A DNA stretch of 64,000 nucleotides, taken from the IMG/VR virus record IMGVR_UViG_3300021598_001639; one strand, 5' to 3'. This document shows positions 1 to 64,000 of the stretch, in pieces. Origin of the DNA: an uncultured virus (IMG/VR IMGVR_UViG_3300021598_001639) (Duplodnaviria; Heunggongvirae; Uroviricota; Caudoviricetes). Both the position numbers and the translations under genes were made by a program. The stretch's first letter is position 1, and the number at the start of each line of letters is the position of its first letter. Under the pieces are notes generated by a model that was not told where the DNA came from, made no database searches, and worked only from the letters and a program-made list of their open reading frames with translations.

Positions 1-290
1 TTATAAATTCTCTCTATTCCAGGATGCCCATCTAATAATTTTACTAAAGGATTCCAATGAATTTGTTTGGCTTGTTTTAATGAGGGCATTCCCAATAAAA
101 CTACAGGCGGTGATGCTTTATCATACGCCCCTTTATAATTGAGTGCCTTATCTATAATCATTGTCAACATAAGTCTCGATTTACCGTATCTTCGGGAACT
201 CACTAATACTTTAAATCTTTTAGGACTAACAAATACTGTTTGTTGACCAGGGTGCAAATATAACTTTAATGTTTTATTCCTTTTTAACAT
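1..290 (-). CDS. terL: Terminase large subunit, N-terminal ATPase part (runs off window)
   Basis: Manual translation from ATG at 290: MLKRNKTLKLYLHPGQQTVFVSPKRFKVLVSSRRYGKSRLML..., with Q-motif (LHPGQQ) and terminase Walker A (SSRRYGKS); open to window edge. Confidence 0.88.
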   Translation of the reverse strand, partial: MLKRNKTLKLYLHPGQQTVFVSPKRFKVLVSSRRYGKSRLMLTMIIDKALNYKGAYDKASPPVVLLGMPSLKQAKQIHWNPLVKLLDGHPGIERIY

Positions 291-447
291 CCAAAACCCT
301 ATTCAAAGTTTATCGAAACTCACATCAAAAAAATGGGCGAAACTTTCCTTAACTTTATGCGTCTTATCACAGATTTGCAAAAACCCCTTGACAATCTAGT
401 TTAGAAGTGCTATTATATATATAACTGGTATCAACTAAGATTAAATT

Positions 448-1080
448 ATGCGTCAATCCACCGACAAAGACTTTGTTAATGCACTAACTTCTTACTGGGA
501 GTTCACAAGCACTACTGTCGTATATCCTTCAAAAAAATCACTGGAATACGTCACTCTCGGTTTGATTAGTGAAATCAACGAATTGGTTAACAACTCTTTT
601 GCTTTGCTTATGGCTCATCAAGAAGGTGAGCTAGAGGTCGAAGAAAGTGTTTTAGACATAGAACGAACCAAGTTGCTTTTAGAACTAGGCGATATACTTT
701 ACTATGTGACTCGTTTGTGTATTCACCTCGGTTATCGCTCTGTCAAAAATTTTCTAGTTAATGCTAAAATTTATCAAGAGTCGAAATTTAATAAAAGTCT
801 TGAAAAATCTGATTTTTTCTCGACTTACATGACTCTTAATCTTGCGTCGGGAACATTAGCTGGGCTTATCAAAAAATATGTTCGTGGTGACTCCAATTAT
901 CAAGACTTGTCTCTTTTACAGGTTTTTTGTGAATCCTCCCTATTCATTCTGTTCTTGACAATAGACGAACTAGCCTATGAATTGAATAGTGATTTGAAAA
1001 CTGTCATGGACGATAATACTAATAAATTGACAAAACGGAAAAATGCGGGTACTATTCAAGGAGACGGGGATTTCCGTTAA
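448..1080 (+). CDS. mazG: MazG-like NTP pyrophosphohydrolase
   Basis: LGLISEINE...ELGDILYY motifs and phage MazG-like C-terminus NKLTKRKNAGTIQGDGDFR; own promoter TTGACA(388)-N17-TATTAT. Confidence 0.8.
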   Translation: MRQSTDKDFVNALTSYWEFTSTTVVYPSKKSLEYVTLGLISEINELVNNSFALLMAHQEGELEVEESVLDIERTKLLLELGDILYYVTRLCIHLGYRSVKNFLVNAKIYQESKFNKSLEKSDFFSTYMTLNLASGTLAGLIKKYVRGDSNYQDLSLLQVFCESSLFILFLTIDELAYELNSDLKTVMDDNTNKLTKRKNAGTIQGDGDFR

Positions 1081-1109
1081 GGTTTGTCATTATTAAGCTT
1101 GGTGAACTG

Positions 1110-1697
1110 TTACCAACAAAAGTTGGCAACCTTTTTTTTTTTTTTGATTAAGCCGCCAAAGCAGTTAATACATGAGGAATTATAGGGTGTCTTACACATG
1201 ATTTGGGATGGGTCGCCAATAATAACAAGTTTTGACCCGTGAGATATTCTCGTGATTACACAATTAAAAAGTCTTTGAGTCGCATCTTCTGCTTCATCAA
1301 AAATAATAAATGTGTTAGATAATGATGCCCCTTTAAGTTTTCCAATATGTGAAATTTCTAATCTGGTTTTAAACTTTCTAAGCTCATCAGGGGAACAAAT
1401 TTCAGATAAATTAGTCCAAAGAGGAAGTCCTAAAAAATCAATTTTTTCCCTGTATTCACCAGGCAAAGCCCCAATATCTTGTTCATCTGGTTCATTAACA
1501 AATGGTCTGACATAAAGAATAGAATCAATCGGCGATTCAGGATTATTTATAGCTAAAATAGCCGCATACATGGCTAATAACGTTTTTCCTGTCCCTGCTT
1601 CACCAATTCCTAAAGTGATAGTATTTTCTCGAATGGATTGTAAGAATTTTGCTTGCGAGTGGTTCTTGGGTTTAAGACCTTTTGCAATGTTGACCAT
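1110..1697 (-). CDS. phoH: PhoH-family ATPase; C-terminus atypical, possibly truncated or frameshifted at a poly-T run
   Basis: GEAGTGKT, IGALPG, LKGASLSNTFIIFDEAE, RISHGSKLVIIGDPSQ motifs. Confidence 0.88.
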   Translation of the reverse strand: MVNIAKGLKPKNHSQAKFLQSIRENTITLGIGEAGTGKTLLAMYAAILAINNPESPIDSILYVRPFVNEPDEQDIGALPGEYREKIDFLGLPLWTNLSEICSPDELRKFKTRLEISHIGKLKGASLSNTFIIFDEAEDATQRLFNCVITRISHGSKLVIIGDPSQIMCKTPYNSSCINCFGGLIKKKKKVANFCW

Positions 1698-1746
1698 TTG
1701 GTAGGTTTTAAATAAAGGATTAATCTTAAAATGGGCGAGGAGTGTT

Positions 1747-2289
1747 TCAGTTCAAAACATCGTCTTCAGCATTAGAAGCAAGGTTCGTAGTAGGTAAAAA
1801 TTGGGGGTAAACATCAACTTCTAAAAAGACTTCTTCTCCCTGTTCTGTCAGAGAATCAACTTTTTCGAGAATCATTCCTAATTGTTTATGTGCTTCTAAT
1901 GAGGCATTAAGGTTTTTAGCCGTTAAAGTAACAATATCACCTCTGTTAGTGGCTTTTTGTTCTTCATATCCTTCTTTACCCATTATCATTATATCGGTTA
2001 AAAATTTGACTCTAGAGTGTAACGTTGAAAATTTTAGTTCCCCTAAAAGTATCCCCAATTTTACAGATTCCGCTCCTCCAAATTTATGTTTAAAAAGACG
2101 GTCTGGCTCTAATTGTAAAACATTTAAAACAAGTTTTTCGTCTATAGTAATGCAATCAAGATTTTTATTAACTCGTCTGGCTATTTCAGCATCTGAATAT
2201 TGAGGATAACAACCCCTATAATAACAAATAGCCTCTTTTATTAACTCAGGAACTTCTTCAGGATTTGTTAATTTAATTAGTTTAGACAT
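1747..2289 (-). CDS. Hypothetical protein, candidate terminase small subunit
   Basis: N-terminal HTH-like segment (SDAEIARRVN), helical core, acidic tail, same strand and upstream of terL. Confidence 0.4.
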   Translation of the reverse strand: MSKLIKLTNPEEVPELIKEAICYYRGCYPQYSDAEIARRVNKNLDCITIDEKLVLNVLQLEPDRLFKHKFGGAESVKLGILLGELKFSTLHSRVKFLTDIMIMGKEGYEEQKATNRGDIVTLTAKNLNASLEAHKQLGMILEKVDSLTEQGEEVFLEVDVYPQFLPTTNLASNAEDDVLN

Positions 2290-2346
2290 TCCATTTTTAG
2301 TTACTTAATTTGGCTATTTGTTTTCAAGGATGGGACTTGTATCCTA

Positions 2347-2658
2347 TTAAATCGCTGTCATCAAATCAGAAGTCCAAGATTTTCCTGTGAACTTTTTAGG
2401 TGCTTTCGTTTTACGACGAGGGAATCCAGCTTTATCGACTAAATTACGTTGCATTTGTTCTTTAGATTCTGCATCACCCCATCCAGCCCCTAAAGTTACA
2501 GCATCGGTCAAATCAAGCACTAACCTAGCACGATGTTTATAGTGTCCTGATATGATTTCTAGAACTTCCCAATGGCGCATTTTTAAAAGTTCTAATCTAG
2601 AAATACCAAAACTATAAAATATTGGTAGACAATCGATAAGAGTGTTAACATATCTCAC
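2347..2658 (-). CDS. Tail assembly chaperone, frameshift extension (gpT-like)
   Basis: In the -1 frame of the upstream ORF, continuous from slippery site CCCTTTG (2688-2682). Confidence 0.7.
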   Translation of the reverse strand: MRYVNTLIDCLPIFYSFGISRLELLKMRHWEVLEIISGHYKHRARLVLDLTDAVTLGAGWGDAESKEQMQRNLVDKAGFPRRKTKAPKKFTGKSWTSDLMTAI

Positions 2659-3140
2659 TACTCTTGCTCGATTCTCCCATCCAAAGGGACTTCTAAATCT
2701 TCCTCAGCACTTTGTGTTTTGATGACTGGTTCGACAGTTTGTTTTGCATCTAAAAGTTGTTGACAATGATTGTATAATGACATCACTGTTTTACTTCTTT
2801 TTCGTTTAAATGTCCCAGCCGGTACTCCTAATAATGCTTCAACCATTCGACGGGCAGGTTTATACATTAAAGCTTCTAATTTAGCTTTTTTTACTGAATC
2901 TGAAGCACCTACACTTTTTTCAAGTATTAGTTCTCCATCTTCATTTTCAACACCGTAAACACTAAGCAAAGCATCCATAGCTTCTGCTCTAGCTTGAAAA
3001 TATTCAATATATTCGGCTTCAGATAAATCTTCAGGGGCTGTGATTTTATATTCTGTGCCATCTAGCATTAAAGTACCTAATGGTTCCCCTTCATCTAAAA
3101 ATTGGGCAATTATAGAAGTATTAGGCAAAGTTTCGGGCAT
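2658..3140 (-). CDS. Tail assembly chaperone (gpG-like)
   Basis: Acidic 160 aa ending in GTC CCT TTG (X XXY YYZ heptamer); downstream of tail tube gene on the same strand. Confidence 0.7.
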   Translation of the reverse strand: MPETLPNTSIIAQFLDEGEPLGTLMLDGTEYKITAPEDLSEAEYIEYFQARAEAMDALLSVYGVENEDGELILEKSVGASDSVKKAKLEALMYKPARRMVEALLGVPAGTFKRKRSKTVMSLYNHCQQLLDAKQTVEPVIKTQSAEEDLEVPLDGRIEQE

Positions 3141-3242
3141 AATTAAATCAAATCTTTAAGTGGAAAGTCAATCATATTTTGAGCGAAAAATCCTTGGACT
3201 TTAGAATCTCAAAATTAAACTACTTTTTGAACAATCAAAAAC

Positions 3243-3949
3243 TGTACTACTTAGCCCTAAATCAATAAAACTTAATCATATAAAGGGTTTTAACATTTTA
3301 GACTTTAAAAAACCCCATTTTAAAATCAATAAAACTCTGTCATAGTATGGCTTTGACCCGTTTGTACTATGTAGTGGGGGGGATAACTTTATTTTTTTTA
3401 TCTTCCCCTTACCCCGCACCCCAAAAATATTTTTCCACTACCACTTGACATTTTGTTTATTCCCATGCTATGCTATACACATAGCGAAAAATAGAGTGGG
3501 GGATAGGATACTAGAGTGCTTTAATTCTAGGGTATTCACAAATCAACCTATCAAAAATTAAATATATATTTTACATATTTAGCCCACATTCACCCTTTTA
3601 CCCATTTTTTACCTCTCAGACCATTACAAATTGGTTTATTGGTAAAAGTATCATGACCCACTCTGAAGTGCGGGAAAAGGCTGATAAACGAAAAAGTCTA
3701 ACCCCTCCCCTATCAAAGCAAAAAACAGTTTTGAATCGTTGAGGCTTCCAAATGCTTCAATCTGCTCAATCTAGATGGTATATGTTTTTTAGTGCCTAAA
3801 CTGCGATGATTAAAGAGGTGGAAGATAAAAAAAATAAAGTTATCCCCCCCACTACATAGTACAAACGGGTCAAAGCCATACTATGACAGAGTAAAATGTT
3901 GAAACCCTAGATATGATTGGGTTTTATTGATTTTGGGCTAAGTAGTACA
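3243..3949. repeat. Long inverted-repeat element A (non-coding, internal promoter)
   Basis: Arms about 3243-3406 and 3819-3949 are inverted copies (TGTACTAC...TGTACTATGTAGTGGGGGGGATAACTTT); promoter TTGACA 3445 / TATGCT 3469. Confidence 0.9.
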
Positions 3950-3994
3950 ATAAATTTTTGAGTATTGTCCTTTTGGGAATTTTTTGTTATGCTG

Positions 3995-5321
3995 GGAACA
4001 GCTTTAGACCCGCCTTTGTTAACATTCATTAACATTTACGGTAGTTTACTACCACGGTTAAAGTCTAAAAGATTTTTCTCAAACCCCTTGACATTCTAAC
4101 TACCATTTGTTATACTTTAATTATTGCAACCCATTTAATGCCATGCTATTAGGATTTAAAACTGAAATCAACCCTAATAAAACCCAACTAACTCTCCTAG
4201 CCCAAAATGCTGGAGTAGCTAGACACGCATGGAATTGGGGGTTAGCTCTCACTAAACAGATTCTTAACCATAATAAAATCAATCCAGATGAGAAAATTAA
4301 ATTCCCTTCAGCTATTGATTTACATAAATGGTTAGTTGCTATCGTTAAAAGAGATAATCCTTGGTACTACGAAAGCAGTAAATGGAGTCCGCAAAATGCT
4401 CTTCGAGCCTTGTCGGACGCATGGCAACGCTGTTTTAAAAAAGTATCTGGAAGTCCTAAATTCAAAAAGAAAGGTAGAAATGATAAATTCACTCTTGATG
4501 GTTCTATCACCGTAGGACATCAAAAAATAAAAATACCTAATTTAGGTTGGGTTAAGACTTTTGAGAGATTACCACAAGGGATTTCACCTAAATCAGTTAC
4601 CCTGTCTAAAAAAGCTGATAGATGGTTTATTAGCTTCAGAATTGAAGTAGAACCCACTAATCCTGAGAAATCAGTTGATGTAGTAGGTGTTGACCTAGGA
4701 ATTAAAGCCCTAGCTACACTATCTACAGGGGAAACTTTTCAAGGTTCAAAACCCTATAAAAGATTGGAATCTAAGTTATCCCGCTTACAATGGTTAAACC
4801 GACATAAAACGATTGGTTCTAACAATTGGAGAAAAGCCCAATTAAAAATAGCTAATCTGCATAGAAAGATTGCTAACATTCGTAAAGATACATTACACAA
4901 ATTGACTAGCTATCTGACCAAGAACCACGGTATGATAGTTATTGAAGATTTAAATGTATCTGGAATGATGGCTAATCATTGTCTAGCCAAAGCTATTCAG
5001 GATATGGGGTTTTACGAGTTTAGAAGACAGTTAACATACAAAACAGAGTTATACGGGTCTAAACTGGTAGTAGTAGATAGATGGTTTCCGTCATCTAAAA
5101 CTTGCTCTAACTGCGGAGTTAAAAAGGATAAATTGACTCTATCAGACCGAATTTTCAACTGTGATAGTTGTGGGTTTGAAATAGATAGAGATTTGAATGC
5201 TAGTATTAATCTAGCAAAAGCGGGCAGTTAGCTCGTGTTAGCTTGTGGAGTGGAGTTAGGCCGTCCTTACCACAATGAAGCAAGAAATTAATGTTAATGA
5301 ATGTTAACATTTTTATAACGG
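3995..5321 (+). mobile_element. Non-autonomous IS607-like element with tnpB only (no tnpA)
   Basis: Left end TTTAGACCCGCCTTTGTTAACATTCATTAACAT; right end ATGTTAATGAATGTTAACATTTTTATAACGG; tnpB in between. Confidence 0.7.
4143..5231 (+). CDS. tnpB: TnpB RNA-guided endonuclease, RuvC triad intact
   Basis: N-terminal HTH (GFKTEINPN...ARHAWNWGL), RuvC-I VGVDLG, RuvC-II IVIEDL, Zn finger CSNC..CDSC, RuvC-III DRDLNASINL; promoter TTGACA 4088-N17-TATACT. Confidence 0.95.
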   Translation: MLLGFKTEINPNKTQLTLLAQNAGVARHAWNWGLALTKQILNHNKINPDEKIKFPSAIDLHKWLVAIVKRDNPWYYESSKWSPQNALRALSDAWQRCFKKVSGSPKFKKKGRNDKFTLDGSITVGHQKIKIPNLGWVKTFERLPQGISPKSVTLSKKADRWFISFRIEVEPTNPEKSVDVVGVDLGIKALATLSTGETFQGSKPYKRLESKLSRLQWLNRHKTIGSNNWRKAQLKIANLHRKIANIRKDTLHKLTSYLTKNHGMIVIEDLNVSGMMANHCLAKAIQDMGFYEFRRQLTYKTELYGSKLVVVDRWFPSSKTCSNCGVKKDKLTLSDRIFNCDSCGFEIDRDLNASINLAKAGS

Positions 5322-5341
5322 AACAGCTAATTAACTCCACC
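5217..5341 (+). ncRNA. Putative TnpB omegaRNA (scaffold to ...ATAACGG 5321, then guide AACAGCTAATTAACTCCACC)
   Basis: Overlaps the tnpB stop and right end; stems GCTTGTGG...CCACAATGAAGC; near-identical second copy at 56683-56778. Confidence 0.65.
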
Positions 5342-5356
5342 TCCCCCAAAAAACTA

Positions 5357-5644
5357 ATGAACAATCCACAACCAAAACCAGTAAAAGTCTATGTAACAGA
5401 GTACGCCCTAACAGCCGGGGTTTATTTAACTGAAGCCGAAATTTCAGAGTGTGGACGTTTTGCAAGAGCAAAAAATCAGTTTGGGACAGACACTGCGTAT
5501 ACTCTAGGAAAGTCAGCCTTTTTTACCGTTGAAGAAGCAAAAGCAAATTTTGAAAAACGAAAAGCTTCTGCCCTTAAATCTGCTGAAAAGAAAATCAAAA
5601 AATTGAAAAATTTAGAGTTTTCTTTTACAGATTGCATTGACTAA
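5357..5644 (+). CDS. Hypothetical phage protein
   Basis: ORF KVYVTEYALTAGVY...; followed by hairpin terminator at about 5678-5705. Confidence 0.65.
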   Translation: MNNPQPKPVKVYVTEYALTAGVYLTEAEISECGRFARAKNQFGTDTAYTLGKSAFFTVEEAKANFEKRKASALKSAEKKIKKLKNLEFSFTDCID

Positions 5645-5724
5645 ATCACAACCAGAACCGCAAAGAGTTTTTCACTAACCCTGCCGTAAAACAGACGGGG
5701 TTTTTACCCAAATTTCCCCTGACT

Positions 5725-5980
5725 AATCCATACCAACCAGAACCGCAAAGAAGAGTTTATGTTACTAGATACTCTCTAACATCTGGAGTTTATCGAACAA
5801 ATTCATATTTCTTAAACCCGTACGATGTAGCTTTTGTCAAAAACCGACAAGGAGCTATTATTACCATAAAAGTTGGTAAGTCAGTCTTTTTGACGTACGA
5901 AGAAGCAAAAAAAGATTCTGAAAAACGAAAAGCTTTTGCCAGGAGATACTTTTGTCCGCTTGAAAACAGTAAATACAAGT
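5725..5980 (+). pseudogene. Degenerate duplicate of the 5357-5644 gene
   Basis: ...RVYVTRYSLTSGVY...VGKSVFLTYEEAKKDSEKRKA parallels the upstream gene; no clear ATG. Confidence 0.55.
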
Positions 5981-6060
5981 AATGACGATAATATTTTCGG
6001 AATATTTGTTACTAGCAAGACTGAAATTATTTTCGCCAGCATAACTTCTGTTTTGTAAAT

Positions 6061-6963
6061 TTAAGCTAATCCTTGAGTCCAGACTCGCATTAATATTCTT
6101 TCCGATCCTAACACCCCGACACATATCCAAGTATTCATGTTTGATAGATCAGGGTCTATTCCTGTATTTCTATAGACTTCTCCCACAGGTATCTGTAAAC
6201 TTGTTTTTAACAGATTCGGCACATACCCAATAGCCTTGTTAGGTGCGTCATTATCCCTTAAGTAAAATTCTGTGGTGTTCGCTCCTGGAGTAGCGGACAG
6301 ACAAGAAACAGGATAATTAGCAATAGGGTCAGCATCTGGTAGCTGAGGAATATTAAAATTGCGAACAACATTGCTATTTTCAGCAGAAGGTCTAAAACCT
6401 CTAATTTGATGAGTGTCTGAATCTAATATCAATATATAGGCATTTCTAGGAAAAGCATTACCGCTATAGATTGAGTTATTAAGCCAACCAAAACTAACAA
6501 AACAAAAATTATTATTGTTTAAATCCTGCCCGTTTCTTGCTATTGAAAAAATACTAAGACTTCTATTGTTTAATACGCCGTAAAAAGCACGAGATGAAGC
6601 TCCAGCGAATAAGTAACTACTGTCGTATAAGCTGTCGTTATTATTCGCTATAGTTGGATAGCTTATTCTCGCCGCAGATGTAACATTAATGTTAGTAGTT
6701 ACAGTTGACGCATTTTCCTCTCCAAATCTATATTTAGAACTGGTAGCTGGGAAAGTAAGACTTTCAAAAGAAGTGGGGAATATAACTTTTAGCGTAGTAG
6801 ATGAGGATGTAACAGCACAGGTTTGGTTAAAAAAATTGTTAATCCAAGTAGCTAATTGAGCCGTGGTAAATCCAACAGATTCAGGACTGTACAAAAGATC
6901 ATTAATTCTCCATCCGTAATAAGAATTGCCGAAGGTGTCGGTGTTGATTAAAGGTAAATTCAT
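6061..6963 (-). CDS. Probable virion/tail-associated protein
   Basis: 300 aa, N/S/T-rich beta-type composition, in the tail operon direction. Confidence 0.5.
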   Translation of the reverse strand: MNLPLINTDTFGNSYYGWRINDLLYSPESVGFTTAQLATWINNFFNQTCAVTSSSTTLKVIFPTSFESLTFPATSSKYRFGEENASTVTTNINVTSAARISYPTIANNNDSLYDSSYLFAGASSRAFYGVLNNRSLSIFSIARNGQDLNNNNFCFVSFGWLNNSIYSGNAFPRNAYILILDSDTHQIRGFRPSAENSNVVRNFNIPQLPDADPIANYPVSCLSATPGANTTEFYLRDNDAPNKAIGYVPNLLKTSLQIPVGEVYRNTGIDPDLSNMNTWICVGVLGSERILMRVWTQGLA

Positions 6964-7178
6964 GGCGTTCTATCAAATCCTGAGTTATTAAGATCAAAAG
7001 CGCAATAAACAAAAGTCCCGTTAACGGGATCAATTGGTCTTAATTCGTTAACAGAAAAAGCGCAATAAACAAAAGTCCCGTTAACGGGATCAATTGGTCT
7101 TAATTCGTTAACAGAAAAAGCACAGTAAACAAAAGTGTTATATAGAATTGTATCTGGCCAGTACAACCATCTAGGCAT
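6960..7178 (-). CDS. Small protein with 20-aa tandem repeat
   Basis: 60-bp tandem repeat about 6996-7136 (TFVYCAFSVNELRPIDPVNG x2 plus partial). Confidence 0.55.
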   Translation of the reverse strand: MPRWLYWPDTILYNTFVYCAFSVNELRPIDPVNGTFVYCAFSVNELRPIDPVNGTFVYCAFDLNNSGFDRTP

Positions 7179-7232
7179 ATTGAATACTTAAGGAAAAATC
7201 TATATTAACAGGATTAGAGATATTAGAATTTA

Positions 7233-7553
7233 CAGTAGATAAAAGATTAACATTCGTAAATATCTAAGGGTATCAACTCCCTATTTTGGGTAGCTTAGTT
7301 AGGAATTTTATACGGATTCCTCTAAAACTAATCACTCTGCGAGCTAATTGCACGCTTTACCATAGTTAAAGGGGGTTTTGACCCGTTATAATTAAGCTTG
7401 GTTTTTGCCTAACTAATTTTGTTGGGTTAACCCCCGTATAACAGATGGTCGATAAGATGTCAAGGGGGGGTGGGTTGAGAAAAATCTTTTAGACTTAAAC
7501 CCTAGTAGTAAACTACTGTAAATGTTAATGAATGTTAACAAAGGCGGGTCTAA
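7233..7553 (-). mobile_element. IS607-like left-end copy and promoter fused to a gene remnant and a second IS-end-like motif
   Basis: 7435-7553 matches the tnpB left end and promoter (4003-4116); about 7355-7430 matches 56775-56850; 7233-7294 matches 32073-32134. Confidence 0.75.
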
Positions 7554-7577
7554 AACTAAGCACTTTCAAAATTTGAG

Positions 7578-8216
7578 TTAAGCTACGGTTTCATCACCAA
7601 AAATAATCCGAACACCAGAGCTATCAGGTAAAGATGTGAGAGTCACTTTGAGTTCTTGTTGAGTTTGTAACCCAAAAGCCAAGTTAGTACCATTGATAGA
7701 AGTCAATGCACCGTTAGGAAAAGTTACCCAGTTATTAACCCAAGCTTTATAAGCGGCTACATCAGCATCAAAAGCATCTTCGGCTAATCCCACAGTACCA
7801 TAAGTTTTACCGTTATAAGTGGTAGTAGTGGGGGCAGTATTACCTGGGTCAGTAAGAACGGGATAAGGTTTTAATACAACTTTTTGACCAGTAATCAGAG
7901 TGCCTGCTTGGTCTGTAACTTCTACTTTTCGCATAGTGTAGTTAACGGTATTAACCGTATCAGTGTCAGATTGGAGAGGCACACCAAAAAGAAGAGCAAT
8001 TTGTTGAGCAGAAATGTCTGAGATAGAGATTTCCAATTTACCTTCAATACCCGTTTTAATATAGCCAACTGGTTTAGAGGAACTTTGGTCTTTGAGGGTA
8101 AACTCATCCCTTTCAATCCTCAGCGTGGCATCATTCATTTGTTGGTCATTGGTGATAGTGATTTTATTCAGACCTGTACCAATTTCAATTAGAGATGGTC
8201 CGGAACGTTTTGCCAT
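7578..8216 (-). CDS. Tail tube (major tail) protein
   Basis: 212 aa beta-rich, follows head-tail joining genes, has a late motif upstream. Confidence 0.7.
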   Translation of the reverse strand: MAKRSGPSLIEIGTGLNKITITNDQQMNDATLRIERDEFTLKDQSSSKPVGYIKTGIEGKLEISISDISAQQIALLFGVPLQSDTDTVNTVNYTMRKVEVTDQAGTLITGQKVVLKPYPVLTDPGNTAPTTTTYNGKTYGTVGLAEDAFDADVAAYKAWVNNWVTFPNGALTSINGTNLAFGLQTQQELKVTLTSLPDSSGVRIIFGDETVA

Positions 8217-8269
8217 TGTTTTAATTTATCCTTTTTTACTAGCAGACTTAACTAAGGTAATGAGCGTTT

Positions 8270-8686
8270 TTAGACATTTCGGATATGAAATCGATAATCA
8301 ACACCACTAATATAAATTTCAAAGGATTTATCAAATATAGGAGCGATGCGACGAGCTAAGTAGCTATGATTAGACTCTTGGTTTAGCATAATAAGGTTAA
8401 AAGGATTTAAAGACTGCAAATATTCAATCAAAGATTCTTGAATTTGACGGTTTTTAGCATAATCAGCGTTAAAAACTAAAAAAGAAACTAAAGGATGAAT
8501 AATATCTCTAGAAATAATGGAACCTTCAATGTCATCAGATATAGCAGAAAAAGTAATAATCGTTTTTCCATTATATAACTCATTCTTTGTTTTTGGGTAA
8601 TTAACTGAAAAAGTAATGTCACTATTAACAAAAAATTCAGTTAAGAGAGTAAATAATGCTGATTCTAATTTAGATACACTTAACAT
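8270..8686 (-). CDS. Tail terminator/completion protein
   Basis: 138 aa immediately upstream of tail tube; C-terminal YISGVDYRFH strand. Confidence 0.5.
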   Translation of the reverse strand: MLSVSKLESALFTLLTEFFVNSDITFSVNYPKTKNELYNGKTIITFSAISDDIEGSIISRDIIHPLVSFLVFNADYAKNRQIQESLIEYLQSLNPFNLIMLNQESNHSYLARRIAPIFDKSFEIYISGVDYRFHIRNV

Positions 8687-8913
8687 TAAACCCTCCGAAG
8701 CTCTTGAGAAAGTTTGTCAACATAAGGTCTTACTTCAGGGTTAAGTAATTCTTCTGTTATATCTTTTTTAATAATTACCCTAACTTCGTTTTCTTCTTGG
8801 GTAACTTTAGCATTCTCAAACTGTTGAGTAAGAAAGTCAACTTTATTAAACAAAGAAATGATTTTGTCTTGTTTAAATCTATCTAATTCAGCATGGTTAC
8901 GAACGACGGGCAT
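8686..8913 (-). CDS. Small neck/tail completion protein (start re-called at MPVVRNH)
   Basis: ATG 8913 directly after the stop of 8924-9352. Confidence 0.45.
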   Translation of the reverse strand: MPVVRNHAELDRFKQDKIISLFNKVDFLTQQFENAKVTQEENEVRVIIKKDITEELLNPEVRPYVDKLSQELRRV

Positions 8914-8923
8914 AAAATTATTC

Positions 8924-9352
8924 CTATGGTAACAAAGTTTGAACATCAGACCAACTATACGGAACCCCTTCATTGGCATTAACCACAACGGTAGATAAAG
9001 CAGATAAATTGTATTTAACGTTCTTAACGACTGCCGATACAATTCTGGTGTTTTCCGACCAATCAATAAAAGCATAGTCACCCATTAGAATTTCAGCTTG
9101 GGGTATAGCCATTTTAAACCTGAAAATTCCTCCAGAATTTGAACTAAATTGAAGTCTCTCGTGAAAAGTACCATCTTCAAAAGAGATTATAGGATAACTA
9201 TTTACCAACAAGAGGGGGTTTAGATTAGGTGCGTTAAAAGGATTAGAGGCAATGTTAGAAGGACGAACAATGTGAACATACCCCGCATTTAATGTGTTCA
9301 CAATCTCCCTAACTACTTCCTGTAATCCTAAGTCAGATAAATTTAAACTCAT
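8924..9352 (-). CDS. Head-closure/neck protein (putative)
   Basis: Position before tail completion genes; late motif 30 nt upstream. Confidence 0.45.
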   Translation of the reverse strand: MSLNLSDLGLQEVVREIVNTLNAGYVHIVRPSNIASNPFNAPNLNPLLLVNSYPIISFEDGTFHERLQFSSNSGGIFRFKMAIPQAEILMGDYAFIDWSENTRIVSAVVKNVKYNLSALSTVVVNANEGVPYSWSDVQTLLP

Positions 9353-9390
9353 AAGGAAATTTTGGTGTAATAACCTTATTTTGAGCGGAA

Positions 9391-9696
9391 TTAGTTTAAT
9401 CGTCTTCGGAAATGATAAGTACCAGAAACAAATTTTCCAACATCGGAAGCGTGAAAAATCATTGTGCCAAGAGTTCGATTGATTGAAATGAAACCCCCAA
9501 CAGGTGGAGATGCCCCATTAAACAAAATACGTTCAGGAGGTATTAATTCATTATTGATGCTTAATTTAAGATAATTTAAGTCAGCACCAATAATTTCTTC
9601 AAAACCTGATTTTGAAGAAGCAAAAGGAAAAGGTACGACTAGAGAATCAGGGATTAAAATAGACATTAAAAGAGAATCAGGGATTAAAATAGACAT
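9391..9696 (-). CDS. Hypothetical tail protein with duplicated first 10 codons
   Basis: Exact 30-bp tandem duplication 9641-9700 (MSILIPDSLL/MSILIPDSLV). Confidence 0.55.
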   Translation of the reverse strand: MSILIPDSLLMSILIPDSLVVPFPFASSKSGFEEIIGADLNYLKLSINNELIPPERILFNGASPPVGGFISINRTLGTMIFHASDVGKFVSGTYHFRRRLN

Positions 9697-12093
9697 TAAA
9701 GATTTCCTTGAGAAATTTCAGAAGCTGAAAAAGTAACATAGTGTTCTATAATACGGGCATTATCTCCTAAAACACCATAACAAACAGGGAGTGTATAAAA
9801 GTCCTGAGATTGAAAAGAAACACCAGTTTGACCATTTTGAAAATTAATTGATAGACCATCAAGAATAGGTTGAGAATCGGCGTGGGTTGTTTTAACGCCA
9901 CTATGGTCTTTAACCCAAGCAGAACCATTCCAACCCCAAGATTCCCACTCAAGAGAACAAACACCAATACTTCCCCCAACAAAAAAAAGATTTCTGCCTA
10001 AATACAATGAATTATCAGAAAGCTCTTGAGTTAACCTATTAACACTTTGAACTTCAACAACAGAATTATTTCTTACAGAAATAAAAATATTAACCCCATT
10101 TCTTAAATCCTGTCTGGCATAATAAAAATTATTTTCGTCAAAAAACCCAATACGCTTGACATTTCCCGAAACCACGTTAGCCGGAGAAAAATTACTATTT
10201 TGTGTAGCCTGAGAACCAAAAGAATTAGCATGAAAAGAATGAGTATTAACAGCATGGAAAATCCAAAAATCTCCAAAAGTAGAAACTTGAACAGCTTTGT
10301 CTGTAGGTATAATACCACCTGTGACAGTTGTATTGAACGTAACAGAATTTGCACTACCATTCCCAATAGACATAGACCACCAAACTAATGCAAAATTGCT
10401 ACCATTACGCAAATAAATAACAAATTCAGCATTTGGTCTATTAGAAGAAGTACAACCTACTAATGCAAAAACATTAGCCCAACCCATAGATGTAATATTA
10501 GCATTAGAGGGGTTAAAAAAAGTTGACCAGTTAGAGGATAAATTTGTAATTCCGTTATTAGTAACAATAAATAGGTCTAAGGCTGTTTGATTAAAAGCAG
10601 AAGCCACAGCATAAACCGGTGTAGTTACCAGTCTAACAATAGAATTAGTACCCCCTGCTGGGTTAATTTCCCACAATCCTGTGTCAGAACAAGCCACATA
10701 AATTTTTCCGTTAAATATTTCTAACTGTTTAATATTGGTAACAGGGAGATTAGCATTAGAAACAGTAGTATCATTATTGACATCAAAATTTTTGTAATCT
10801 CCATTTAAAATGTCAATCATTGTGACTCCTGTAGAATCCCAACGTATTAGTGTTCTATCGTTAAAAACTTTGTAGTTAAGATGATTTTGATGTCCATGAG
10901 AATGATTAAAAGGAACCCTAGAATACCTATAACCTAAAAAGGGAATTACATCTAGTGTTTGCAACCAAGAATTACCTTCATAATGGGTAAAACGTTGACG
11001 TTCTAAACGATAAGTAGCAACTCCAATATTTCCAGAATCTACAATTCGTATTCTATACATATCAGGATAATAGCCAGTCCAAGAACCAGAAGGTATCATT
11101 TTTCCTGAACCATTAGCTGACCATGTAGCATCATAAAAAGCAGACACGGCATTATTTTTTTTACCCCAAGAAGTTTGAATAGGATTGCGAGCGGGATTCA
11201 CTAATTGAATTGCAACAGCTGTTAAGCCAGTTGAATCCAAGTCACCAACAGCTAATGTGTTTATAACTCTACCTGTAAAAGCATCTAATCCTAATGAATT
11301 ACCACCCAATTTAAACTCTAAATTCGATAACAGTCGTGAAATGTCTCTATTAACAGATAGCCCATTATTTAAGCCATTAAGTGATGACGAAATATTTGTA
11401 GAAGTATCTGACACCCAAAAATGATAATTATCTGGGTTAGGCAAAAAAGTTAAACTAGGGGTTTGACGAGGGCTAGTAATATCAGACCTTGAAGATATAA
11501 ACTTTGCATCGAATCCAAAAAGAACTCTACCAATATGTCGTATTAAATCTCCACCTTTAGGCAATCCTAATCCAACCTCATTAACAAAATAGACCCTGTA
11601 AAAGATGTCAATATTTTCAAAAGCACCCTGTGTGACGTTATTTTCAAAAAGAACATAAGCGTAAGCAGAAGTTGAAAGATAGGTAGTACCTACCGCATTA
11701 GCACTTGGTGCATTCTCACCAACCGCAACAGTACGGAAAGTTCTGGAAGCCCCTGTAAAAACTAACCGTCCTCGTAATTCACCGTACATAGGTGATTCAT
11801 CAGTAGCCTCTACCCATGACACCTCTGTAGCACCAGTCGGAGGCTCACAGCGTGCAATTAAACCACTGACAGTTGTAACATATCTATCTGGGGTATCTGT
11901 AGAAGAAGAGATATATAATCTCTCTGCTATCGCAAAAGGTGCGGACAGTAGGTTAGTACCAGACACATTTGAGAGATTTAAAGCAGTTTGATAACCTCTT
12001 TCTGTAAAAGTGTTATATTCTGTAATAGAACGTGATTGTCCAGTTTTCTCATCCGTTATCAAAAGAGTGACTTGCCCTATAGGTTTAAACATT
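9696..12093 (-). CDS. Tail spike/fibre-like protein with beta-propeller region
   Basis: About 800 aa; GKIYVACSDTGLWEI and LFIVTNNGIT propeller-like blades; likely start MFKPIG. Confidence 0.6.
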
Positions 12094-13390
12094 AACCGAT
12101 TACTACCCCGCCTAAATCTAAGTCTGTTACAGACAATTGCCATACTACATTTAATTGAGCGTTAAAAGAACTTAATAGTTCACGGTTAAGAAAATTATTT
12201 GGGATTAGTTGATAAGCATTTAAATTAGATGATAGCAATGGAAGGTCAGTTACGAGAACAGAAGAAGCCGTAGACCAATTTGTTTGTACAGTTGAAAAAG
12301 ATAACAGGGTAGAATTATCTAAAACTGTTTCAGACAAAGCACTAGAAACTCTAAGATTTTCAAATTCACTAGGAGCATAGCCGTAACTCTCTAAGTGAAA
12401 CTGTGGGTCAATATAAAATAAATCTGAAGGGATTTCAAAATTATTGTTATCTAAAGTATAACAAGAAATTATTCTAAAGGGGATTTTAGCAGGGACATTA
12501 AACTTATTTAAGACCGTAGAACCTAAGTTAATCCACCCATTGTTATAAGTTTCAATTTTATAGTTAACTAATCCAAAAGTTTCAGACGGGGGATTCCATT
12601 TAAAATACACAGTGTTAATATCTAAATTTTTTTTATAAGAGGCAGTTAAAGAATAAGGTAAATCATAAATTAAAGGTGCTAAAACTTTTTGTAGAGAGGA
12701 AAACTCAGTAAAATATGAATAAGCACTAAGTCCTTTCAAAACATCAAAACTTGAAGGAGCAGGCACAATTTCTATTGTAGCAAATACATCGGGATTATCT
12801 AAAAGAGCTACTTTAAAAAATATTTTACCACCTGTAGAATTAAAAAACCCCCCTTGAGAAATAACGTTAGTAACTAAATCGTTAGGGTTAGAAAAAGTAA
12901 CAGGGTTTCCTGAAATTTGTGACCATTGAACAAATGAGGTCGAAGAACTAGCACTTATTATAACTTCTGTTTGTAAAATCACATAAATCTTTTCAGGGGC
13001 TGATATAGTTGCTATGGAAGCAATCATGTAAAGAGTTACAGAATAAATATCAGAAAACTCAGTTTCTATACTCGGTCGTTTTTCAAAATATAAAATGACT
13101 TGTCCAAAAGATTTAATAACACTTTCATAAAAAATAAACTGATTTGTCTTAAAAGATTCTGGAATGCCAAATCCCCGCCCAGTAACATTTAAATTTTTAT
13201 AAAAGTCTATAAACTCTAAAACTTGTGTGCTATTTAAACCTTCAAATTTGGCTGACACTTTTGCACTTCTACCTTGAGTAAAAGCATTTGTTCGATGTTC
13301 TATTCCTTCTTGGTCTTCAGTAATTATACTACCAAAATCAGATAACTCAATGTATTCAATTTTTGTAGGTTTAAAATTAGGAAAGCTCAT
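12092..13390 (-). CDS. Tail protein: N-terminal distal-tail-like domain plus Ig/FN3-like domains
   Basis: N-terminus paralogous to 13387, 18020 and 18912; VQWSQISG (PKD-like) and FKWNPP..NYKIE (FN3-like). Confidence 0.6.
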   Translation of the reverse strand: MSFPNFKPTKIEYIELSDFGSIITEDQEGIEHRTNAFTQGRSAKVSAKFEGLNSTQVLEFIDFYKNLNVTGRGFGIPESFKTNQFIFYESVIKSFGQVILYFEKRPSIETEFSDIYSVTLYMIASIATISAPEKIYVILQTEVIISASSSTSFVQWSQISGNPVTFSNPNDLVTNVISQGGFFNSTGGKIFFKVALLDNPDVFATIEIVPAPSSFDVLKGLSAYSYFTEFSSLQKVLAPLIYDLPYSLTASYKKNLDINTVYFKWNPPSETFGLVNYKIETYNNGWINLGSTVLNKFNVPAKIPFRIISCYTLDNNNFEIPSDLFYIDPQFHLESYGYAPSEFENLRVSSALSETVLDNSTLLSFSTVQTNWSTASSVLVTDLPLLSSNLNAYQLIPNNFLNRELLSSFNAQLNVVWQLSVTDLDLGGVVIG

Positions 13391-13812
13391 AAAATTTGGT
13401 CAGGATAAGGATTAGGAGACGGAACTACAATCGTACTGGTAGTAACTAAATTCACAGTAAAATTATAAACGTTTTGTTTAACTGTAGTTATTTCTATTTT
13501 GTCAGCAAATCTCCAAATAACCCCTTTTGTAAGAGATTCTAAAGCATTTTTAAGTGATAAAGGATGTCTCCAGACCGAAATAGGAACCAAAAACCCCTTA
13601 AAAGTACCTTTGGCACTATTATAAAAGCCAACAATTTCTAAAACATCCTCAGCAGTACGATTAACATACTCTAATTTAATTTTAGTACCTGTACCATTAT
13701 TGGTCAAAGATAAGCGAATTTCTGCTCCATCTGGAAACTCAGTAATAGATGAAGCATAAGTAGGAAGCTCTAGCTCCCTCATAAAATCTGGAACCAAATC
13801 AGGATATATCAT
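13387..13812 (-). CDS. Distal-tail (Dit/gpM-like) domain protein
   Basis: YP..LELP.Y...DG.E.R...I.L.Y...FY...KGTF..F...WRF pattern shared by four ORFs. Confidence 0.55.
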   Translation of the reverse strand: MIYPDLVPDFMRELELPTYASSITEFPDGAEIRLSLTNNGTGTKIKLEYVNRTAEDVLEIVGFYNSAKGTFKGFLVPISVWRHPLSLKNALESLTKGVIWRFADKIEITTVKQNVYNFTVNLVTTSTIVVPSPNPYPDQIL

Positions 13813-16800
13813 TGAAATTTGAAGTCGAGGTCAGAAAAATCAAATAATTTGTTAGACCATAAAACAGCACTTATAGATATTTCACCATTTTCAGAGATTG
13901 CAAGATTTTGAATCCTGTAAACTTTATCTTCAATAATGGCTCTACCAATAACTACAGGGTCATACAAGGAAATGGGTGAAGGTAAATTTTCAATGTCCAA
14001 ATAGTAAAAACCATTCTCCTGAACTAATGCAAAAGTTAAGTTCTCTAGTACCGTATTGGTTTCCTGAAGTTGAATGGTAGCTTTATAGTCAGATGTAATT
14101 AAATTAGAGGGTTGTCTAGATAGCAAAATTCTTTGGGTTTGAGTTGTTATATCATAAACTCCAACTTCGGTTACATATCCAGAAATGTCATAATCATATT
14201 CGGTAGCCGTATGCTGAACTAGAATTGCTTCACCCGGAGCTAAAAAAAGTCCTTGAGTGGCAGTCTTAAACTTGACTATTTTATCTTGGTATCTCTTTGA
14301 GTTAAGAGTTACACCAGCTACCTTTTTGGCTTGCTCAGGATTAGAAATACTAGGAGCCTCAATTGTGATAGAATTTAATTTAACTTGTTTAGATACTAAG
14401 GCATCAGTTCGAGCTACTACTGCCGTTAAAGGTTTTTGATTATCAGTACCATCTGTAAAGACCACAACAACTTGATTAATCTGTGATTCTTGCCACGGTA
14501 ATACACTTTCCTCAAATGAATCTTTTAAAATGTTAGAAGCATTGAAAACTGCGATTGGTAATCTATCTTCATCTTCAGTAGTAAGTCCAAATAAACCATT
14601 AGGACTAAAAGGATATAAAAGAGAAAGACTAGCATCTTTTGTTACTTTAGTTGAAAAATTTTCCACCTCCGATAAAACACCATCCCAATAAAATTCATTT
14701 TCTTTAACGAATCTACGGGCTTTAACAATCGAATCATAATCAATATCATTATCGCCATCAATAACTGCCCCTAAACCCCCTTCTGGGTTAATTAACCAAT
14801 CAACATAAATATCCGGAAAATAATTAGATGCCTCATAATTATAGATAATAAAACGGTCTTTAGGGCTAAAGGATATAGTCGTAACAGGTCTATTATTAGA
14901 TATACCTGTCACTGTACCTTCCAATTTAGTGTCCTTTCACTTTAACTCCAACAACAGCCACACCAGCATAGTTACTAGGCTTTGAGATAGTATCAGGATT
15001 TACAACTTCTGATATAGTAGTTATTCTAAGTGGTGCGCCACTTTCAGATGAGACTATTCTTTTGAACTCATCAAAATTTATAGAATCTCTCATCATTCTA
15101 TTAGTTGGTTGCCCTGAAAATTCCCCCTTTAAACGCACAATATTTCCGTTAATATTAGCTGAAGTAGAATAAACAGCATCTTCACCACTACAATCTAATT
15201 TGAGAGTATCAGAAGTAGAATCAGGAGCCGTTGAAAAAGGTTTTAATTTGACATAATACCGACCATATTTAAGATTTTCTATCTCTATTCTAAATTGTTT
15301 AGCGTTTTCAGATTTTTCACGAATAAATATCCGTTTAAGAAAAACCCAATTGTTTTCAGAATAAGGAATAGGGTCGCCATCAATATCTGTCAAGGGTTGT
15401 ATAAAAACATCAAAACATACCCCATAAGGGTAAATATCATCAAAATTTTCTAAATCTGCGTGATTTTTACCACCCATTCCTTTATCCTCTAATTTTTACC
15501 TGATTTTTCTGTTTCACTTTCGAGCGGCTTACGTCTGGAAAATAAGACCCCTTCAAAGTTAATCACTATTTTGTTTACCTTTTTACTTGTTTCATAAAAA
15601 GCTTCCCATATAGCAAATATGTCATCATCCTCCGTAATAGTTACAGACGGTTTAATGGTTATAGTCCTGTCTGAATCTTTTTTCTTAGTCACTCTAAAAC
15701 GATTGTTTATTCCACCATTGTTAACCTCATAAATTTCGGCAGGGGTAAACCGACTCCAATTTTCAATCGAATCTTTTTCGTCCTCATAAACGACTAATGT
15801 TGCGGTATCTGCAGATGATGAAACCACCCCTACTCCAAATTCCCCAGTGGGAAAAGCTACGCTGGACACCGAGTTAACCCTAACACTTGTGTTCATACCT
15901 TGAATAACAACTTTGGCTGGTATTCCACTCCAATTTACACCTGAAACAGCTAAAATTAATTCATTATTCTTTTTATATCTTACGACTTTATTAGCACCTG
16001 AAAAACCTAACTCAACTTGAAAAGTATCATTGATAGCCCAAACACTAGAGCTTACGGTGCTACCATTGGCAATAATAGATAGGGGATATGTTGTAATTGT
16101 AGTTTGAGGATCAAAAACAGATTCAGTTCTAATCCCAAAAGTAATGTTATTACTTCCTCTTGTACCATAACCTACTATCTTAGGGGCATAATCAAAGACT
16201 TGCCATGAAATAGTGCCGCCTCCTTCACCTGGGATTTCGTTTGTAACGGCATAGGAATCAGCTACGGTACTCTCACTAGAACCAGCATTTTTAGTAAAGG
16301 TTTGTCCAGAACTACCACTGGACGATATGTAACAATTTGTCACTCCCCAACTACCATTGATTGACCTTGTTGAAGAAGCTAAAACTGAGTTTTTAGCTTG
16401 CGCTCTTTTTGACGTTCCCAAAAGATTATAGGAATTTGGAGAAATACATTGCCCAAAAAAGTTAAAGTCTGTTGTTAAACTGTTTTGACCTTGATTATTG
16501 TAAAAAGTAGGAGTTCCTGACAAGTATTGAAAATCTAAATCTTCTTCATAATATCTGTCAATAGTTTGATTATCTATTAACAATTTAGAATCATCAATGT
16601 ACCCTATTTCCCCTAAACTCAAAGCCACAACTGCATATAAATTTCCTGAATCCCCCCTGTTTTCAACTCTACAAGCAATTAACTTACCACCAGTTCTTAC
16701 GCCCCCTAAAGGATTTTTTAAATTAGAAGTATAAATAATAGGAATTGCTGTTCCTTGAGTTGCAATACTATCCCCAGACATTCCGTCAAAAGAAAAAGTA

Positions 16801-17084
16801 GGAGCTTTAGGTTTTTTAGATTTTTTTCCACTATTACCACCAAACAAAGAAGAACCAAGTGCAAATCCCATTGTAATTCCTGTCAAAATAGCAGGTACAC
16901 CACCTAAAGCAAAACCAACAATGCCCCCAACTATTCCTAGACCAATTCCTCCTTCTAATTTTCCATTTTGTATAACAAATTTATCCGTACTTTCAGTTAA
17001 GGGTACGTCAGCTAATCTTCTATCCTCTTTTAGGCAAACCTTAAAGAAAAAGTCTTGAAAGTTTTGTTCAGGAGTTTTTAACAT
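13809..17084 (-). CDS. Tail tip / central fibre protein (lambda J-like), broken into three ORFs (15489-17084, 14926-15477, 13809-14924)
   Basis: IATQGTAIPIIY, LSLGEIG, SNYAGVAVVGVKVK, FKTATQGLFLAPGEAILV, YRIQNLAISENGEISISAV; junctions at 15477-15489 and 14924-14926 are frameshifts. Confidence 0.7.
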
Positions 17085-17085
17085 T

Positions 17086-17535
17086 CTACACTACCTTTTC
17101 TGTTTTTTCCCAAATATTCCAAGTTTTAACAATGAGCGGGTTCAGCTTCTTTAAAGGTTTAAATGTACTTCTAGAACTACCACCGCTACCCGTATATACC
17201 ACATAATTAACGTTTAAATGGGGTACAATTATTCCTAATCCGTATTTCCCATACCAGTTTATAAGAAGCATATCTAGGGGTTCGTTTGTTTGTTTTCCCT
17301 CCCCCAATAAATCAACACTTATTCTTTCCAATTCGGAATTTGGGAGCTCAGAATCAGCATTGTATTTTTTATATACCCAATCAAAGCCTAAAAATTTTTT
17401 TCCTTTATGTTTATAATAGACATAATTTACTAAACCAAAACAATCTAATCCTTCTTTAGGGGTTTTACCGCCCCAAAGATAAGGAATATCCTTAAAATCA
17501 AAAATCGAGGGTTCTATCTCTGTTGTAATTATCAT
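17086..17535 (-). CDS. NlpC/P60 tail assembly protein (gpK-like)
   Basis: IPYLWGGKTPKEGLDCFGLVNYVY. Confidence 0.85.
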   Translation of the reverse strand: MIITTEIEPSIFDFKDIPYLWGGKTPKEGLDCFGLVNYVYYKHKGKKFLGFDWVYKKYNADSELPNSELERISVDLLGEGKQTNEPLDMLLINWYGKYGLGIIVPHLNVNYVVYTGSGGSSRSTFKPLKKLNPLIVKTWNIWEKTEKVV

Positions 17536-18020
17536 AGGGGTCTATAATTAGTTTTAACACTATTTACATAAGGTAACTCTGGGAATATGTCAGGTTCAAA
17601 CACTTTAGAAGGAATTTGATTAAAAACAGCATCTACTGGAGAGCGACAGGTAAAAACTACTGCTCCTTTTTGTAAAACATACGAGGAAATCCTAGTATTT
17701 TGCGTTTCGTAAATAGCGTCTTCGTCCTCTGGAAACACAGTATATACTTTCATTAAACTTCCTCTCAATTCTTTTTCCTTTAATATAGCCCTTAAAGCTT
17801 CAGTATTTGCTAATTTTAACGACATAGAAGTTGAGGAAATTTCTAAATCTTCAACAAAAGTTGTCAAAACAAAAGGTAAATAAATATAATATGAACCTTC
17901 AAAACTATAAGGTGCAATTTGAAAATTTTGGAACCTGTAAACTTCATTAGTAGGAAGTTTTAAGAAAATTAATCTTCCGTAAAAATGCTGTGGATTTAAA
18001 TGGGGGGCTAAACTTGTCAT
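17532..18020 (-). CDS. Minor tail/hub protein (gpL-like)
   Basis: YIYLPF...MSLKLAN...IPSKVFEPDIFPELP; position between Dit and NlpC. Confidence 0.6.
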   Translation of the reverse strand: MTSLAPHLNPQHFYGRLIFLKLPTNEVYRFQNFQIAPYSFEGSYYIYLPFVLTTFVEDLEISSTSMSLKLANTEALRAILKEKELRGSLMKVYTVFPEDEDAIYETQNTRISSYVLQKGAVVFTCRSPVDAVFNQIPSKVFEPDIFPELPYVNSVKTNYRPL

Positions 18021-18412
18021 TAGCTAATTACCGATATTAAGGAGACATCGAAATTATAAATCTTAGTAAAAACAGTAATAAATTTTATAGGCGAAGCAAA
18101 TCGCCATAATGTAGTATCACCCAACAAATCAATACTATCCTTGTAGTCCGTCGGGTGTCTATTAATTCCGGTTGGTAATGTAAAAGCTTCCTTTAACCCT
18201 CTAACTTGTCCCCAAAAATTAATAATAGTTGCGACTTCTGTTTCCGTTCTCCCCTGATATTTTAGCATAATTTTAGTATGGTTGCCTTGTTGATGAACAA
18301 AACGTCTTGTTTCAGACCCGTCATCATTTTCAAAAATCTTTACCCCGAAATCTGGAAGCTCAAAGTTATCAATTGAATTTGGGATAATTGAAGGGTATGT
18401 GAATCCTGACAT
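18020..18412 (-). CDS. Distal-tail (Dit/gpM-like) domain protein
   Basis: Paralogue of 13387-13812. Confidence 0.55.
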   Translation of the reverse strand: MSGFTYPSIIPNSIDNFELPDFGVKIFENDDGSETRRFVHQQGNHTKIMLKYQGRTETEVATIINFWGQVRGLKEAFTLPTGINRHPTDYKDSIDLLGDTTLWRFASPIKFITVFTKIYNFDVSLISVIS

Positions 18413-18422
18413 AATATTGACC

Positions 18423-18851
18423 CTAGCTAAAAGTTGCAGTTAATACACCAGTATTGGTGGGTATATCTACTTGAAAAGTTACGCCACTAGGGGTAAAACT
18501 ATTATTAAATTCTAAAAAGGCAATCACAGGGTCGGATGTAGCGAAACTACCACCAACTCTTTTACAAATTACCATTCCTAACAAGGGTGTGGATGTACCA
18601 GTCGTTAAATTATTCCAAATAGGATTGGTAAACGTCCATCTGACTGTGGGAGTCGTAGGAGTGTCTAAAGTTGTTCCAGACAATAACTGTGGTGCATAAG
18701 TTCCCCCAGAAGCTTCCGCTAACCCTGTGCGAGTGGTTACAGTCGAAACAGGTGTAGAAGTCACTAAACAAGCATAAAACGTATCACTGTCTAAATCTAT
18801 TGTGGCATTTAATATTCCGATTTTTGCAGAATTAAAAACAAATGAGGGCAT
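18423..18851 (-). CDS. Tail fibre-associated structural protein
   Basis: MPSFVFNSAK..ILNATIDLDSDTFYACLV...EASGGTY, a common phage structural motif. Confidence 0.65.
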   Translation of the reverse strand: MPSFVFNSAKIGILNATIDLDSDTFYACLVTSTPVSTVTTRTGLAEASGGTYAPQLLSGTTLDTPTTPTVRWTFTNPIWNNLTTGTSTPLLGMVICKRVGGSFATSDPVIAFLEFNNSFTPSGVTFQVDIPTNTGVLTATFS

Positions 18852-18911
18852 AAACCAAAATTAGGTAAAGTTAAAGGATGGCTATTCTCAGTTTGAGCGT
18901 TCCTTTCCGTT

Positions 18912-20636
18912 TTAAGTCTTTAAAATTCCAATGCTAAATATTAAATCTGCTGCACTACTATTTGACGTGATAACCAGTGTTACCGTTCCTGACACCGCTA
19001 CGGTTTTAGCCGATGTAGAGCTTATGTTTTGATTAGAGTTAGTGACACTGATGCTACTTAATCCTCCAACATTAACACCGTTTATCTGTAGTGAGGCTGT
19101 ACAAGTTCCAGAAGTTGTGGATATTGAAATATTTTCAATTGTAAAGCCAAATTTAGCAACACCTACTAACGTATAAGTTTTATTAGCAGGAACTTCTATT
19201 TGCCCACCTATTGAATCTATGTTAAAAGAATTACTTAATACTTTGCTTGAATTTAAAGCTAATCCCGTACCAGCAGTATTTATTATGTTGGTTAATTTTT
19301 GGATAAACCAAGATTTGGCTCCGTTATGTATGAATAAATAAAGGTCATCTTTAGTTAAAGTTAGCCCATTAGGTGCTGTTAAGACTACATTACTGTTTTG
19401 AGGGCTAATAGTAATAGTTCCATCTTGTGTATCATCTCTCACATAACAAAACCAGCCAGTCGGGAAGTTAGTAGTAGTATCAGGTATTGTCAAAGTAAAG
19501 TTACCAGAATATAAATCATTGTAAGCTAATTTACCTTGCCAACTAGACTCTAATGTTGAGCCTTGCATTTGTAACAAGGGGATAATTCCGGTAGTCCCAC
19601 CTCCACCATCACCACTACCTGTTGCTAATTCTGTTCCAACAATTGTCCATCTATTTCCTTTTTTAATTACTTGAATAGAAGTGTTTTCAACATTTAACAC
19701 TCTACTGCTTTGACCTTGTATTGTTTGTCCTACTGGTGCATTTAAAGTAAACGCATTTAAACCAAAACCTGTAGGTGAGCTAGTAGAAGTTCCAGCGTAA
19801 TCAGAATAAATAATAGTTGTATCATCAAGAGCATCCGAAGGCAATGTTGTGGATGCCACACCAGAAGCTGTATTAACTAAGTGTATATAACGTGCTAAAC
19901 TTGTGAATGTTCCTGAAACAATGATACTGGGCATTTGTTCAAAACTGTTTAATATTCCAAAGCCTGTTTGTGAAGCCACAAAAGAAAGGCTTAAACTTTG
20001 GATTGAGCGACTATCTACAGAACCAGAATTAGAAGTGGTAAAAGTTAGTTCTGAAATTTCTAACGTTAAGTCTATAGAATTGACAGTTACACTCTGGTTT
20101 AAATTTATTGAGGATATGATAAATTCTAAAGCTATAGGGACTAATTCCCTAACTTGTTTTTGTGTAATCAATATAGTGGGTAAAATAAAATCTACATTTG
20201 CACTATTTACAAAACCTATAATTTTAGAACTATCAGGATTTAACGAATCCTTTAGTGATAATAATCTTATCTCTACAGTGTAAATATCACTAATAACTGT
20301 CTGAATCATAGGCGGGTTCATAAATCGCCATTCGGTAGTATCAGCTAAAGCAGTTAAAGAATTTGTAATACTAGAAGGACTGCGATAAAAATTTATTGGC
20401 AAAGTAAACTTATCAAATGTTCCCTTAACTTGGAGATAAAATGCCGTTAAAGCTTTAACCTCTTCACTTCTAAGCCCGTTATATTGTATTTTTAACTCAG
20501 TTTTGTAACCCGTGTCTTCAGTATATCTGCGAATTTCCCGTCCTAATTCATTCTCAAATAGTTTTAAACCATAATCTGGTAATTTATCAACGTGGAAAAA
20601 ATTAGGAGCAAGAGTTTCAGGAAAAGTATTAGTCAT
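18912..20636 (-). CDS. Tail protein: Dit-like N-domain plus fibre-like C-terminus
   Basis: Directly after the tape measure; N-terminal paralogy; G/S/T-rich C-terminus. Confidence 0.6.
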   Translation of the reverse strand: MTNTFPETLAPNFFHVDKLPDYGLKLFENELGREIRRYTEDTGYKTELKIQYNGLRSEEVKALTAFYLQVKGTFDKFTLPINFYRSPSSITNSLTALADTTEWRFMNPPMIQTVISDIYTVEIRLLSLKDSLNPDSSKIIGFVNSANVDFILPTILITQKQVRELVPIALEFIISSINLNQSVTVNSIDLTLEISELTFTTSNSGSVDSRSIQSLSLSFVASQTGFGILNSFEQMPSIIVSGTFTSLARYIHLVNTASGVASTTLPSDALDDTTIIYSDYAGTSTSSPTGFGLNAFTLNAPVGQTIQGQSSRVLNVENTSIQVIKKGNRWTIVGTELATGSGDGGGGTTGIIPLLQMQGSTLESSWQGKLAYNDLYSGNFTLTIPDTTTNFPTGWFCYVRDDTQDGTITISPQNSNVVLTAPNGLTLTKDDLYLFIHNGAKSWFIQKLTNIINTAGTGLALNSSKVLSNSFNIDSIGGQIEVPANKTYTLVGVAKFGFTIENISISTTSGTCTASLQINGVNVGGLSSISVTNSNQNISSTSAKTVAVSGTVTLVITSNSSAADLIFSIGILKT

Positions 20637-23600
20637 TAGTTTATTCCTAATTTTCTTCTAGCGGCTGGCGAATAACGAATTGCATCATAAACTGAGTTTT
20701 TAGCTGTTTCTACTGTTTGTTCAATAGCTTGTTTAAATACTTCTTCAGTCACAAAGTTTTGCCCATTAAAGGCAGTGGATGCGTAGTTTAACTCTATTTT
20801 AGGTAAACTAAGATTCTCGCTTTGACCCATAAACTCTGCAATAGCTTTTTCAGACTCAGATTTGGGTTCAGGTAACATAGCACTTTTACCTCTAAATCTT
20901 TCACTAGATGGTATATCGTCCAAACCTAAATTTTGAGGTGATTGTATGTCAGCTAATTGTAAATAACCAGCATTTAAAGCATTTAGCTTACCTTCACCAC
21001 CAAGATAGGACATTCCTTTATTTGTTATTACACCCTCTCCCGGTGTTAACATTGCCGGTATAGTATCTGAGTTACCAAACCCTCCCACTAAACCTCCAGA
21101 ATTATATCTTTTTGGTCTTTGGTTACCACCAAATAATGAAGTTATGAAAGGTAAAGAAGTCATTAACAATCCTAATATACCTTCTACCCCGCCCATACCT
21201 CCTAACAATTGGCTGAAAAAGCCCCCACCACTACCGGCTCCTGTGGCTTTTGTCAAAGGTTCTAAGATATTCATAGGCATTTGGAATTGAGGAGTTGACC
21301 CAAAAGTAAAAGGACTACCCAGATTAAAGTCAGATTTTAATCCTAAAGGAGATGGTTGACCGTTAAAGGATGAAAATTCTGAAATATTTTGAAGATTCAA
21401 ATTGTCACCAAACCCTAAACTATAATTAGGCTTACTAAAACCTAAATCTATACCCAAGTCTGATATACCCGAAGCAACTATAGCTTCTTGTGGCTTAAAG
21501 AAACTTGATGTTGAACCTTGGTATGTACCATTTTGTAAATCTTTTTCCATTTGTAAATACTCTGTTTGCCTTTGCTGTTTCATCATGTCTCGCCACTGAT
21601 GATTCTCTGGATACATATCCAGTTGCTCTTTTACTGTATGACTTGTAGGGGTGTTGATAGGGGCGGGGGTGTTGATAGGGGCTGGAGTAAGAGGTGTTGT
21701 AGGAGTCTCAGGATTTTTAGGGATAGCAGGCGTATCTTTATCATGTCCGTCACAAACAGGAACACACACAGGCGTAGATTCTTGACCATTAGGCATAGCT
21801 GTCGTTTCTGGCTTTTTCCCCTGTGCTACAGAATTATCTTTGTTCTCTGTTTTAGCTTTAGATTTATTTTTATCCTTTGACGAATCATTAGATAGTCTTT
21901 TTATTTCATCAGACAAATTATTTATGCCGTCTCGAACATCACTTAAAATATCCCTAGAAGTTAATAAGGTGTTTTTAATTTTTTCTTGGATTGAAGTCTG
22001 AACACCTATATTGATAGCCATACCTTGTTCCCCATTAGCTGAGTTGACGGCTATAAGTTTAGCTAATTCCCCATCGCCTACGTTTTCATTAAGGGTTTCG
22101 CTAAATTTTTTGAATATGCTTTCTGCGGATTTACCAGCTTCTTCAATATTAGCAACTTCCAAAATACTTGTACGCATTCTAGCATTAAGTTCTTTCAGAT
22201 TCTCTTGTTGTTTAGCGTCTAAAGCCATAATTTCAGCAAAAGTCTTTTCTCGGTTAATGCTGTTTTCAGGGTTTTCCATTGCTGGTTTCCCAAATTCTAA
22301 ACCTTTTAATTGTGAGTAGTTAGGGCTTACAGCGTCTTTAATACCTTTGTCATCCCGTTTAGTTAACGCATCCTTAAAAGGGGCTATCATCAAATCTTTC
22401 AGATAATTCCATCCAATTTTACCTAATTCTTTAAGTAAATTATCTGAAAACGATTTCATTTTTTGCTCAAAAGTTTTACTAGAATCCGTTAATATATCAT
22501 AGAGTCCTGTAAAAGCACCGTCAACGACTTCTGCGATTTGAGAGTTGATTCTATACAAATCATCTAATTCAGTGGCAGATTTTTCCATTGCCACTTTTAA
22601 TTTATTGTACGCCGCATTTTTAGTATTGGCTAACTCTGTGTCAATACCTACTATTTTTGATTGAATTTCTGCGTATCTTAAAGCCGCTTCTTGTTGTCCT
22701 TCAGGAGTCGAGAAAGCTCCCGATACCGCTCTTTGTTCTAAAGCTTCTTTAGCTTTTTGTTCTTCTAATCTTCTAGAATTAGCATTTAATGTAGCACTTA
22801 ATATGCTTTTTTCATATTCTATTTGGGCATTTTTAAGCTCTAATTCAGCACCAGCCCTTCTACTATTTCTGCTTTGACCCATTTTTAGGATTTCTATACG
22901 AGCATTATTAGCCTCGATTTGCGCTTGATTGTAACCAATTGCGTTATTCCCTACTGACTTATTAAAGTCATCAGTCGCTTTTTCCACTCTATACTTTCTT
23001 TCAATCTCCAAAAGCATTTCTAATGCTTTCTTTTGTTGTTCTAAGTATAATTTGGATTGTTCTAGGTTGTCTTTACTTACTAAAGATAATTCCCCAAACA
23101 CTTCTGTCACAGTAGATAATTGAGAAGTCATTAGCTTGATTCTTAACTCTAAATCAGCAACACTTTTGTCATAGCCTTCTTGTTTCTTTTCAAAATCTAA
23201 AATATCATCGGCTACTTGGGAAAATCCTCGTCCCAATTCTCTTGTTTCTTTGAAAATTTCTAAGAAACTTTCAAAAAAGGTTAAATTAGCTTTTATTCTA
23301 GACATATCTAAAATATTTTGAGCATCTAATTTTAACCCTTCAATTTTTGCCTGATTAACACGAATTGAGGCTTCACCAAAGGCAACTTTTTGACTGAAAA
23401 ACTCATCTGGAAAATATTGCCCTAATGCCTTATTAAGTCCTACCTGTCTTCGGATTCCAGAAGTTTCTTGTTGTAATCCTAATTGTTCTTCTTTGTTTTT
23501 AAAGATACTAGAACTTACATCATTAGCTAAACCTAATAATTTAGTGACAGAACCTCCAATGCCTAGCATTCCTACTGCTTCTTCTGCTCTTCGTGTAGCA

Positions 23601-26600
23601 TTCTCAGATAAATTTTGAAAAAACCCGTTTAACTCACGAACCATTGAGTTAACCACATCCTGTAAAGCTTCTTTCAACAATTTAGGAATCGAATTAAAGA
23701 TTTTTTCTAATCCTCCCAAAGCCTTAGCGTCTTGTTGCGTAAATTCTCTAGGACTTATAGCTTGAATAACTTTTAAAGTTTGCATCTGTTGGGCTAATTG
23801 AAGTCCTTGTGTCTTTACAGCATCAAACATTTGATTTGCCTGATTCATTGCTGGAGAACTTGCCCCTAGCGTGTTTCCTAAATTAGAAAGGGTTCCTGTC
23901 GCTTGTTGTATGCCTGACGCTATTGCATTTTTAACCTGTAACGTTAAATTTTCTTGAACTAGCCCACTTTGCTTAAGAATCTCAGCTTTTTCTTGGTTCT
24001 TAAGGTTTATATCATCTACTTGCTGTTTAATAATCTCAGCAGATAAAGCATTTACCTCTTTATCTGGTGAACCTTTAGGAACAAAAACTGGTTGACCAGT
24101 ACCACCATAATTTTCTTGAATGCCCCCTCCAATTTGAGGATTAACATCTTTATATTTGGTTGTTAAATTATTTTTGTTATCAGTAAAATATTGGTCAATT
24201 CCTTGTAATCTTGCTCTATTACTCAATAAGGTGTTTTCTGCTTGTGCTAAAATCCCAAAAAAGGATTCTAAATTACTATTGACTTGTCCTTTATAGGCAG
24301 TCGCTAAAGTGTAAGACTGTCTCTCAAGCTCAAAACCTTTTTGACGTAATTGCAAAATCTGATTTTCTTGTTCTATTCTTGTTTTATGAGTATCATCAAT
24401 CAGTTTACGGTATTTATCTAAATCAACAGTTACACCTTCAGCTACTGCACTTTTTTTATCTAATTTTTTAGGTTGGTCAATTTGACCCTCTTGAGTTATG
24501 GCTCTTAAATTTTCATTTATCGTTAATCTATCAGTTTCAGATGTATTTTTATTGTTTACAATTTCTAACTGTTTAGTGACAAATTGCTCTAAGAAAGAGG
24601 TAAAATCGCCTACCATCTCCCCACTTTCTAATTGCTTCTTAATTCTATCCCAAGCTGGCTTGAGTTTTCCCTTTTGTTTAGCGGCTTGTTCTAACTCATT
24701 AATGGTAAATTGGGTATATTCATTAGCAGTTCTTGCTATATCTGCACCCTTTTCAGTTCTATCTAATGTGGCTAAAAGTTGTTGTTGAGTTAATAATGGA
24801 GCTTCTCCTTTTGTACCTTTAACAGCACCTGTAGACAAATTTACTAATGCTTGTATGTTTTTTATATCTTTGTTTTCTTTGGCTGTTTGAGCCAAAGCTT
24901 GAGCGGCATTTGCACCTTCTTTACCAGATGCCGTTCTTATTAACGCATTTAATCTTTCTCTATTTTCCATTAAAGCACTAGCAGTAAGTGCGTTTTTATC
25001 AATATCTGTTACTCTAGCTGTGTCTTCATTAAACATAGCTGTTGCTCCAAATAATTCTTTAGCTCTTAAATCTTGAGCATCATTAATGGCTTTCTTTCTA
25101 CTCTCCAAATCCTTGTAGGTGGATGTCAGTGTCTCCATCTGCTTCTGGGGTAAAAATGAACCTAAACCTGCGGTAGTTGGGTCTACTGTGGGAACTGGTT
25201 TTTTTCCTCTTGGGGCTAAAATAGCTCCTAGATTTTTTGCATCATCCGAACCTTCTTTAACATCTACCGGTTCAAATCTATTATCTTTCAATTTTAAGAC
25301 CAAACTTTGGTCTTTACCAGTACCTCCGGATATAAAATAATCTGTCTTATCTTGCCCCTGTACTTTTCTAAACCCTTGTTGTATTACGGACAATCTTTCT
25401 TCTTGACTAGCCCCTTCTAAATCCTTAAAGGTTTCTGCCCTTGTATCTTTATTCCAGCCATCTTTTGATAATCTTTCTCTACCAGTTTTAATAACAAATC
25501 TGTTTACACCATTAGCTTGAATTGCGGCTTCTAGTTCTGCGGCTTCCCTCTCGGACACTTTCTGAATAGCATTAGAATCTTTAACTGTTAAATTTCCAAT
25601 TTTTCCTGTTTCTACTGCATAATTAAAGACTCTTTCACTTGTACCTCCTATTTCACCTCTAGTTCTTAATGCTTCTGCTTCACTTCTTACTTCAGCATCA
25701 ACACCTAATACTCTCAGTCCCCCTCCTGATTCATTTATTAAGGGAATTAGACCTTTCAGCACTTGAAAGAGTCCTTCTAACCCGCCCACAAAATCAGCCA
25801 ATAAGTTATTTAAATTTTCAAACATATTGGTTACATTGTCACCAGTTTCGAGAAAATTTAAACTTCTATCTAGCCAACTTTCAAACATTTTGCCCAAGTT
25901 ACCAGCAGTTTGAATAATTCCATCTACAAATTGGTCTAGTAACTTATTGTCACCTAAATTACCAAAAGCCTTACCAATTCTCTCAGACATTCTTTCAATC
26001 GCTCCAGCAAACTTTTCAACATTATCAGTTAAAGCATCTGCCGCTTGTCTCATGAATAAAACAAATTGGGTAAACCCCGGTGCTAATTTACTACCAAACA
26101 AAGTTGTGATGTTTTCAATCGATGATTCCACAAGGTCTAAAGCACCTTTTAAACCTGATTGTCTCATTTTTACAAAATCTTCCATCAACCCTGTACCGTC
26201 AGGATTTTTTTGGTTGAATTTCTCAAATTCTTCTTTTTGCTTTTGTAACCCTTCCCTTCCTTGTAACGTCAAATTTCGATAACCAATTGTGAAAGTATCC
26301 CCTCCACCCATCAAGGCTCCTACGAGTTGACTTCTCAGATTGGCTTGACCTTGTAAGTTTAAAGTCTCGTAATATTTGGCATTTAAGTTACCCATGCCCG
26401 CAACTTGACTTGCTTCGCCTCTTTTAATGATGGTTTCAGCTACGGTATCTAAATAAGCTAATTTAGCGTTAAAGTCACCGGGTTCTCTCAATGAACTAGC
26501 TAAATCCCCGTCAAAATATTTTGAAAAAGTTCCATAAAGTTGTCTATTTGTTTGATTCGGGTTATTTAGTCCATTGTACAGATTTTTTAACAAAGTACCA

Positions 26601-28432
26601 GCAACTTCAGGCGTGGACATATTAAACATCGTGGCGTAACCTTGCATTACGTCTCTTAATTGTATTCCCGCCACAGATGCCGCAGATAGTGAATCTTGTG
26701 TCGCAAATTTAAATCTACGAAATTCCGCAGGGGTCGATAACCCTAATGCCGCTAATTCTCTTACAGCCGTTGAAGGACTTGTACCAGGAAAAGAAGTCAT
26801 TATTTGTTTTAATAAGATAGCTACCTCTTTTAACTCTTCACCCGGTAGCCCCATAGCTTCCCCTAAACCCATACCTTGATATAGTATCCCTCTTTTAATC
26901 TCCTCTCTCGTTGCTCCCCCTACTATATCTTTTAAATCTAAACCAGCTTTTACCATTTGTTGCACTAATTCCGCAGTTTCTATTCTACTATACGAATAGT
27001 CTGTTCCCGCAACTGTAATAGCTTTTTGCGCTCCTTCAAAATTTTGGCGAAATTCAGGACTATCTTGCCTGAAACCAGACTTACGCCCAGTCACAAACGT
27101 CGCCATATTCAATCTTCTTTCTTCTTCACCATAATCCATCATCCCCTTGACTGTTGTGGACATAAATCCCCCAATAGTCCCTTTGATGATTTCCATACGA
27201 CTATTTAACGCAAACATTAAAGAATTGGAGATTGCTTCGCCCACTATTGACCCAACAGCAGTTCCCAATACTCCTAATGCCGCCCCACCTAATGCACCAC
27301 CTATAGCCGACCCAAATCCCCCACTAAAACCATTAGCCGCTTTACCCCCAGCCTGATACATATCTTTTTCAATCTGTTCACTGGCTTTTGCTGTTGATTC
27401 TCTTATTCCTTGTATTGTTTGTGTTGCTTGCTCTCTTACGTTCTGGGCTAATCCAAACAGTCTATCTGCTTCATCATTATTAGCCCCTAATACTTGTAAT
27501 TTTTTTGCTTGTTGTGCTAGACTATTGGCTGTTCTCTCTATTTGTTTTTCATACTTTTTAATGGATTCCTCTACTCCTTTCGACATTACTGCTAATGCCT
27601 CTTTAGTTCCTTCCACCCCTTGTGTTTCTAGAATTTTTCCTGCTTTTTCATAAGCTTTTTCTATCTGGTTTCTAAATTTATTTCCTGCTTCTTCTAAATT
27701 CTTATCAGCTATGCTATTGCTTAATTGCAGATTTTTTAATTGCCCATTAACGGTCTTTTCTAATTCCATTCCCGCTTGAACTATTGTGCTTCTTAATTCT
27801 TTAAAGCTGTCTGCGGCATTTTGACCATTAACTCCTAATAGTAATGCCTGTTTTTGTAAATTTTGAAGTGAAGAATCTATTTGATTTAGATTCATTGCAT
27901 CAAATGTTTTAGCTATTTCTCTTGTTTTATTTGCTAACGATGCCGCTTCTCTCGTATTACCTGTCCTAGCATTGTTGATTAAGTTTTGTGCTATTATTTC
28001 CGCTTGTTGTTTTGCCGCTTGTTTAGCGTTTTCTAATGCTAATTTTCCTTCTGCTTCTAAAGTTTGCATCGTTTGACGCATAGCCCCTAATGTTTGTTTA
28101 GAACTATTTGCTAACTCAGCATTAGCTTCAAGTGCCGCAGTTTTCATGTTTTTTAACGCATCACTTGAAGCCTTATCCAATTGTTTAAAATTTACAACCA
28201 TTCCACTGATTGTTTTATCTATCTTCCCCCCTAGTGCATCCCCTCCTTCTCTCCCTAATTTTCCAAAAGCATCACCCATCATCGACGATACTCGCTCATT
28301 GAACATAAATGCTATACGATTCGCTGAACCTTCTAGCATATTTTCAAATTTTAACAATGTATTCTCCGCAGGCTTTGTATTTAAGCCTATTGACACCATT
28401 AAAGAACTGACATTGTAAGTATCTTGATTCAT
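20636..28432 (-). CDS. Tape measure protein (2598 aa)
   Basis: Helical A/G/Q-rich, TMP core (YSRIETAELVQQMVKAG), C-terminal RYNSGGLVGGFGNSDTIPAMLTPGEGV. Confidence 0.92.
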   Translation of the reverse strand: MNQDTYNVSSLMVSIGLNTKPAENTLLKFENMLEGSANRIAFMFNERVSSMMGDAFGKLGREGGDALGGKIDKTISGMVVNFKQLDKASSDALKNMKTAALEANAELANSSKQTLGAMRQTMQTLEAEGKLALENAKQAAKQQAEIIAQNLINNARTGNTREAASLANKTREIAKTFDAMNLNQIDSSLQNLQKQALLLGVNGQNAADSFKELRSTIVQAGMELEKTVNGQLKNLQLSNSIADKNLEEAGNKFRNQIEKAYEKAGKILETQGVEGTKEALAVMSKGVEESIKKYEKQIERTANSLAQQAKKLQVLGANNDEADRLFGLAQNVREQATQTIQGIRESTAKASEQIEKDMYQAGGKAANGFSGGFGSAIGGALGGAALGVLGTAVGSIVGEAISNSLMFALNSRMEIIKGTIGGFMSTTVKGMMDYGEEERRLNMATFVTGRKSGFRQDSPEFRQNFEGAQKAITVAGTDYSYSRIETAELVQQMVKAGLDLKDIVGGATREEIKRGILYQGMGLGEAMGLPGEELKEVAILLKQIMTSFPGTSPSTAVRELAALGLSTPAEFRRFKFATQDSLSAASVAGIQLRDVMQGYATMFNMSTPEVAGTLLKNLYNGLNNPNQTNRQLYGTFSKYFDGDLASSLREPGDFNAKLAYLDTVAETIIKRGEASQVAGMGNLNAKYYETLNLQGQANLRSQLVGALMGGGDTFTIGYRNLTLQGREGLQKQKEEFEKFNQKNPDGTGLMEDFVKMRQSGLKGALDLVESSIENITTLFGSKLAPGFTQFVLFMRQAADALTDNVEKFAGAIERMSERIGKAFGNLGDNKLLDQFVDGIIQTAGNLGKMFESWLDRSLNFLETGDNVTNMFENLNNLLADFVGGLEGLFQVLKGLIPLINESGGGLRVLGVDAEVRSEAEALRTRGEIGGTSERVFNYAVETGKIGNLTVKDSNAIQKVSEREAAELEAAIQANGVNRFVIKTGRERLSKDGWNKDTRAETFKDLEGASQEERLSVIQQGFRKVQGQDKTDYFISGGTGKDQSLVLKLKDNRFEPVDVKEGSDDAKNLGAILAPRGKKPVPTVDPTTAGLGSFLPQKQMETLTSTYKDLESRKKAINDAQDLRAKELFGATAMFNEDTARVTDIDKNALTASALMENRERLNALIRTASGKEGANAAQALAQTAKENKDIKNIQALVNLSTGAVKGTKGEAPLLTQQQLLATLDRTEKGADIARTANEYTQFTINELEQAAKQKGKLKPAWDRIKKQLESGEMVGDFTSFLEQFVTKQLEIVNNKNTSETDRLTINENLRAITQEGQIDQPKKLDKKSAVAEGVTVDLDKYRKLIDDTHKTRIEQENQILQLRQKGFELERQSYTLATAYKGQVNSNLESFFGILAQAENTLLSNRARLQGIDQYFTDNKNNLTTKYKDVNPQIGGGIQENYGGTGQPVFVPKGSPDKEVNALSAEIIKQQVDDINLKNQEKAEILKQSGLVQENLTLQVKNAIASGIQQATGTLSNLGNTLGASSPAMNQANQMFDAVKTQGLQLAQQMQTLKVIQAISPREFTQQDAKALGGLEKIFNSIPKLLKEALQDVVNSMVRELNGFFQNLSENATRRAEEAVGMLGIGGSVTKLLGLANDVSSSIFKNKEEQLGLQQETSGIRRQVGLNKALGQYFPDEFFSQKVAFGEASIRVNQAKIEGLKLDAQNILDMSRIKANLTFFESFLEIFKETRELGRGFSQVADDILDFEKKQEGYDKSVADLELRIKLMTSQLSTVTEVFGELSLVSKDNLEQSKLYLEQQKKALEMLLEIERKYRVEKATDDFNKSVGNNAIGYNQAQIEANNARIEILKMGQSRNSRRAGAELELKNAQIEYEKSILSATLNANSRRLEEQKAKEALEQRAVSGAFSTPEGQQEAALRYAEIQSKIVGIDTELANTKNAAYNKLKVAMEKSATELDDLYRINSQIAEVVDGAFTGLYDILTDSSKTFEQKMKSFSDNLLKELGKIGWNYLKDLMIAPFKDALTKRDDKGIKDAVSPNYSQLKGLEFGKPAMENPENSINREKTFAEIMALDAKQQENLKELNARMRTSILEVANIEEAGKSAESIFKKFSETLNENVGDGELAKLIAVNSANGEQGMAINIGVQTSIQEKIKNTLLTSRDILSDVRDGINNLSDEIKRLSNDSSKDKNKSKAKTENKDNSVAQGKKPETTAMPNGQESTPVCVPVCDGHDKDTPAIPKNPETPTTPLTPAPINTPAPINTPTSHTVKEQLDMYPENHQWRDMMKQQRQTEYLQMEKDLQNGTYQGSTSSFFKPQEAIVASGISDLGIDLGFSKPNYSLGFGDNLNLQNISEFSSFNGQPSPLGLKSDFNLGSPFTFGSTPQFQMPMNILEPLTKATGAGSGGGFFSQLLGGMGGVEGILGLLMTSLPFITSLFGGNQRPKRYNSGGLVGGFGNSDTIPAMLTPGEGVITNKGMSYLGGEGKLNALNAGYLQLADIQSPQNLGLDDIPSSERFRGKSAMLPEPKSESEKAIAEFMGQSENLSLPKIELNYASTAFNGQNFVTEEVFKQAIEQTVETAKNSVYDAIRYSPAARRKLGIN

Positions 28433-28536
28433 TTTTTTTTATCTTTATTTTTGCTTCTATTCAAGAGATGGGCGTTGCTTAAATTCAAATCTTGTGATAT
28501 AATTAGTTCACACTACCTTTTCTAACTTACCTTATC

Positions 28537-29046
28537 ATGCAACACTTAAATTTAACCCACCAACAACAAATCAAAGCTTTTTATAGCAATCAAACTTTGA
28601 GTCTGATTCAATCACAATTGCAAGCCATTAAACGTGCTATGTCTGACTGTGATGTATCTGGTGAAGATTATATGCAAGAAGGTATTCTTGTCGTTTTGAA
28701 AAAATTGAAAACTTGGAATCCCTCTAAAGGTTCCCTAACCACCCACTGTTGGCTAGATTTGCGATGTAAATTTAATCGGTTAAAACACCGTCAGACTCAG
28801 CAATATTTTCTTTCTAATTCTCTGAAATTTTCCACCTTTTCTACTGATTCTGAAGAACACAGGCTAATTTTGGCTAGTTTCTTAGAATCCTTAACACCGA
28901 TAGAAAAACAGATTGTTGCTTTGCGATGGTCGAGAAATAGTAATTATCCACTAATTTGCTCTGAACTGAAAATATCCTTGCAAAAACTGAAAAATCATGT
29001 TAAGATGATAAAAGATAAATTGACCTTAGCAGGATTTCACCCCTAA
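28537..29046 (+). CDS. Phage sigma70-family sigma factor (regions 2 and 4), probable late sigma
   Basis: EDYMQEGILVVLKKLKTWNPSKGSLTTHCW (region 2); LESLTPIEKQIVALRW...ICSELKIS (region 4). Confidence 0.82.
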   Translation: MQHLNLTHQQQIKAFYSNQTLSLIQSQLQAIKRAMSDCDVSGEDYMQEGILVVLKKLKTWNPSKGSLTTHCWLDLRCKFNRLKHRQTQQYFLSNSLKFSTFSTDSEEHRLILASFLESLTPIEKQIVALRWSRNSNYPLICSELKISLQKLKNHVKMIKDKLTLAGFHP

Positions 29047-29990
29047 TGACTACTACTCTTAAAGCCTTGGTAATAGCTCAAACTTTCAATCACCGTACAA
29101 AGTCGACTATAACCACTTTTCAAATCACCATGCCACGTTTTGTTTTGGCTCAATTGAACAAACATCGCATTTTGTCTTCTAATACAGAATCTAATCGTGC
29201 TGTTCCTATTGCTAAAAAAGACGCAAAACTTCTTGCTAACCCTTATTTTCCCCTCTCTTGGGGTACTAACCAAAAAGGAATGCAGTCTGGTGTACCATTA
29301 CAGGGCTTCAAGCACTATTTGGCTAACTTGATTTGGTTTTTATCTTTGCATTCTCAGCGAATTTACGGTAATCTATTACATCGACTAGGTGTACATAAAG
29401 AAATTGTCAATCGCTTAACCGAACCTTTCCAATTAGTTGATATTGTTATTACTGGTACTCAATGGGAAAACTTTTTCAATCTACGGACTAATATCGCCGC
29501 TCAACCTGAAATTCGAGAAATAGCCTTATTAATGAAAAAAGCTATTACTGAGTTTCCAGATTTAAAAATTACTTCTGACGAGGTTTTTCTTCATCTTCCC
29601 TATGTCCATCCTGAAGAAAAAGAAAAATACGAAGACGACTTTTTGGTATTATTTGCCATCTCTAGTGCAAGATGTGCCAGAGTTTCGTACTTAAACCACA
29701 CTGGTAATTCAAACGTTACCGCAGATGTTAAACTTTTTCTCAGCTTAGTTAAAAGCGGTCATTGGTCTGCACTTGAACACTGTGCGATAGCTTCTAATCA
29801 GTTTGCCCTTTTTGGTAACTTTATTGGTTGGATTCCAGTTCGTAAATTGTTTGAGGGAGAATCTGGCGATTCGGCTATGGATAATATTCCCTATCTTAAC
29901 CCTAAAGAAATTAAAGAGGTTTCTTCTTTCCCCTCTTTAAGCTATTCTTCCACTTCTGATTCCTTGAGTCAACTATTTCACATTTTGTGA
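29046..29990 (+). CDS. thyX: FAD-dependent thymidylate synthase
   Basis: PRFVLAQLNKHRILSSNTESNRAVP, GVHKEIVNRLTEP, WENFFNLR..AQPEIR, SARCARVSY, GHWSALEH. Confidence 0.9.
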   Translation: MTTTLKALVIAQTFNHRTKSTITTFQITMPRFVLAQLNKHRILSSNTESNRAVPIAKKDAKLLANPYFPLSWGTNQKGMQSGVPLQGFKHYLANLIWFLSLHSQRIYGNLLHRLGVHKEIVNRLTEPFQLVDIVITGTQWENFFNLRTNIAAQPEIREIALLMKKAITEFPDLKITSDEVFLHLPYVHPEEKEKYEDDFLVLFAISSARCARVSYLNHTGNSNVTADVKLFLSLVKSGHWSALEHCAIASNQFALFGNFIGWIPVRKLFEGESGDSAMDNIPYLNPKEIKEVSSFPSLSYSSTSDSLSQLFHIL

Positions 29991-29998
29991 TTCGTAGT

Positions 29999-30361
29999 TC
30001 AAGGAAAACTGACAAAGGAAAATCCCAGCCCACCGCCTTTAAAAGGGTTATATCGTACATCTAATGCCGTTTGGTGGGCTAATTCTTTTAATCGTCTCGT
30101 CCCTTCTCTTTTTAGTCCATCTATGATACTTTGATATTGCAATTTAATACCTTCAACTTCTACAACATAAAGTTTTTCTACATATTGTTGAATTTTTTCA
30201 TCAATCTCATCTATTGTATCAACAAGTGAAATCACTCTATCGTATCTGATTTCGTCTTGAATTTTTTCAAGCGCAATCATTATATCTTGTTCGTATTTGG
30301 GGAACTCTTCGTATCCTAACACTAATCTAATTCTTGATACTTCTTCGGGACTAAATAACAT
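29999..30361 (-). CDS. Head-tail adaptor-like protein
   Basis: FSPEEVSRIRLVLGY..VEGIKLQY; downstream of capsid gene, late motif upstream. Confidence 0.5.
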   Translation of the reverse strand: MLFSPEEVSRIRLVLGYEEFPKYEQDIMIALEKIQDEIRYDRVISLVDTIDEIDEKIQQYVEKLYVVEVEGIKLQYQSIIDGLKREGTRRLKELAHQTALDVRYNPFKGGGLGFSFVSFP

Positions 30362-30464
30362 TTTTTTATTAACTAACTCTATCTGTTTTTTGAGCGAAAC
30401 TCCTTGACAAACCTTTTAATCCTTGCTAAAATGGGAATAACACCTAGAAAGAGGAAATATCCCT

Positions 30465-30674
30465 TTGTCTCTAAATAAACTAAAAAGCTTAAACAGAATA
30501 AAAGACTTTCTTGATGGGAAAATTCAAGAAATAGATGCCAAATTGACTCTACCTAATAGTCAATTTAAACAAAATAGCTTGTTAATTCAAAGAAAGATTC
30601 TTCAAAGCTTCAAAACAAGCACACTCCATAATCTAAAAATGCTAGAAAAAGGAAAAAATTATGACTTTAAATAG
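30465..30674 (+). CDS. Small coiled-coil protein, paralogue of 30661-30939
   Basis: LNRIKDFLDGKIQEIDAKL vs LTKIKNFLDKKILEVEAEL; promoter TTGACA 30404. Confidence 0.55.
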   Translation: MSLNKLKSLNRIKDFLDGKIQEIDAKLTLPNSQFKQNSLLIQRKILQSFKTSTLHNLKMLEKGKNYDFK

Positions 30675-30939
30675 TTCACAAGGCTTAACTAAAATAAAAA
30701 ATTTCTTGGATAAAAAGATATTGGAAGTTGAAGCAGAATTAAACAATTCTGATTCTTTATTCAAGAAAGAAATACTTATCTTGAAACGTCATGCTCTTGA
30801 GATACTCAAAATACGCACCTCTAACAATTTGAAACTTTTAAATATGTTAGAAACTCAATTTCTAAAAAATGTGCAAGATTTGACTGAATCATTAGTCGAC
30901 ACTTTTCGTTTTGACCCTGACGATTTTGATGTAGATTAA
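30661..30939 (+). CDS. Small coiled-coil protein
   Basis: Paralogue of the preceding ORF. Confidence 0.6.
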   Translation: MTLNSSQGLTKIKNFLDKKILEVEAELNNSDSLFKKEILILKRHALEILKIRTSNNLKLLNMLETQFLKNVQDLTESLVDTFRFDPDDFDVD

Positions 30940-30942
30940 AAC

Positions 30943-30975
30943 AAAAAAAGCAGGCATACAGTCCTGCTTTAATTT
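30943..30975. terminator. Bidirectional intrinsic terminator
   Basis: AAAAAAGCAGG-catacagt-CCTGCTTT between convergent genes. Confidence 0.75.
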
Positions 30976-30993
30976 TTGGAATTAGAGTTAAAT

Positions 30994-32040
30994 CTAACCT
31001 ACCTTAATGTTTTTAATAACCCCTACATTCTTACGAGTAGTCAACTGTAATTGAGGAATACAACCAACTACAAAGTTATCAACATACAAGGAAGTTTGGG
31101 CTAACTGACGCATTAAGGTATATACCCCATTGGCAGAAAAAGCACCAACTACAGGAGTAGAATAGAAGCGTAAATCGTCTTTTTTCAGAAAATACATTAC
31201 ACCTTCATCTACCGCAGTTCCTAATGCAGTAGTGATAGCCGATTCTGCGGCAGTCCGAGTACGAGAACAGAATACGTCATCGATAATAGGTCTTCCCATG
31301 TACCCAGCTACATTAAATCCTAAGTCAATTAAAGGTACACGCTGACCATCAAAAGTCATGATTTGATAGCTACGATTAGATTCAAAAACTTTTTTGTACT
31401 GCTCTACCACTTTAGGAGTCGTCAAGATTAGGTCGTAAGCACCCGGTCGATAACGGATTTTACGGTCTAGCTCTAACAAAAAATCAGTTTTTAATACTTG
31501 ACGCTTATCCGTACCCGTTGCAGTAGCATCCCACGCATCTACTTCAGAGACATTCCATAACGGATAAGTTGCACTGGAAATACCAGCGTAGTCTTGTCCA
31601 GAAGCGGCAATTGATAACCCAACTAGACCACCATCTGCAATAGCTCCAGAACCATCATACAGTTTTTTGTTCAGGGTAGTCGCAATTTCTTCAACTGCAT
31701 TTCGCATTTGGGCTTCCAACAAATTACGCAATTCCTCATTGCTCACTTGTTCTTTAGACTCTTCGATTTCCTTCAGATTTAAGGTAAAAGTTGATTGAAC
31801 ACTTGCCGCACTAATGGGCAATTGAGCCGGTAACGTTGCATCCATTGAAGCCGCAGGTGCAGAACCAGTAATCGCTACTCCAGTTGCGGTAGTCCCTCCC
31901 ATTCCTACACCCCATTGGATGTTAGATTTGCGTTCGGGAAACTTGCTTAATAATCCTAAAAACGTTGCACTACGATTAATTTCTTGTGTCAATAACTCCG
32001 AAAAAACGTTATTGAGTACAGCCAAATTTAACTTTGCCAT
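30994..32040 (-). CDS. Major capsid protein (HK97 fold)
   Basis: 348 aa; LNKKLYDGSG..GLVGL, AGYMGRPIIDDVFC; between scaffold and adaptor; Mic1-like by recollection. Confidence 0.88.
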   Translation of the reverse strand: MAKLNLAVLNNVFSELLTQEINRSATFLGLLSKFPERKSNIQWGVGMGGTTATGVAITGSAPAASMDATLPAQLPISAASVQSTFTLNLKEIEESKEQVSNEELRNLLEAQMRNAVEEIATTLNKKLYDGSGAIADGGLVGLSIAASGQDYAGISSATYPLWNVSEVDAWDATATGTDKRQVLKTDFLLELDRKIRYRPGAYDLILTTPKVVEQYKKVFESNRSYQIMTFDGQRVPLIDLGFNVAGYMGRPIIDDVFCSRTRTAAESAITTALGTAVDEGVMYFLKKDDLRFYSTPVVGAFSANGVYTLMRQLAQTSLYVDNFVVGCIPQLQLTTRKNVGVIKNIKVG

Positions 32041-32265
32041 TTTCTTTGTGTTTGTTGTAGATTTTTCTTTTGCAGTTGATAAAACATTAACATTCGTTAA
32101 TATCTAAGGGTATCAACTCCCTATTTGGGGTAGCACTTTATCCGGTACAACGGTATCTACAAGTTAAATTGGCCTGTAGTCGCTCTCTAATTTTAGAATT
32201 GGGCGAAAAATTTGAAAAATTTCTATAATTTATGCTATCATATAAAAAACAGCCGGAGATTTCCA

Positions 32266-32550
32266 ATGTTTGTCAAAAATTTTGAGTTCAATAAACATTC
32301 CGACTCTATCCATCTACATTTAGAAGTTTATACAACTTGTGAGACCAGTTGGGACTATTGGATTGACCTTCATCCATTTGATGGCGACAATCCCGATGTT
32401 TTTATTTTTGATTTTCCTTTGATTCTTTCCAATATGGTAGAAGCAGTGGTTTTTGATTTTGAAAAATTAAAAAACCGTAGCTTAAACATTAAAGAACAAG
32501 CAACTTTGGTTAAATTTTTGCTTGCTCTTCAATGTTTGACTATTTATTAG
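32266..32550 (+). CDS. Hypothetical protein
   Basis: RBS GGAG plus ATG 32266; own sigma70-like promoter. Confidence 0.55.
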   Translation: MFVKNFEFNKHSDSIHLHLEVYTTCETSWDYWIDLHPFDGDNPDVFIFDFPLILSNMVEAVVFDFEKLKNRSLNIKEQATLVKFLLALQCLTIY

Positions 32551-33167
32551 TCTTCTAAAAACAAATCATCAAGGGTATTCTTTTTACTCTCTTCTTTGGG
32601 GGCTACCGTTGTGTTTTGAGGTTTTAACCCGCTACCTCTTGCTTTAGACGTAGGAGGTACTAGGGTTTTTCCAAAATCGGTTTCTAAAAACTTATCTACA
32701 GCCGTATCCAACGAAACTACAGATTCTCCGCTCTTGACATACCATATACCGTCTTCTTGTTGCAAATTGCCCTCATTCTCTAACTTAAAAGCCTTCAAAG
32801 CAATCCCACTATTTAAAACTTTTTTACCATTCAAAGCACTTAATAGATTGCCGTCCAATTCTTTTAAAAGTAATTTCTTGTCTTTTTCTTCTAACTGCGC
32901 TTTAAAATCTGCAATTTGTCTTTCCAATGCTTTTAAACTTAATTTAGTTTTTTCTTCTTCCTGAACTGGTGCTTTTTCTTCTTCCAAAACTGGCACTTTT
33001 TCTTCTTTAGGTTTTAAACTTTTTATTAGACTACTGACTGTCCCAGAATTTTTTTTGTCCACTTCTTGGAGAATTTCCCCTTTCATTCCCTGTAAACTGG
33101 TCTGGACTTGCTCTAATAGCAAGGATTGAGACTCTTCCAATAATGCCTTTAATTCTTCTAACGTCAT
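32547..33167 (-). CDS. Capsid scaffolding protein
   Basis: E/K-rich coiled coil from MTLEELKALL, C-terminal ARGSG; upstream of MCP. Confidence 0.75.
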   Translation of the reverse strand: MTLEELKALLEESQSLLLEQVQTSLQGMKGEILQEVDKKNSGTVSSLIKSLKPKEEKVPVLEEEKAPVQEEEKTKLSLKALERQIADFKAQLEEKDKKLLLKELDGNLLSALNGKKVLNSGIALKAFKLENEGNLQQEDGIWYVKSGESVVSLDTAVDKFLETDFGKTLVPPTSKARGSGLKPQNTTVAPKEESKKNTLDDLFLED

Positions 33168-33301
33168 ATTTGAGCTTAAATTTAGCTTAATTTTAGATTG
33201 CTCAAATATTTTGAGCGATTTTTCAAAATACCCCTTGACAAAAATTCCAAAATTTGCTATATTGGTTTCAATCAAGTTAAACAGCCACACCTACTATTCT
33301 T

Positions 33302-33688
33302 ATGGAATTAAAAACCGGTGATAAATTATTTGCTCTAGAACGCAGGTTATACTGTGTTGACACCTTCCCTTATGTTTTCGTAGTACACTCAGTTACCCCT
33401 AAACTTGCCTATATTCAACCTTTTGACAATAATGACTACCAACAATCGTCTAAATACACAGTTTATCGTACCTTAGTCTCTCATGAATCCAGATTTATAG
33501 CTAATTGGAGAGGAAAACCTCACCCTGCTTTCTCTTCTAGCTTCGACTATCTGTGGCTATGGGAATTTGAAACTTTAAACAGTTTGTCGCCTTCTAAATC
33601 TAAAGACCTTGTTTTTTCTGAAACTGAACTTAAACTTTTGGAAGTTCAAACATTTAATCAAATTTTGGAGGATTTTTCTGATGTCTAA
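33302..33688 (+). CDS. Hypothetical protein
   Basis: ORF behind TTGACA(33235)-N17-TATATT. Confidence 0.6.
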   Translation: MELKTGDKLFALERRLYCVDTFPYVFVVHSVTPKLAYIQPFDNNDYQQSSKYTVYRTLVSHESRFIANWRGKPHPAFSSSFDYLWLWEFETLNSLSPSKSKDLVFSETELKLLEVQTFNQILEDFSDV

Positions 33689-34106
33689 ATTATTAAATAT
33701 TGGTGACAAAGTTGCAAGTATAGGTTTTGCTGGAAAATCATGTGGGAGCGAATATTTTAATATATTCCATATTGACCATGTATCTGCTAAACGCTGTCGT
33801 GCTTTCTGTACCAATAGCCAAAGACTCAAAGATGTCGTGTTTACCCTCGACCGTACACCTTATTATCAAGACGGCATTGCTTTCTATCATTTTCACGGTT
33901 CTTATGGTGGTGTCGATGCTGTTTTAGTTACTGAGGCTATTCAAAAGCTCTACGAGAACTATTCCCGCATCCTTCGCCTAAAAAAACAGGTAAAAGCCAT
34001 TTACCAATGGTCTGAAAATCTTTCTTTGCACACTACTACCGATTTATCTGTTATAATCAAAGCAATCAACACAATCGATTCTTTGATTAAACCAAAAAAA
34101 AAATGA
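33681..34106 (+). CDS. Hypothetical protein, distantly similar to 33302-33688
   Basis: RBS GGAGG plus ATG 33681; LNIGDKV...IDHVSAKR vs LKTGDKL...VHSVTPKL. Confidence 0.6.
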   Translation: MSKLLNIGDKVASIGFAGKSCGSEYFNIFHIDHVSAKRCRAFCTNSQRLKDVVFTLDRTPYYQDGIAFYHFHGSYGGVDAVLVTEAIQKLYENYSRILRLKKQVKAIYQWSENLSLHTTTDLSVIIKAINTIDSLIKPKKK

Positions 34107-34735
34107 CTAACCATACTCTAACCCTATCTGCTTGTCTAAGCTCAATTGACTTAGTTCAAATTCCCAATGCAAATTTTAATTTTGGGAAATATCCAGTGAC
34201 TCAGGCACAATATCAGTCTGTAATGGGAACCAACCCCTCTTATTTCAAAAACAATCCACAAAATCCAGTAGAACAAGTCAGTTTTGACGACGCTCAAGCT
34301 TTTTGTCAGAAATTAAGTCAAATAACAGGGAAAACCTATCGCCCACCAACGGAAGCCCAATGGGAATATGCTTGTCGGGCTGGTACTACTACTCGCTTTT
34401 ATTATGGCAATGATGCTAATGAGTTAGGAGACTACGCTTGGTATTTCAGAAATTCTCAGGGAACAACCCATCCCGTAGGGCAAAAAAAGCCTAATAATTG
34501 GGGACTTTATGACATGATTGGTAATGTTTGGGAATGGTGCGCTAGTTATGGCGGCGCACCAACAGACGGCAGTGCTTGGATAGAAATTAGCAATAAATCT
34601 TACAAAGATATTGTCGTGCGTCGGGGAGGCTCTTGGGTTAACGATGAAATTAACTGCTATTGCCCCTACCGAGGCTTTCTCCATCACTCCATCTCAGATT
34701 TTAACTATGGTTTTCGGGTAGTCTGTGACAATTAA
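34103..34735 (+). CDS. Formylglycine-generating-enzyme (SUMF1/CLec) domain protein, host-like
   Basis: GKYPVTQAQY, PVEQVS, EAQWEYACRAGT, KKPNNWGLYDMIGNVWEWC, RGGSW...GFRVVC. Confidence 0.92.
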   Translation: MTNHTLTLSACLSSIDLVQIPNANFNFGKYPVTQAQYQSVMGTNPSYFKNNPQNPVEQVSFDDAQAFCQKLSQITGKTYRPPTEAQWEYACRAGTTTRFYYGNDANELGDYAWYFRNSQGTTHPVGQKKPNNWGLYDMIGNVWEWCASYGGAPTDGSAWIEISNKSYKDIVVRRGGSWVNDEINCYCPYRGFLHHSISDFNYGFRVVCDN

Positions 34736-34753
34736 TTACTAATTAGCTATTTA

Positions 34754-34924
34754 TCAGTTATCATTCGCTTGACTCATCATGATAAAATTATCAATCTCAT
34801 CGTCCATTGTTGGCGCAAAGTCTTCTTCATCTTTTTTGTTAATGGCAATCACTGTCACTAAAAACATACCAAACAAAACGATAAAAAAACCTAAAATCAA
34901 GCCAGTTAATAAAATTAATTCCAT
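34754..34924 (-). CDS. Small single-TM protein (56 aa)
   Basis: Manual translation MELILLTGLILGFFIVLFGMFLVTVIAINKKDEED... Confidence 0.45.
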   Translation of the reverse strand: MELILLTGLILGFFIVLFGMFLVTVIAINKKDEEDFAPTMDDEIDNFIMMSQANDN

Positions 34925-34993
34925 TTTTTTTTATCCTTAAAAAAGAGCCAATCCCCTACAGAATTGGCTTTTTGAGAAAAACACAGGAGCAAA

Positions 34994-35293
34994 CTAAGCT
35001 GTAAGTTTAGTCACACAGGCGCTAACAAAACTAGCAGGAGTAGTGACCCCAGCACCAGCCGCAACAGCCTGAATAGCATTTGCAAAAGCGGTATCTTTAA
35101 GAGCAAATTCAAGAATAGCTAAAATAGCATCTCGTTGCAATAATTGGTCAGCATTTGCCGAACCATTAATATTGTAACCATAGGTTGCCCGGAGAATATC
35201 TACACCACTATTTACATATTGGGGGTCAAGTAGATAGCTACCACTGGCTGGATTTGCTCCCCCTTTGACTGCGGGGGTATAAACTAAAGGCAT
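34994..35293 (-). CDS. Capsid cement/decoration protein (Mic1 gp47-like)
   Basis: MPLVYTPAVKGGANPASGSYLLDPQYVNSGVDI... recognised from the Mic1 cement protein; terminator hairpin 34939-34973. Confidence 0.8.
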   Translation of the reverse strand: MPLVYTPAVKGGANPASGSYLLDPQYVNSGVDILRATYGYNINGSANADQLLQRDAILAILEFALKDTAFANAIQAVAAGAGVTTPASFVSACVTKLTA

Positions 35294-35381
35294 ATTTGAA
35301 TCACCTACTTTAAAAAATAACGTGGAATTTGGGGTAAACGTCTAAACGTTTCGCACCTACATATCAATTTGGGCGATTTTA

Positions 35382-35870
35382 TCAATCTGTCCACCAAGAT
35401 ATTGGCAAATCCCCTTCTATTTCTTCACCATCAATTGTTGGTTCATATTTTCCAGTTAAATATGGGGAATCTCCTAAACTATACGGCAATCTGCATTGAG
35501 CTTTTGTTTCCGTATCCATACGATGTTCTGTGTATATTTTCGTACTATTTGGGTTTAATTGGTCATCTAACGACATTAACAATAATTCCTGTTTATGTTC
35601 TTTATACCAATCAGAAACCTCCTTTAATTGTTTTCCTTTTAATTTGGTCAAGTGTTCTTTTATGATTCCATGCACCGTACCCTCATCTGCCCTATACTTT
35701 GTATAGATTTTTCCATACCTATTTTTAAATCTGTCTCTTAATGTTGTCCACGGGATTCCATATCTTTCAGCTAAACTTCTAACCGATACTCCCCCTAGCT
35801 TATAGATTTCAAACAACGTTTCTGTCTGTGTTTTGATTTCTTCTTTGGTTTTATTTGTTTTTGCTTTCAT
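35382..35870 (-). CDS. HTH DNA-binding protein
   Basis: GVSVRSLAERYGIPWTTLRDRFK (psq-type HTH). Confidence 0.7.
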   Translation of the reverse strand: MKAKTNKTKEEIKTQTETLFEIYKLGGVSVRSLAERYGIPWTTLRDRFKNRYGKIYTKYRADEGTVHGIIKEHLTKLKGKQLKEVSDWYKEHKQELLLMSLDDQLNPNSTKIYTEHRMDTETKAQCRLPYSLGDSPYLTGKYEPTIDGEEIEGDLPISWWTD

Positions 35871-36021
35871 CGAAAAAATTACCTCAACTGTGACACCTAA
35901 ATTTTAAGTTTACATAACTATATTTGTCAAAATCTGTCTTTATTCGCTCAGTTAACCCCTTTAATAGTTAACCTTAAATCTATTCCTGAACAAGTGTGAA
36001 CCCCTTTTTGATACTTAGAAT

Positions 36022-37245
36022 GTGACACCTAACCTGTACTACTCAGTAAAAATCAATAAGATTCAGTCATATCAAGGGTTTTAAATTTTTGGGACAGTTT
36101 AAATACTGTTTAAAAATCAATAAAACCTAATCACAGTATAGGTTTAGTCTGTTTTGTACTATGTAGTGGGGGGGATAACTTTAGGGTATCTAATCAACAC
36201 AGTGGTTTTTCCTCTAAAATGAGAAACAAGTACCTTTTGAGAGTATTTGGAAGCTACGAGTACCTTTAAGTACCTTTGAAGATTTAGTTTCCCAATTAGT
36301 TGTGTTTTGGCGTAGGTCATCTTTTTTAATGTGTTTTCAAGGTTTTGTTCTTTGACCACTCCTTATACTAAACCGTGAAACCCTTACACTGCATAGGTTT
36401 CAGCCAATTTTTACACAAAAATCTGGCATATCTATATATATTATATCTTTTTTTTTTGTTAGGTTAAATGTTTCAAGACCCTAGGGTAATTCCTAGTCTC
36501 GTATCCATGCTTATATCATATACGGTTTTGAGCGAAATGTCAAGAGGTTTTTTAAAGATTTTTCTTTTTCCAAAAGATTTCCCACCCTAAAGCCTTTCTC
36601 AGAGAGGATTTCAACACTTTTAACATTTTTTTCCTTATGTTTTAATATGCTTAACATGGCCTAATAGGGTAAACGTGGTATTGTCTAAGGGGGTTGGAGT
36701 GTGAGGAAGGGGTAGAAAATAGCCCTGTAAACCTTACAGTCTTATTAAGAGAGTGAATATAGCCTAAACGGGTAAAAATGTCTTTAAGGTGTTAAAAAGT
36801 AGCAATTGGAGAAAGACCGAGAGTGAAAGGATTAAAAACGAGTGAACTACTCACAAGAAAGGATAGGCCAGTGGTTTAAGTATTTGTACCTAAGTAATTA
36901 TACCTATCACCCAGTCCTTTAAAGCCCGAACATCAAAAACTTGCAAAGCTTTTTAAAACAAGACAAATTGTTAAAGCTATAAACGAAAGGTACTCAAAGG
37001 TACTTGTAGCTTCCAAATGCTCTCAAAAGGTACGAAAAGCTTTTTTTAGGGGTTTTTCACTGTGTTGATTAGATACCCCTATCATAAAAAAAATAAAGTT
37101 ATCCCCCCCACTACATAGTACAAAACAGACTAAACCTATACTGTGATTAGGTTTTATTGATTTTTAAACAGTATTTAAAATTACAAAACCCTTGATATGA
37201 TTGAGTTTTATTGATTTTCACAAAGTAGTACACTTAAGGTGTCAC
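36022..37245. repeat. Long inverted-repeat element B (non-coding, internal promoter)
   Basis: About 250-bp inverted arms 36022-36278 and 36986-37245 with the same core as element A; minus-strand TTGACA(36543)-N17-TATGAT. Confidence 0.9.
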
Positions 37246-37605
37246 TATAGGACGGAAATACTAAACTACCTAAAAAAAGCTAGACAGCCTATTGAGGCTA
37301 AAATTAAGAAATTAGCTAAGGATTAGACTTGAAGGTTTTGGTGATTGCAACTTAATTGCTAATCTTACTCAAAACTCAAAACCGAAAAAATTGCGTATTT
37401 TTGGGCATTTTACCCTTGAGAAGTGTTTCAGAGCTAATTTGGGTTAGGCTATTAAACCTTATCACAGTATTTTTTTAGTCTTTCATATTCAGATAATGAG
37501 GTACGGACTTTAAGAGTATAATAATTTCTAGGCTTTTTACTTGACATTTCCTGTAAGCTTATGGTATAACTAAATATAGTTTAGCATCTTTTTCTGCCTT
37601 AAGTT

Positions 37606-38067
37606 ATGTCTAATTCTCCAAAAGTACAACTAAATTTTAATGCTCCTGTTTATAGTGTAGCTGGAAAGATTGTCAAAGATCAAGTTGTAGAATTAAAACC
37701 TGAGTATATTGTTAGATTTATTGCAAGGGTTTTTCCTGGTGGAAGCGATTCAGTTATTAAAGAATTGCTTGTAACCGATATTTCAGTCGGGATTACCTCT
37801 GAATTAGCCGAAGAGTCTGATAATTTGTTTTCAACTCATGCTGATGTTCCTAGCCTTCGTGTTTACATCGCACCAGAAATTTTTGAAAAATTTCTTATTA
37901 CTGAAACAGGAACAAATTATAAGGCTCAGACTGTTGACGTGCCAAGACTATTAGAATGCTGGGAAGTATTAGGGTTTCCTCTTTATATTGATACTACTAA
38001 ATTTAACTTTTATAAAGGTTGGGCTATAGGTTTTGGTGTAAAGACTGGTATCCCAAAAAATCTTTAG
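37606..38067 (+). CDS. Hypothetical protein
   Basis: ORF behind TTGACA 37541; N-terminus PKVQLNFNAPVY resembles a cyanobacterial low-complexity linker. Confidence 0.6.
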   Translation: MSNSPKVQLNFNAPVYSVAGKIVKDQVVELKPEYIVRFIARVFPGGSDSVIKELLVTDISVGITSELAEESDNLFSTHADVPSLRVYIAPEIFEKFLITETGTNYKAQTVDVPRLLECWEVLGFPLYIDTTKFNFYKGWAIGFGVKTGIPKNL

Positions 38068-38146
38068 ACTTCTTACCATAAGCTTTCTATCAAGCTTATG
38101 GTATATTTAGATAAGAATAAAAGAAGGTCGACCCATGAGAAAAATA

Positions 38147-38900
38147 TGAGAAAGCAATTATGGTAAAAAGTACCAATAATGCCAGATGAGAGAATTATGA
38201 AAGAAAAATGAGAAAAATATGAAAAAGCAATTATGGTAAAAAGTACCAATAATGCCAGATGAGAGAAATATGAGAGAAAAATGAGAAAAGGGGTGAAAGT
38301 AAAAAGAAGAGATAGAGAGAAAGGAAAGCGGGAGGGTGACACACACAAAGTCGTAAAACCTGAGAATGATAATCATTCTCATTTTACACAAAGTCCTAAA
38401 ACCTGAGAATGATAATCATTCTCATTTTACACAAAGACTCTAAACCTGTGAATACTTTAGTCTACAAATTAAGGGGAGGGCAGGACAGGGATGCCATGAG
38501 TATAAATACCTAGACCACACACACAAAGGCTCAAAACCTGTGACACAAAATTGCAATATGAATGTCACACAAAAGTCATACAATTCAAAACCCTGTGACA
38601 CAAATCACAACCTCCTTGTGATAAAAAGAAATGCAGGGGCAAAATTGGAGTTTGCGCCATGTGTAAGAAAAGCTAAAAAAGAAAAAGAAATGCAGGGGTA
38701 AAAATAGAGTTTGCGCCAATGTAAAAAAAAAAAGCTAAAAAATTAAAAGAAATGCAGGGGTAAAATTGGGGTTCGAGCCACGAGCGAGTAAGAAACAAAA
38801 AAGGTTAGGTTAGGACAGGCATACTATAAGTATAAATACTTAGACCACTTGTAATAAAGGTTAGGACATGGATACTATGAGTATAAATACTTAGACCACT
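38147..38900. repeat. Cluster of four direct-repeat families including Zur/Fur boxes and a CRP box
   Basis: About 47-bp x2 (38147, 38220); 43-bp x2 with TGAGAATGATAATCATTCTCA (38361, 38404); TGTGA-N6-TCACA 38594-38609; AAAGAAATGCAGGGG x3; AGTATAAATAC x3. Confidence 0.85.
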
Positions 38901-39123
38901 AGCTATCACAGGGAAAACCAGATAAAATGATGTTTCTAACCCTATCAAAGAGGGTAAAGGACGAGCTACTGTGAGGTGAAAGACGGTTAAAAAATGGAAT
39001 ATATATATATAGAGGAAAAATAGGAGATGTGTGCCAATTCTGAAAGTGTCCACTAGAGCGGGACAAGTCAAGATAAATAGTGACATAATAGGTACATAGA
39101 GAAAAGACCATAGGAGGTCAAAA

Positions 39124-39453
39124 ATGAAGTACACAGAAATCATAAGCATAATCAGAATCGTAGGATTAAATTGGTACGGGCAGACTTGTGCAATGTTTAA
39201 AGAGTTAAAACGCTATGACGTAGGTAATTTAGAAGACTCAGGATTAAGTGCGGAATTGAGCAAAGAACAAAAAAGAGAGGTAATTGAAGGATGGTTAGCA
39301 AAGAATAGCGGGGATTTTCAAATAATCTTAGACTTTGAAGCTGACATAGAGTTAGGAGATGGGAGTAATGTTACGTTAGATTGGCTAAACGAAGATAGCG
39401 AGTGGGAATATATGGACTGCACGGGTCGTTTAGCCAATCTACCGTGGTTATGA
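39124..39453 (+). CDS. Acidic early protein, family 1
   Basis: RIVGLNWYGQTC paralogous to 39658 and 48174; RBS GGAGG. Confidence 0.75.
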   Translation: MKYTEIISIIRIVGLNWYGQTCAMFKELKRYDVGNLEDSGLSAELSKEQKREVIEGWLAKNSGDFQIILDFEADIELGDGSNVTLDWLNEDSEWEYMDCTGRLANLPWL

Positions 39454-39657
39454 GGATTAGTATAAACCTCAAAAAATCCTGAGAAAACCCCCGAAGTGGT
39501 AATTAAAAAAGACCAAAATAGGGGGTTACATAAAAAAGTAAAGTAACATAGAGAGGACAAAGATATGCCAATTTGAAAAGTGTCACAAACAAGTTGACAA
39601 AGTAGATGAAGGATGCCATAATAGGTACATAAGCAAAGAAACACAGGAGTAACAAAA

Positions 39658-40050
39658 ATGACTTACACAAAGGCACTCGATAACGGGGATGTAACATGGT
39701 TCAGAATACTAGGGCAAGATTGGTTTGGTAAGACTTGTACACTGGACATAGAGTTAAACAAGTATGACATAGGAGAATTAGAAAACTTAGGATTAGGATT
39801 AGGAGAATCCGAAAAAGAAGCGAGAGAGGTGATAAACCAATGGTTGTTGGCCGCCGATATTTATGACCCACAAGGCTTTTGGAATCCTGATTTTAGTTCT
39901 GTAACGGATTATGATTGTCAGATTGAGCTAAGTGATGGAAGTTATTTTAGTCTAGATTGGGAAGACGATACAAACTATGCTAAGTATCGAGAAATAATGC
40001 TTAGTTACCAAGAGGCAATGTATGAAGCAATGTATGGTGATGAGGAATAG
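39658..40050 (+). CDS. Acidic early protein, family 1
   Basis: WFRILGQDWFGKT; own palindrome plus promoter. Confidence 0.78.
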   Translation: MTYTKALDNGDVTWFRILGQDWFGKTCTLDIELNKYDIGELENLGLGLGESEKEAREVINQWLLAADIYDPQGFWNPDFSSVTDYDCQIELSDGSYFSLDWEDDTNYAKYREIMLSYQEAMYEAMYGDEE

Positions 40051-40247
40051 TATAAACCTCAATAAATCCTGAGAACACCCCCGAAAAGGTAATTTAAAAA
40101 TACCAAAATAGGGGGGGGGGTTACATAAAAAAGGAAAGTAACGTAGAGAGAACAAAGATATGCCAATTTGAAAAGTGTCACAAACAAATTGACAAAGAAG
40201 TTAAAGAATGCCATAATAGGTACATAAGCAAAGAAACAGGAGCTAAA

Positions 40248-40556
40248 ATGTCACCGTCACATTCGAGAGAACCGTTAGTAAAGAGATTGTTACCATTAAT
40301 AGTAGAATGGGGTAACAAAACAGTAACAGATCAAGAATTTCTGAGTACCTGTGATAAGTTCTACAAAATTCTAGAGGGTCGCCAGTGTCCACATTGTGGA
40401 AGTTATGATGTGGTAATCAGGGCGTATAAAGAAACAGCTAAGGGAGAGAAATACCCAATGTTTCAATGTAAGGACTGCAAAAGAACCTTTTCAGGGGTCA
40501 AAAAATTTAATGGTAAATTCGGGGACAGTTTAGAATTTGACACACTTGACAAGTAA
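40248..40556 (+). CDS. Zinc-ribbon protein
   Basis: CPHCGS...FQCKDCKRTF (IS1 InsA-like ribbon). Confidence 0.7.
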   Translation: MSPSHSREPLVKRLLPLIVEWGNKTVTDQEFLSTCDKFYKILEGRQCPHCGSYDVVIRAYKETAKGEKYPMFQCKDCKRTFSGVKKFNGKFGDSLEFDTLDK

Positions 40557-40603
40557 TGCAGATTGTGACATAATAGAGACATTAGTAAGTTAGGAGTAAA
40601 TAA

Positions 40604-40939
40604 ATGGAGACTGAAATCACTAAAGTAATATTCCGTAAATGGAATAAGTCGGTGGACAAAGAACAAGGAATTATCGCAATATTCCCTGAAGATATTGGAA
40701 CAATGTCAAGTTATACTTGTAGTGCGTGGGAATGGGTAGGTGAACATGGTGCTTGTGACCCTGCGGAGGTAATCAAAAACTCAAAACCTGCTAAAGAGAT
40801 TGAATACCAAGAAATCAAAAATTACCTAGAAAATCATTACGGGTACAAGTTAGAGGTTAACCAAAGACTACGTTACAATGCCATAGAAATCAGACAACAA
40901 AAAATCCGGGAGATAGGTAATGGACACTCAAAAAACTAA
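40604..40939 (+). CDS. Early protein, family 2
   Basis: KVIFRKW...IIAIFPE...VGEHGAC. Confidence 0.75.
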   Translation: METEITKVIFRKWNKSVDKEQGIIAIFPEDIGTMSSYTCSAWEWVGEHGACDPAEVIKNSKPAKEIEYQEIKNYLENHYGYKLEVNQRLRYNAIEIRQQKIREIGNGHSKN

Positions 40940-41252
40940 AGTAATATTCCGTAAATGGAATAAAGATATAGACCCTAAACAAGGCATAATCGCAATATTC
41001 CCAGAGGAAATAGTATCACTGTCATTCTTAGATTGTGATTCATGGCAAAGAGTCGGAGAATATGGTGATATTAATTCTTGGAGTCCATGCAATCCTGAAG
41101 TAGTAATTAAGGGTTCAAAACTTGCTACTGAAAGTCAATATCTAGAGGACAAAAATTACCTAGAAAATCATTACGGGTATAATCTAAAGGTTCTGAAAAG
41201 AATACCCAGAACTGCCATAAAGGTAAGAAGCAAAAACATAGCCCAATTATAG
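40920..41252 (+). CDS. Early protein, family 2 (tandem paralogue)
   Basis: Shares KVIFRKWNK..QGIIAIFPE..KNYLENHYGY. Confidence 0.72.
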   Translation: MDTQKTKVIFRKWNKDIDPKQGIIAIFPEEIVSLSFLDCDSWQRVGEYGDINSWSPCNPEVVIKGSKLATESQYLEDKNYLENHYGYNLKVLKRIPRTAIKVRSKNIAQL

Positions 41253-41261
41253 GAGGGTATC

Positions 41262-41558
41262 ATGACACAGGACAACAAAAGAAATTACAGCTTTTTGGTT
41301 AAGGTAAGGGATAAGGACGGAAAACTTATTCCGTGCGACGAAACAACTGACAACACACGGATTAGCTTTGACTTAGCTGAGTTGACCGATAAGCAGGTAA
41401 TTTCTCACCTAAAATCAACGGGGAAAACATTAAAGGCTTGGATGCCAGATGATCGAAAAATCGGAATAGATGCTTATGTCTTTGATTCTATTTCAAGGAC
41501 TTATACGCTCCTTTTTTCGTGGTATGATGTGGATGTTGAGAAAGTTGTGAAGCATTAA
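41262..41558 (+). CDS. Hypothetical early protein
   Basis: RBS GGAGG, ORF. Confidence 0.65.
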   Translation: MTQDNKRNYSFLVKVRDKDGKLIPCDETTDNTRISFDLAELTDKQVISHLKSTGKTLKAWMPDDRKIGIDAYVFDSISRTYTLLFSWYDVDVEKVVKH

Positions 41559-41609
41559 TTATCAGGTATCAGTTATCAGTAAAAAACACCCATTAAGAGA
41601 GAAAAAAAC

Positions 41610-41837
41610 ATGACAGAAATTAAGGAATACACTAGAAGACTCACAATCAACCTAGATGTAACATTATCTGCAAAAAGCGAAAAAGAAGCCTTAGAATTGT
41701 TTGAAAATATCTACCCGCTTATCAGTTTAAGCTATATGGACATAGAGTTAAACAGGTATGACATAGAGGATGAGATACCTGAACTCATTGATTGGGATAC
41801 TCATATCGACACAGCCGATTGGGAGATAGAGGATTAA
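41610..41837 (+). CDS. Acidic early protein, family 3
   Basis: KEYT..L.I...V.AK..KEA...WEIED, paralogue of 42536. Confidence 0.65.
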   Translation: MTEIKEYTRRLTINLDVTLSAKSEKEALELFENIYPLISLSYMDIELNRYDIEDEIPELIDWDTHIDTADWEIED

Positions 41838-41885
41838 TGACCAGGTATCAGTTATCAGTAGCCATTATTTAGGAGTACCAAAAAG

Positions 41886-42089
41886 ATGAACTTTACCTTT
41901 TTTGATCTAGGCTATGCAGTGAAATTGACCAATGGGGAAACCGACATTTTACTACAGGGTGAGGATGCTGAAATCTTCTTAAAACAAGTCGATACCCTTA
42001 AGGAATTATGGGAAAATGGCAATCCTAACTATGAAGTTTTCCCTAGCTACGAGAAACATTTAGAAGTTTTGATCGAGCCTTATTTTTAA
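41886..42089 (+). CDS. Hypothetical early protein
   Basis: RBS AGGAG, ORF. Confidence 0.65.
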   Translation: MNFTFFDLGYAVKLTNGETDILLQGEDAEIFLKQVDTLKELWENGNPNYEVFPSYEKHLEVLIEPYF

Positions 42090-42141
42090 TCAGTTCCAGT
42101 TATCAGTTATCGGTAAACATTAACCATTTAGGAGTAGAAAA

Positions 42142-42465
42142 ATGTACCAAAAATTAAGCACCGATGAAGCTATTAAATTACTGAAATATGATCATAGTGC
42201 TGGTTGGTCATGGGAGGGTGCTACAGCTTTAATTGAGTACCTAGAAAACTTAGAGGATAGTGATAAGCCTATCAAATTTGATAGAGTCGCTTTGCGGTGT
42301 GATTTTTCAGAATATGATAGCGTCCTAGAGGCGGCGGAACATTATGATTTTATTCCCCCCGATGATGAGGATGAGGATGAGATAGAAGCGGAGGCACTTA
42401 AATATTTGGAGGATCGGACGACCGTAATTCAATTTGAGGGTGGTGTAATTATTAAGGACTTTTAA
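42142..42465 (+). CDS. Highly acidic early protein
   Basis: WSWEGATALIEYLE..FDRVALRCDFSEY..DDEDEDE. Confidence 0.72.
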   Translation: MYQKLSTDEAIKLLKYDHSAGWSWEGATALIEYLENLEDSDKPIKFDRVALRCDFSEYDSVLEAAEHYDFIPPDDEDEDEIEAEALKYLEDRTTVIQFEGGVIIKDF

Positions 42466-42468
42466 TTA

Positions 42469-42510
42469 ATCAGTTATCAGTTATCAGTTATCAGTTATCA
42501 GTTATCAGTA
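42469..42510 (+). repeat. STRR-type heptamer tandem repeat (TTATCAG)n
   Basis: About five to six tandem units; shorter runs at about 34751, 41559, 41846, 42099 and 42735. Confidence 0.85.
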
Positions 42511-42535
42511 ATTAACACATAATAGGAGTAAAAAA

Positions 42536-42727
42536 ATGAAGGAATATACAGGGAGTTTAAACCTCACAATTGAGGTCACGGTTAAGGCAAAAAACAGAAA
42601 AGAAGCGTCGTCAATGTTTGACGATTTATACACTCAAATCAGCATAGAAAATGACGGGAACCAATTGATAGAGATAGTTAGCGATAATCTGGGATTACTC
42701 GAAAATAGTTGGGATATAGAAGATTAA
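42536..42727 (+). CDS. Acidic early protein, family 3
   Basis: Paralogue of 41610. Confidence 0.65.
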   Translation: MKEYTGSLNLTIEVTVKAKNRKEASSMFDDLYTQISIENDGNQLIEIVSDNLGLLENSWDIED

Positions 42728-42776
42728 GTAGGAGTTATCAGTTATCAGTAAAAAAAGCCAAAAAGTCAAGAGTATA

Positions 42777-42846
42777 TGTGACAGTTTATAAATTGTCACA
42801 ACCTACCAAAAAACCCCTTGACAATCCAAGAGATAAATGACATAAT
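42777..42846 (+). promoter_or_regulatory. Representative early promoter: palindrome plus TTGACA-N17-CATAAT
   Basis: TGTGACAGTTTATAAATTGTCACA then TTGACA 42818 and CATAAT 42841; same module at about 39030, 39564, 40160, 45148, 46397, 47115 and through 48-52 kb. Confidence 0.85.
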
Positions 42847-42877
42847 AGGTACATAAGCAAAAAAACGGGAGTACATC

Positions 42878-43459
42878 ATGAACTATCAACCGCAATATCT
42901 TAAAAAATGGACAGAAGCACCAAATTATTTAGGGATGGATTTAACGGACTTCTATGTAGTAGCGGCTGAATCAGAGCAGAGTGATTCAGTAGATATGAGT
43001 AATTATCGAGTATGGCATCGATTATTTCCAGACTTAGAAGAGTTTAGTTTTGGGGGTTGCATGGAATTTAAAGCTTTAATGATTCATAAAGATTCTTTGC
43101 TATTAGAAGCAATAGATGAGAAAAAGAAAAGCTTGGAAGACTACTCAATACTAGATGAACAAGACTTGTCTGACTTAGAATATGAGCAGTGGTATGAGTA
43201 TTGGTCAAATTGGGGATATATTGAGTGTTTTAAGGAATTGTTAATAGCAATACCTGAGTTAAAAGATGATGAACGAGTAACGAGTCTGGATAATAAGTGT
43301 GTATTAACCAGTGATGAGTTAGGTGAGTTAATTGAGGATTTTGCTAACGATTTTGCGAATCTAGACGATTTTAGTATTAGTTTTAATTTTAGCGAGTCTG
43401 AGAAGGAATTGCTACTGAAAAGACTAGAGGACATTTTAAGCCGAACTGAGGAAAACTAA
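42878..43459 (+). CDS. Highly acidic early protein
   Basis: 193 aa, D/E-rich; terminator hairpin about 43467-43495. Confidence 0.72.
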   Translation: MNYQPQYLKKWTEAPNYLGMDLTDFYVVAAESEQSDSVDMSNYRVWHRLFPDLEEFSFGGCMEFKALMIHKDSLLLEAIDEKKKSLEDYSILDEQDLSDLEYEQWYEYWSNWGYIECFKELLIAIPELKDDERVTSLDNKCVLTSDELGELIEDFANDFANLDDFSISFNFSESEKELLLKRLEDILSRTEEN

Positions 43460-43734
43460 CATAAACAAAAGGGTGAGTTAATGTACTCACCTTTTCTTGT
43501 CTATACCAAACAAGGCAGAAATATGTAGGAGTTGTGTAATAAAGAATGAATAATGCAGGTATGTGTATCAGGTTTGTATATAAGCAAAACTAATAACAAA
43601 GATAAGAAAAAATTATATAAGGTAAAGTTATAGCAAGGGCGGATAGGGATAAGAAAATAAAATACGAAAAGTATTGACACAGGACTGAAAAGATAGCATA
43701 ATGGGTACATAAGCAAACAAAGAGGAAAAAGACA

Positions 43735-44166
43735 ATGTATAGCACAAAATGGACAGAAATACACTATCTGGGAAAACGAAAAAAAGACGGAAAACTAATA
43801 TATATAGCCGCCCCGACATGGGATTGTGATTGGTACTGGTCTTTCGGGTATTTAAGGGCAAAAGGGGAACATTACCACTTGAGCAACTATGGGAATATCA
43901 ACTGGCAAGAGGCTCTAGAAAGAGACTACACTTTAAACGTAAAATTGAGAGGGGATAACCTATGGAAGTTTTACGAACTAGCGAAAACAGCTTATGGATT
44001 AAAGGAAGTAGCGGAAATATTAGGTAGAGGTGGTTCTCATGTAACGGTAAACCCGTTAGCAGAGGTAATCAAAAATAAAGCAGAGGTTGACAGAATCAAT
44101 CAGATAGTATTACCTCAAATATTTGATGCAATAAATGAGATGTTCGAGGTAAGAAAAACACCTTGA
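43735..44166 (+). CDS. Conserved-looking phage protein
   Basis: IYIAAPTWDCDWYWSFGYL...ILGRGGSH. Confidence 0.72.
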   Translation: MYSTKWTEIHYLGKRKKDGKLIYIAAPTWDCDWYWSFGYLRAKGEHYHLSNYGNINWQEALERDYTLNVKLRGDNLWKFYELAKTAYGLKEVAEILGRGGSHVTVNPLAEVIKNKAEVDRINQIVLPQIFDAINEMFEVRKTP

Positions 44167-44218
44167 CAAAGAAATAGGGTAGCCTAAAAAAAGTTACCCT
44201 ATTTTTAGATGTAAATTG

Positions 44219-44989
44219 TTAGTTAGCTACCTTACCATATTTAGGTAAATGACTACGATGTGTTTCAAAGAAACCGGGCAAAACAGCGAAGGAGGTATCT
44301 TTAAACTTAGCGTAAGAACCTTGATGAAGTAATTGAAAAGACTGGTCAATATAATTTTTAGATTGACCGTATTTACCTTCAATCCCAGAATCATCAAGGT
44401 CTGAAACAAGCCACTCGATGGTTTCCTGTCTAAGGTCATCCAAGTCAGGGGGAATAGAAAGTCCTAACATTTTAGCGATAGTGCCGTTAGTTCTAGCGTG
44501 AATTGTCTCGTCCCTGCTAATCTCTGCGGAAACCATAGCTAACTGAGTACCACCTAAACGGCGGTATAAAGTTAAGACCGGAAAAAAGATAGATTGTTCG
44601 GCGACCCAAGTAACTAAAACGGGGTGATATTTCTCTCCCATTTTTAACCATTTAGAGACTAAAGAACGAGATTCAGACTCAATTTGTAGTTTATCAGTAA
44701 GATTAGCTAAAGAGATATTTGAATAGGCATAATTTAACTGAGAGTCATGTTTTTTTTCGTCTTTAAAATTAGAGGCTAATAATAAAATACCGTAATCAGA
44801 TAACCATTTTCTCTCTCGACTAGCACACTCTTTAATCCATTGACCAACGGGTAACTCTAAGTGTCGAGCCTCTAATGCTTTTTGGATAGTTTTTTCCGCA
44901 CCCCGAACACAGTGACCGTTTTGAATAGGCATAACTGCCCAATCTCGTTTAGCGTTTAATAGACGTTGAAAAATTAATTGATCAGACAT
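44219..44989 (-). CDS. nrdB: Ribonucleotide reductase small (beta) subunit, cyanophage type
   Basis: RHLELPVG, NFKDEKKHD, AEQSIFF, EISRDETIH diiron ligands; MPGFFE-like tail (LPGFFETHRSHLPKY). Confidence 0.85.
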   Translation of the reverse strand: MSDQLIFQRLLNAKRDWAVMPIQNGHCVRGAEKTIQKALEARHLELPVGQWIKECASRERKWLSDYGILLLASNFKDEKKHDSQLNYAYSNISLANLTDKLQIESESRSLVSKWLKMGEKYHPVLVTWVAEQSIFFPVLTLYRRLGGTQLAMVSAEISRDETIHARTNGTIAKMLGLSIPPDLDDLRQETIEWLVSDLDDSGIEGKYGQSKNYIDQSFQLLHQGSYAKFKDTSFAVLPGFFETHRSHLPKYGKVAN

Positions 44990-45248
44990 AAAGTTTTTAC
45001 CAGTAAAAAATTTTTCCTTGTATTAAAGGATTGAGTGAACCCCTTGAAGGAAAGATTACCCCTGCATTATAACACAATAAAAAATTTTTAAAAATAAAAA
45101 AATCATGGTAGTATATGCACTAAAAAGCCAAAAAGTCAAGCGGTTATGTGCCAGTTTATAAACTGTCCCAAAACACCAAAAACCCCTTGACATTACAAGA
45201 GATAAGTTACATAATAGAGACATAAACAAAAAACAAGAGTACCCAATT

Positions 45249-45677
45249 ATGAAGTTGTACCAAAAGATTGCAAGAGTTTTAAGTCAAAAAAACAAGTCGC
45301 TAAATGTGATAGAGAAAGAGTTAACTTTGTTGAAAGAGTTATTGCCTAATGGTAATGTAATCGGATTACAACGTCATAACTTATCAACTGTGAGTTGCAT
45401 TATATCCCTAAAATCAACTCACAAAAGAATAGTGATAGACACAGCGTATTGGCATCCAATCATAAGACAATGGACAGAGCATCAAGTAGTAATAACACCT
45501 AGTTTTGAGGACGAAATAAACATCCGAATAACTGGTAAAAATGAGGACAACGTTAAGGACTACTTACATGATATTTTTAGTGAGGCATTAATGAAAGAGT
45601 ATGTAGTTTTTAAAAAGGGCTGGGATGTCAAAGATTCATCAGAAATAGAATCTGAACTAGAATCTGAACTAGATTAA
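45249..45677 (+). CDS. Hypothetical early protein
   Basis: WTEHQVVITPSF..INIRITGKN..VKDYL. Confidence 0.7.
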   Translation: MKLYQKIARVLSQKNKSLNVIEKELTLLKELLPNGNVIGLQRHNLSTVSCIISLKSTHKRIVIDTAYWHPIIRQWTEHQVVITPSFEDEINIRITGKNEDNVKDYLHDIFSEALMKEYVVFKKGWDVKDSSEIESELESELD

Positions 45678-45962
45678 CAGACCAAAAAAGCTAAAGCAGT
45701 GGTAAGAATCACTGCTTTAATCTAAAATAACAATTGCAGGTGTGTGCATGAGGTTAGCACATAATAAAAACTTATTACAAGGATAATCAAAAGTTATATT
45801 AGGTAATCTTATGACGATAGGACAAAATTATAAGCAAAAATAATATTAGATAAACTTATGACAATACCTAAAACAGATAAAAAAAGACAAAACTAAAAGT
45901 ATTGACATTTTTTGAAAAAGATGACATACTATAAACATAAACGAAAACCGGAGTTACCAACC

Positions 45963-46376
45963 ATGACTACACTAGACACAATGATTTTAGATTATATCGC
46001 AATTGGGGCATATTGGGCATTTAACGCTACCGTTGTATTCTTTACCGTAATGATGATAATATCGGGTGTTTTGCACGCATTTTGGGGCATTTTAGAGGGG
46101 GTGGATAGCCGAATATTTTATCCTCAAAACTTGCATAATATGGACACGACCGATACACAAATTGATACCCAAATTCCTAATTTAGAAAATCTAGAGGAAG
46201 ACTTAAATTTAGTGTCTAAAATAGAGTCAATATCTCAAGTGGCGATTAAACAGGAACTGGTAGAATCAGAAGTGGTATCAATCAGACAATTAAAAGTGAT
46301 GGCCAGAGAATTAAAAATTAAAGGTTATGGAAGTATGACAAAACAACAATTGATAGAAAAAATTCAACAGAGTTGA
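45963..46376 (+). CDS. Membrane protein with C-terminal Rho-N (HEH) domain
   Basis: N-terminal TM; SIRQLKVMARELKIKGYGSMTKQQLIEKI. Confidence 0.72.
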   Translation: MTTLDTMILDYIAIGAYWAFNATVVFFTVMMIISGVLHAFWGILEGVDSRIFYPQNLHNMDTTDTQIDTQIPNLENLEEDLNLVSKIESISQVAIKQELVESEVVSIRQLKVMARELKIKGYGSMTKQQLIEKIQQS

Positions 46377-46498
46377 GAAAAAAGTCAAGGGGCTATGTGC
46401 CAGTTTATAAACTGTCCTAAAACACCAAAAAACCCCTTGACAATTCAATAGAACAGTGGCATAATAGACACATAAGCAAAAAATAGGAGTCACCAATT

Positions 46499-46846
46499 AT
46501 GTTTGTAAGATTAAGCTATCACAATATCGACGACCTCTTTATTTTGTTTGATGCTGGGGTTATTGACTTAAAAACTAAGTCTCAGGTATCCCTATCAGAA
46601 ATAGAAGACTATGATAATTTTGGATGGTTAGAGTTAACGAGTAAAAATTTAGAGGCAATTTGTGAATATTGTGCAGAGTTAGGTATAGAGTCTAATGGTT
46701 CATTAGGTGATTTTCGTTACTGGTATTCTGCGGACATGAACTACCATTTAGAGTTAAAAAGTGACCAGTCTGAAAACTTAGAGGTTAAAATTGGAGAAAT
46801 CAACTTAAAGCTAGAGGGGTTAAAATTAATTAAAAACGAAAGCTAA
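46499..46846 (+). CDS. Early protein, family 4
   Basis: LFDAGVIDL.TK.QVSL..IEDYDNFGWLELT shared with 47218. Confidence 0.72.
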   Translation: MFVRLSYHNIDDLFILFDAGVIDLKTKSQVSLSEIEDYDNFGWLELTSKNLEAICEYCAELGIESNGSLGDFRYWYSADMNYHLELKSDQSENLEVKIGEINLKLEGLKLIKNES

Positions 46847-47217
46847 CAAAAAAAAAGGTTGAGAGCAATAGCTCAACCTTTTAATTTGTGTCTAATCGAG
46901 TGCAAGGGTAAATTATCATGTTTGTACCATTTAAAGAATGCGAAAAAAATTGTTTTCACAGTTTAACGGCTTACATAGAATAGCATTGATAGAACTGCTG
47001 ATTCTTATGTTTCTCTGGGGAGTAATCGAGCAGTATAACCATTTCAAAAATGGTGGTACATTAAGAGATAGTGCAAGGGTACAAATTCAGGAAAAATAAG
47101 AGAGCCAGAGGGATTGTGACAATTAAAAAACTGTCACAATCTAATTAAATCTCCTTGACAATTCAATAGAACAGTGGCATAATAGAGAAATAAGCCAAAA
47201 AGTACAGGGGTTAGACA

Positions 47218-47613
47218 ATGATTAAAGTAAGATTAAGCTATACACGACGACTTTATTTGTTTGATGCGGGGGTCATTGACTTAAACACTAAGTGTCAGGT
47301 ATCACTAGATGACATAGAAGACTATGATAATTTTGGATGGTTAGAGTTGACGGCGGATAAATTAGAAAATGTTTGTGAGTATTGTTCAAATTTAGGAATA
47401 GAATCTAATGTTACATTAAGTGATTTTCCTTACTGGGAACTTTCTTACTGGTACTCCTACGACCAAAATTACCGTTTAGATATAAAAAGTGATTCAGGTG
47501 AGGACTTAGGTTTAGTTAATAAAATATTTGAGATAAACTTAGGACTTTGGAAATCCAAGCTAATCAGAGAAAATAAAAATCTAAAACGGATAAATAGTTC
47601 GCTCAATATTTAA
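47218..47613 (+). CDS. Early protein, family 4
   Basis: Paralogue of 46499. Confidence 0.72.
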   Translation: MIKVRLSYTRRLYLFDAGVIDLNTKCQVSLDDIEDYDNFGWLELTADKLENVCEYCSNLGIESNVTLSDFPYWELSYWYSYDQNYRLDIKSDSGEDLGLVNKIFEINLGLWKSKLIRENKNLKRINSSLNI

Positions 47614-47755
47614 GTGAGTGTTTATTTATAAAGCTACAATGAAAAAGAAATCGTGCGGTAAGAAGATTAAAAAGGTTACTCCAAAGCCGGTTAAACCTTC
47701 TAAATAGTCAAGATAAGGACGGTGTATCCCGTCCTATTTTATTAAAATAAAAGTT

Positions 47756-47956
47756 ATGAATCTAATAAAAAATTGGTTAGTAATAATGTCTTCAGTAGGC
47801 TTATTAGGGGTTAGCGTATTGGCTATTCAAAACCCTGACAAATTCGGGCGAAACGTTGTAGAAATAACAGCGGTGCTAATAACGTCAGTTATCACCTTAG
47901 CCAAACAAAGTGATGAACATCCTAAACAAAATGATGAACCGCCTAAGAAACCTTAG
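47756..47956 (+). CDS. Small two-TM protein (holin-like or superinfection-exclusion-like)
   Basis: Two hydrophobic segments, charged tail. Confidence 0.5.
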   Translation: MNLIKNWLVIMSSVGLLGVSVLAIQNPDKFGRNVVEITAVLITSVITLAKQSDEHPKQNDEPPKKP

Positions 47957-48173
47957 AGCCTATTCCAAAAGTGCTAGTTTAAGAGGTATCACACCTGCAA
48001 AAAAGGTCAAAATATCAAGTCCAATTATGCCAGTTTATTAATTGTCACATCTATCACAAAAAAGTCAAAATGTCAAGTAAAATTATGCCAGTTTAGAAAG
48101 TGTCACATATAGTATAGAAAGTTCTAAAAAAGGTGACATAATAGTAATATAAAGAAAAACACAGGAGTTCCAA

Positions 48174-48518
48174 ATGACTAACACGGTAAACGGTGAACTA
48201 ACTTGGTTCAGAATATTAGGGCAAGATTGGAATGGTAAGACTCGTACAATGGAGATAGAGTTAGGCAAGTATGACGTAGGGGAATTAGAAAACTTAGGAT
48301 TAGGATTAGGAGAATCCGAAAAAGAAGCGAGAGAGGTGATAAATCAATGGTTGAGGGCTATAGGTATTTATGAACCTCATGGCTTTTGGAGTGTTGATTT
48401 TAGTTCAGTAACGGATTATGATTGTCAGATTGAGTTAAGTGATGGACACTATTTAAGTGTAAATTGGGAGGACGATAAAAACTATGCTAAGTATCAAGAG
48501 ATACTAAGACTTATCTAA
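48174..48518 (+). CDS. Acidic early protein, family 1
   Basis: Close paralogue of 39658. Confidence 0.78.
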   Translation: MTNTVNGELTWFRILGQDWNGKTRTMEIELGKYDVGELENLGLGLGESEKEAREVINQWLRAIGIYEPHGFWSVDFSSVTDYDCQIELSDGHYLSVNWEDDKNYAKYQEILRLI

Positions 48519-48744
48519 GCTAAATGTCAAGTCCAGATGTGCCAGTTTATAAATTGGCACATCTACCACAAAAAAGTAAAAATGTCAATACCGATTGTGC
48601 CAGTTTATTAATTGTCACATCTACCACAAAAAAGTAAAAATGTCAAGTCAAATTATGCCAGTTTAGAAAGTGTCACAAAGGGTATAGACGTTTCTAAAAA
48701 AAGATGGCATAATAGTAATATAAAGAAAAACACAGGAGTTTCAA

Positions 48745-48888
48745 ATGATTAACCCACTCAGAATCAAATTATCTGCTAAACATATTGTGGCTAAACGGGG
48801 TAAAGAAATAGTAGTGATCTATAATTTTATGCCCACAAATAATTGGAAAAAAAAAGCTAAATGGTTAAAAAAACTATTGTTTAGCTAA
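48745..48888 (+). CDS. Small basic cassette protein (47 aa)
   Basis: Standard cassette promoter and RBS ACAGGAGTTTCAA-ATG; MINPLRIKLSAKHIVAKRGK... Confidence 0.6.
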   Translation: MINPLRIKLSAKHIVAKRGKEIVVIYNFMPTNNWKKKAKWLKKLLFS

Positions 48889-49286
48889 ATGTCTATAGGT
48901 AATGTGCCAGTTTATTAATTGGCACATCTATCACAAAAGGTAAAAATGTCAATAGGTAATGTGCCAGTTTATAAATTGGCACAATAGGACTTAACAAAGA
49001 GTAAAGTCAATGCAGGTGGAAATGTGCCAGTTCATAAAGTGTCACAGCTACAACAAAAAAGTCAAACTGTCAATAGGAAATGTGCCAGTTTAGAAAGTGT
49101 CACAGCTATCATAAAAAGGTCAAAATGTCAATAGGTAATGTGCCAGTTTAGTAATTGGCACATCTACCACAAAAAGTAAAAATGTCAATAGGTAATGTGC
49201 CAGTTTAGAAAGTGTCACATAGGGTATAGACATTTCTAAAAAAAGATGACATAATAGTAATATAAAGAAAAACACAGGAGTTCCAA

Positions 49287-49535
49287 ATGATTTACGACAT
49301 CCCCCTGTTTGAAGTTGAATCCTCTGTCTTAATGTTTGTAGGTTATGAGCCAATTAGCGAAACATTAAGAATAGTATTTAAATCTGGAAGTGAGTACAAA
49401 TATACAGGAGTACCAATTCAGGTGTATCAAAATCTCTGTAATGCAGAATCTATAGGACGAGAGTTCAATCGTACTATTCGTAACAAATACGATTGTACTC
49501 TAGTACAAGAGTTAAAAGTAGCAAGAAAAGCGTAA
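49287..49535 (+). CDS. KTSC-domain protein
   Basis: VESSVLMFVGYE...LRIVFKSGSEYKYTGVP..VYQNL..AESIGREFNRTIR. Confidence 0.88.
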   Translation: MIYDIPLFEVESSVLMFVGYEPISETLRIVFKSGSEYKYTGVPIQVYQNLCNAESIGREFNRTIRNKYDCTLVQELKVARKA

Positions 49536-49819
49536 ATGTCAATAGGTAATGTGCCAGTTTATTAATTGGCACAGCTACCACAAAAAAGTAAAAATGTCAA
49601 GTCCAATTATGCCAGTTTAGAAAGTGTCACAATAGGACTTGACAGAGAGTAAAGTCAATGCAGGTGAAAATGTACCAGTTCATAAAGTGTCATAGCTACC
49701 ACAAAAAAGTCAAAATGTCAAGTCCAATTATGCCAGTTTAGAAAGTGTCACATACGGTATAGACAAATCTAAAAAAAGATGACATTATAGTTATATAGAG
49801 AAAAACACAGGAGTTCCAT

Positions 49820-49975
49820 ATGAAAACTATCGACCTAATAATTTCAGTATTATTTTCAGTATTAATTATCGGACTTTTATTTATGGCTACGATACCTAAC
49901 CAGAAAAAAGTAGAATGTGAAGTTGAAAATCAAAGTCCTGCAACGGTACGCAAAGAATACTTATACATGAGATAA
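49820..49975 (+). CDS. Small single-TM cassette protein (51 aa)
   Basis: Cassette RBS plus MKTIDLIISVLFSVLIIGLLFMATIP... Confidence 0.6.
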   Translation: MKTIDLIISVLFSVLIIGLLFMATIPNQKKVECEVENQSPATVRKEYLYMR

Positions 49976-50149
49976 AAAAGTCAAAATGTCAATAGGTAAT
50001 GTGCCAGTTTAGTAATTGGCACAGCTACAACAAAAAAGTCAAAATGTCAATAGGAAATGTGCCAGTTTAGAAAGTGTCACATATGGCATAGACAAATCTA
50101 AAAAAAGATGACATAATAGTAATATAAAGAAAAACAAAGGAGTTCCACA

Positions 50150-50490
50150 ATTGAGAACACACCCCCTGGAGAAACCATTTCCGACATCTTGAAAGAGAGA
50201 GGAATACCCTTACGAATATTTGCTAATCGGATGGAAATGTCAAGAAAGGAAGCCTTTCGACTGCTGGCAAGTGAAACTGAGATTACAGGTCGTATTGCTT
50301 GCAAATTGCAGTATGCTTTCGGCTTACCTACTGCTCATTTTTGGAAAGAGCGTGAAAGACTTTACCGAGAATCTCTAGCAAATCAAAACAATGTAATGCA
50401 GAATCTAGGGAACAATAGTTCAATCGTACTATCCGAAACAGATACGACTGTACAGTAGTACAAGTGCTAAAAGTAACAAAAAAAGCGTAA
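50150..50490 (+). pseudogene. HigA-like XRE antitoxin fragment fused to the 3' end of a KTSC gene copy; lacks an ATG start
   Basis: PPGETISDILKERG...EIT..IA.KL..AFG.P.AHFW.ERERLYRESL; 50392-50490 is DNA-homologous to 49437-49535. Confidence 0.72.
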
Positions 50491-50716
50491 ATGTCAAGTC
50501 CAGATGTGCCAGTTTATTAATTGGCACAATAGGACTTAACAAAAAGCAAAGTTTATGCAGGAAGTAATGAACCAGTTTAAAAAGAGTCACATCTACCACA
50601 AAAAGGTCAAAATGTCAAGTCAAATTATGCCAGTTTAGAAAGTGTCACATACGGTATAGACAATTCTAAAAGAAGATGATATAATAGTAATATAAAGAAA
50701 AACAAAGGAGTTCCGC

Positions 50717-51472
50717 ATGAGTTACGACACCTTCCTGATTGAAGTTAAATCCTCTGACTTATTAGCTGTCGGTTATGAACAGCTATTAAAAAACATGGCT
50801 AGTAATTTTCAAGATAAACTACCGGTAGTTATCTCAATTGGTGCTAAAGATGCGGGAAAAACCTTTAATTATATTCAGCTATCTCGCCTACAGTCTTGGG
50901 GAAATTTTTTAAATAAAGTTGATCCTAAAAATCAAGAAAATTCCGGAGAAAATCTGGGTTTAATATTTCCTTTACTCCAATCACAAAATTTAAATGATAA
51001 GTCCAAAAATATTCTTGAACAAGCACGGCTAAATGTAAATAATACACTCAATCATAATTGTCAATTTTCCATATCGGATTTTAAAGACAGAATAACGCAG
51101 TCTCTATCTAATCAAGATTGGAACGAGGTAGATTGGGCAAAATTTTGGGTCAAAGAATTTTCGAGAGTTTTAGGGTATAATCAGGAAAATTATCAACTAA
51201 ATAAACTGCATGAATACCTTAAACAAAAAAACTCGAAGATTATATTTTTAATTGATGGATTAGAAGATGCTTTTCCTAATGTCGCCAATGATAACGATAA
51301 CCTTCAACGAAAAGCCTTGAAAGCTTTGATCGATCATTTACCGAATAAATTAACAGAAATTAAGCAATCTAATCTAGGATTGATTGTCTTTCTGCGTCGA
51401 GATTTCTTGAGATATACAATCACACAAAACTCAGCACAATTTGAAAACTTATATCGTGAATACCGTTTTTAG
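50717..51472 (+). CDS. Chimera: KTSC N-terminus fused to an internal fragment of a cyanobacterial P-loop NTPase
   Basis: MSYDTFLIEVKSSDLLAVGYE resembles the 49287 start; then SIGAKDAGKT (Walker A-like) and IIFLIDGLED (Walker B). Confidence 0.72.
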   Translation: MSYDTFLIEVKSSDLLAVGYEQLLKNMASNFQDKLPVVISIGAKDAGKTFNYIQLSRLQSWGNFLNKVDPKNQENSGENLGLIFPLLQSQNLNDKSKNILEQARLNVNNTLNHNCQFSISDFKDRITQSLSNQDWNEVDWAKFWVKEFSRVLGYNQENYQLNKLHEYLKQKNSKIIFLIDGLEDAFPNVANDNDNLQRKALKALIDHLPNKLTEIKQSNLGLIVFLRRDFLRYTITQNSAQFENLYREYRF

Positions 51473-51827
51473 TGAAGACGGCAAACTACTAAAGAGTCAA
51501 TAGGAAATGTGCCAGTTTAGTAATTGGCACATCTACCACAAAAAGTAAAAATGTCAATAGGTAATGTGCCAGTTTATAAAGTGTCACATCTACCACAAAA
51601 AAGTAAAAATGTCAATAGGAAATGTGCCAGTTCATAAAGTGTCACATCTACCACAAAAAAGTAAAAATGTCAATAGGAAATGTGCCAGTTCATAAAGTGT
51701 CACAGCTACAACAAAAAAGTAAAAATGTCAATAGGTAATGTGCCAGTTTAGAAAGTGTCACATATGGCATAGACAAATCTAAAAAAAGATGACATAATAG
51801 TAATATAAAGAAAAACAAAGGAGTTCC

Positions 51828-51993
51828 TCGGATGGAAATGTCAAGAAAGGAAGCCTTTCGACTGCTGGCAAGTGAAACCGAGATTACTGATAGTATTGCT
51901 TGCAAATTGGAGAATGCTTTCGGTTTACCTAATGCTCATTTTTGGATATTGAGTGAAGAGCTTTACCGAGAATCTCTAGCAAGAAAAGCGTAA
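51828..51993 (+). pseudogene. Second, 5'-truncated HigA-like fragment in a cassette
   Basis: DNA nearly identical to 50228-50380, ending in the KTSC terminus GCAAGAAAAGCGTAA. Confidence 0.72.
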
Positions 51994-52216
51994 AATGTCA
52001 ATAGGAAATGTGCCAGTTTATAAATTGGCACACCTACCATAAAAAGGTAAAAATGTCAAGTCCCAATGTGCCAGTTTAAAAAGTGTCACAATAGGACTTG
52101 ACAAAAAGTAAAATTTATGCAGGTGATACCCCTACCCCTCTTTTAGGCTAAAAAAGAAAGTGCCTCCTTTTTGTCCTAAATTTTTTTTTTGAAAATGAAA
52201 AATCAATTTAGGCGTA

Positions 52217-53096
52217 AAACTGTACTACTTAACCAAAATCAATAAAACTCAATCATATCAAGGGTTTTAGCGTTTTTACTTTAAAAAACACCATTTTAAA
52301 ATCAATAAAGCCCAGTCATAGTATAGCTTTGACCTGTTTGTACTATGTAGTAGGGGGGATAACTTTATTTTTTTTTTATCTACTACGCCTTTAATCATCG
52401 CAGTTTAGGTACAAAAAAAACATAAACTATATAGAATGAGCAAATTAAAGCATTCGGAAGTCCTAATAAGGTGAGTCTGTTTTTTTTTTTTTTGCTTTAA
52501 CAGGGCGGGTTTTAGACTTTTCCGTATAGTGGCTTTTTTCTTTTAGCATTGTTCCACTTTAAGGTGGACATACACTACAGACAATAATAAACAGCCTTTT
52601 ACCACACTTCAGAGCGGGTCGTGATACTTTTACTATTAAACGAATTTGTAATGGTCTAAGGGGTTAAAAATGGGTAAATGAGCAAATGTGGGCTAAATAT
52701 TTAAAATATGTATTTAATTTTTGGTAGGTTGATTTTTGAATACCCTAGAATTAAAGTAATCTAGTATCCTATCCCCCATTCTATTTTTTTTTTTCGCTAT
52801 GTATATAGCATAGCATGGGTATAAACAAAATGTCAAGGGGTAGTGGAAAAATATTTTTTTTGGGGGGTGGGGTAAGGGAGAGAGGCAAAAAAGTATGAGA
52901 GTTTTTAAACTGCGATGATTAAAAGTGTAGTAGATAAAAAAAATAAAGTTATCCCCCCTACTACATAGTACAAACAGGTCTAAGCTATGCTATGACTGAA
53001 TTTTATTGATTTTTAAATGGTGTTTTTTAAAGTCAAAAATGTTAAAACCCTTAATAAGATTGAGTTTTATTGATTTTTAGAGGGGTAGTACAGTTT
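52217..53096. repeat. Long inverted-repeat element C (non-coding; interior is an inverted paralogue of element A)
   Basis: Arms about 52217-52407 and 52906-53096; minus-strand TTGACA(52836)-N18-TATGCT. Confidence 0.9.
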
Positions 53097-53172
53097 TTTG
53101 AGTACAGCGAAAAACAACAAAAAAAGCCCCTCTTTTGGGACTAAAAGAAGGGTTAAACGGCTAAAGTGGAAA

Positions 53173-54006
53173 TCAAAGAGAACAGGTAGAACCAAGTCGA
53201 TATTTGATGTCAAAAGCTAACTGACGATTAAAGGAACTCCAATGTTCAAGGGAACGGGAATTAGAAAGATTAAAGCATTGTTCAGAAGGGAGATTGGTTA
53301 AACACCAGCTTAAAAGTTTAGGTTGGTCAACGTCAGTATTAAGAGAAGTAATACCGGGACGTTGAATAGAAATACAATAAGGAATACAGGATTGAGAAAG
53401 GATATAAGATTGGAGAATGGATAATTCATGAGGATTACGGATAGCACCAATAACAACATCATGACGACGTTGGAGAAGCAAAAAATCTAAAGAATGACGA
53501 AGAAAAGGGGCAGAAAACTCTGGGTCAATTTTATCACGCATAACAGACCAAGAGCAGATTTCCAAATCTTTTAAAGAAAGATGGTCAACACTATCGGGCA
53601 AAAGAATATGGGTGATAAAACGGTGAGTCATGTCATAAAGAGAAACATTATAAGCACCATAAGTGTCAGAATAAAACTTGGAACAATAATGATAGGAAGC
53701 CAAAGAGGTATTAGAGTAATGACGGTGTAGAAATTCAAAACATCTGTCAAAAAGAATACCCATTTTGTTATTAAGAAAACGGTAAAAATTTGGAACAGAA
53801 GCCTTACCTTCAGGGGTATGCAAAGAACCGGACGGTAAATCGCACATAGACTCTAAGAAGGTTTTTAGGTCTTGAATAGGATGGAGAGGAACAAAAGAAT
53901 GTTCCTGAAAAGCGTTTTGAGCAACGGATTTACCAGAACCAGAATCACCAAAGATAAGAACCAATTTAGGTAGAATTGATAAATTGGGGGAAGCAATACT
54001 AGACAT
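53173..54006 (-). CDS. P-loop kinase, deoxynucleoside-monophosphate kinase-like
   Basis: LVLIFGDSGSGKS; VVIGAIRNPHE (cf. VISDVRFPNE); ISIQRPG. Confidence 0.65.
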   Translation of the reverse strand: MSSIASPNLSILPKLVLIFGDSGSGKSVAQNAFQEHSFVPLHPIQDLKTFLESMCDLPSGSLHTPEGKASVPNFYRFLNNKMGILFDRCFEFLHRHYSNTSLASYHYCSKFYSDTYGAYNVSLYDMTHRFITHILLPDSVDHLSLKDLEICSWSVMRDKIDPEFSAPFLRHSLDFLLLQRRHDVVIGAIRNPHELSILQSYILSQSCIPYCISIQRPGITSLNTDVDQPKLLSWCLTNLPSEQCFNLSNSRSLEHWSSFNRQLAFDIKYRLGSTCSL

Positions 54007-54400
54007 AGGAAAAAGTGGTAGGATTAAACTATACAATATAGTATAGCTTAAGTCCAAAAAAAAAAGTCAACTATTTTAGAGTTGACTTTCAAAATTAATT
54101 TTCAGGGAAATGAGACTCCAAATAGTTCCTAATTTCCTGAATTTTTGCCTGTTGATAGCTGTTAAAAAGAGACAGAAAAGATTGAGTGGTGAAGCCAAAG
54201 TGTAAGCACAAACAATCCCACGAAAAAAAACTGGTGGTAGTTTTTGGCTACTAGAAATTTTTGAGCAATTAATTCATCGTCTGTCATGGGTAAAGTCCTC
54301 TAGGGAATAAAAAAAAAATAATCGCACATTTTAGGTATTATAAGCGAAAACTTGAAAAAAAGTCAACTATTTTAGAGTTGACTTGTTAGAAAAAGTTTAA

Positions 54401-55933
54401 TTAATCACCGGCACAAGCTTCACAATATTGGGAATCGAGATTACAGACAACAACATCAGAAGAAGAAAAAGGGTAGTCGTCAGAATCAAATAAAGCATCA
54501 AAGTCAACGTCTGATACAGATTGAGAATTAGGCAGATAGGAAAGAGCATCAAGAGCCTCATCGGAAATGACACGAGACTTATCGTTAGAAGATTGGAGAG
54601 TTGCCAGACGGTAGTAAGTAGTTTTGAGGTCAGAAGCAAGGAAAGTATCAATAAAAGATTCATCAACAGGACAAGTATCCCAAATATTAGCGGAAATAGA
54701 ATGGCTAAGACCAGTAGAGTCCATTAAACGTTGCCAAATATTAAGAAGTCGCCATTGAGTATCCCAACCGACATGGGAAGCAATTTGAACGTTGGGGTGA
54801 AAATGAAAAATTTGAGAACCAAAAGTTTCAGAGGTACGTTCAATAGAACGACTTAAAGGAGGGCTAATTTCAGGAGTAATAGAGAAGCCTTGAGAATCAA
54901 AATGCTTAGTAAAAGAGGTTGCGGTAGGAGCAACGCAGAAAACACGGTCAAAGTTGTAAAGCTGACCAATATCAGCCGCTTCATGGTAGCCTAAAGCAAG
55001 ATAGAAAGCAATTTGTTGGGGAAGATGGAAAGAAGAAACAAACGGAAGAGTACAACGGAGAATATCAGGACGGAAACCAGAAGTCATCTCTTCAATGGAC
55101 TCTAAAGCAGAAACGAAATCGGAATAGGAAACATCATGGATAGCTAAAAAAGAAGCTAAACCAATAACACCAAGTCCAATTTGTTTGTCTTCGGCAGGGG
55201 AAAGATATTGACCAGTTTCACCAACACCAGTAAGAGGATGTAAACGAGCTAACCATTCAGCCCCTTGACGGAAAGCAGTGGGAATCTCATGAGGAGAAAG
55301 TAAACCCAAATTGATATTAGAGATAAGACAGGTAGCCCGACTTTTTAGTAAAATTTCTAAACAAACATTACTATAAAGACGTTCACCATGTTTATCGTAT
55401 TGCTTTTTAGCTAACCAAACAGTACCATTGTCAACAGCTTCAGCTAATTTTGCTTTGATAGGATGAGTTTTTAGACCATCATCAACGTACATGGCTAATT
55501 TAATCCAAGCATTTTCAAATTCGTCAGCATTTAAAAAAGCCAAAGCGTCAGGGTTATCGTAGTCTAGATAAACAGTAACAGCCCCATTTTTAAAAACCCC
55601 TCCTCGACGAAGAGTTTCATTAAGTCGAGAGTAAAGAGACATAAAACTAACAGCACCAGAAGCGACAAGACCTTTATCGTTAGTAGAACCAGAGGGGCGT
55701 AAAGAGTTAAGGTCAATAGCACAGCCTGCGGCATTACGAAGAGCATGAGAAGTAAAAATCCAACTAGCTTCAATGCCATTATCACCTTCCATAGAGTCTT
55801 CGACATGGAAGACAGTACAACTAACAGGAAGACGACCTTCGCCCCAATCCCGAACACGACCAGTAAGAGCTAATCCATGTGGGATTTCGTTAAAAAGGTC
55901 ATTTTTTAAAGCTTGACGTTCGGATTCAATCAT
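54401..55933 (-). CDS. nrdA: Ribonucleotide reductase large (alpha) subunit, cyanophage type
   Basis: RLPVSCTVF, NETLRRGGVFKNGAV, YSNVCLEI, APTATS, C-terminal CEACAG. Confidence 0.9.
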   Translation of the reverse strand: MIESERQALKNDLFNEIPHGLALTGRVRDWGEGRLPVSCTVFHVEDSMEGDNGIEASWIFTSHALRNAAGCAIDLNSLRPSGSTNDKGLVASGAVSFMSLYSRLNETLRRGGVFKNGAVTVYLDYDNPDALAFLNADEFENAWIKLAMYVDDGLKTHPIKAKLAEAVDNGTVWLAKKQYDKHGERLYSNVCLEILLKSRATCLISNINLGLLSPHEIPTAFRQGAEWLARLHPLTGVGETGQYLSPAEDKQIGLGVIGLASFLAIHDVSYSDFVSALESIEEMTSGFRPDILRCTLPFVSSFHLPQQIAFYLALGYHEAADIGQLYNFDRVFCVAPTATSFTKHFDSQGFSITPEISPPLSRSIERTSETFGSQIFHFHPNVQIASHVGWDTQWRLLNIWQRLMDSTGLSHSISANIWDTCPVDESFIDTFLASDLKTTYYRLATLQSSNDKSRVISDEALDALSYLPNSQSVSDVDFDALFDSDDYPFSSSDVVVCNLDSQYCEACAGD

Positions 55934-55983
55934 TGAAAAATCTCCAAAAAAGTAAAAAGGTTGACAAAAAGAAGACTCAAAAA

Positions 55984-56346
55984 TTATTGAGGTGGTTTAT
56001 TGAAAGGGGGAGTCTCTAAACCAAGAGACTGTTTTTGCATCGTCAACAAAAGAATATGCTGAGAGACAGTTTTTTGAAACAGCAAAGTAATTAACTCTTT
56101 GATGCGTTCACTGCGAGCATTTAAATCTGGGATAGAAAACCGAATATGAGTGGCATTACGGGGCAAAAAATCACAGCTAAAAGCTTTATCGACTTCAAGC
56201 ATCATTCGTGCTAACTCGAATTGGTTAGGCAGGGAAAGATTTTGAGCAATATCTAAACGATTCTCTTCTTCATTGTGAAAAGAGCGGGTGTGAGCAAAGA
56301 TGGTTGGCTCGTCTTCAGGATAATTTTCAGGGTTTAAAACAGGCAT
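55984..56346 (-). CDS. nblA: NblA-like phycobilisome degradation protein with internal insertion
   Basis: LSLPNQFELARMMLEV (cf. LSLEQQF helix 1) ... IKELITLLFQKTV..LLLTMQKQSLGL (helix 2). Confidence 0.55.
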   Translation of the reverse strand: MPVLNPENYPEDEPTIFAHTRSFHNEEENRLDIAQNLSLPNQFELARMMLEVDKAFSCDFLPRNATHIRFSIPDLNARSERIKELITLLFQKTVSQHILLLTMQKQSLGLETPPFNKPPQ

Positions 56347-56423
56347 AAGCAGAAATTTTCAGGTTCTAAAACAGGCTTGAAGTAAATTTGAACAGAGTTT
56401 CGTAAATAGTATTTATTGTTGTA

Positions 56424-56672
56424 CTACCCTGATAATACTAGCATTCCTTCAATATTAGGACGGTCATTTTCTTCTGATTTTTCGTAAGTCGCTTCTTTGG
56501 CTTTATCAATCCAAGCATTAATTTGATCGTGTCTAATTGCTCCATAATCGACTTCATCATCAACTTCATTTTCAATCTTAATTCCTATAATTGAGAAACA
56601 GAATAAAAAATTGTATAAATCAGTTTCGTTGACCGATTGTACTAACTCTTTAAGAACTTGTTTAGCGTCCAT
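56424..56672 (-). CDS. Hypothetical protein (start MDAKQV)
   Basis: GGAG RBS formed across the omegaRNA-copy boundary. Confidence 0.6.
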   Translation of the reverse strand: MDAKQVLKELVQSVNETDLYNFLFCFSIIGIKIENEVDDEVDYGAIRHDQINAWIDKAKEATYEKSEENDRPNIEGMLVLSG

Positions 56673-56883
56673 TGTTATTTCTCCGTTATAAAAAATGTTA
56701 ACATTCATTTCTTGCTTCACTGTGGTAAGGACGTCCTAACACCACTCCACAAGCTAACACGAGCTAACTGCCCGCTTTACCCTAGTTAAAAGGGGTTTTG
56801 ACCCGTTATAATTAAGCTTGGTTTTCGCCTAACTAATTTTGTTGGGTTAAACCCAGTATAACAGATGGTAGTTATGATGTCAA
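56663..56883 (-). ncRNA. Stand-alone omegaRNA copy with its own promoter
   Basis: 56683-56778 matches 5217-5321 (3 substitutions, a 9-nt deletion, one extra T); promoter TTGACA(56883)-N17-TATACT nearly identical to the tnpB promoter. Confidence 0.7.
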
Positions 56884-56905
56884 GGGGGTTTGAGAAAAAA
56901 AATTT

Positions 56906-57043
56906 TTAAGAATTGCGAGCTTTTTTACGAAGGGCGAAAACGGATTCAACGGGATTAGAAGTAGTTTTGCGGGGTTGTTTAGGGGAATCATTAGACCGTT
57001 TACGACTTTCTTGACGACCATCCCCACCAGAAGTTTTTACCAT
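56906..57043 (-). CDS. Small basic protein (45 aa)
   Basis: Manual translation MVKTSGGDGRQESRKRSNDSPKQPRK... Confidence 0.35.
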   Translation of the reverse strand: MVKTSGGDGRQESRKRSNDSPKQPRKTTSNPVESVFALRKKARNS

Positions 57044-57108
57044 AAAAAAAATTGGAAACACTACACTAGAAAAGCGAGCGTGACCAATTTTTTTTGCTTG
57101 AACGAGGA

Positions 57109-57405
57109 TTAATTATCACCCAAAACTTCGTATTGACCATCTATCGACGGCAAAAGACTGTTTTTGGTTTCGGGACTAACTAATAAGTTGGCAGTAACGG
57201 TAGTTTCAACAAAAGAGCCATTATTGGCTGGAAACGTTCTAAGATGCTCAGAAAAATCTAGTTGAAAAGGAGTATTGGGAGGCAATTTTTCTAAAACAAA
57301 GTCGAGTATTTGCCCATAAAGAGAGTGACGAATAGCGGAGTGTTGAGCTTGGTAATAGGTAGAATGGCACTGGTTAGAGACGGATATAGTTTCTAAAATA
57401 ATCAT
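57109..57405 (-). CDS. Hypothetical protein
   Basis: ORF with RBS AGGA. Confidence 0.55.
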   Translation of the reverse strand: MIILETISVSNQCHSTYYQAQHSAIRHSLYGQILDFVLEKLPPNTPFQLDFSEHLRTFPANNGSFVETTVTANLLVSPETKNSLLPSIDGQYEVLGDN

Positions 57406-57415
57406 GTGTTTTGTC

Positions 57416-57832
57416 CTATTTTATTGCATACTTAAGATTTTCTAGATTAAGATATTCTAGACTGAGAAAATATAAGCAAGACATCTCTCCTTCTACAAAT
57501 ATAATTGAAGCTATTGCAATAGTTACAGCAAAAAGATTAGTATTCTTTTTAAGCTGGTCAGGAACATTGACTCTGAAAAACAATATTACTGTAGCTAACA
57601 ATAGTTGATTTTTGATAACTTCACGAAAATTCAGTACAGTATTTTCGTTTATTACACCATACGCATAAACTAGCCCATTGGCAATAGTGCGGTTGTAACA
57701 ATGTTTAAGCAATGCTGAAAACTGTGGTTTTTGTTTTGCTTCATTGACTAAATCAGCGATAAAATCTTTTGTTGATTTAGGTAAATTATCGCAAACACTT
57801 TTGATAGCTATTGCACCTCCGTAACTAATCAT
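57416..57832 (-). CDS. Hypothetical protein
   Basis: RBS AAGGAG; promoter TTGACA at about 57898. Confidence 0.6.
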   Translation of the reverse strand: MISYGGAIAIKSVCDNLPKSTKDFIADLVNEAKQKPQFSALLKHCYNRTIANGLVYAYGVINENTVLNFREVIKNQLLLATVILFFRVNVPDQLKKNTNLFAVTIAIASIIFVEGEMSCLYFLSLEYLNLENLKYAIK

Positions 57833-57907
57833 TTTTTTTGCTCCTTAGACGTTTTGCACTTATTTACATAATATAGCACATTCAAGACAAAATGTCAATA
57901 AATAAGT

Positions 57908-58612
57908 TCAAATACCGACAGATTGTGTAAGCGAAGCTTTATTTTCTGTCTTCAGGTAGGTAGAGACATTAAAATCATCCTTAAAACGACCCCTAGCTCT
58001 ATCAGACTCCTCTATAACATGACACCAGCCCATTTTTTGACATTCTTCTTTAACTTTGCGTCCTCCTCCATAAACAGTGAAAAAAATGTCAGAAGTACCA
58101 GCGTGGCGACAAGCCATATCAAATTCTTCATAGGTAGCGGCAATACCATCGGAATAGCCATGAGTACAGTAAGCATCCCAACCTTTAGGAACGCCTAAAA
58201 GAGCAATATCCTGAAATTCAGTAGGAACATTTACATCAACAAGAATACGAATACCTGCTTCAGCCCAATAACGAGAAAGCCAACGTTTTTTAAAAATTAG
58301 TTCAATAGCGATAGCTTTAGGAGTTTGAAGAGTAATGGTGTAGTTAACTTCACCAACAAGAGTGATTGAAGTATCGATTAATTTAGAAGGATTTTTCCAA
58401 TGACCATTAAAGCGATAATCGTCGGTATAGTGAAAGACAGTACCGGTAAGTGATTTGTTGCGAGCCTTAGCCCCCCAAATATTAATAGGAGTTTCTGGCC
58501 ATTTACCCGCCATATTCAAAGGAAGGACAGGGATGCCCCATTCATTGTCAGTGGGAAACATCCAAGTTACAATATTATTACCTATGGGATTTAACAATTC
58601 TTTGATAGCCAT
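57908..58612 (-). CDS. DUF4417-like protein
   Basis: NEWGIPVL, VFHYTDDYRF..HWKNP, RWLSRYWAEAGIRI, GVPKG, TVYGG. Confidence 0.75.
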   Translation of the reverse strand: MAIKELLNPIGNNIVTWMFPTDNEWGIPVLPLNMAGKWPETPINIWGAKARNKSLTGTVFHYTDDYRFNGHWKNPSKLIDTSITLVGEVNYTITLQTPKAIAIELIFKKRWLSRYWAEAGIRILVDVNVPTEFQDIALLGVPKGWDAYCTHGYSDGIAATYEEFDMACRHAGTSDIFFTVYGGGRKVKEECQKMGWCHVIEESDRARGRFKDDFNVSTYLKTENKASLTQSVGI

Positions 58613-58665
58613 GAAAAAAGATTTCACTCAAAGTAAAGATATATCTTAGCATAAGGAAAAAAGAA

Positions 58666-59130
58666 ATGTCAAATAACGAACAACAAATTCCCACATTTGC
58701 GGAATATCTATTCAAGCCCCAGAGAAGTGCAAAGTTACTATATGGTACATTTGTACTAAGAGATAAAGACCAAAAACAATTATGTGCGGTAGTGGCTACA
58801 TCTGGGGCGGCAGGGTATCAAAATTGGACAGATTTTCAAAGGATAGGAAAGGGATTGATTCCGCCCTATGACAAATTTCAAATCAGAACCGATGGGTATC
58901 GATTAGCAACAAAAGGAATCGAAGGTATGTTTTATCCGATAGAACCTAGTCCTGTCCCTATCTATGGAAGGTCTGAATTAGGGTTGCATTTTGACGCAAA
59001 CGTACCTGGTTCAGCCGGATGTATTGTGATAGAAAACAAAAACAGTTTTTTAAAAACAATAGTCCCTTTAATGTTAAAAGCGAAAAATGCAAAAATACTT
59101 AGAATCCCGTTAAAAGTCAATTTTAGCTAA
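58666..59130 (+). CDS. L,D-transpeptidase/Tlde1-like cell-wall enzyme (possible endolysin)
   Basis: ATSGAAG, GLIPP, RSELGLHFDANVPGSAGCI (His...SxGC). Confidence 0.7.
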   Translation: MSNNEQQIPTFAEYLFKPQRSAKLLYGTFVLRDKDQKQLCAVVATSGAAGYQNWTDFQRIGKGLIPPYDKFQIRTDGYRLATKGIEGMFYPIEPSPVPIYGRSELGLHFDANVPGSAGCIVIENKNSFLKTIVPLMLKAKNAKILRIPLKVNFS

Positions 59131-59577
59131 TGAGAAACTAAAAAGGTTTTGTAATTCATTATCAGAAAAACACCGACCTTTAAGCCAAGTCTCAAAAGTT
59201 AAGGGGGAATACTGAGGATTACGCTCGCTTAATAGATGAGGAAGTTTTGATTTAAAATCTAGAAATAAATCAAATTCTTCATCATTTAAACAAGATTTAT
59301 TACAGGTTAGAGGGTGCAAAAAAAGGAAACCACTGGGTAAAACAAAACGAAACTGAGGCTTAATAAGCAAGGTCATAACTGCTGAAGAACTAATAGCCTT
59401 AATTACAATTAAAGGGGTGTGACAAATTTCAGCGATATGGATAGCTGAAAGAATGTCTCCCCCTTTAGAATTTACAAAAATCCTATTTACATTTAATTTT
59501 TGTAATGCGATAAAATAGGGAATTGTGTCGTGGTTAATAACGGAAATAGATGGCTTAAAATCAGGTAATAATTCCAT
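59110..59577 (-). CDS. ClpP-like protease (divergent)
   Basis: IFVNSKGGDILSAIHI, AISSSA (Ser), FLFLHP (His). Confidence 0.65.
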   Translation of the reverse strand: MELLPDFKPSISVINHDTIPYFIALQKLNVNRIFVNSKGGDILSAIHIAEICHTPLIVIKAISSSAVMTLLIKPQFRFVLPSGFLFLHPLTCNKSCLNDEEFDLFLDFKSKLPHLLSERNPQYSPLTFETWLKGRCFSDNELQNLFSFSLAKIDF

Positions 59578-59587
59578 AGATTATAAA

Positions 59588-60220
59588 ATGTTTAACTTCT
59601 TAAAACGGGTAGTAACAAAAAGATTATTAATTTATGCGGTAAATATAAGCGTGAATATTTTAGTGATTTATTTTCAAATTTGGGGACAAGAGAAAATAGA
59701 TACAAAAGAAAAAGTAATTCTTCAAAAATACGTAAAAACAAAAGATAACATTACAGTTACAAAGGATACAGAAAATTTAGTTTATTTATTAGATGGGTAC
59801 ATAACCAAAAGTACAACTTTAAAAATGCCGAAAGGAATAGGATTAAATAAAGAGAACAAAGAAATACTGTTAGAAAATATTATAACATACGTTTCTACAA
59901 AGTATCCAGAGTCAACAATTTTAAAATCAAATAATTACGAAATATTAGTGGATTTAGGTTATACTAAAAGGCAAATAAATTTTTTAGGGTGGGAAAAAGT
60001 GAGAATGGTTTTATTTGTAGCGGGAAGTAAAGATGATTATAAACTTTATTTAATAGCAACCGTTAAAATAGCTTCAGGAAACCCTTTTTTACCCCCTCCA
60101 AGCAAAGAATTTACCCAATTAGAAGGTGAATCCGCCCACAATGTTAAGGAGTATTTAGAAAGGTTTTTAGCAGATTTAGGAAAAGCAATAAGTGAACCCA
60201 AAACAGACACTAGAGATTAA
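59588..60220 (+). CDS. Membrane-anchored hypothetical protein
   Basis: N-terminal hydrophobic segment. Confidence 0.55.
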   Translation: MFNFLKRVVTKRLLIYAVNISVNILVIYFQIWGQEKIDTKEKVILQKYVKTKDNITVTKDTENLVYLLDGYITKSTTLKMPKGIGLNKENKEILLENIITYVSTKYPESTILKSNNYEILVDLGYTKRQINFLGWEKVRMVLFVAGSKDDYKLYLIATVKIASGNPFLPPPSKEFTQLEGESAHNVKEYLERFLADLGKAISEPKTDTRD

Positions 60221-60614
60221 GCAAAAATTAGGAAAAGAATACTTTATAGCCATAGGTTTTATATTTTGGACTACAACTTTGGTGAGAGTAATAGGGGGTT
60301 TAACAGACGAGCAATTTCAATATACATTGTTGCTATTATTATCATCTGTGACAAATTTTAGCATACCTATTTTGAAATATTTTATAAGAGGAGAAGCCAA
60401 AAAACCAACAATTAAGTTTACATTAGAGGGAAGCAGTATAGTGTTAGGAGTGGCGAGAGTTTACGGAATAGCAATAAGTTTAACCAATCTGTTAAGAGTA
60501 TTACCTATTCCCACGTTAAGCGTATTTTCCACATATTTTACTATAATGAGTAGCATACAAGCAATATTTAGTGTTTGGCTGTCATGGATTTTAACTGAAG
60601 TTTTTGAAGATTAG
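60192..60614 (+). CDS. Four-TM membrane protein
   Basis: Multiple hydrophobic helices; overlaps the upstream gene. Confidence 0.6.
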   Translation: MNPKQTLEIKQKLGKEYFIAIGFIFWTTTLVRVIGGLTDEQFQYTLLLLLSSVTNFSIPILKYFIRGEAKKPTIKFTLEGSSIVLGVARVYGIAISLTNLLRVLPIPTLSVFSTYFTIMSSIQAIFSVWLSWILTEVFED

Positions 60615-60826
60615 AAATTCTTGACAAAAAACTCACCAGCAAGTGTTATCATAAAAAGTTCAAGGTCACGACCAACAGCAACTTTTTTGATTAAGCCTAA
60701 ATTTAAAAGAGGTTGGAAATCAGGGTCATAAGGTTTTGTCCAAATTGTTTTATGATTTGCGATATATTTTAAAAGGTTTATATTGATAGTAGTGCTAGTT
60801 TTTTTCAAGACATTCTTTTTATTCAT
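60611..60826 (-). CDS. Small winged-helix-like protein
   Basis: LLNLGLIKK...FMITLAGEFF. Confidence 0.5.
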   Translation of the reverse strand: MNKKNVLKKTSTTININLLKYIANHKTIWTKPYDPDFQPLLNLGLIKKVAVGRDLELFMITLAGEFFVKNF

Positions 60827-60957
60827 AAAAAGGAAATGATTTTTTGTAAAGGTGGGTCAAAGATACCAATAGTTAGAGTATCAATGACACCACGAAAAAG
60901 AGCTAAGACAATTTTGATTTTGAGCGAGAACCTTCAGAATTAAGGAAATCTGGCGTA

Positions 60958-61812
60958 CTAATATTTCAAAAGGGAACCTTTAGTCACCTCAAGAATCTCT
61001 TGAATGGTAGTGACTCGCCCTAAAGAAAGACCTAAAGGTTGAGAAGGAGTGATAGCGTGCTGGTCGGGGGACTTACGAATAGTGAAGTCAATATCGACAC
61101 CTGAGAACCAAGCAACAGAAGCTGGTAAATCATAAAGTCCAACAGAATAAGAGATATAAGCCCTAGTCCAAAGGTGAGCTATTTGCAAAGCTAAACAAAA
61201 ACGAGCAGAATCTTTAGCAAGAACAATGTACCGGTATTCATCATGAATAGTGATACAAAGTCGAGCATCAATGTCGTATTTGGAACAAAGATAATCAACA
61301 GCAGTAAGACAGATGTGTAAAAAATCAACACCGGAGCTTTGAACACAAAAATTAATTTTGCTAGTTAGATAATCTTTGTGACCAGTAAAACGGGGATGAA
61401 TGGCATCACTCATAGTACGTTTTAAGGTAGGAGTGCGAGGGTCACTAGAAGTAGCAATACGTTCAAGTTCGTTAAACATAACGGACTCAGTACCTAAACG
61501 CCAACGTCCTTCAATTTTTTTACCTTTTGTTTTGGCAAACATATCAGAAGCAAGCTGTTTAGCCTCAGCAGAAGTCAAAGTTTTACGGAACTCCCGCATA
61601 TAATTAATCATCGATTTAAGACCAGCAGAATATCGACGGCTATAGACGACAGTTTTAGCATTATCACGACTGATACCTAATAAAGAAGCAGTCATAGAAT
61701 GAGGGTCAGTGCCATCTTCTTTACAGCCAACAAGTGTTTGAAAAGAGGAAGGCGTACCACCAATAATGCCAACATGAGCATCAGCTATAAGGTCAGAAAT
61801 CCATAACTCTTG
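60958..61812 (-). CDS. DNA polymerase gamma-like (family A), exon 2
   Basis: QELWIS, ISRDNAKTVVYSRRY (motif B), TSKINFCVQSSGVDFLH, CITIHDEYRY (motif C), LPASVAWFS. Confidence 0.92.
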   Translation of the reverse strand, partial: QELWISDLIADAHVGIIGGTPSSFQTLVGCKEDGTDPHSMTASLLGISRDNAKTVVYSRRYSAGLKSMINYMREFRKTLTSAEAKQLASDMFAKTKGKKIEGRWRLGTESVMFNELERIATSSDPRTPTLKRTMSDAIHPRFTGHKDYLTSKINFCVQSSGVDFLHICLTAVDYLCSKYDIDARLCITIHDEYRYIVLAKDSARFCLALQIAHLWTRAYISYSVGLYDLPASVAWFSGVDIDFTIRKSPDQHAITPSQPLGLSLGRVTTIQEILEVTKGSLLKY

Positions 61813-62706
61813 CAAGTTTCTTACGAATAGCCCGCTTCCGACTATTCTCACTGAGTCTCCCCAGTGTTGAGACTATATCATATACGGTTTCCCGTATCTC
61901 CCCGTTTCGAGCTTGCTTAAGCCCTACGATAATAAGCCTAGTTCTTTCAAGATACCCTTATATGCTTTACCCTTCTTGATGTTAGCCACATGGGACTTCT
62001 GTACTCCATGCTCTTTAGCTAATTGTTCATCTGGTAAGTCAGAATTGAAGATTTTTACAATATCTTCTGTGGTTAACTTGAATCTAGACGTTTCTCTAGT
62101 CGTTGAAGAGTCCTGTACAATCCTTCCCACTGTGGTTCTGTTCATGCCCACCATCTCCGCTATTTTTCGGGTGGTGTAACCCTGTACCCATAGTTCCATT
62201 ACTTCTTCCCGGTGAATATCTCTGAAGTCCGAGTGTTGGTTTTTTCTACCTTGGGGGCGTTTGTCGCCCTTTAGCCGATAGTCTTCAGAGATATTGTGGG
62301 AAATTGTACACCATTCAAGATTTTCAAGATTGTTATTGGTCTTGCAATCGTCTTTGTGGTGGACTACGGGGAGATTGTCTGGGTTGGGTAGATGGGCTAG
62401 GGCTACCATACGGTGAACCATGATGTTTTTAGTTTCCCCTGAGTCATTTGTTAGGACAGTTGCCATATATCCACTTTTATTGACTGCTGGTGACATAAAA
62501 CGCTTGACTCGGTGGGAGTAGATACGACCCGTTTTAGTAACGCTGTACTTACTAAATCCGGGGATTGTAACTAGGCTTTCCCGCTGATTGTCCATAACCT
62601 TTATCTTTTTAAACGCTATCCCAATTGTATCCTAAAGGGATTGTGGTGTAAAGGCTTAACTGGAGTTTCCAGCAATTAGAGGAGTTTAACGACAGCCATT
62701 GTGTTA
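61813..62706 (-). mobile_element. Group I intron in polymerase motif A, with HNH homing endonuclease
   Basis: Exon 1 ends ...GAC AGT (U), intron ends ...AAACTTG (omega G); splicing restores ADVDSQELWI; AATTGCTGGAAA and ATGATATAGTCT core-like motifs. Confidence 0.9.
61924..62595 (-). CDS. NUMOD4/HNH homing endonuclease
   Basis: IPGFSKYSVTKTGRIYS; VHRMVALAHLPNPDNLPVVHHKDDCKTNNNLENLEWCT; C-terminal HTH. Confidence 0.92.
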   Translation of the reverse strand: MDNQRESLVTIPGFSKYSVTKTGRIYSHRVKRFMSPAVNKSGYMATVLTNDSGETKNIMVHRMVALAHLPNPDNLPVVHHKDDCKTNNNLENLEWCTISHNISEDYRLKGDKRPQGRKNQHSDFRDIHREEVMELWVQGYTTRKIAEMVGMNRTTVGRIVQDSSTTRETSRFKLTTEDIVKIFNSDLPDEQLAKEHGVQKSHVANIKKGKAYKGILKELGLLS

Positions 62707-64000
62707 ACTGTCCACGTCAGCACCAATTTGAACATAGCCTTGTGGCATACGAACAGTGGTTTTAATTTCACTTCCAATGCGATTAGCCCGGGGGTTAGCC
62801 GCAGTAAGCCAAGTGTTTTCAACAGCACGACCAGTGACAGTACCGGCAGTAATTAATTGAGGACAAATAAAACCAGTTCGATTGTCAGAAGACAGAACAA
62901 CAAATTGATTTTTTACTCGGTCTTGAACAGAAACCCAATAAGCGCAAGAAATAGCAGATTGGAGGGCTAATTTAGCTTCAGGGAAGTCAGAATCAAGAAT
63001 ACCTCCTTCCATTTCAGACAGATAATCTTTAGACAAAGGCGAACCAACATTGGAATTTTCACCGGCTTTGTGAGGTAGGGGATAATACAGAGTATCGACA
63101 TAAGAAAGACCACCATCGTGAGAGATAAAGTTTTCAAGAAGCAAAGGTGTGGTATTGGAAGAAACATCAGCACCCTGAGTGGCAAGAAAACCCCACTTAC
63201 GATCCTTATGATGATAAAGAGGGAAACCCATCCAAGAGAGACGTAAAAGATAGGGGGTACATTGGGAACGAACAGTAAGGTTCAGTTTATCACCCTTGAA
63301 TAGCTTACGATACCATTCTGGTTTGTCTTTATGTTTTTTAGCCCGTGAAGAAGGCATAGACCAATCTAAATGACGAAGCCAAGCATCAGAGTTAGGGTCT
63401 AATTCACCGCTAATAAACTTAGAAACTGCATCATCAGCCAACATTTGCAAGTGGGAATTAATTTTTAAGCGTTCGGACTGAAACAACTCTTCACACCGAT
63501 TGATATAGCCATACCAACTTTCACGGGTAACAGGAAGGATAGCAGTACCCATTTGCAACATTCCGCAAAAAGTCACAGCAGAAGGGCATTTTTCCTTAAA
63601 GCGGAACCATAAAACTTGATAAAGTTGAAAAGTGACTTTAACATCATTAGCACAGTATTGAGCTAATTGCTGAAAACGATTTTTTATTTCCAAAAGAGTA
63701 CCGGTAACAAAATAATCACGGTCGGATTTGGAAATAGAATAACCTAAATGCAATCTTGAAGTTTCGGCTAAAGAATTACCGCTAGAAACCTCAAGCCAAT
63801 CAAAATAAAAAGGAGACTCACCTTGCTCATCAAGAGCTTTATTATGTTTGATGCTAAGAGGACGTTGTTTTGAACTTAGACCAGCGACGCATTGGTGCAT
63901 AGACAAAGTATCCCAAAAACGAACGCCTGAGAGTTTGAGGTCATAAGTTTCTAAGGTTCTTGCACGGTCATAACTGGCATAATGAGCAACAACAAATTTG
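62707..64000 (-). CDS. DNA polymerase gamma-like (family A), exon 1 (start outside window)
   Basis: VVAHYASYDRAR...RFWDTLSMH (Exo II), YCANDV (Exo III), LPHKAGENSNVGSPLSKD, GTVTGRAVENTWLTA, QIGADVDS. Confidence 0.93.

Follow-up and report, generated by a model that had tools for sequence, protein, structure and literature searches.

The window, that is, the whole 64,000-nucleotide stretch of DNA from an uncultured virus that was analysed here (IMGVR_UViG_3300021598_001639), is from a Mic1-like Microcystis siphophage. Three elements in the window, A (3243-3949), B (36022-37245) and C (52217-53096), are genuine members of a single non-coding family, and their sequences agree with a sequence-only reading that had placed a three-copy family at these coordinates. 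Element A is of type 1, and its core points right (+ strand); its orthologues are found at 88856-89614 in phage Mic1 and at 34397-35166 in the relative G002. Element B is of type 2, and its core points left (- strand). Element C (type 1, - strand) is located between convergent gene blocks, with a terminator-like site beside it at 53127-53152(-). The interiors of A and C do point opposite ways, as had been remarked, and the sole cause is that the two elements are, over their full length, reverse complements of each other. The absence of a credible ORF from the three elements was also borne out: the longest frame, of 66 aa in B, is broken by stop codons in all three orthologues, and the others do not exceed 48 aa.

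Each element has two inverted arms of 130-250 nt, which are made of conserved DNA boxes, and the mapped arm pairs confirm the long inverted repeats described earlier. The left arm of A (3243-3403, + strand) carries the TGTACTAC end, two AAATCAATAAAAC iterons, the invariant block TTTGTACTATGTAGTGGGGGGGATAACTTTA and a T-run, and the right arm (3823-3949, - strand) has a 34-nt deletion relative to it. Complementarity between these arms is 100% over the inner 73 nt and 90% over the outer 58 nt. The arms of B (36035-36183, +, and 37084-37232, -) match over 86 nt at 100%, and their inverted repeat reaches outward to 36022 and 37245 and inward to 36277 and 36986. Those of C (52221-52375, +, and 52932-53092, -) match over 114 nt at 89%. 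The statement that arms are more alike within an element than between elements holds for B (88% versus at most 79%) and for the inner part of A, but it fails for C, whose left and right arms are 87% identical while its left arm is 88% identical to that of A. The true length of the arm unit is about 200 nt, and the unit can also occur in tandem or singly. The sub-repeat motifs reported for the arms are indeed located there: all 10 matches to AAATCAATAARAY in the window are within arms (0.13 expected), as are 12 of the 15 matches to TGTACTAY (3.67 expected). Each arm also holds a dyad, TACTA-N2-TAGTA, inside a near-invariant TTTGTACTATGTAGTRGGGGGGATAACTTTA block. Because none of 25 predicted pairs in the arms shows a compensatory change, and yet the arms contain long invariant blocks, they are sites at the DNA level and not RNA structure.

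The conserved type-1 core of A (3404-3700, + strand) is 88% identical to that of C and 83-87% identical to those of Mic1, G002 and a further relative, G001. Sigma70-type promoters were found at the three positions proposed, 3445(+), 36543(-) and 52836(-). The promoters of A (3445-3474, +) and C (52807-52836, -) both have the form TTGACA-18-TATGCT with a TG extension and score 10/12, and that of B (36515-36543, -) has the form TTGACA-17-TATGAT and scores 11/12. The other described parts of the core, namely the hairpin with a GG bulge, the AACCTA box and the AT tract, are likewise present in A, B and C. The hairpin of A (3506-3537, +) has 12 pairs and a folding energy of -10 kcal/mol (z -2.07). 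That of B (36474-36501, -; -10.3 kcal/mol, z -2.40) has three pairs altered on both sides relative to type 1, and that of C is located at 52738-52769(-) (-6.6 kcal/mol, z -1.01), so that stability is only moderate, with z from -1.0 to -2.4. In A, an AACCTAYC-A5 box and an AT-only tract, both conserved, occupy 3538-3585(+), and in B a AACCTAAC-A10 box and AT tract occupy 36428-36473(-). The best-conserved part of B is the 40-nt bin 36464-36503, which contains hairpin and box and in which 95% of columns are identical in four genomes.

Covariation of the hairpin among homologues was assessed in 21 sequences, 16 of them distinct, which gave 192 cells over the 12 pairs. The cells are paired in 94.3% of cases, compared with 87.5% in shuffles (0 of 500 matched the observed value) and 30-52% with partners slid. 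Three pairs are altered on both sides (GC/CG, UA/GC and GC/AU). Two compensatory changes in B had been pointed out and both are real; a third, from G-C to C-G, affects the outermost pair. Of these double changes, two reflect one split between type 1 and type 2, so the independent events are few. One pair is G.U throughout, and G.U intermediates were also seen. Since G.U would be A.C on the opposite strand, the fold belongs to the sense strand of the promoter.

The hairpin begins about 8-27 nt into the predicted RNA, and about 190 nt are conserved after the predicted start. A promoter followed by a covarying 5' hairpin and a conserved stretch would be expected if each core were a stand-alone structured small-RNA gene, with the arms incidental. 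We consider this improbable. The structured RNA that had been suggested is supported as far as the first hairpin, but past it no convincing covariation-backed structure was found in the rest of the core or in the arms, and there is no terminator-like site inside A, B or C. A search of the whole window against Rfam gave no match at gathering score, the best sub-threshold hits (E 0.18-0.38) being at chance level. This explanation also leaves the invariant arm boxes unaccounted for.

Related genomes carry four to five modules each, at fixed places between gene blocks; three of these resemble A and C (type 1) and one resembles B (type 2). One copy is therefore probably missing from the window. The arms occupy 13 places in five sites in Mic1 and 13 places in four sites in G002, a genome of 96,796 bp that is rated complete. 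A pattern for the G-run of the arms matched 26 loci on 14 IMG/VR contigs, and a hairpin pattern matched 23 loci on 14 IMG/VR contigs and also 16 metagenome contigs. All hairpin matches are of type 1 or type 2, and the 20 distinct variants comprise 15 type-1 and 5 type-2 sequences. The two arm patterns, the second of which recovers 5 of the 6 window arms and all 13 arms in both Mic1 and G002, had no match in 185,579 prokaryote species genomes, so the family looks restricted to phages. The elements are at orthologous gene-block boundaries in every relative examined; together with the covarying hairpin, this supports the earlier view of a conserved functional device at module boundaries.

One site is an exception to this orthology. 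It is empty in G002 (57554|57555) and occupied by a solo arm in Mic1, and contig 3300008263_000725 has the whole element there. Extra tandem arms, in addition to the solo arm, are seen in Mic1. Such polymorphism could be taken to indicate non-autonomous transposons (MITEs) whose ends read TGT...ACA and whose subterminal repeats bind a transposase, a style of terminus known from Tn7 and Mu. The modules do share with these elements the TGT...ACA termini, the long terminal inverted repeats containing several sub-sites each and the lack of an ORF. The MITE reading is nevertheless decidedly improbable and, as one of the candidates offered previously, is not supported, because no target-site duplication flanks A, B or C (as that reading had itself observed) or the polymorphic site, and no transposase with matching ends was found: the 82 ORFs of the window include no DDE transposase, only a TnpB, whose family has other ends. 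Unlike MITEs, the modules are also fixed at orthologous positions, are absent from host genomes by the two arm patterns, and have a conserved interior with a covarying hairpin that looks functional. In Mic1, a duplicated stretch of about 45 nt that ends in TGTACT flanks the solo arm and resembles a recombination product.

Recombination between modules can be followed at a larger scale. Relative to G002, a block of about 25 kb between two type-1 copies is inverted in Mic1, and the break points are exactly these two copies. When flanks are read in the orientation of the core, the combinations a|c and d|b occur in all other genomes, and a|b and d|c occur in Mic1 alone. Over the stretch that runs from hairpin to right arm, the two Mic1 copies share 97-100% identity, compared with 80-92% for those of G002. 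From these comparisons, type-1 copies are demonstrably substrates of homologous recombination that rearranges whole blocks. The presence of inverted repeats around a promoter had also led to the suggestion of a switch that inverts between the arms. Among 19 core-oriented type-1 elements, 53 left-left and 24 right-right flanks are shared, and in none of these 77 comparisons between assemblies is the core flipped, which does not support an invertible switch. Furthermore, the window and G001 align colinearly across B and C at 99.6-99.9%, and Pfam and PHROG scans of the 82 window ORFs found no serine or tyrosine recombinase. Known inverton repeats are far shorter than these arms of 160-250 nt. We therefore regard such a switch as most improbable.

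Element B differs from A and C in its relation to strand composition. The minimum of the cumulative GC skew is at 36073 in the window, inside B, and at 96754 in G002, inside the type-2 copy; the Mic1 minimum, at 52597, coincides with the edge of a TnpB gene that has inserted next to the type-2 module. The skew maxima are near the antipode (48755 in G002 and 9491 in Mic1). In a per-ORF fit, in which origin and terminus were derived from the skew itself, the position term was 0.089 for G002 and 0.091 for Mic1, versus 0.059 and 0.028 for the gene-strand term, and genes on the 'wrong' strand still track position. In the window, the plus-strand skew rises across the minus-strand block at 53-64 kb and falls across the mostly minus-strand region at 8-36 kb. 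In G007, a sister lineage without arms, a local skew minimum at 63106 is at the end of a gap, rich in iterons and AT, that lies upstream of the same helix-turn-helix (HTH) gene, whose product is 57% identical. The repeats in that gap are different, so an origin can do without the arms in that lineage. Taken together, the minimum in or next to the type-2 copy in three genomes, the predominance of position over strand and the minimum of the arm-less lineage in the same gap indicate that B is most likely the bidirectional replication origin. The AT-rich tract beside repeated arm boxes is also an origin-like arrangement. The proposal that the elements are replication origins is thus supported, indirectly, in the case of B alone; A and C show no GC-skew inflection, so nothing shows that they fire. 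B is also the point where leftward and rightward genes diverge, so part of the skew signal is transcriptional. DnaA-box-like words are not enriched, with one or two per element against 44 in 64 kb.

The HTH gene beside B (35382-35870, - strand; HTH_psq, E 3.7e-5) has its own promoter at 35930-35901 and keeps its position beside the skew-minimum gap in both lineages. Its product is a candidate binder of the arms or of the origin. An alternative is that the arms are centromere-like, ParB-type binding arrays that couple segregation or compaction with promoter control. Dispersed centromere-like sites are known from the linear plasmid-prophage N15, and the TACTA-N2-TAGTA dyad recurs in the arms at four dispersed sites, one of them at the putative origin. 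The published account of Mic1 annotates ParA (ORF5) and ParB (ORF82) (PMC7156551). Nevertheless, the window homologue of ORF82 (59525-60217) yielded no ParB domain in a Pfam search that admitted E-values up to 1, and the parS proposed in that account is a different palindrome (PMC7156551). Binding arrays of this kind, which would leave the promoter, hairpin and AT tract unexplained, are unlikely.

A possible but doubtful explanation is that the modules are purely transcription-control cassettes with no replication role. The promoter would drive neighbouring genes, the arms would be operator or insulator arrays, and the hairpin and AACCTA box would form a leader signal, such as a nut/put-like antitermination or RNA-stability element; B would lie at the skew minimum merely as the early/late divergence point. 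In three of four Mic1 sites, the core promoters do face co-directional genes past the arm (E22 faces Mic1_18 and 19; E89 faces Mic1_93, 91, 90 and 89; B faces the HTH and cement genes), and A of the window faces the TnpB gene and the ORF at 5291-5644. The closeness of the hairpin to the RNA start and its G.U pairs suit a function in RNA, and terminator-like sites flank C outside the arms. On the other hand, the HTH and TnpB genes are each served by a strong promoter that is not part of a module (35930(-) and 4088(+), each 11/12), and C-type copies are directed at the 3' end of a convergent block, without a downstream gene. That skew tracks position more than gene strand, and has its minimum in the same gap in the arm-less lineage, also argues against this explanation.

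Several known systems share parts of this design. Baculovirus homologous regions (hrs) are, among other things, sites of rearrangement. They act as origins and enhancers according to the cited account and, like the modules, are dispersed, imperfectly palindromic, gene-free repeats that occur between gene blocks in several copies per viral genome (PMC4535591). The modules, as dispersed palindromic repeats that double as recombination sites, are hr-like in design, with no sequence relation. Unlike them, hrs belong to viruses of another host domain, consist of tandem 60-70-bp units with a short palindrome and lack an internal promoter-hairpin core; their origin and enhancer activities have been assayed, while the modules are known from sequence. 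Transcription-activated or -primed origins include the T7 primary origin, T4 oriF and oriG, ColE1 RNA II and the mitochondrial and yeast mitochondrial ori/rep sequences, and T4 and yeast mtDNA have multiple origins per genome. The modules resemble them in that the promoter directly precedes an AT-rich unwinding tract. The phage also encodes a family-A (Pol-gamma-like) replicase, which, as had been suggested, might use the modules as transcription-primed origins. However, such origins lack long iteron arms and a conserved 5' hairpin. A transcript with a C-run, unlike one with a G-run, does not favour a persistent R-loop, and the predicted module transcript across an arm would bear a C-run, so that a persistent R-loop is not favoured here. 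Herpes simplex oriL and oriS are palindromes with an AT centre and flanking inverted initiator sites, present in several copies between divergent promoters. The modules resemble them in the palindrome, AT centre, flanking inverted sites and presence in several copies; oriL and oriS, of about 90-144 bp, contain neither an internal promoter nor a hairpin RNA and show no sequence relationship to the modules. PeSL (promoter-early/stem-loop) cassettes are short motifs flanking small ORFs, in which a terminator stem-loop is upstream of an early promoter. In the cited descriptions they are, in T4-type phages, repeated non-coding promoter-bearing elements that occur at module joints and bring about the shuffling of gene modules by recombination, as the elements described here also appear to do (PMC2839356, PMC4122927). 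In the modules, however, the hairpin is downstream of the promoter, the inverted arms are 160-250 nt long and there are only four to five copies. A separate and more PeSL-like set of repeats, D1-D7, is found in the early region of the window (37.6-52 kb).

Our preferred reading, to which we give somewhat less than an even chance as a whole, is that these are phage-endemic palindromic modules, with type-2 B as the origin and the type-1 copies as auxiliary paralogues. A module has two inverted arms of about 160-200 nt, each an array of boxes (the terminal motif, two iterons and the near-invariant dyad block) that are most likely bound by a phage protein. Between the arms, a sigma70-type promoter would produce a transcript that opens with the covarying hairpin; after it come the AACCTAYC-A5 box and a tract of A and T alone, which is expected to melt easily. 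In B, promoter, hairpin and AT tract may activate or prime unwinding at the origin. A, C and the fourth module, a type-1 copy expected beyond the window, would be paralogues of the origin module placed at gene-block joints, where they probably have an auxiliary role in cis, as secondary or late origins or as promoter/enhancer cassettes that serve neighbouring genes.

The three non-coding modules of the window, A (3243-3949), B (36022-37245) and C (52217-53096), consist of inverted arms around an interior, the core, which carries a promoter, a hairpin, an AACCTA box and an AT tract. Their sequence is as the sequence-only reading had it. By repeat search, the arms of A are 100% complementary over the inner 73 nt and 90% over the outer 58 nt. 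Those of B pair at 100% over 86 nt, with a weaker extension out to 36022/37245 and in to 36277/36986, and those of C at 89% over 114 nt. The entire module C is the reverse complement of the entire module A. The arm motifs occur far above chance and are restricted to the arms: AAATCAATAARAY has 10 matches in the window against 0.13 expected, all ten inside arms, and TGTACTAY has 15 against 3.67 expected, with 12 of the 15 inside arms. The three core promoters lie where they had been placed and agree with the consensus at 10-11 of 12 positions. None of the modules has a credible ORF, as had been claimed; the longest, of 66 aa in B, is disrupted in three of three orthologues and the rest do not exceed 48 aa. 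Conservation of the small ORFs of the cores and of B was looked for in relatives and not found.

Copies of the module fall into two types, type 1 resembling A and C, and type 2 resembling B. An alignment of 26 arms contains long invariant blocks. The terminal TGTACTAC and two iterons, AAATCAATAAAAC, are invariant, and a 31-nt block, TTTGTACTATGTAGTRGGGGGGATAACTTTA, followed by a T-run, is nearly unchanged across both types and all phages. Compensatory changes are found at none of the 25 intramolecular pairs predicted for the arms as RNA, and no terminator-like site that would make them inward terminators was found inside them. We read the arms as putative arrays of protein-binding DNA boxes. 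Matches to the DnaA-box consensus, TTATCCACA/TTTTCCACA, number 44 in the 64 kb at up to one mismatch, with 1-2 per element, and are not enriched. It is improbable that the arms are centromere-like arrays; Mic1 (MN013189.1), a related Microcystis siphophage, is annotated with ParA/ParB in PMC7156551, but Pfam does not confirm the window homologue as a ParB. The two arms of an element had been described as more alike than arms of different elements. This holds for B (88%, against at most 79% to other elements) and for A over its inner part (100%), with C as the exception; such homogenisation fits gene conversion within a palindrome.

The hairpin, which had been proposed to covary, was aligned in 21 copies, 16 of them distinct, and has 12 pairs and a GG bulge. 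The covariation was borne out, as 94.3% of 192 cells are paired compared with 87.5% in shuffles, none of 500 of which reached the observed value, and paired cells fall to 30-52% when the partners are slid. Double-sided changes are found at three pairs (GC/CG, UA/GC and GC/AU), two of which represent one split between type 1 and type 2. At one position a G.U pair is invariant, and three more pairs have G.U intermediates. Since these would be A.C mismatches on the opposite strand, the fold belongs to the promoter-sense strand or to a displaced DNA strand of the same sequence. The same helix is recovered unaided by RNAalifold, and its stability is moderate (-6.6 to -10.3 kcal/mol, z -1.0 to -2.4). 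Conservation of type-1 cores continues past the hairpin, AACCTA box and AT tract and extends over about 190 nt in total; beyond the first hairpin these cores have no helix with convincing compensatory support. In the core of A, the G-run word of the arms recurs a third time, in part (GTGGGGGATAGG, 3494-3506), directly ahead of the hairpin. RNAalifold predicts that it pairs with TATCCCCC in the right arm (3842-3850), about 330 nt downstream, both partners being invariant. For the predicted long-range pairing of the pre-hairpin GGGGGAUA with the right-arm UAUCCCCC, both sides are invariant and hence uninformative for covariation. In the window there is no Rfam match, and ARAGORN finds no tRNA or tmRNA. 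A stand-alone sRNA would account for the hairpin only and is quite improbable.

Public runs with part of the window number 20 of the 23 found, 19 of them recorded as RNA, with shares of 0.09-0.14. Four RNA runs from four studies were compared with 35500-55499 as assembled contigs only, a form unable to settle transcription, and in these the cores have no cover or next to none (52175-52841, depth 2.08, in one run). Cover concentrates on the ATCAGTT repeat at about 42.47-42.51 kb. This heptamer array (42458-42536) is present in contigs of all four runs, at summed word depths of 12,812-109,766 and with many loose ends. Such a pile-up is as expected, because the repeat is common to host genomes (PMC7156551). 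One RNA-run contig joins opposite strands at 52375/52858, which is explained by arm similarity.

The window and Mic1 share long colinear blocks of 76-97% identity, and a 33-kb virus record, G001, matches most of 33.5-64 kb at 99.6-100% identity and is colinear across B and C. In Mic1, arm units were located at 13 places, which group into 5 sites; some of the arms are doubled (nested or tandem) and one is a solo arm. A relative of 96,796 bp that is rated complete, G002, also has 13 arm units, grouped into 4 sites. Type 1 is represented three times in each complete genome, with a core of about 280 nt, and type 2 once, with an interior of about 900 nt. The G-run arm pattern was found at 26 loci on 14 contigs in IMG/VR, and the hairpin pattern at 23 loci on 14 IMG/VR contigs and on 16 metagenome contigs. 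Among 20 distinct hairpin variants, 15 are type 1 and 5 are type 2, and the hairpin pattern yielded no more divergent family members in the viral and metagenome collections. Two arm patterns had no matches in one genome per species of 185,579 prokaryote species; the second of them recovers five of the six arms of the window and all 13 in each of Mic1 and G002. Because the arm patterns are absent from these prokaryote genomes, and all copies in viral and metagenome contigs are of types 1 and 2, the module family looks endemic to this phage clade. No arms are present in the 72,948-base and 60,021-base contigs of the sister lineage, whose homologue of the HTH protein encoded beside B (35382-35870, minus strand) is 57% identical.

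The modules are located at changes of gene direction or of gene block. The cumulative GC-skew minimum of the window, at 36073, falls inside B, and that of G002, at 96754, inside its type-2 copy. The Mic1 minimum, at 52597, is the edge of a TnpB gene whose insertion lies immediately next to the type-2 copy, which spans 53.9-55.5 kb. The maxima are near the antipode, at 48755 of 96,796 in G002 and at 9491 in Mic1. The skew is not purely an effect of gene strand, since a per-ORF fit gives position a larger term (0.089 in G002 and 0.091 in Mic1) than gene strand (0.059 and 0.028, respectively), and genes on the 'wrong' strand track position. In the window, plus-strand skew rises across the minus-strand block at 53-64 kb and falls across 8-36 kb, which is also mostly minus-strand. 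In the arm-less sister record G007, a local skew minimum (63106) coincides with the end of a gap just upstream of the same HTH gene. This gap (L097 5480-5900; 62.6-63.1 kb) has three direct repeats of about 30 nt, each with a TGGTG-N5-CACCA-like dyad, together with a long G-run and an AT-rich palindrome. Its word GTGGATAACTTTA resembles the arm word GGGGATAACTTTA. Taken together, the skew minima of the window, G002, Mic1 and G007 place the origin most likely in this syntenic gap, which the type-2 module occupies in the Mic1 clade. A and C have no skew inflection. We tentatively favour an origin-type module family, in which B would be the origin of bidirectional replication, with A and C as paralogues whose activity is unproven and which serve as joints for recombination. 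Transcription control only is somewhat unlikely; genes downstream are co-directional at three of four Mic1 sites, but it would leave unexplained both the position-dependent skew and the strong promoters that neighbouring genes have of their own. The Mic1 skew maximum, a putative terminus, lies about 650 nt from a palindrome (8828-8850) beside parA, proposed as parS in PMC7156551.

To compare flanks, 19 type-1 elements were oriented by their cores and pairs sharing at least 300 nt of flank were considered. The orientation is the same in 53 left-left and 24 right-right comparisons, which come from many near-identical contigs and represent roughly five independent lineages, and no core is flipped relative to a shared flank. 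An invertible promoter switch, suggested earlier from the opposite interiors of A and C, is therefore at odds with defining tests and is extremely improbable. The flank combinations a+c and d+b are found in all genomes but Mic1, which alone has a+b and d+c. Genome alignment shows that a block of about 25 kb between two type-1 copies of Mic1 is inverted relative to G002, and relative to the window too at the A junction. Identity of these two copies, from hairpin through right arm, is 97-100%, compared with 80-92% for the G002 pair, and this stretch marks an exchange tract. Having the skew maximum roughly at its centre, the inversion would have preserved skew polarity. One site is polymorphic, being empty in G002, occupied by a full element in contig 3300008263_000725, and by a solo arm with tandem repeats in Mic1. 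Next to the solo arm of Mic1 (19700-20600), hairpin-bearing units of about 115-120 nt are repeated in tandem, and a direct duplication of about 45 nt, ending in TGTACT, flanks the arm. Target-site duplications are absent from A, B and C, in line with the sequence-only reading, and from the polymorphic site. This result and the lack of arm-pattern matches among the prokaryote species, both defining tests, go against a MITE, which is very improbable.

The 3.6 kb between A and the tail genes (3949-7561) have no match of at least 400 bases in Mic1 or G002. They contain three ORFs besides a TnpB (IS605 OrfB) gene (4107-5231), which has a promoter of its own (4088), and are bracketed by an 86-nt inverted repeat (4000-4085 and 7472-7557, 93%). 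The TnpB gene of the window and those of Mic1 (52610-53854) and G002 (62278-63018) are different, with 33-40% identity, and each is located 0.06-1.2 kb from a module. The gaps may be permissive, or single-stranded DNA may be exposed there; IS200/IS605 elements target single strands. In the early region of the window (37600-52100), repeated cassettes that bear promoters abound, each family having 6-16 copies; they match Mic1 repeats reported in PMC7156551 and resemble PeSL-type shuffling cassettes.

The HTH protein has two homologue clusters only, no PHROG and no sequence match in the PDB (best E 0.27), and its AlphaFold model (mean pLDDT 46) is too poor for a fold search. The Pol-gamma-like polymerase is split in the window into an exonuclease part (62704-63903) and a polymerase part (60958-61848), with an HNH/NUMOD4 endonuclease ORF (61924-62592) between them; an intron is reported at the corresponding point in Mic1 (PMC7156551). 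It is distinctly unlikely that each of the four modules works as an origin, in a multi-origin and transcription-primed mode of replication that serves this polymerase, and doubles as a joint for shuffling gene blocks. Under such a scheme, transcription by the host RNA polymerase would begin at the core promoter. The site over the AT tract at which the RNA is processed to a primer would be marked by the covarying hairpin together with the AACCTA box, and loading of a phage initiator would be the task of the iteron arms. Among bacterial viruses, the modules would then correspond to the ori/rep elements of yeast mitochondria and to baculovirus hrs. The T4, T7, ColE1, mitochondrial, HSV and N15 systems served as background for comparison.

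The available parts of the Mic1 literature (PMC7156551, PMC11237433) describe other repeats, namely promoter motifs and ATCAGTT, and do not mention these modules, an origin or a skew. Among the matches listed for cyanophage replication origin, inverted repeat or GC skew, nothing relevant was found. If B is the origin, it would be the first concrete origin candidate for a cyanophage group that replicates with a mitochondrial-type polymerase, and a compact cis-element with which to test that candidate. Engineering of Microcystis phages for bloom control needs a known origin and safe insertion sites. Dispersed origin-like palindromic modules that double as inversion break points would extend the hr design of large eukaryotic DNA viruses to tailed phages, and the module family would explain the reorientation of whole blocks between Mic1 and its relatives.

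Follow-up and report, generated by a model that had tools for sequence, protein, structure and literature searches.

The window analysed here, a stretch of 64,000 nucleotides, is from a Mic1-like Microcystis siphophage and contains a locus in which short direct repeats alternate with promoters and small genes. What kind of element is this, and how does its gene content change? A preliminary description saw in it a repeat-scaffolded array of single-gene expression cassettes, accordion- or integron-like, that captures and shuffles host gene fragments. The cassette array itself is supported by the present analysis and the interpretation as a whole only in part. With a probability of about 0.7, the array represents a hyperplastic, immediate-early stretch at the end of a Mic1-like phage's early region, built of composite regulatory cassettes of the PeSL kind and shuffled by recombination.

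Repeat units, promoter modules and hairpins

The array spans 48010-52125 and holds 27 direct units of 57-58 bp and seven near-identical promoter/RBS modules, each with one payload (Table 1), confirming the layout first noted. Tandem Repeats Finder returned arrays of period 57-58 at 47998-48108, 48522-48677, 48887-49220, 49552-49752 and 51496-51763, and the unit core [G/A]CCAGTT[T/C]A occurs 27 times from 48029 to 52070, in all cases on the + strand. A stricter pattern, GCCAGTTYAKWAAKTGKCA with at most one mismatch, matched 27 times in the window, 26 times in the array and once at 42780; the one array unit that it missed, at 50571, has diverged too far to be matched. No match to this pattern is expected by chance, and each of 100 shuffles gave none. 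The module sequence ATAAAGAAAAACAMAGGAGTT is present seven times (at 48149, 48720, 49262, 49795, 50124, 50692 and 51805; 0 expected by chance). Upstream of each module are TAGACA-like and CATAAT-like hexamers spaced by N17, with a TG before the -10 (a near-consensus extended -10); the promoter of module 1 is a weaker variant. The array is located at the border of convergent gene blocks and adjoins a gene-poor region of ~1 kb with a large inverted repeat.

Two classes of unit are present: a strong-hairpin class follows the stop codon of all seven payloads, and the promoter is always on a unit of the non-hairpin class. In the window, 7/7 units directly after a payload stop are of the hairpin class, compared to 2/20 of the other units (Fisher p 4e-5). 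In five pooled genomes, whose counts are not independent as two of them are near-identical, 34/41 hairpin-class units head their run and 0/34 promoter-bearing units are of this class. Folding energies of the hairpin class are -18.6 to -19.1 kcal/mol (z -4.9 to -5.6; for the unit at 48541, -18.6 kcal/mol and z -5.6), while non-hairpin units fold like shuffled sequence (z +0.27 and -0.92). The hairpins have no U tract after them on the + strand and are therefore not canonical intrinsic terminators; the extended palindromes are terminator-like for the - strand only, and the terminal one (-27.5 kcal/mol, z -5.9) has a U-rich tail after it on that strand. The stem-loop after the stop may serve as an RNA 3'-end hairpin, an attenuator or an insulator.

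Conservation within the unit is highest in a ~25-bp imperfect palindrome, ATGTGCCAGTTTATAAAGTGTCACA, which is retained even in units unable to form the hairpin; at 45150 and 46399 its inner core, CAGTTTATAAACTG, is perfectly palindromic. Stem covariation was absent, the observed measures being no higher than those of shuffled data, and the central C-G or A-U pair is kept in 27/83 units. Therefore, the conserved palindrome could be a protein-binding site.

Table 1. Positions in the window of the array components and of the early region upstream
Feature	Position	Strand	Remarks
Upstream early region	39534..47183	+	more single-gene units; TTGACA-N17-CATAAT promoters, mostly preceded by a TGTG[A/C]CA..TGTCACA palindrome
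Units 1-2, module 1	48010..48173	+	TAGAAA-N16-CATAAT, GGAG
Payload A	48174..48518	+	114-aa acidic ORFan
Units 3-5, module 2	48522..48744	+	first unit (48541) of hairpin class
Payload B	48745..48888	+	47-aa basic ORF
Units 6-11, module 3	48887..49286	+	
Payload K	49287..49535	+	intact 82-aa KTSC-domain protein; PF13619, 68.8 bits, E 3.2e-19
Units 12-15, module 4	49534..49819	+	one extended palindrome, ~49592-49645
Payload T	49820..49975	+	51-aa single-TM ORF
Units 16-17, module 5	49984..50150	+	
Payload H5	50151..50490	+	HigA-like HTH gene, ATG lost; then out-of-frame KTSC 3' remnant 50393-50490
Units 18-20, module 6	50489..50716	+	extended palindrome, ~50490-50545
Chimeric payload	50717..51472	+	251 aa; KTSC codons 1-22 fused in frame to internal host P-loop ATPase fragment
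Host-derived part of chimera	50785..51457	+	610/673 nt identical (91%), ungapped
Units 21-25, module 7	51492..51831	+	
Payload H7	51832..51993	+	53-aa remnant of second HigA-like HTH gene, ends in last KTSC codons
Units 26-27	51993..52125	+	array closed by terminal extended palindrome

Payloads and their origin

The seven payloads are those originally listed (acidic, basic, KTSC, TM, HTH plus KTSC 3' end, KTSC 5' end plus ATPase, and truncated HTH plus KTSC stop), and junction mapping placed their boundaries directly past the RBS or within KTSC sequence, as had been proposed. The capture of host fragments held for one of the seven cassettes, that with the ATPase; the others show either distant host relatives (the HTH and KTSC payloads) or 0 matches in 17 Microcystis genomes (payloads A, B and T). 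Payload A has no Pfam, PHROG or PADLOC match; it is paralogous to an early gene of the phage itself, at 39658-40050 (79% identity over 106 aa), and has 34 homologues with 69-93% identity to the query, several of them on contigs of ~80-97 kb. The Mic1 copies of payload B are 74-83% identical to it. Payload T weakly matches phrog_5799, and its Mic1 counterparts, gp69 and gp70, are described as immediate-early genes in the accessible text of PMC11237433. Host matches to payload K have only 29-31% identity and lie within 575-aa frames in 12/17 genomes.

Both HTH cassettes are truncated and, among the related contigs compared, this is so in the window genome only. In H5 the ATG was removed by a 16-bp deletion flanked by CACAAT, which leaves the frame 50189-50458; an intact 106-aa ORF is present in 6/6 window-lineage relatives, and the undeleted form is found as loose ends in sequencing runs X1, X3 and X15. 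In H7 the first 38 codons were lost through a 121-bp 5' deletion, and the 3' end meets the KTSC tail at TAGCAAGAAAAGCGTAA. The related contig G001 has H7 as an intact 91-aa ORF, and the N-terminal part is kept in 5/5 window-lineage relatives with contigs that extend to H7. Over residues 1-86 or 1-88, the HTH payloads share 46-48% identity with a host HigA-like domain; relatives at this level occur in 12/17 Microcystis genomes, where the match heads a 387-408-aa frame in 9/12, and matches at E <= 0.001 occur in 14/17. The single host copy examined combines a HigA-family HTH with an M78 peptidase domain. The phage HTH proteins score 30.2 and 28.9 bits, under the HigA model cut-off of 47.7. Since both cassettes are damaged in the window genome, the proposal of a strongly expressed antitoxin decoy is weakened here.

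On sequence comparison the ATPase fragment of the chimera is the only clearly host-derived payload. Chimera residues 24-249 have 86% identity to residues 468-693 of a 913-aa Microcystis aeruginosa ATPase of the KGGVGR-motif/Sll1717 type, and the fragment retains Walker A- and B-like motifs. In simulations its open frame survives in 3.3% of cases if all 63 differences are neutral and in 17% if half are; dN/dS against the host gene is 0.40. The fragment is 100% identical in all window-lineage contigs where it occurs (complete in five, in one for the first 19 residues only), so that there is no within-lineage signal of selection. The donor gene is accessory (3/17 Microcystis genomes) and is always preceded by a conserved partner ORF of ~140 aa, Desulfobacterota included; its neighbours in Microcystis are Gp49-like, PIN and D12-methylase genes, and its N-terminal part weakly matches the candidate-defence model PDC-M28B.

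Variation among relatives

The array is not invariant. Nine related contigs differ in unit number and in cassette order and content, with three content types and many unit-number variants. Linkers hold from 1 to 7 units among near-identical genomes; the relatives, Mic1 excepted, are metagenome contigs, and these differences could partly reflect collapse during short-read assembly. Collinear blocks of G001 and the window are 99.8-100% identical, yet the two differ at four places within the 4-kb array. G001 does not have 47993-48161 (the stretch of units 1-2 and module 1, which is found in unitigs of runs X1 and X3) or 49972-50056. Alternative continuations appear as loose ends in two DNA runs at 48181, 50387/50389 and 51711. 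Between payload A and the start of payload N, IMG/VR contig 31784_3461 agrees with the window in cassette order and in unit counts.

Duplication driven by the repeats, as first suggested, would fit Mic1, where internal duplications of 964 bp (89%), 729 bp (90.5%) and 583 bp (94%) cover whole cassettes; it does not account for most of the differences between the window and G001, which are mainly short-microhomology deletions (0-6 bp) and not repeat-against-repeat exchanges. The homologous locus of Mic1 matches that of the window in pieces, at ~84% nucleotide identity, and has gp72- and gp73-type payloads in place of A, H and N.

Independent assemblies and unitigs reproduce the layout. The cassette order is shared by seven contigs of separate assemblies, a homologous array is present in the Mic1 isolate genome, and mismatch-free unitigs from two DNA runs of different studies (47733-48109 and 47880-48109) pass from unique sequence into the repeats. 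Some joints in RNA-library contigs that go back to earlier sequence may be artefacts, since the sequence common to both sides (22-32 nt) is about one assembly word.

Early expression, cassette shuffling and the alternatives

Upstream of the array, the early promoters at 39594, 40189, 40546, 42818, 45187, 46437 and 47155 have the palindrome in front of them, at a variable distance from the -35 box (0 to about 20 nt); those at 43674 and 45902 have none upstream. By RNA-seq, Mic1 gp69-gp73, located in the homologous array, form the E1 cluster, which peaks at 0.5 h and then drops quickly, according to the accessible text of PMC11237433. Payloads A, B, K, H and N are covered by contigs of an environmental RNA library, which indicates presence in that library only.

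In the favoured reading of PeSL-kind cassettes, every small accessory gene would be a separate expression unit. Directly 3' of the preceding stop codon there would stand a 58-bp unit with a strong palindrome of 13-bp stem, then 0-5 additional units, then a non-hairpin unit joined to a putative host-type promoter (TAGACA, N17, TG-n-CATAAT), an A-rich leader of ~24 nt and a GGAG ribosome site. Judging from Mic1 RNA-seq, host RNA polymerase would be expected to use these promoters at once on infection. The modules, being near-identical and direct, are substrates for unequal or ectopic homologous recombination, which could duplicate, delete and reorder cassettes; payloads would also be overwritten through illegitimate (microhomology) joins at module edges. 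In this lineage, three overwriting events may have affected KTSC cassettes, one involving 673 nt of the host accessory ATPase gene and two a HigA-like HTH gene. The most likely role of the payloads is that of accessories for host takeover or anti-defence.

It is possible, if tentatively so, that the 58-bp units are operators for a dimeric DNA-binding regulator, an early phage protein or a host factor, that turns the immediate-early promoters on or off; the array would multiply its sites and could also titrate it. This is compatible with cassette shuffling, and the palindrome, as the best-conserved part of the unit, retained where no hairpin can form, perfect in its core at two sites and placed upstream of the -35 at no fewer than seven early promoters beyond the array, is what would be expected of it; the rapid fall of Mic1 E1 transcripts also calls for some shut-off mechanism. 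However, no candidate binding protein was found, the spacing to the -35 varies, the perfect-palindrome class is located after stop codons rather than at promoters, and homogenisation of the repeats by recombination could alone explain the conservation. It is improbable that the units are iterons or serve replication initiation, partition or packaging in some other way, with small genes merely lying between them: the direct, AT-rich repeats, their conserved core and A-tracts, and the position of the array at a gene-block border beside the gene-poor region with the inverted repeat fit such a role, but the units are spread cassette by cassette in register with stop codons and promoters, vary in number per linker among near-identical genomes, and have related palindromes ahead of other early promoters across 12 kb, with no GC-skew turning point at the array and no initiator or partition gene recognised nearby.

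An unlikely alternative in terms of function is that the array serves as a dedicated platform for taking up pieces of host immunity genes, which would be expressed at once as decoys or dominant-negative inhibitors; the KTSC::ATPase fragment would poison the two-gene ATPase module of the host, and the host HigA-like HTH-M78 protein would be disturbed by the HTH domain. The in-frame, gap-free ATPase fragment with its retained motifs, its rarely surviving open frame and dN/dS, the accessory donor with its constant partner, its neighbours and its PDC-M28B match, and the widespread host HTH relatives point this way. Set against them, a recent host fragment is found in one payload and not in A, B, T or K, the donor ATPase is no established defence system, both HTH cassettes are truncated, the phage HTH proteins score below the HigA cut-off, and the identical ATPase fragments carry no signal of selection. 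Misassembly of a simpler repeat region is least credible of all. Short-read assemblers do collapse or misjoin 58-bp repeats, the relatives differ mainly in unit number and some joints share about one assembly word; yet one order recurs in separate assemblies and the Mic1 isolate, exact unitigs from two studies bridge unique sequence and repeats, and the junctions of unique sequence share too little for graph artefacts.

With regard to known systems, integrons have a single Pc promoter, and attC sites at the 3' ends of their cassettes are recombined by an integrase. The array resembles them as a row of single-gene cassettes of variable content, but every cassette is equipped with a promoter and RBS of its own, the repeats do not resemble attC sites, and the junctions suggest homologous and microhomology-based recombination. 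In line with the first description, no integrase was seen: the scan of 61 window ORFs of >=100 aa gave neither an IntI-type nor any other tyrosine or serine recombinase. The integron-like architecture was not borne out; the array matches the known PeSL type. In the "genomic accordions" of poxviruses, the copy number of accessory genes grows and shrinks via recombination. The three copies each of the KTSC, TM and 47-aa genes in Mic1 recall this, but there is no evidence in the array of selection-driven amplification of a single gene; its cassettes are heterogeneous and its repeats are regulatory modules. The host-takeover module of the Bacillus phage SPO1 has host-type promoters and, to our knowledge, no tandem-repeat-unit or hairpin organisation. 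The array shares with it a cluster of many small early genes under host-type promoters, but the SPO1 module sits in the terminal redundancy. Its many small early genes act in host shut-off, and a shuffling role of its promoters was not found in the accessible text (PMC6873191).

The layout of hairpin, promoter and RBS appears, by analogy, to be already known from the PeSL cassettes of T4-type phages. As far as the accessible text of Arbiol et al. 2010 (PMC2839356) and Comeau et al. 2014 (PMC4122927) goes, PeSLs (promoter-early stem-loops) are mobile regulatory cassettes that combine a strong sigma70-like early promoter, a stem-loop and a Shine-Dalgarno sequence, occur in hyperplastic regions and mediate modular shuffling. 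The array shares the repeated composite, its position between small non-essential ORFans of a hyperplastic region, and its presence at the seams of insertion, deletion, replacement and reordering between close relatives. The differences are that the carrier is a cyanobacterial siphophage and not a T4-type myovirus, with no sequence similarity; that the stem-loop is an AT-rich 13-bp palindrome in a tandemly multiplied 58-bp unit (1-7 per linker), placed after the upstream stop codon and not in or beside the promoter hexamers, and without a sense-strand U tract; and that all the cassettes lie within one array of 4-6 kb.

For Mic1, whose array is the homologous locus, the repeated promoter motifs have already been published, as has the finding that the matching genes are expressed immediate-early (Yang et al. 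2020, PMC7156551; PMC11237433, 2024). In the accessible parts of these papers the repeats are regarded as putative multiple promoters, and the 58-bp unit array, the rule of a hairpin after the stop, the shuffling of cassettes among relatives and the chimeric payloads are absent. The genome paper gives a promoter motif in 10 copies (66,031-71,646) and a second motif in 8 copies (67,047-69,344) (PMC7156551, accessible text); the second is read here as the outer arm of the extended palindrome and not as a promoter.

Layout and presumed early expression of the array

The only phage record matched by the window is that of Mic1 (MN013189.1), with 83.6% identity over 39% of the query, and the nearest available record is the IMG/VR fragment G001, which is 33 kb long. 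The array consists of 27 direct repeat units, for which Tandem Repeats Finder (TRF) also returned periods of 57-58. The core motif of the unit occurs 27 times within the array, each time on the same strand, and a degenerate 19-nt pattern matched 26 units while giving 0 matches in 100 shuffles. The promoter/RBS module ATAAAGAAAAACAMAGGAGTT is present in 7 copies where 0 are expected. TAGACA-like and CATAAT-like hexamers separated by N16-17, with TG before the -10, lie upstream of all seven modules, and these predicted promoters agree by sequence match with 9-11 of the 12 consensus positions; module 1 is a weaker version. GGAG is found 7-10 nt 5' of the start in 7/7 modules, and cassette 5 has lost its ATG. 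Each cassette has a promoter and RBS of its own.

The repeats and modules are as the preliminary description had them (about 27 units and seven payloads), and the payload identities given there were also borne out: an acidic 114-aa protein (A), a basic 47-aa protein (B), an intact 82-aa KTSC protein (K), a 51-aa single-TM protein (T), an HTH with a KTSC remnant (H5), a 251-aa KTSC::ATPase chimera (N) and a 53-aa HTH remnant (H7). Payload K scored 68.8 bits against PF13619 (cut-off 25) and covered profile positions 1-58 of 58. Across the whole window ARAGORN detected no tRNA, and Rfam at gathering thresholds no RNA family.

Promoter repeats have been published before in Mic1. Its genome paper reports a promoter-containing motif in 10 copies at 66,031-71,646 and a second motif in 8 copies at 67,047-69,344, and calls for transcriptomics (PMC7156551). 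According to the transcriptome paper, gp49-gp73 form the early class, within which gp49 and gp69-gp73 make up an E1 cluster peaking at 0.5 h (PMC11237433). Since the Mic1 E1 genes are located in an array homologous to that of the window, we infer by analogy that the strong immediate-early expression shown for Mic1 extends to the window array. Payloads A, B, K, H and N are represented in contigs from a single environmental RNA library, which indicates presence in that library only.

Positions of features in the window and of related host loci
Feature	Location	Strand	Description
TnpB-like ORF	4107-5231		OrfB_IS605, Cas12f1-like TNB and HTH_OrfB_IS605 domains
Early region	39594-47183		One-gene units with TTGACA-N17-CATAAT promoters and a common leader (..ACATAAGCAAA..GGAG); palindrome related to the array unit upstream of 7/9 promoters
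Paralogue of payload A	39658-40050		Phage gene, 79% identity to A
Deletion in G001	41587-41703		117 bp; flanked by A-runs
Deletion in G001	45234-45396		163 bp; flanked by A-runs; takes away the start of the gene at 45249
Rho_N gene	45912-46376		Early gene with a C-terminal Rho_N domain (PF07498, E 1e-9)
Tandem paralogues	46499-46846 and 47218-47613		Early region; both gp72/gp66-like
Array	48010-52125	+	27 direct repeat units of 57-58 bp each
Alternative continuations	48181, 50387/50389, 51711		In contigs of two DNA runs
Antisense promoter-like sites	48981-49010 and 49629-49658	-	TTGACT, 18 nt, TATTGT (consensus match only, 9/12 positions); within variant units, directed back into the preceding payloads
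Inverted repeat	52235-52407 / 52906-53077		Arms total ~170 nt; longest pair 114 nt at 89% complementarity; ~500 bp flanked
Loose ends at inverted repeat	52235, 52255, 52278		Variant junctions in sequencing runs X1 and X3
HTH-M78 gene	L014 1140-2664		Microcystis; 390-aa protein with a HigA-family HTH and an M78 (ImmA/IrrE-like) peptidase domain
Two-gene ATPase module	L023, L024 (Microcystis); L008, L010, L012		~140-aa all-helical ORF overlapping a 913-931-aa ATPase (KGGVGR-type and Sll1717-type P-loop domains)

Hairpin units and the palindrome

Folding of the units gave two classes, which are told apart by the right arm. With the right arm TTGGCACA a stem of ~13 bp is formed (-18.6 to -19.1 kcal/mol, z -4.9 to -5.6); units with the right arm GTGTCACA have no folding advantage over shuffled sequence. 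In the window, the unit directly 3' of a payload stop belongs to the hairpin class in 7/7 cases, compared with 2/20 of the other units (Fisher p 4e-5). Over five genomes, two of them near-identical and with a diverged unit at 50571 missed by the script, 34/41 hairpin-class units head their run and 0/34 promoter-fused units are of this class. Since hairpin units are placed after stops and non-hairpin units are fused to promoters, the basic order of a linker is stop codon, hairpin unit, promoter unit, RBS, start codon; the minimal form with two units is found in Mic1. In some units the palindrome is extended to ~50 nt. The window has four of these, and on the - strand three of them have folding energies of -22.7 to -27.5 kcal/mol with a U-rich tract immediately after, so that by sequence they resemble terminators of antisense transcripts. 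On the + strand a U tail is absent after every hairpin stem.

The main rival reading of the unit is that its palindrome may be a site for protein binding. A covariation test of the 13-bp stem over 83 distinct units gave no support for the stem, the observed values being no higher than those of shuffled sequence. Furthermore, the best-conserved part of the unit is the ~25-bp palindrome itself, which is kept even in units that are unable to fold, and related palindromes lie outside the array upstream of at least 7 more early promoters, at 39.6-47.2 kb. A CRP-, NtcA- or sigma54-type site was rejected, as the spacing is unfit when judged by eye against the consensus sequences. The second Mic1 motif (TTGACA...ATGCAGG) was rejected as a promoter since the window copies have the wrong spacing to any -10-like hexamer; the motif appears instead to be the outer arm of a long palindrome. 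The array was also considered as a replication origin and rejected, there being no skew turning point.

Variation among relatives and likeness to known cassette systems

An exact-match scan of IMG/VR gave 10 contigs, and the window, Mic1 and ten loci from these contigs were mapped; two of the loci consist of 2-3 units with no cassette. Three content types and many unit-number variants are seen in 9 related contigs. The order of the window (A, B, K, T, H, KTSC remnant, N, H', the last corresponding to H7) is common to six contigs, with payload identity at about 100%; these vary in the number of units per linker, and the units and promoter before A are present in some and absent from others. One of the six, 8113_1711, also holds an additional block in which promoter-A (96%) is followed by seven units and promoter-K (95%). 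Multiple copies of B, K, T, gp72- and gp73-type payloads, in varied orders, are found in Mic1 and contig 7094_6; the arrangement of contig 8108_1085 is of a third kind. Mic1 contains internal duplications that measure 964, 729 and 583 bp and are 89-94% identical. 

In collinear blocks G001 and the window share 99.8-100% identity, but G001 departs from the window at four sites in the array and two upstream. Most of the difference junctions have 0-6 bp of microhomology, and several joins fall in payload 5' ends, outside the repeats. Contigs from two DNA runs, each of a separate study, reproduced the left junction of the window exactly and also contained alternative continuations. The array thus varies among relatives; an invariant array would have refuted the preliminary reading. 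Part of the unit-number variation could be short-read assembly collapse. The raw reads of run X21 contained only 4 matching reads, too few to be informative. A tandem KTSC duplication was suggested by 'goes back' joints in a contig of the RNA library, and these were discounted because the two sides share 22-32 letters. A literature search on hypervariability in the Microcystis phage Mic1 found no paper. Mic1 is under study as a bloom-control agent and as an engineering chassis, and 4-6 kb of it are marked here as dispensable, unstable and strongly expressed; the region is a warning for engineering and also a possible insertion site.

In architecture and in evolutionary behaviour the array matches the promoter-early stem-loops (PeSLs), the regulatory cassettes of T4-type myoviruses (PMC2839356, PMC4122927). 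Like these it has a repeated sigma70-like early promoter close to the host consensus (predicted, 7/7) and a stable intergenic stem-loop, one per payload stop (7/7); its motif ends in a Shine-Dalgarno sequence (GGAG) and an ORFan start, cassette 5 being without ATG. The hyperplasticity of the PeSLs is also shared, with indels, replacements and reordering between close relatives and several of the joins in payload 5' ends. However, the position of the stem-loop is unlike that of the five subclasses set out in PMC2839356, and the PeSL family was described from T4-type myoviruses, from which the window phage differs. Its nearest relative, Mic1, is a 'long-tailed cyanophage' in the title of its genome paper (PMC7156551) and a 'cyanosiphophage' in that of its transcriptome paper (PMC11237433). 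Since Mic1 is a siphophage and not T4-type, the array is an analogue of the PeSLs and not a homologue. The PeSL principle, in which regulatory repeats are both expression sockets and recombination seams, is extended to a freshwater cyanobacterial siphophage, in a distinct implementation where a palindromic unit is multiplied in tandem. What is new at the locus is this tandem palindromic unit with its placement rule, the population-level plasticity and the in-frame host ATPase fragment.

The array had also been likened to an integron, and this part of the earlier interpretation did not stand. Integron cassettes are promoterless, end in attC and depend on one common promoter, whereas here there is a promoter and RBS per cassette; a scan of the 61 window ORFs that reach 100 aa gave no match at E <= 1e-4 to Phage_integrase or any other recombinase family. 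The TnpB-like ORF, of the OrfB_IS605 type, is the only transposition-type match among the 61.

Origin of the payloads

Over its residues 24-249 the 251-aa N ORF shares 86% identity with residues 468-693 of a 913-aa protein from Microcystis aeruginosa, annotated at NCBI as KGGVGR-motif variant AAA ATPase; the DNA is identical at 610/673 nt, ungapped, and codons 1-22 of N are KTSC-derived. This is a dated, sequence-resolved case of an internal piece of a host accessory gene pasted in frame into a putative immediate-early cassette. The dN/dS of N, phage versus host, is 0.40, and that of the ATPase between hosts is >1, from few changes. In neutral simulations the N frame remained open in 3.3% of cases when all 63 changes were applied, and in 17% when half were.

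The host ATPase gene is present in 3/17 Microcystis genomes and adjoins Gp49-like, PIN and D12-methylase genes, amid housekeeping genes. A conserved small ORF lies upstream of it at 5/5 loci with enough flank, and is 50% identical between Microcystis and Electrothrix. The two-gene module is found between differing housekeeping genes in Microcystis, Electrothrix and a Syntrophobacteraceae MAG; it has a patchy distribution and no annotation, and a literature search on KGGVGR found nothing. We flag this module, found in Microcystis and in other bacteria, as a candidate for a phage-conflict system. The predicted structure of the small partner (5-sequence alignment) had a mean pLDDT of 53.6, too low for a fold search, and a HEPN-like reading of it gained no support. 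Complex prediction for the chimera and host ATPase residues 440-913 gave a score of 0.00 in a run without controls, which counts neither for nor against a complex.

Relatives carry intact H forms of 106 and 91 aa, which share 46-48% identity with the HTH domain at the N-terminus of a host protein of 387-408 aa (HTH_3 and Peptidase_M78), and the first seven residues are the same; this match occurs in 12/17 Microcystis genomes, or 14/17 at E <= 0.001. Against TIGR02607 (HigA, cut-off 47.7 bits) the intact G001 forms scored 30.2 and 28.9 bits, below the cut-off, and a 390-aa host relative reached it with 51.3. The phage H proteins match phrog_1381, 'plasmid antitoxin with HTH domain' (E 1e-7), and JGI gives the names HigA or VapI to database relatives 91-102 aa long. 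No toxin-like ORF, and so no cognate HigB-type toxin gene, was found beside H5 or H7 in the window or G001. The N-terminal damage to both H cassettes is seen only in the window, and at the 3' end each cassette runs into KTSC sequence through a short homology. At locus L014 a 122-aa ORF overlaps the start of the HTH-M78 gene; it has no library match, and its reading as HigB-like was rejected for want of support from any library.

Payload K is only 29-31% identical to a 575-aa host frame, and A, which has a paralogue among the phage's own genes, matched 0/17 Microcystis host genomes, as did B and T each; the repeat unit is absent from all 17. The claim that the payloads derive from the host thus holds for one cassette, the recent capture N; the HTH family is related only distantly to a host domain, and the other payloads are genes of the phage. 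KTSC cassettes were the recipient three times.

In a capture-and-express reading the KTSC cassettes would be landing pads for pieces of host immunity genes, taken up in frame, and would supply an immediate-early promoter, an RBS and an N-terminal tag. The KTSC::ATPase chimera would be dominant-negative against a putative two-gene Microcystis defence module (~140-aa partner and 913-aa KGGVGR/Sll1717-type ATPase), the HTH payloads would act as decoys for the HigA-like HTH-M78 protein of the host, and the tandem palindromic units would increase the recombination rate and insulate every trial gene. The decoy and dominant-negative roles are putative, and we consider it unlikely, with a probability of about 0.15, that this reading holds.

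The large inverted repeat lies in a gene-poor kilobase that separates the array from the convergent genes of the - strand; it may mark a segment able to invert or move, or may block transcription.
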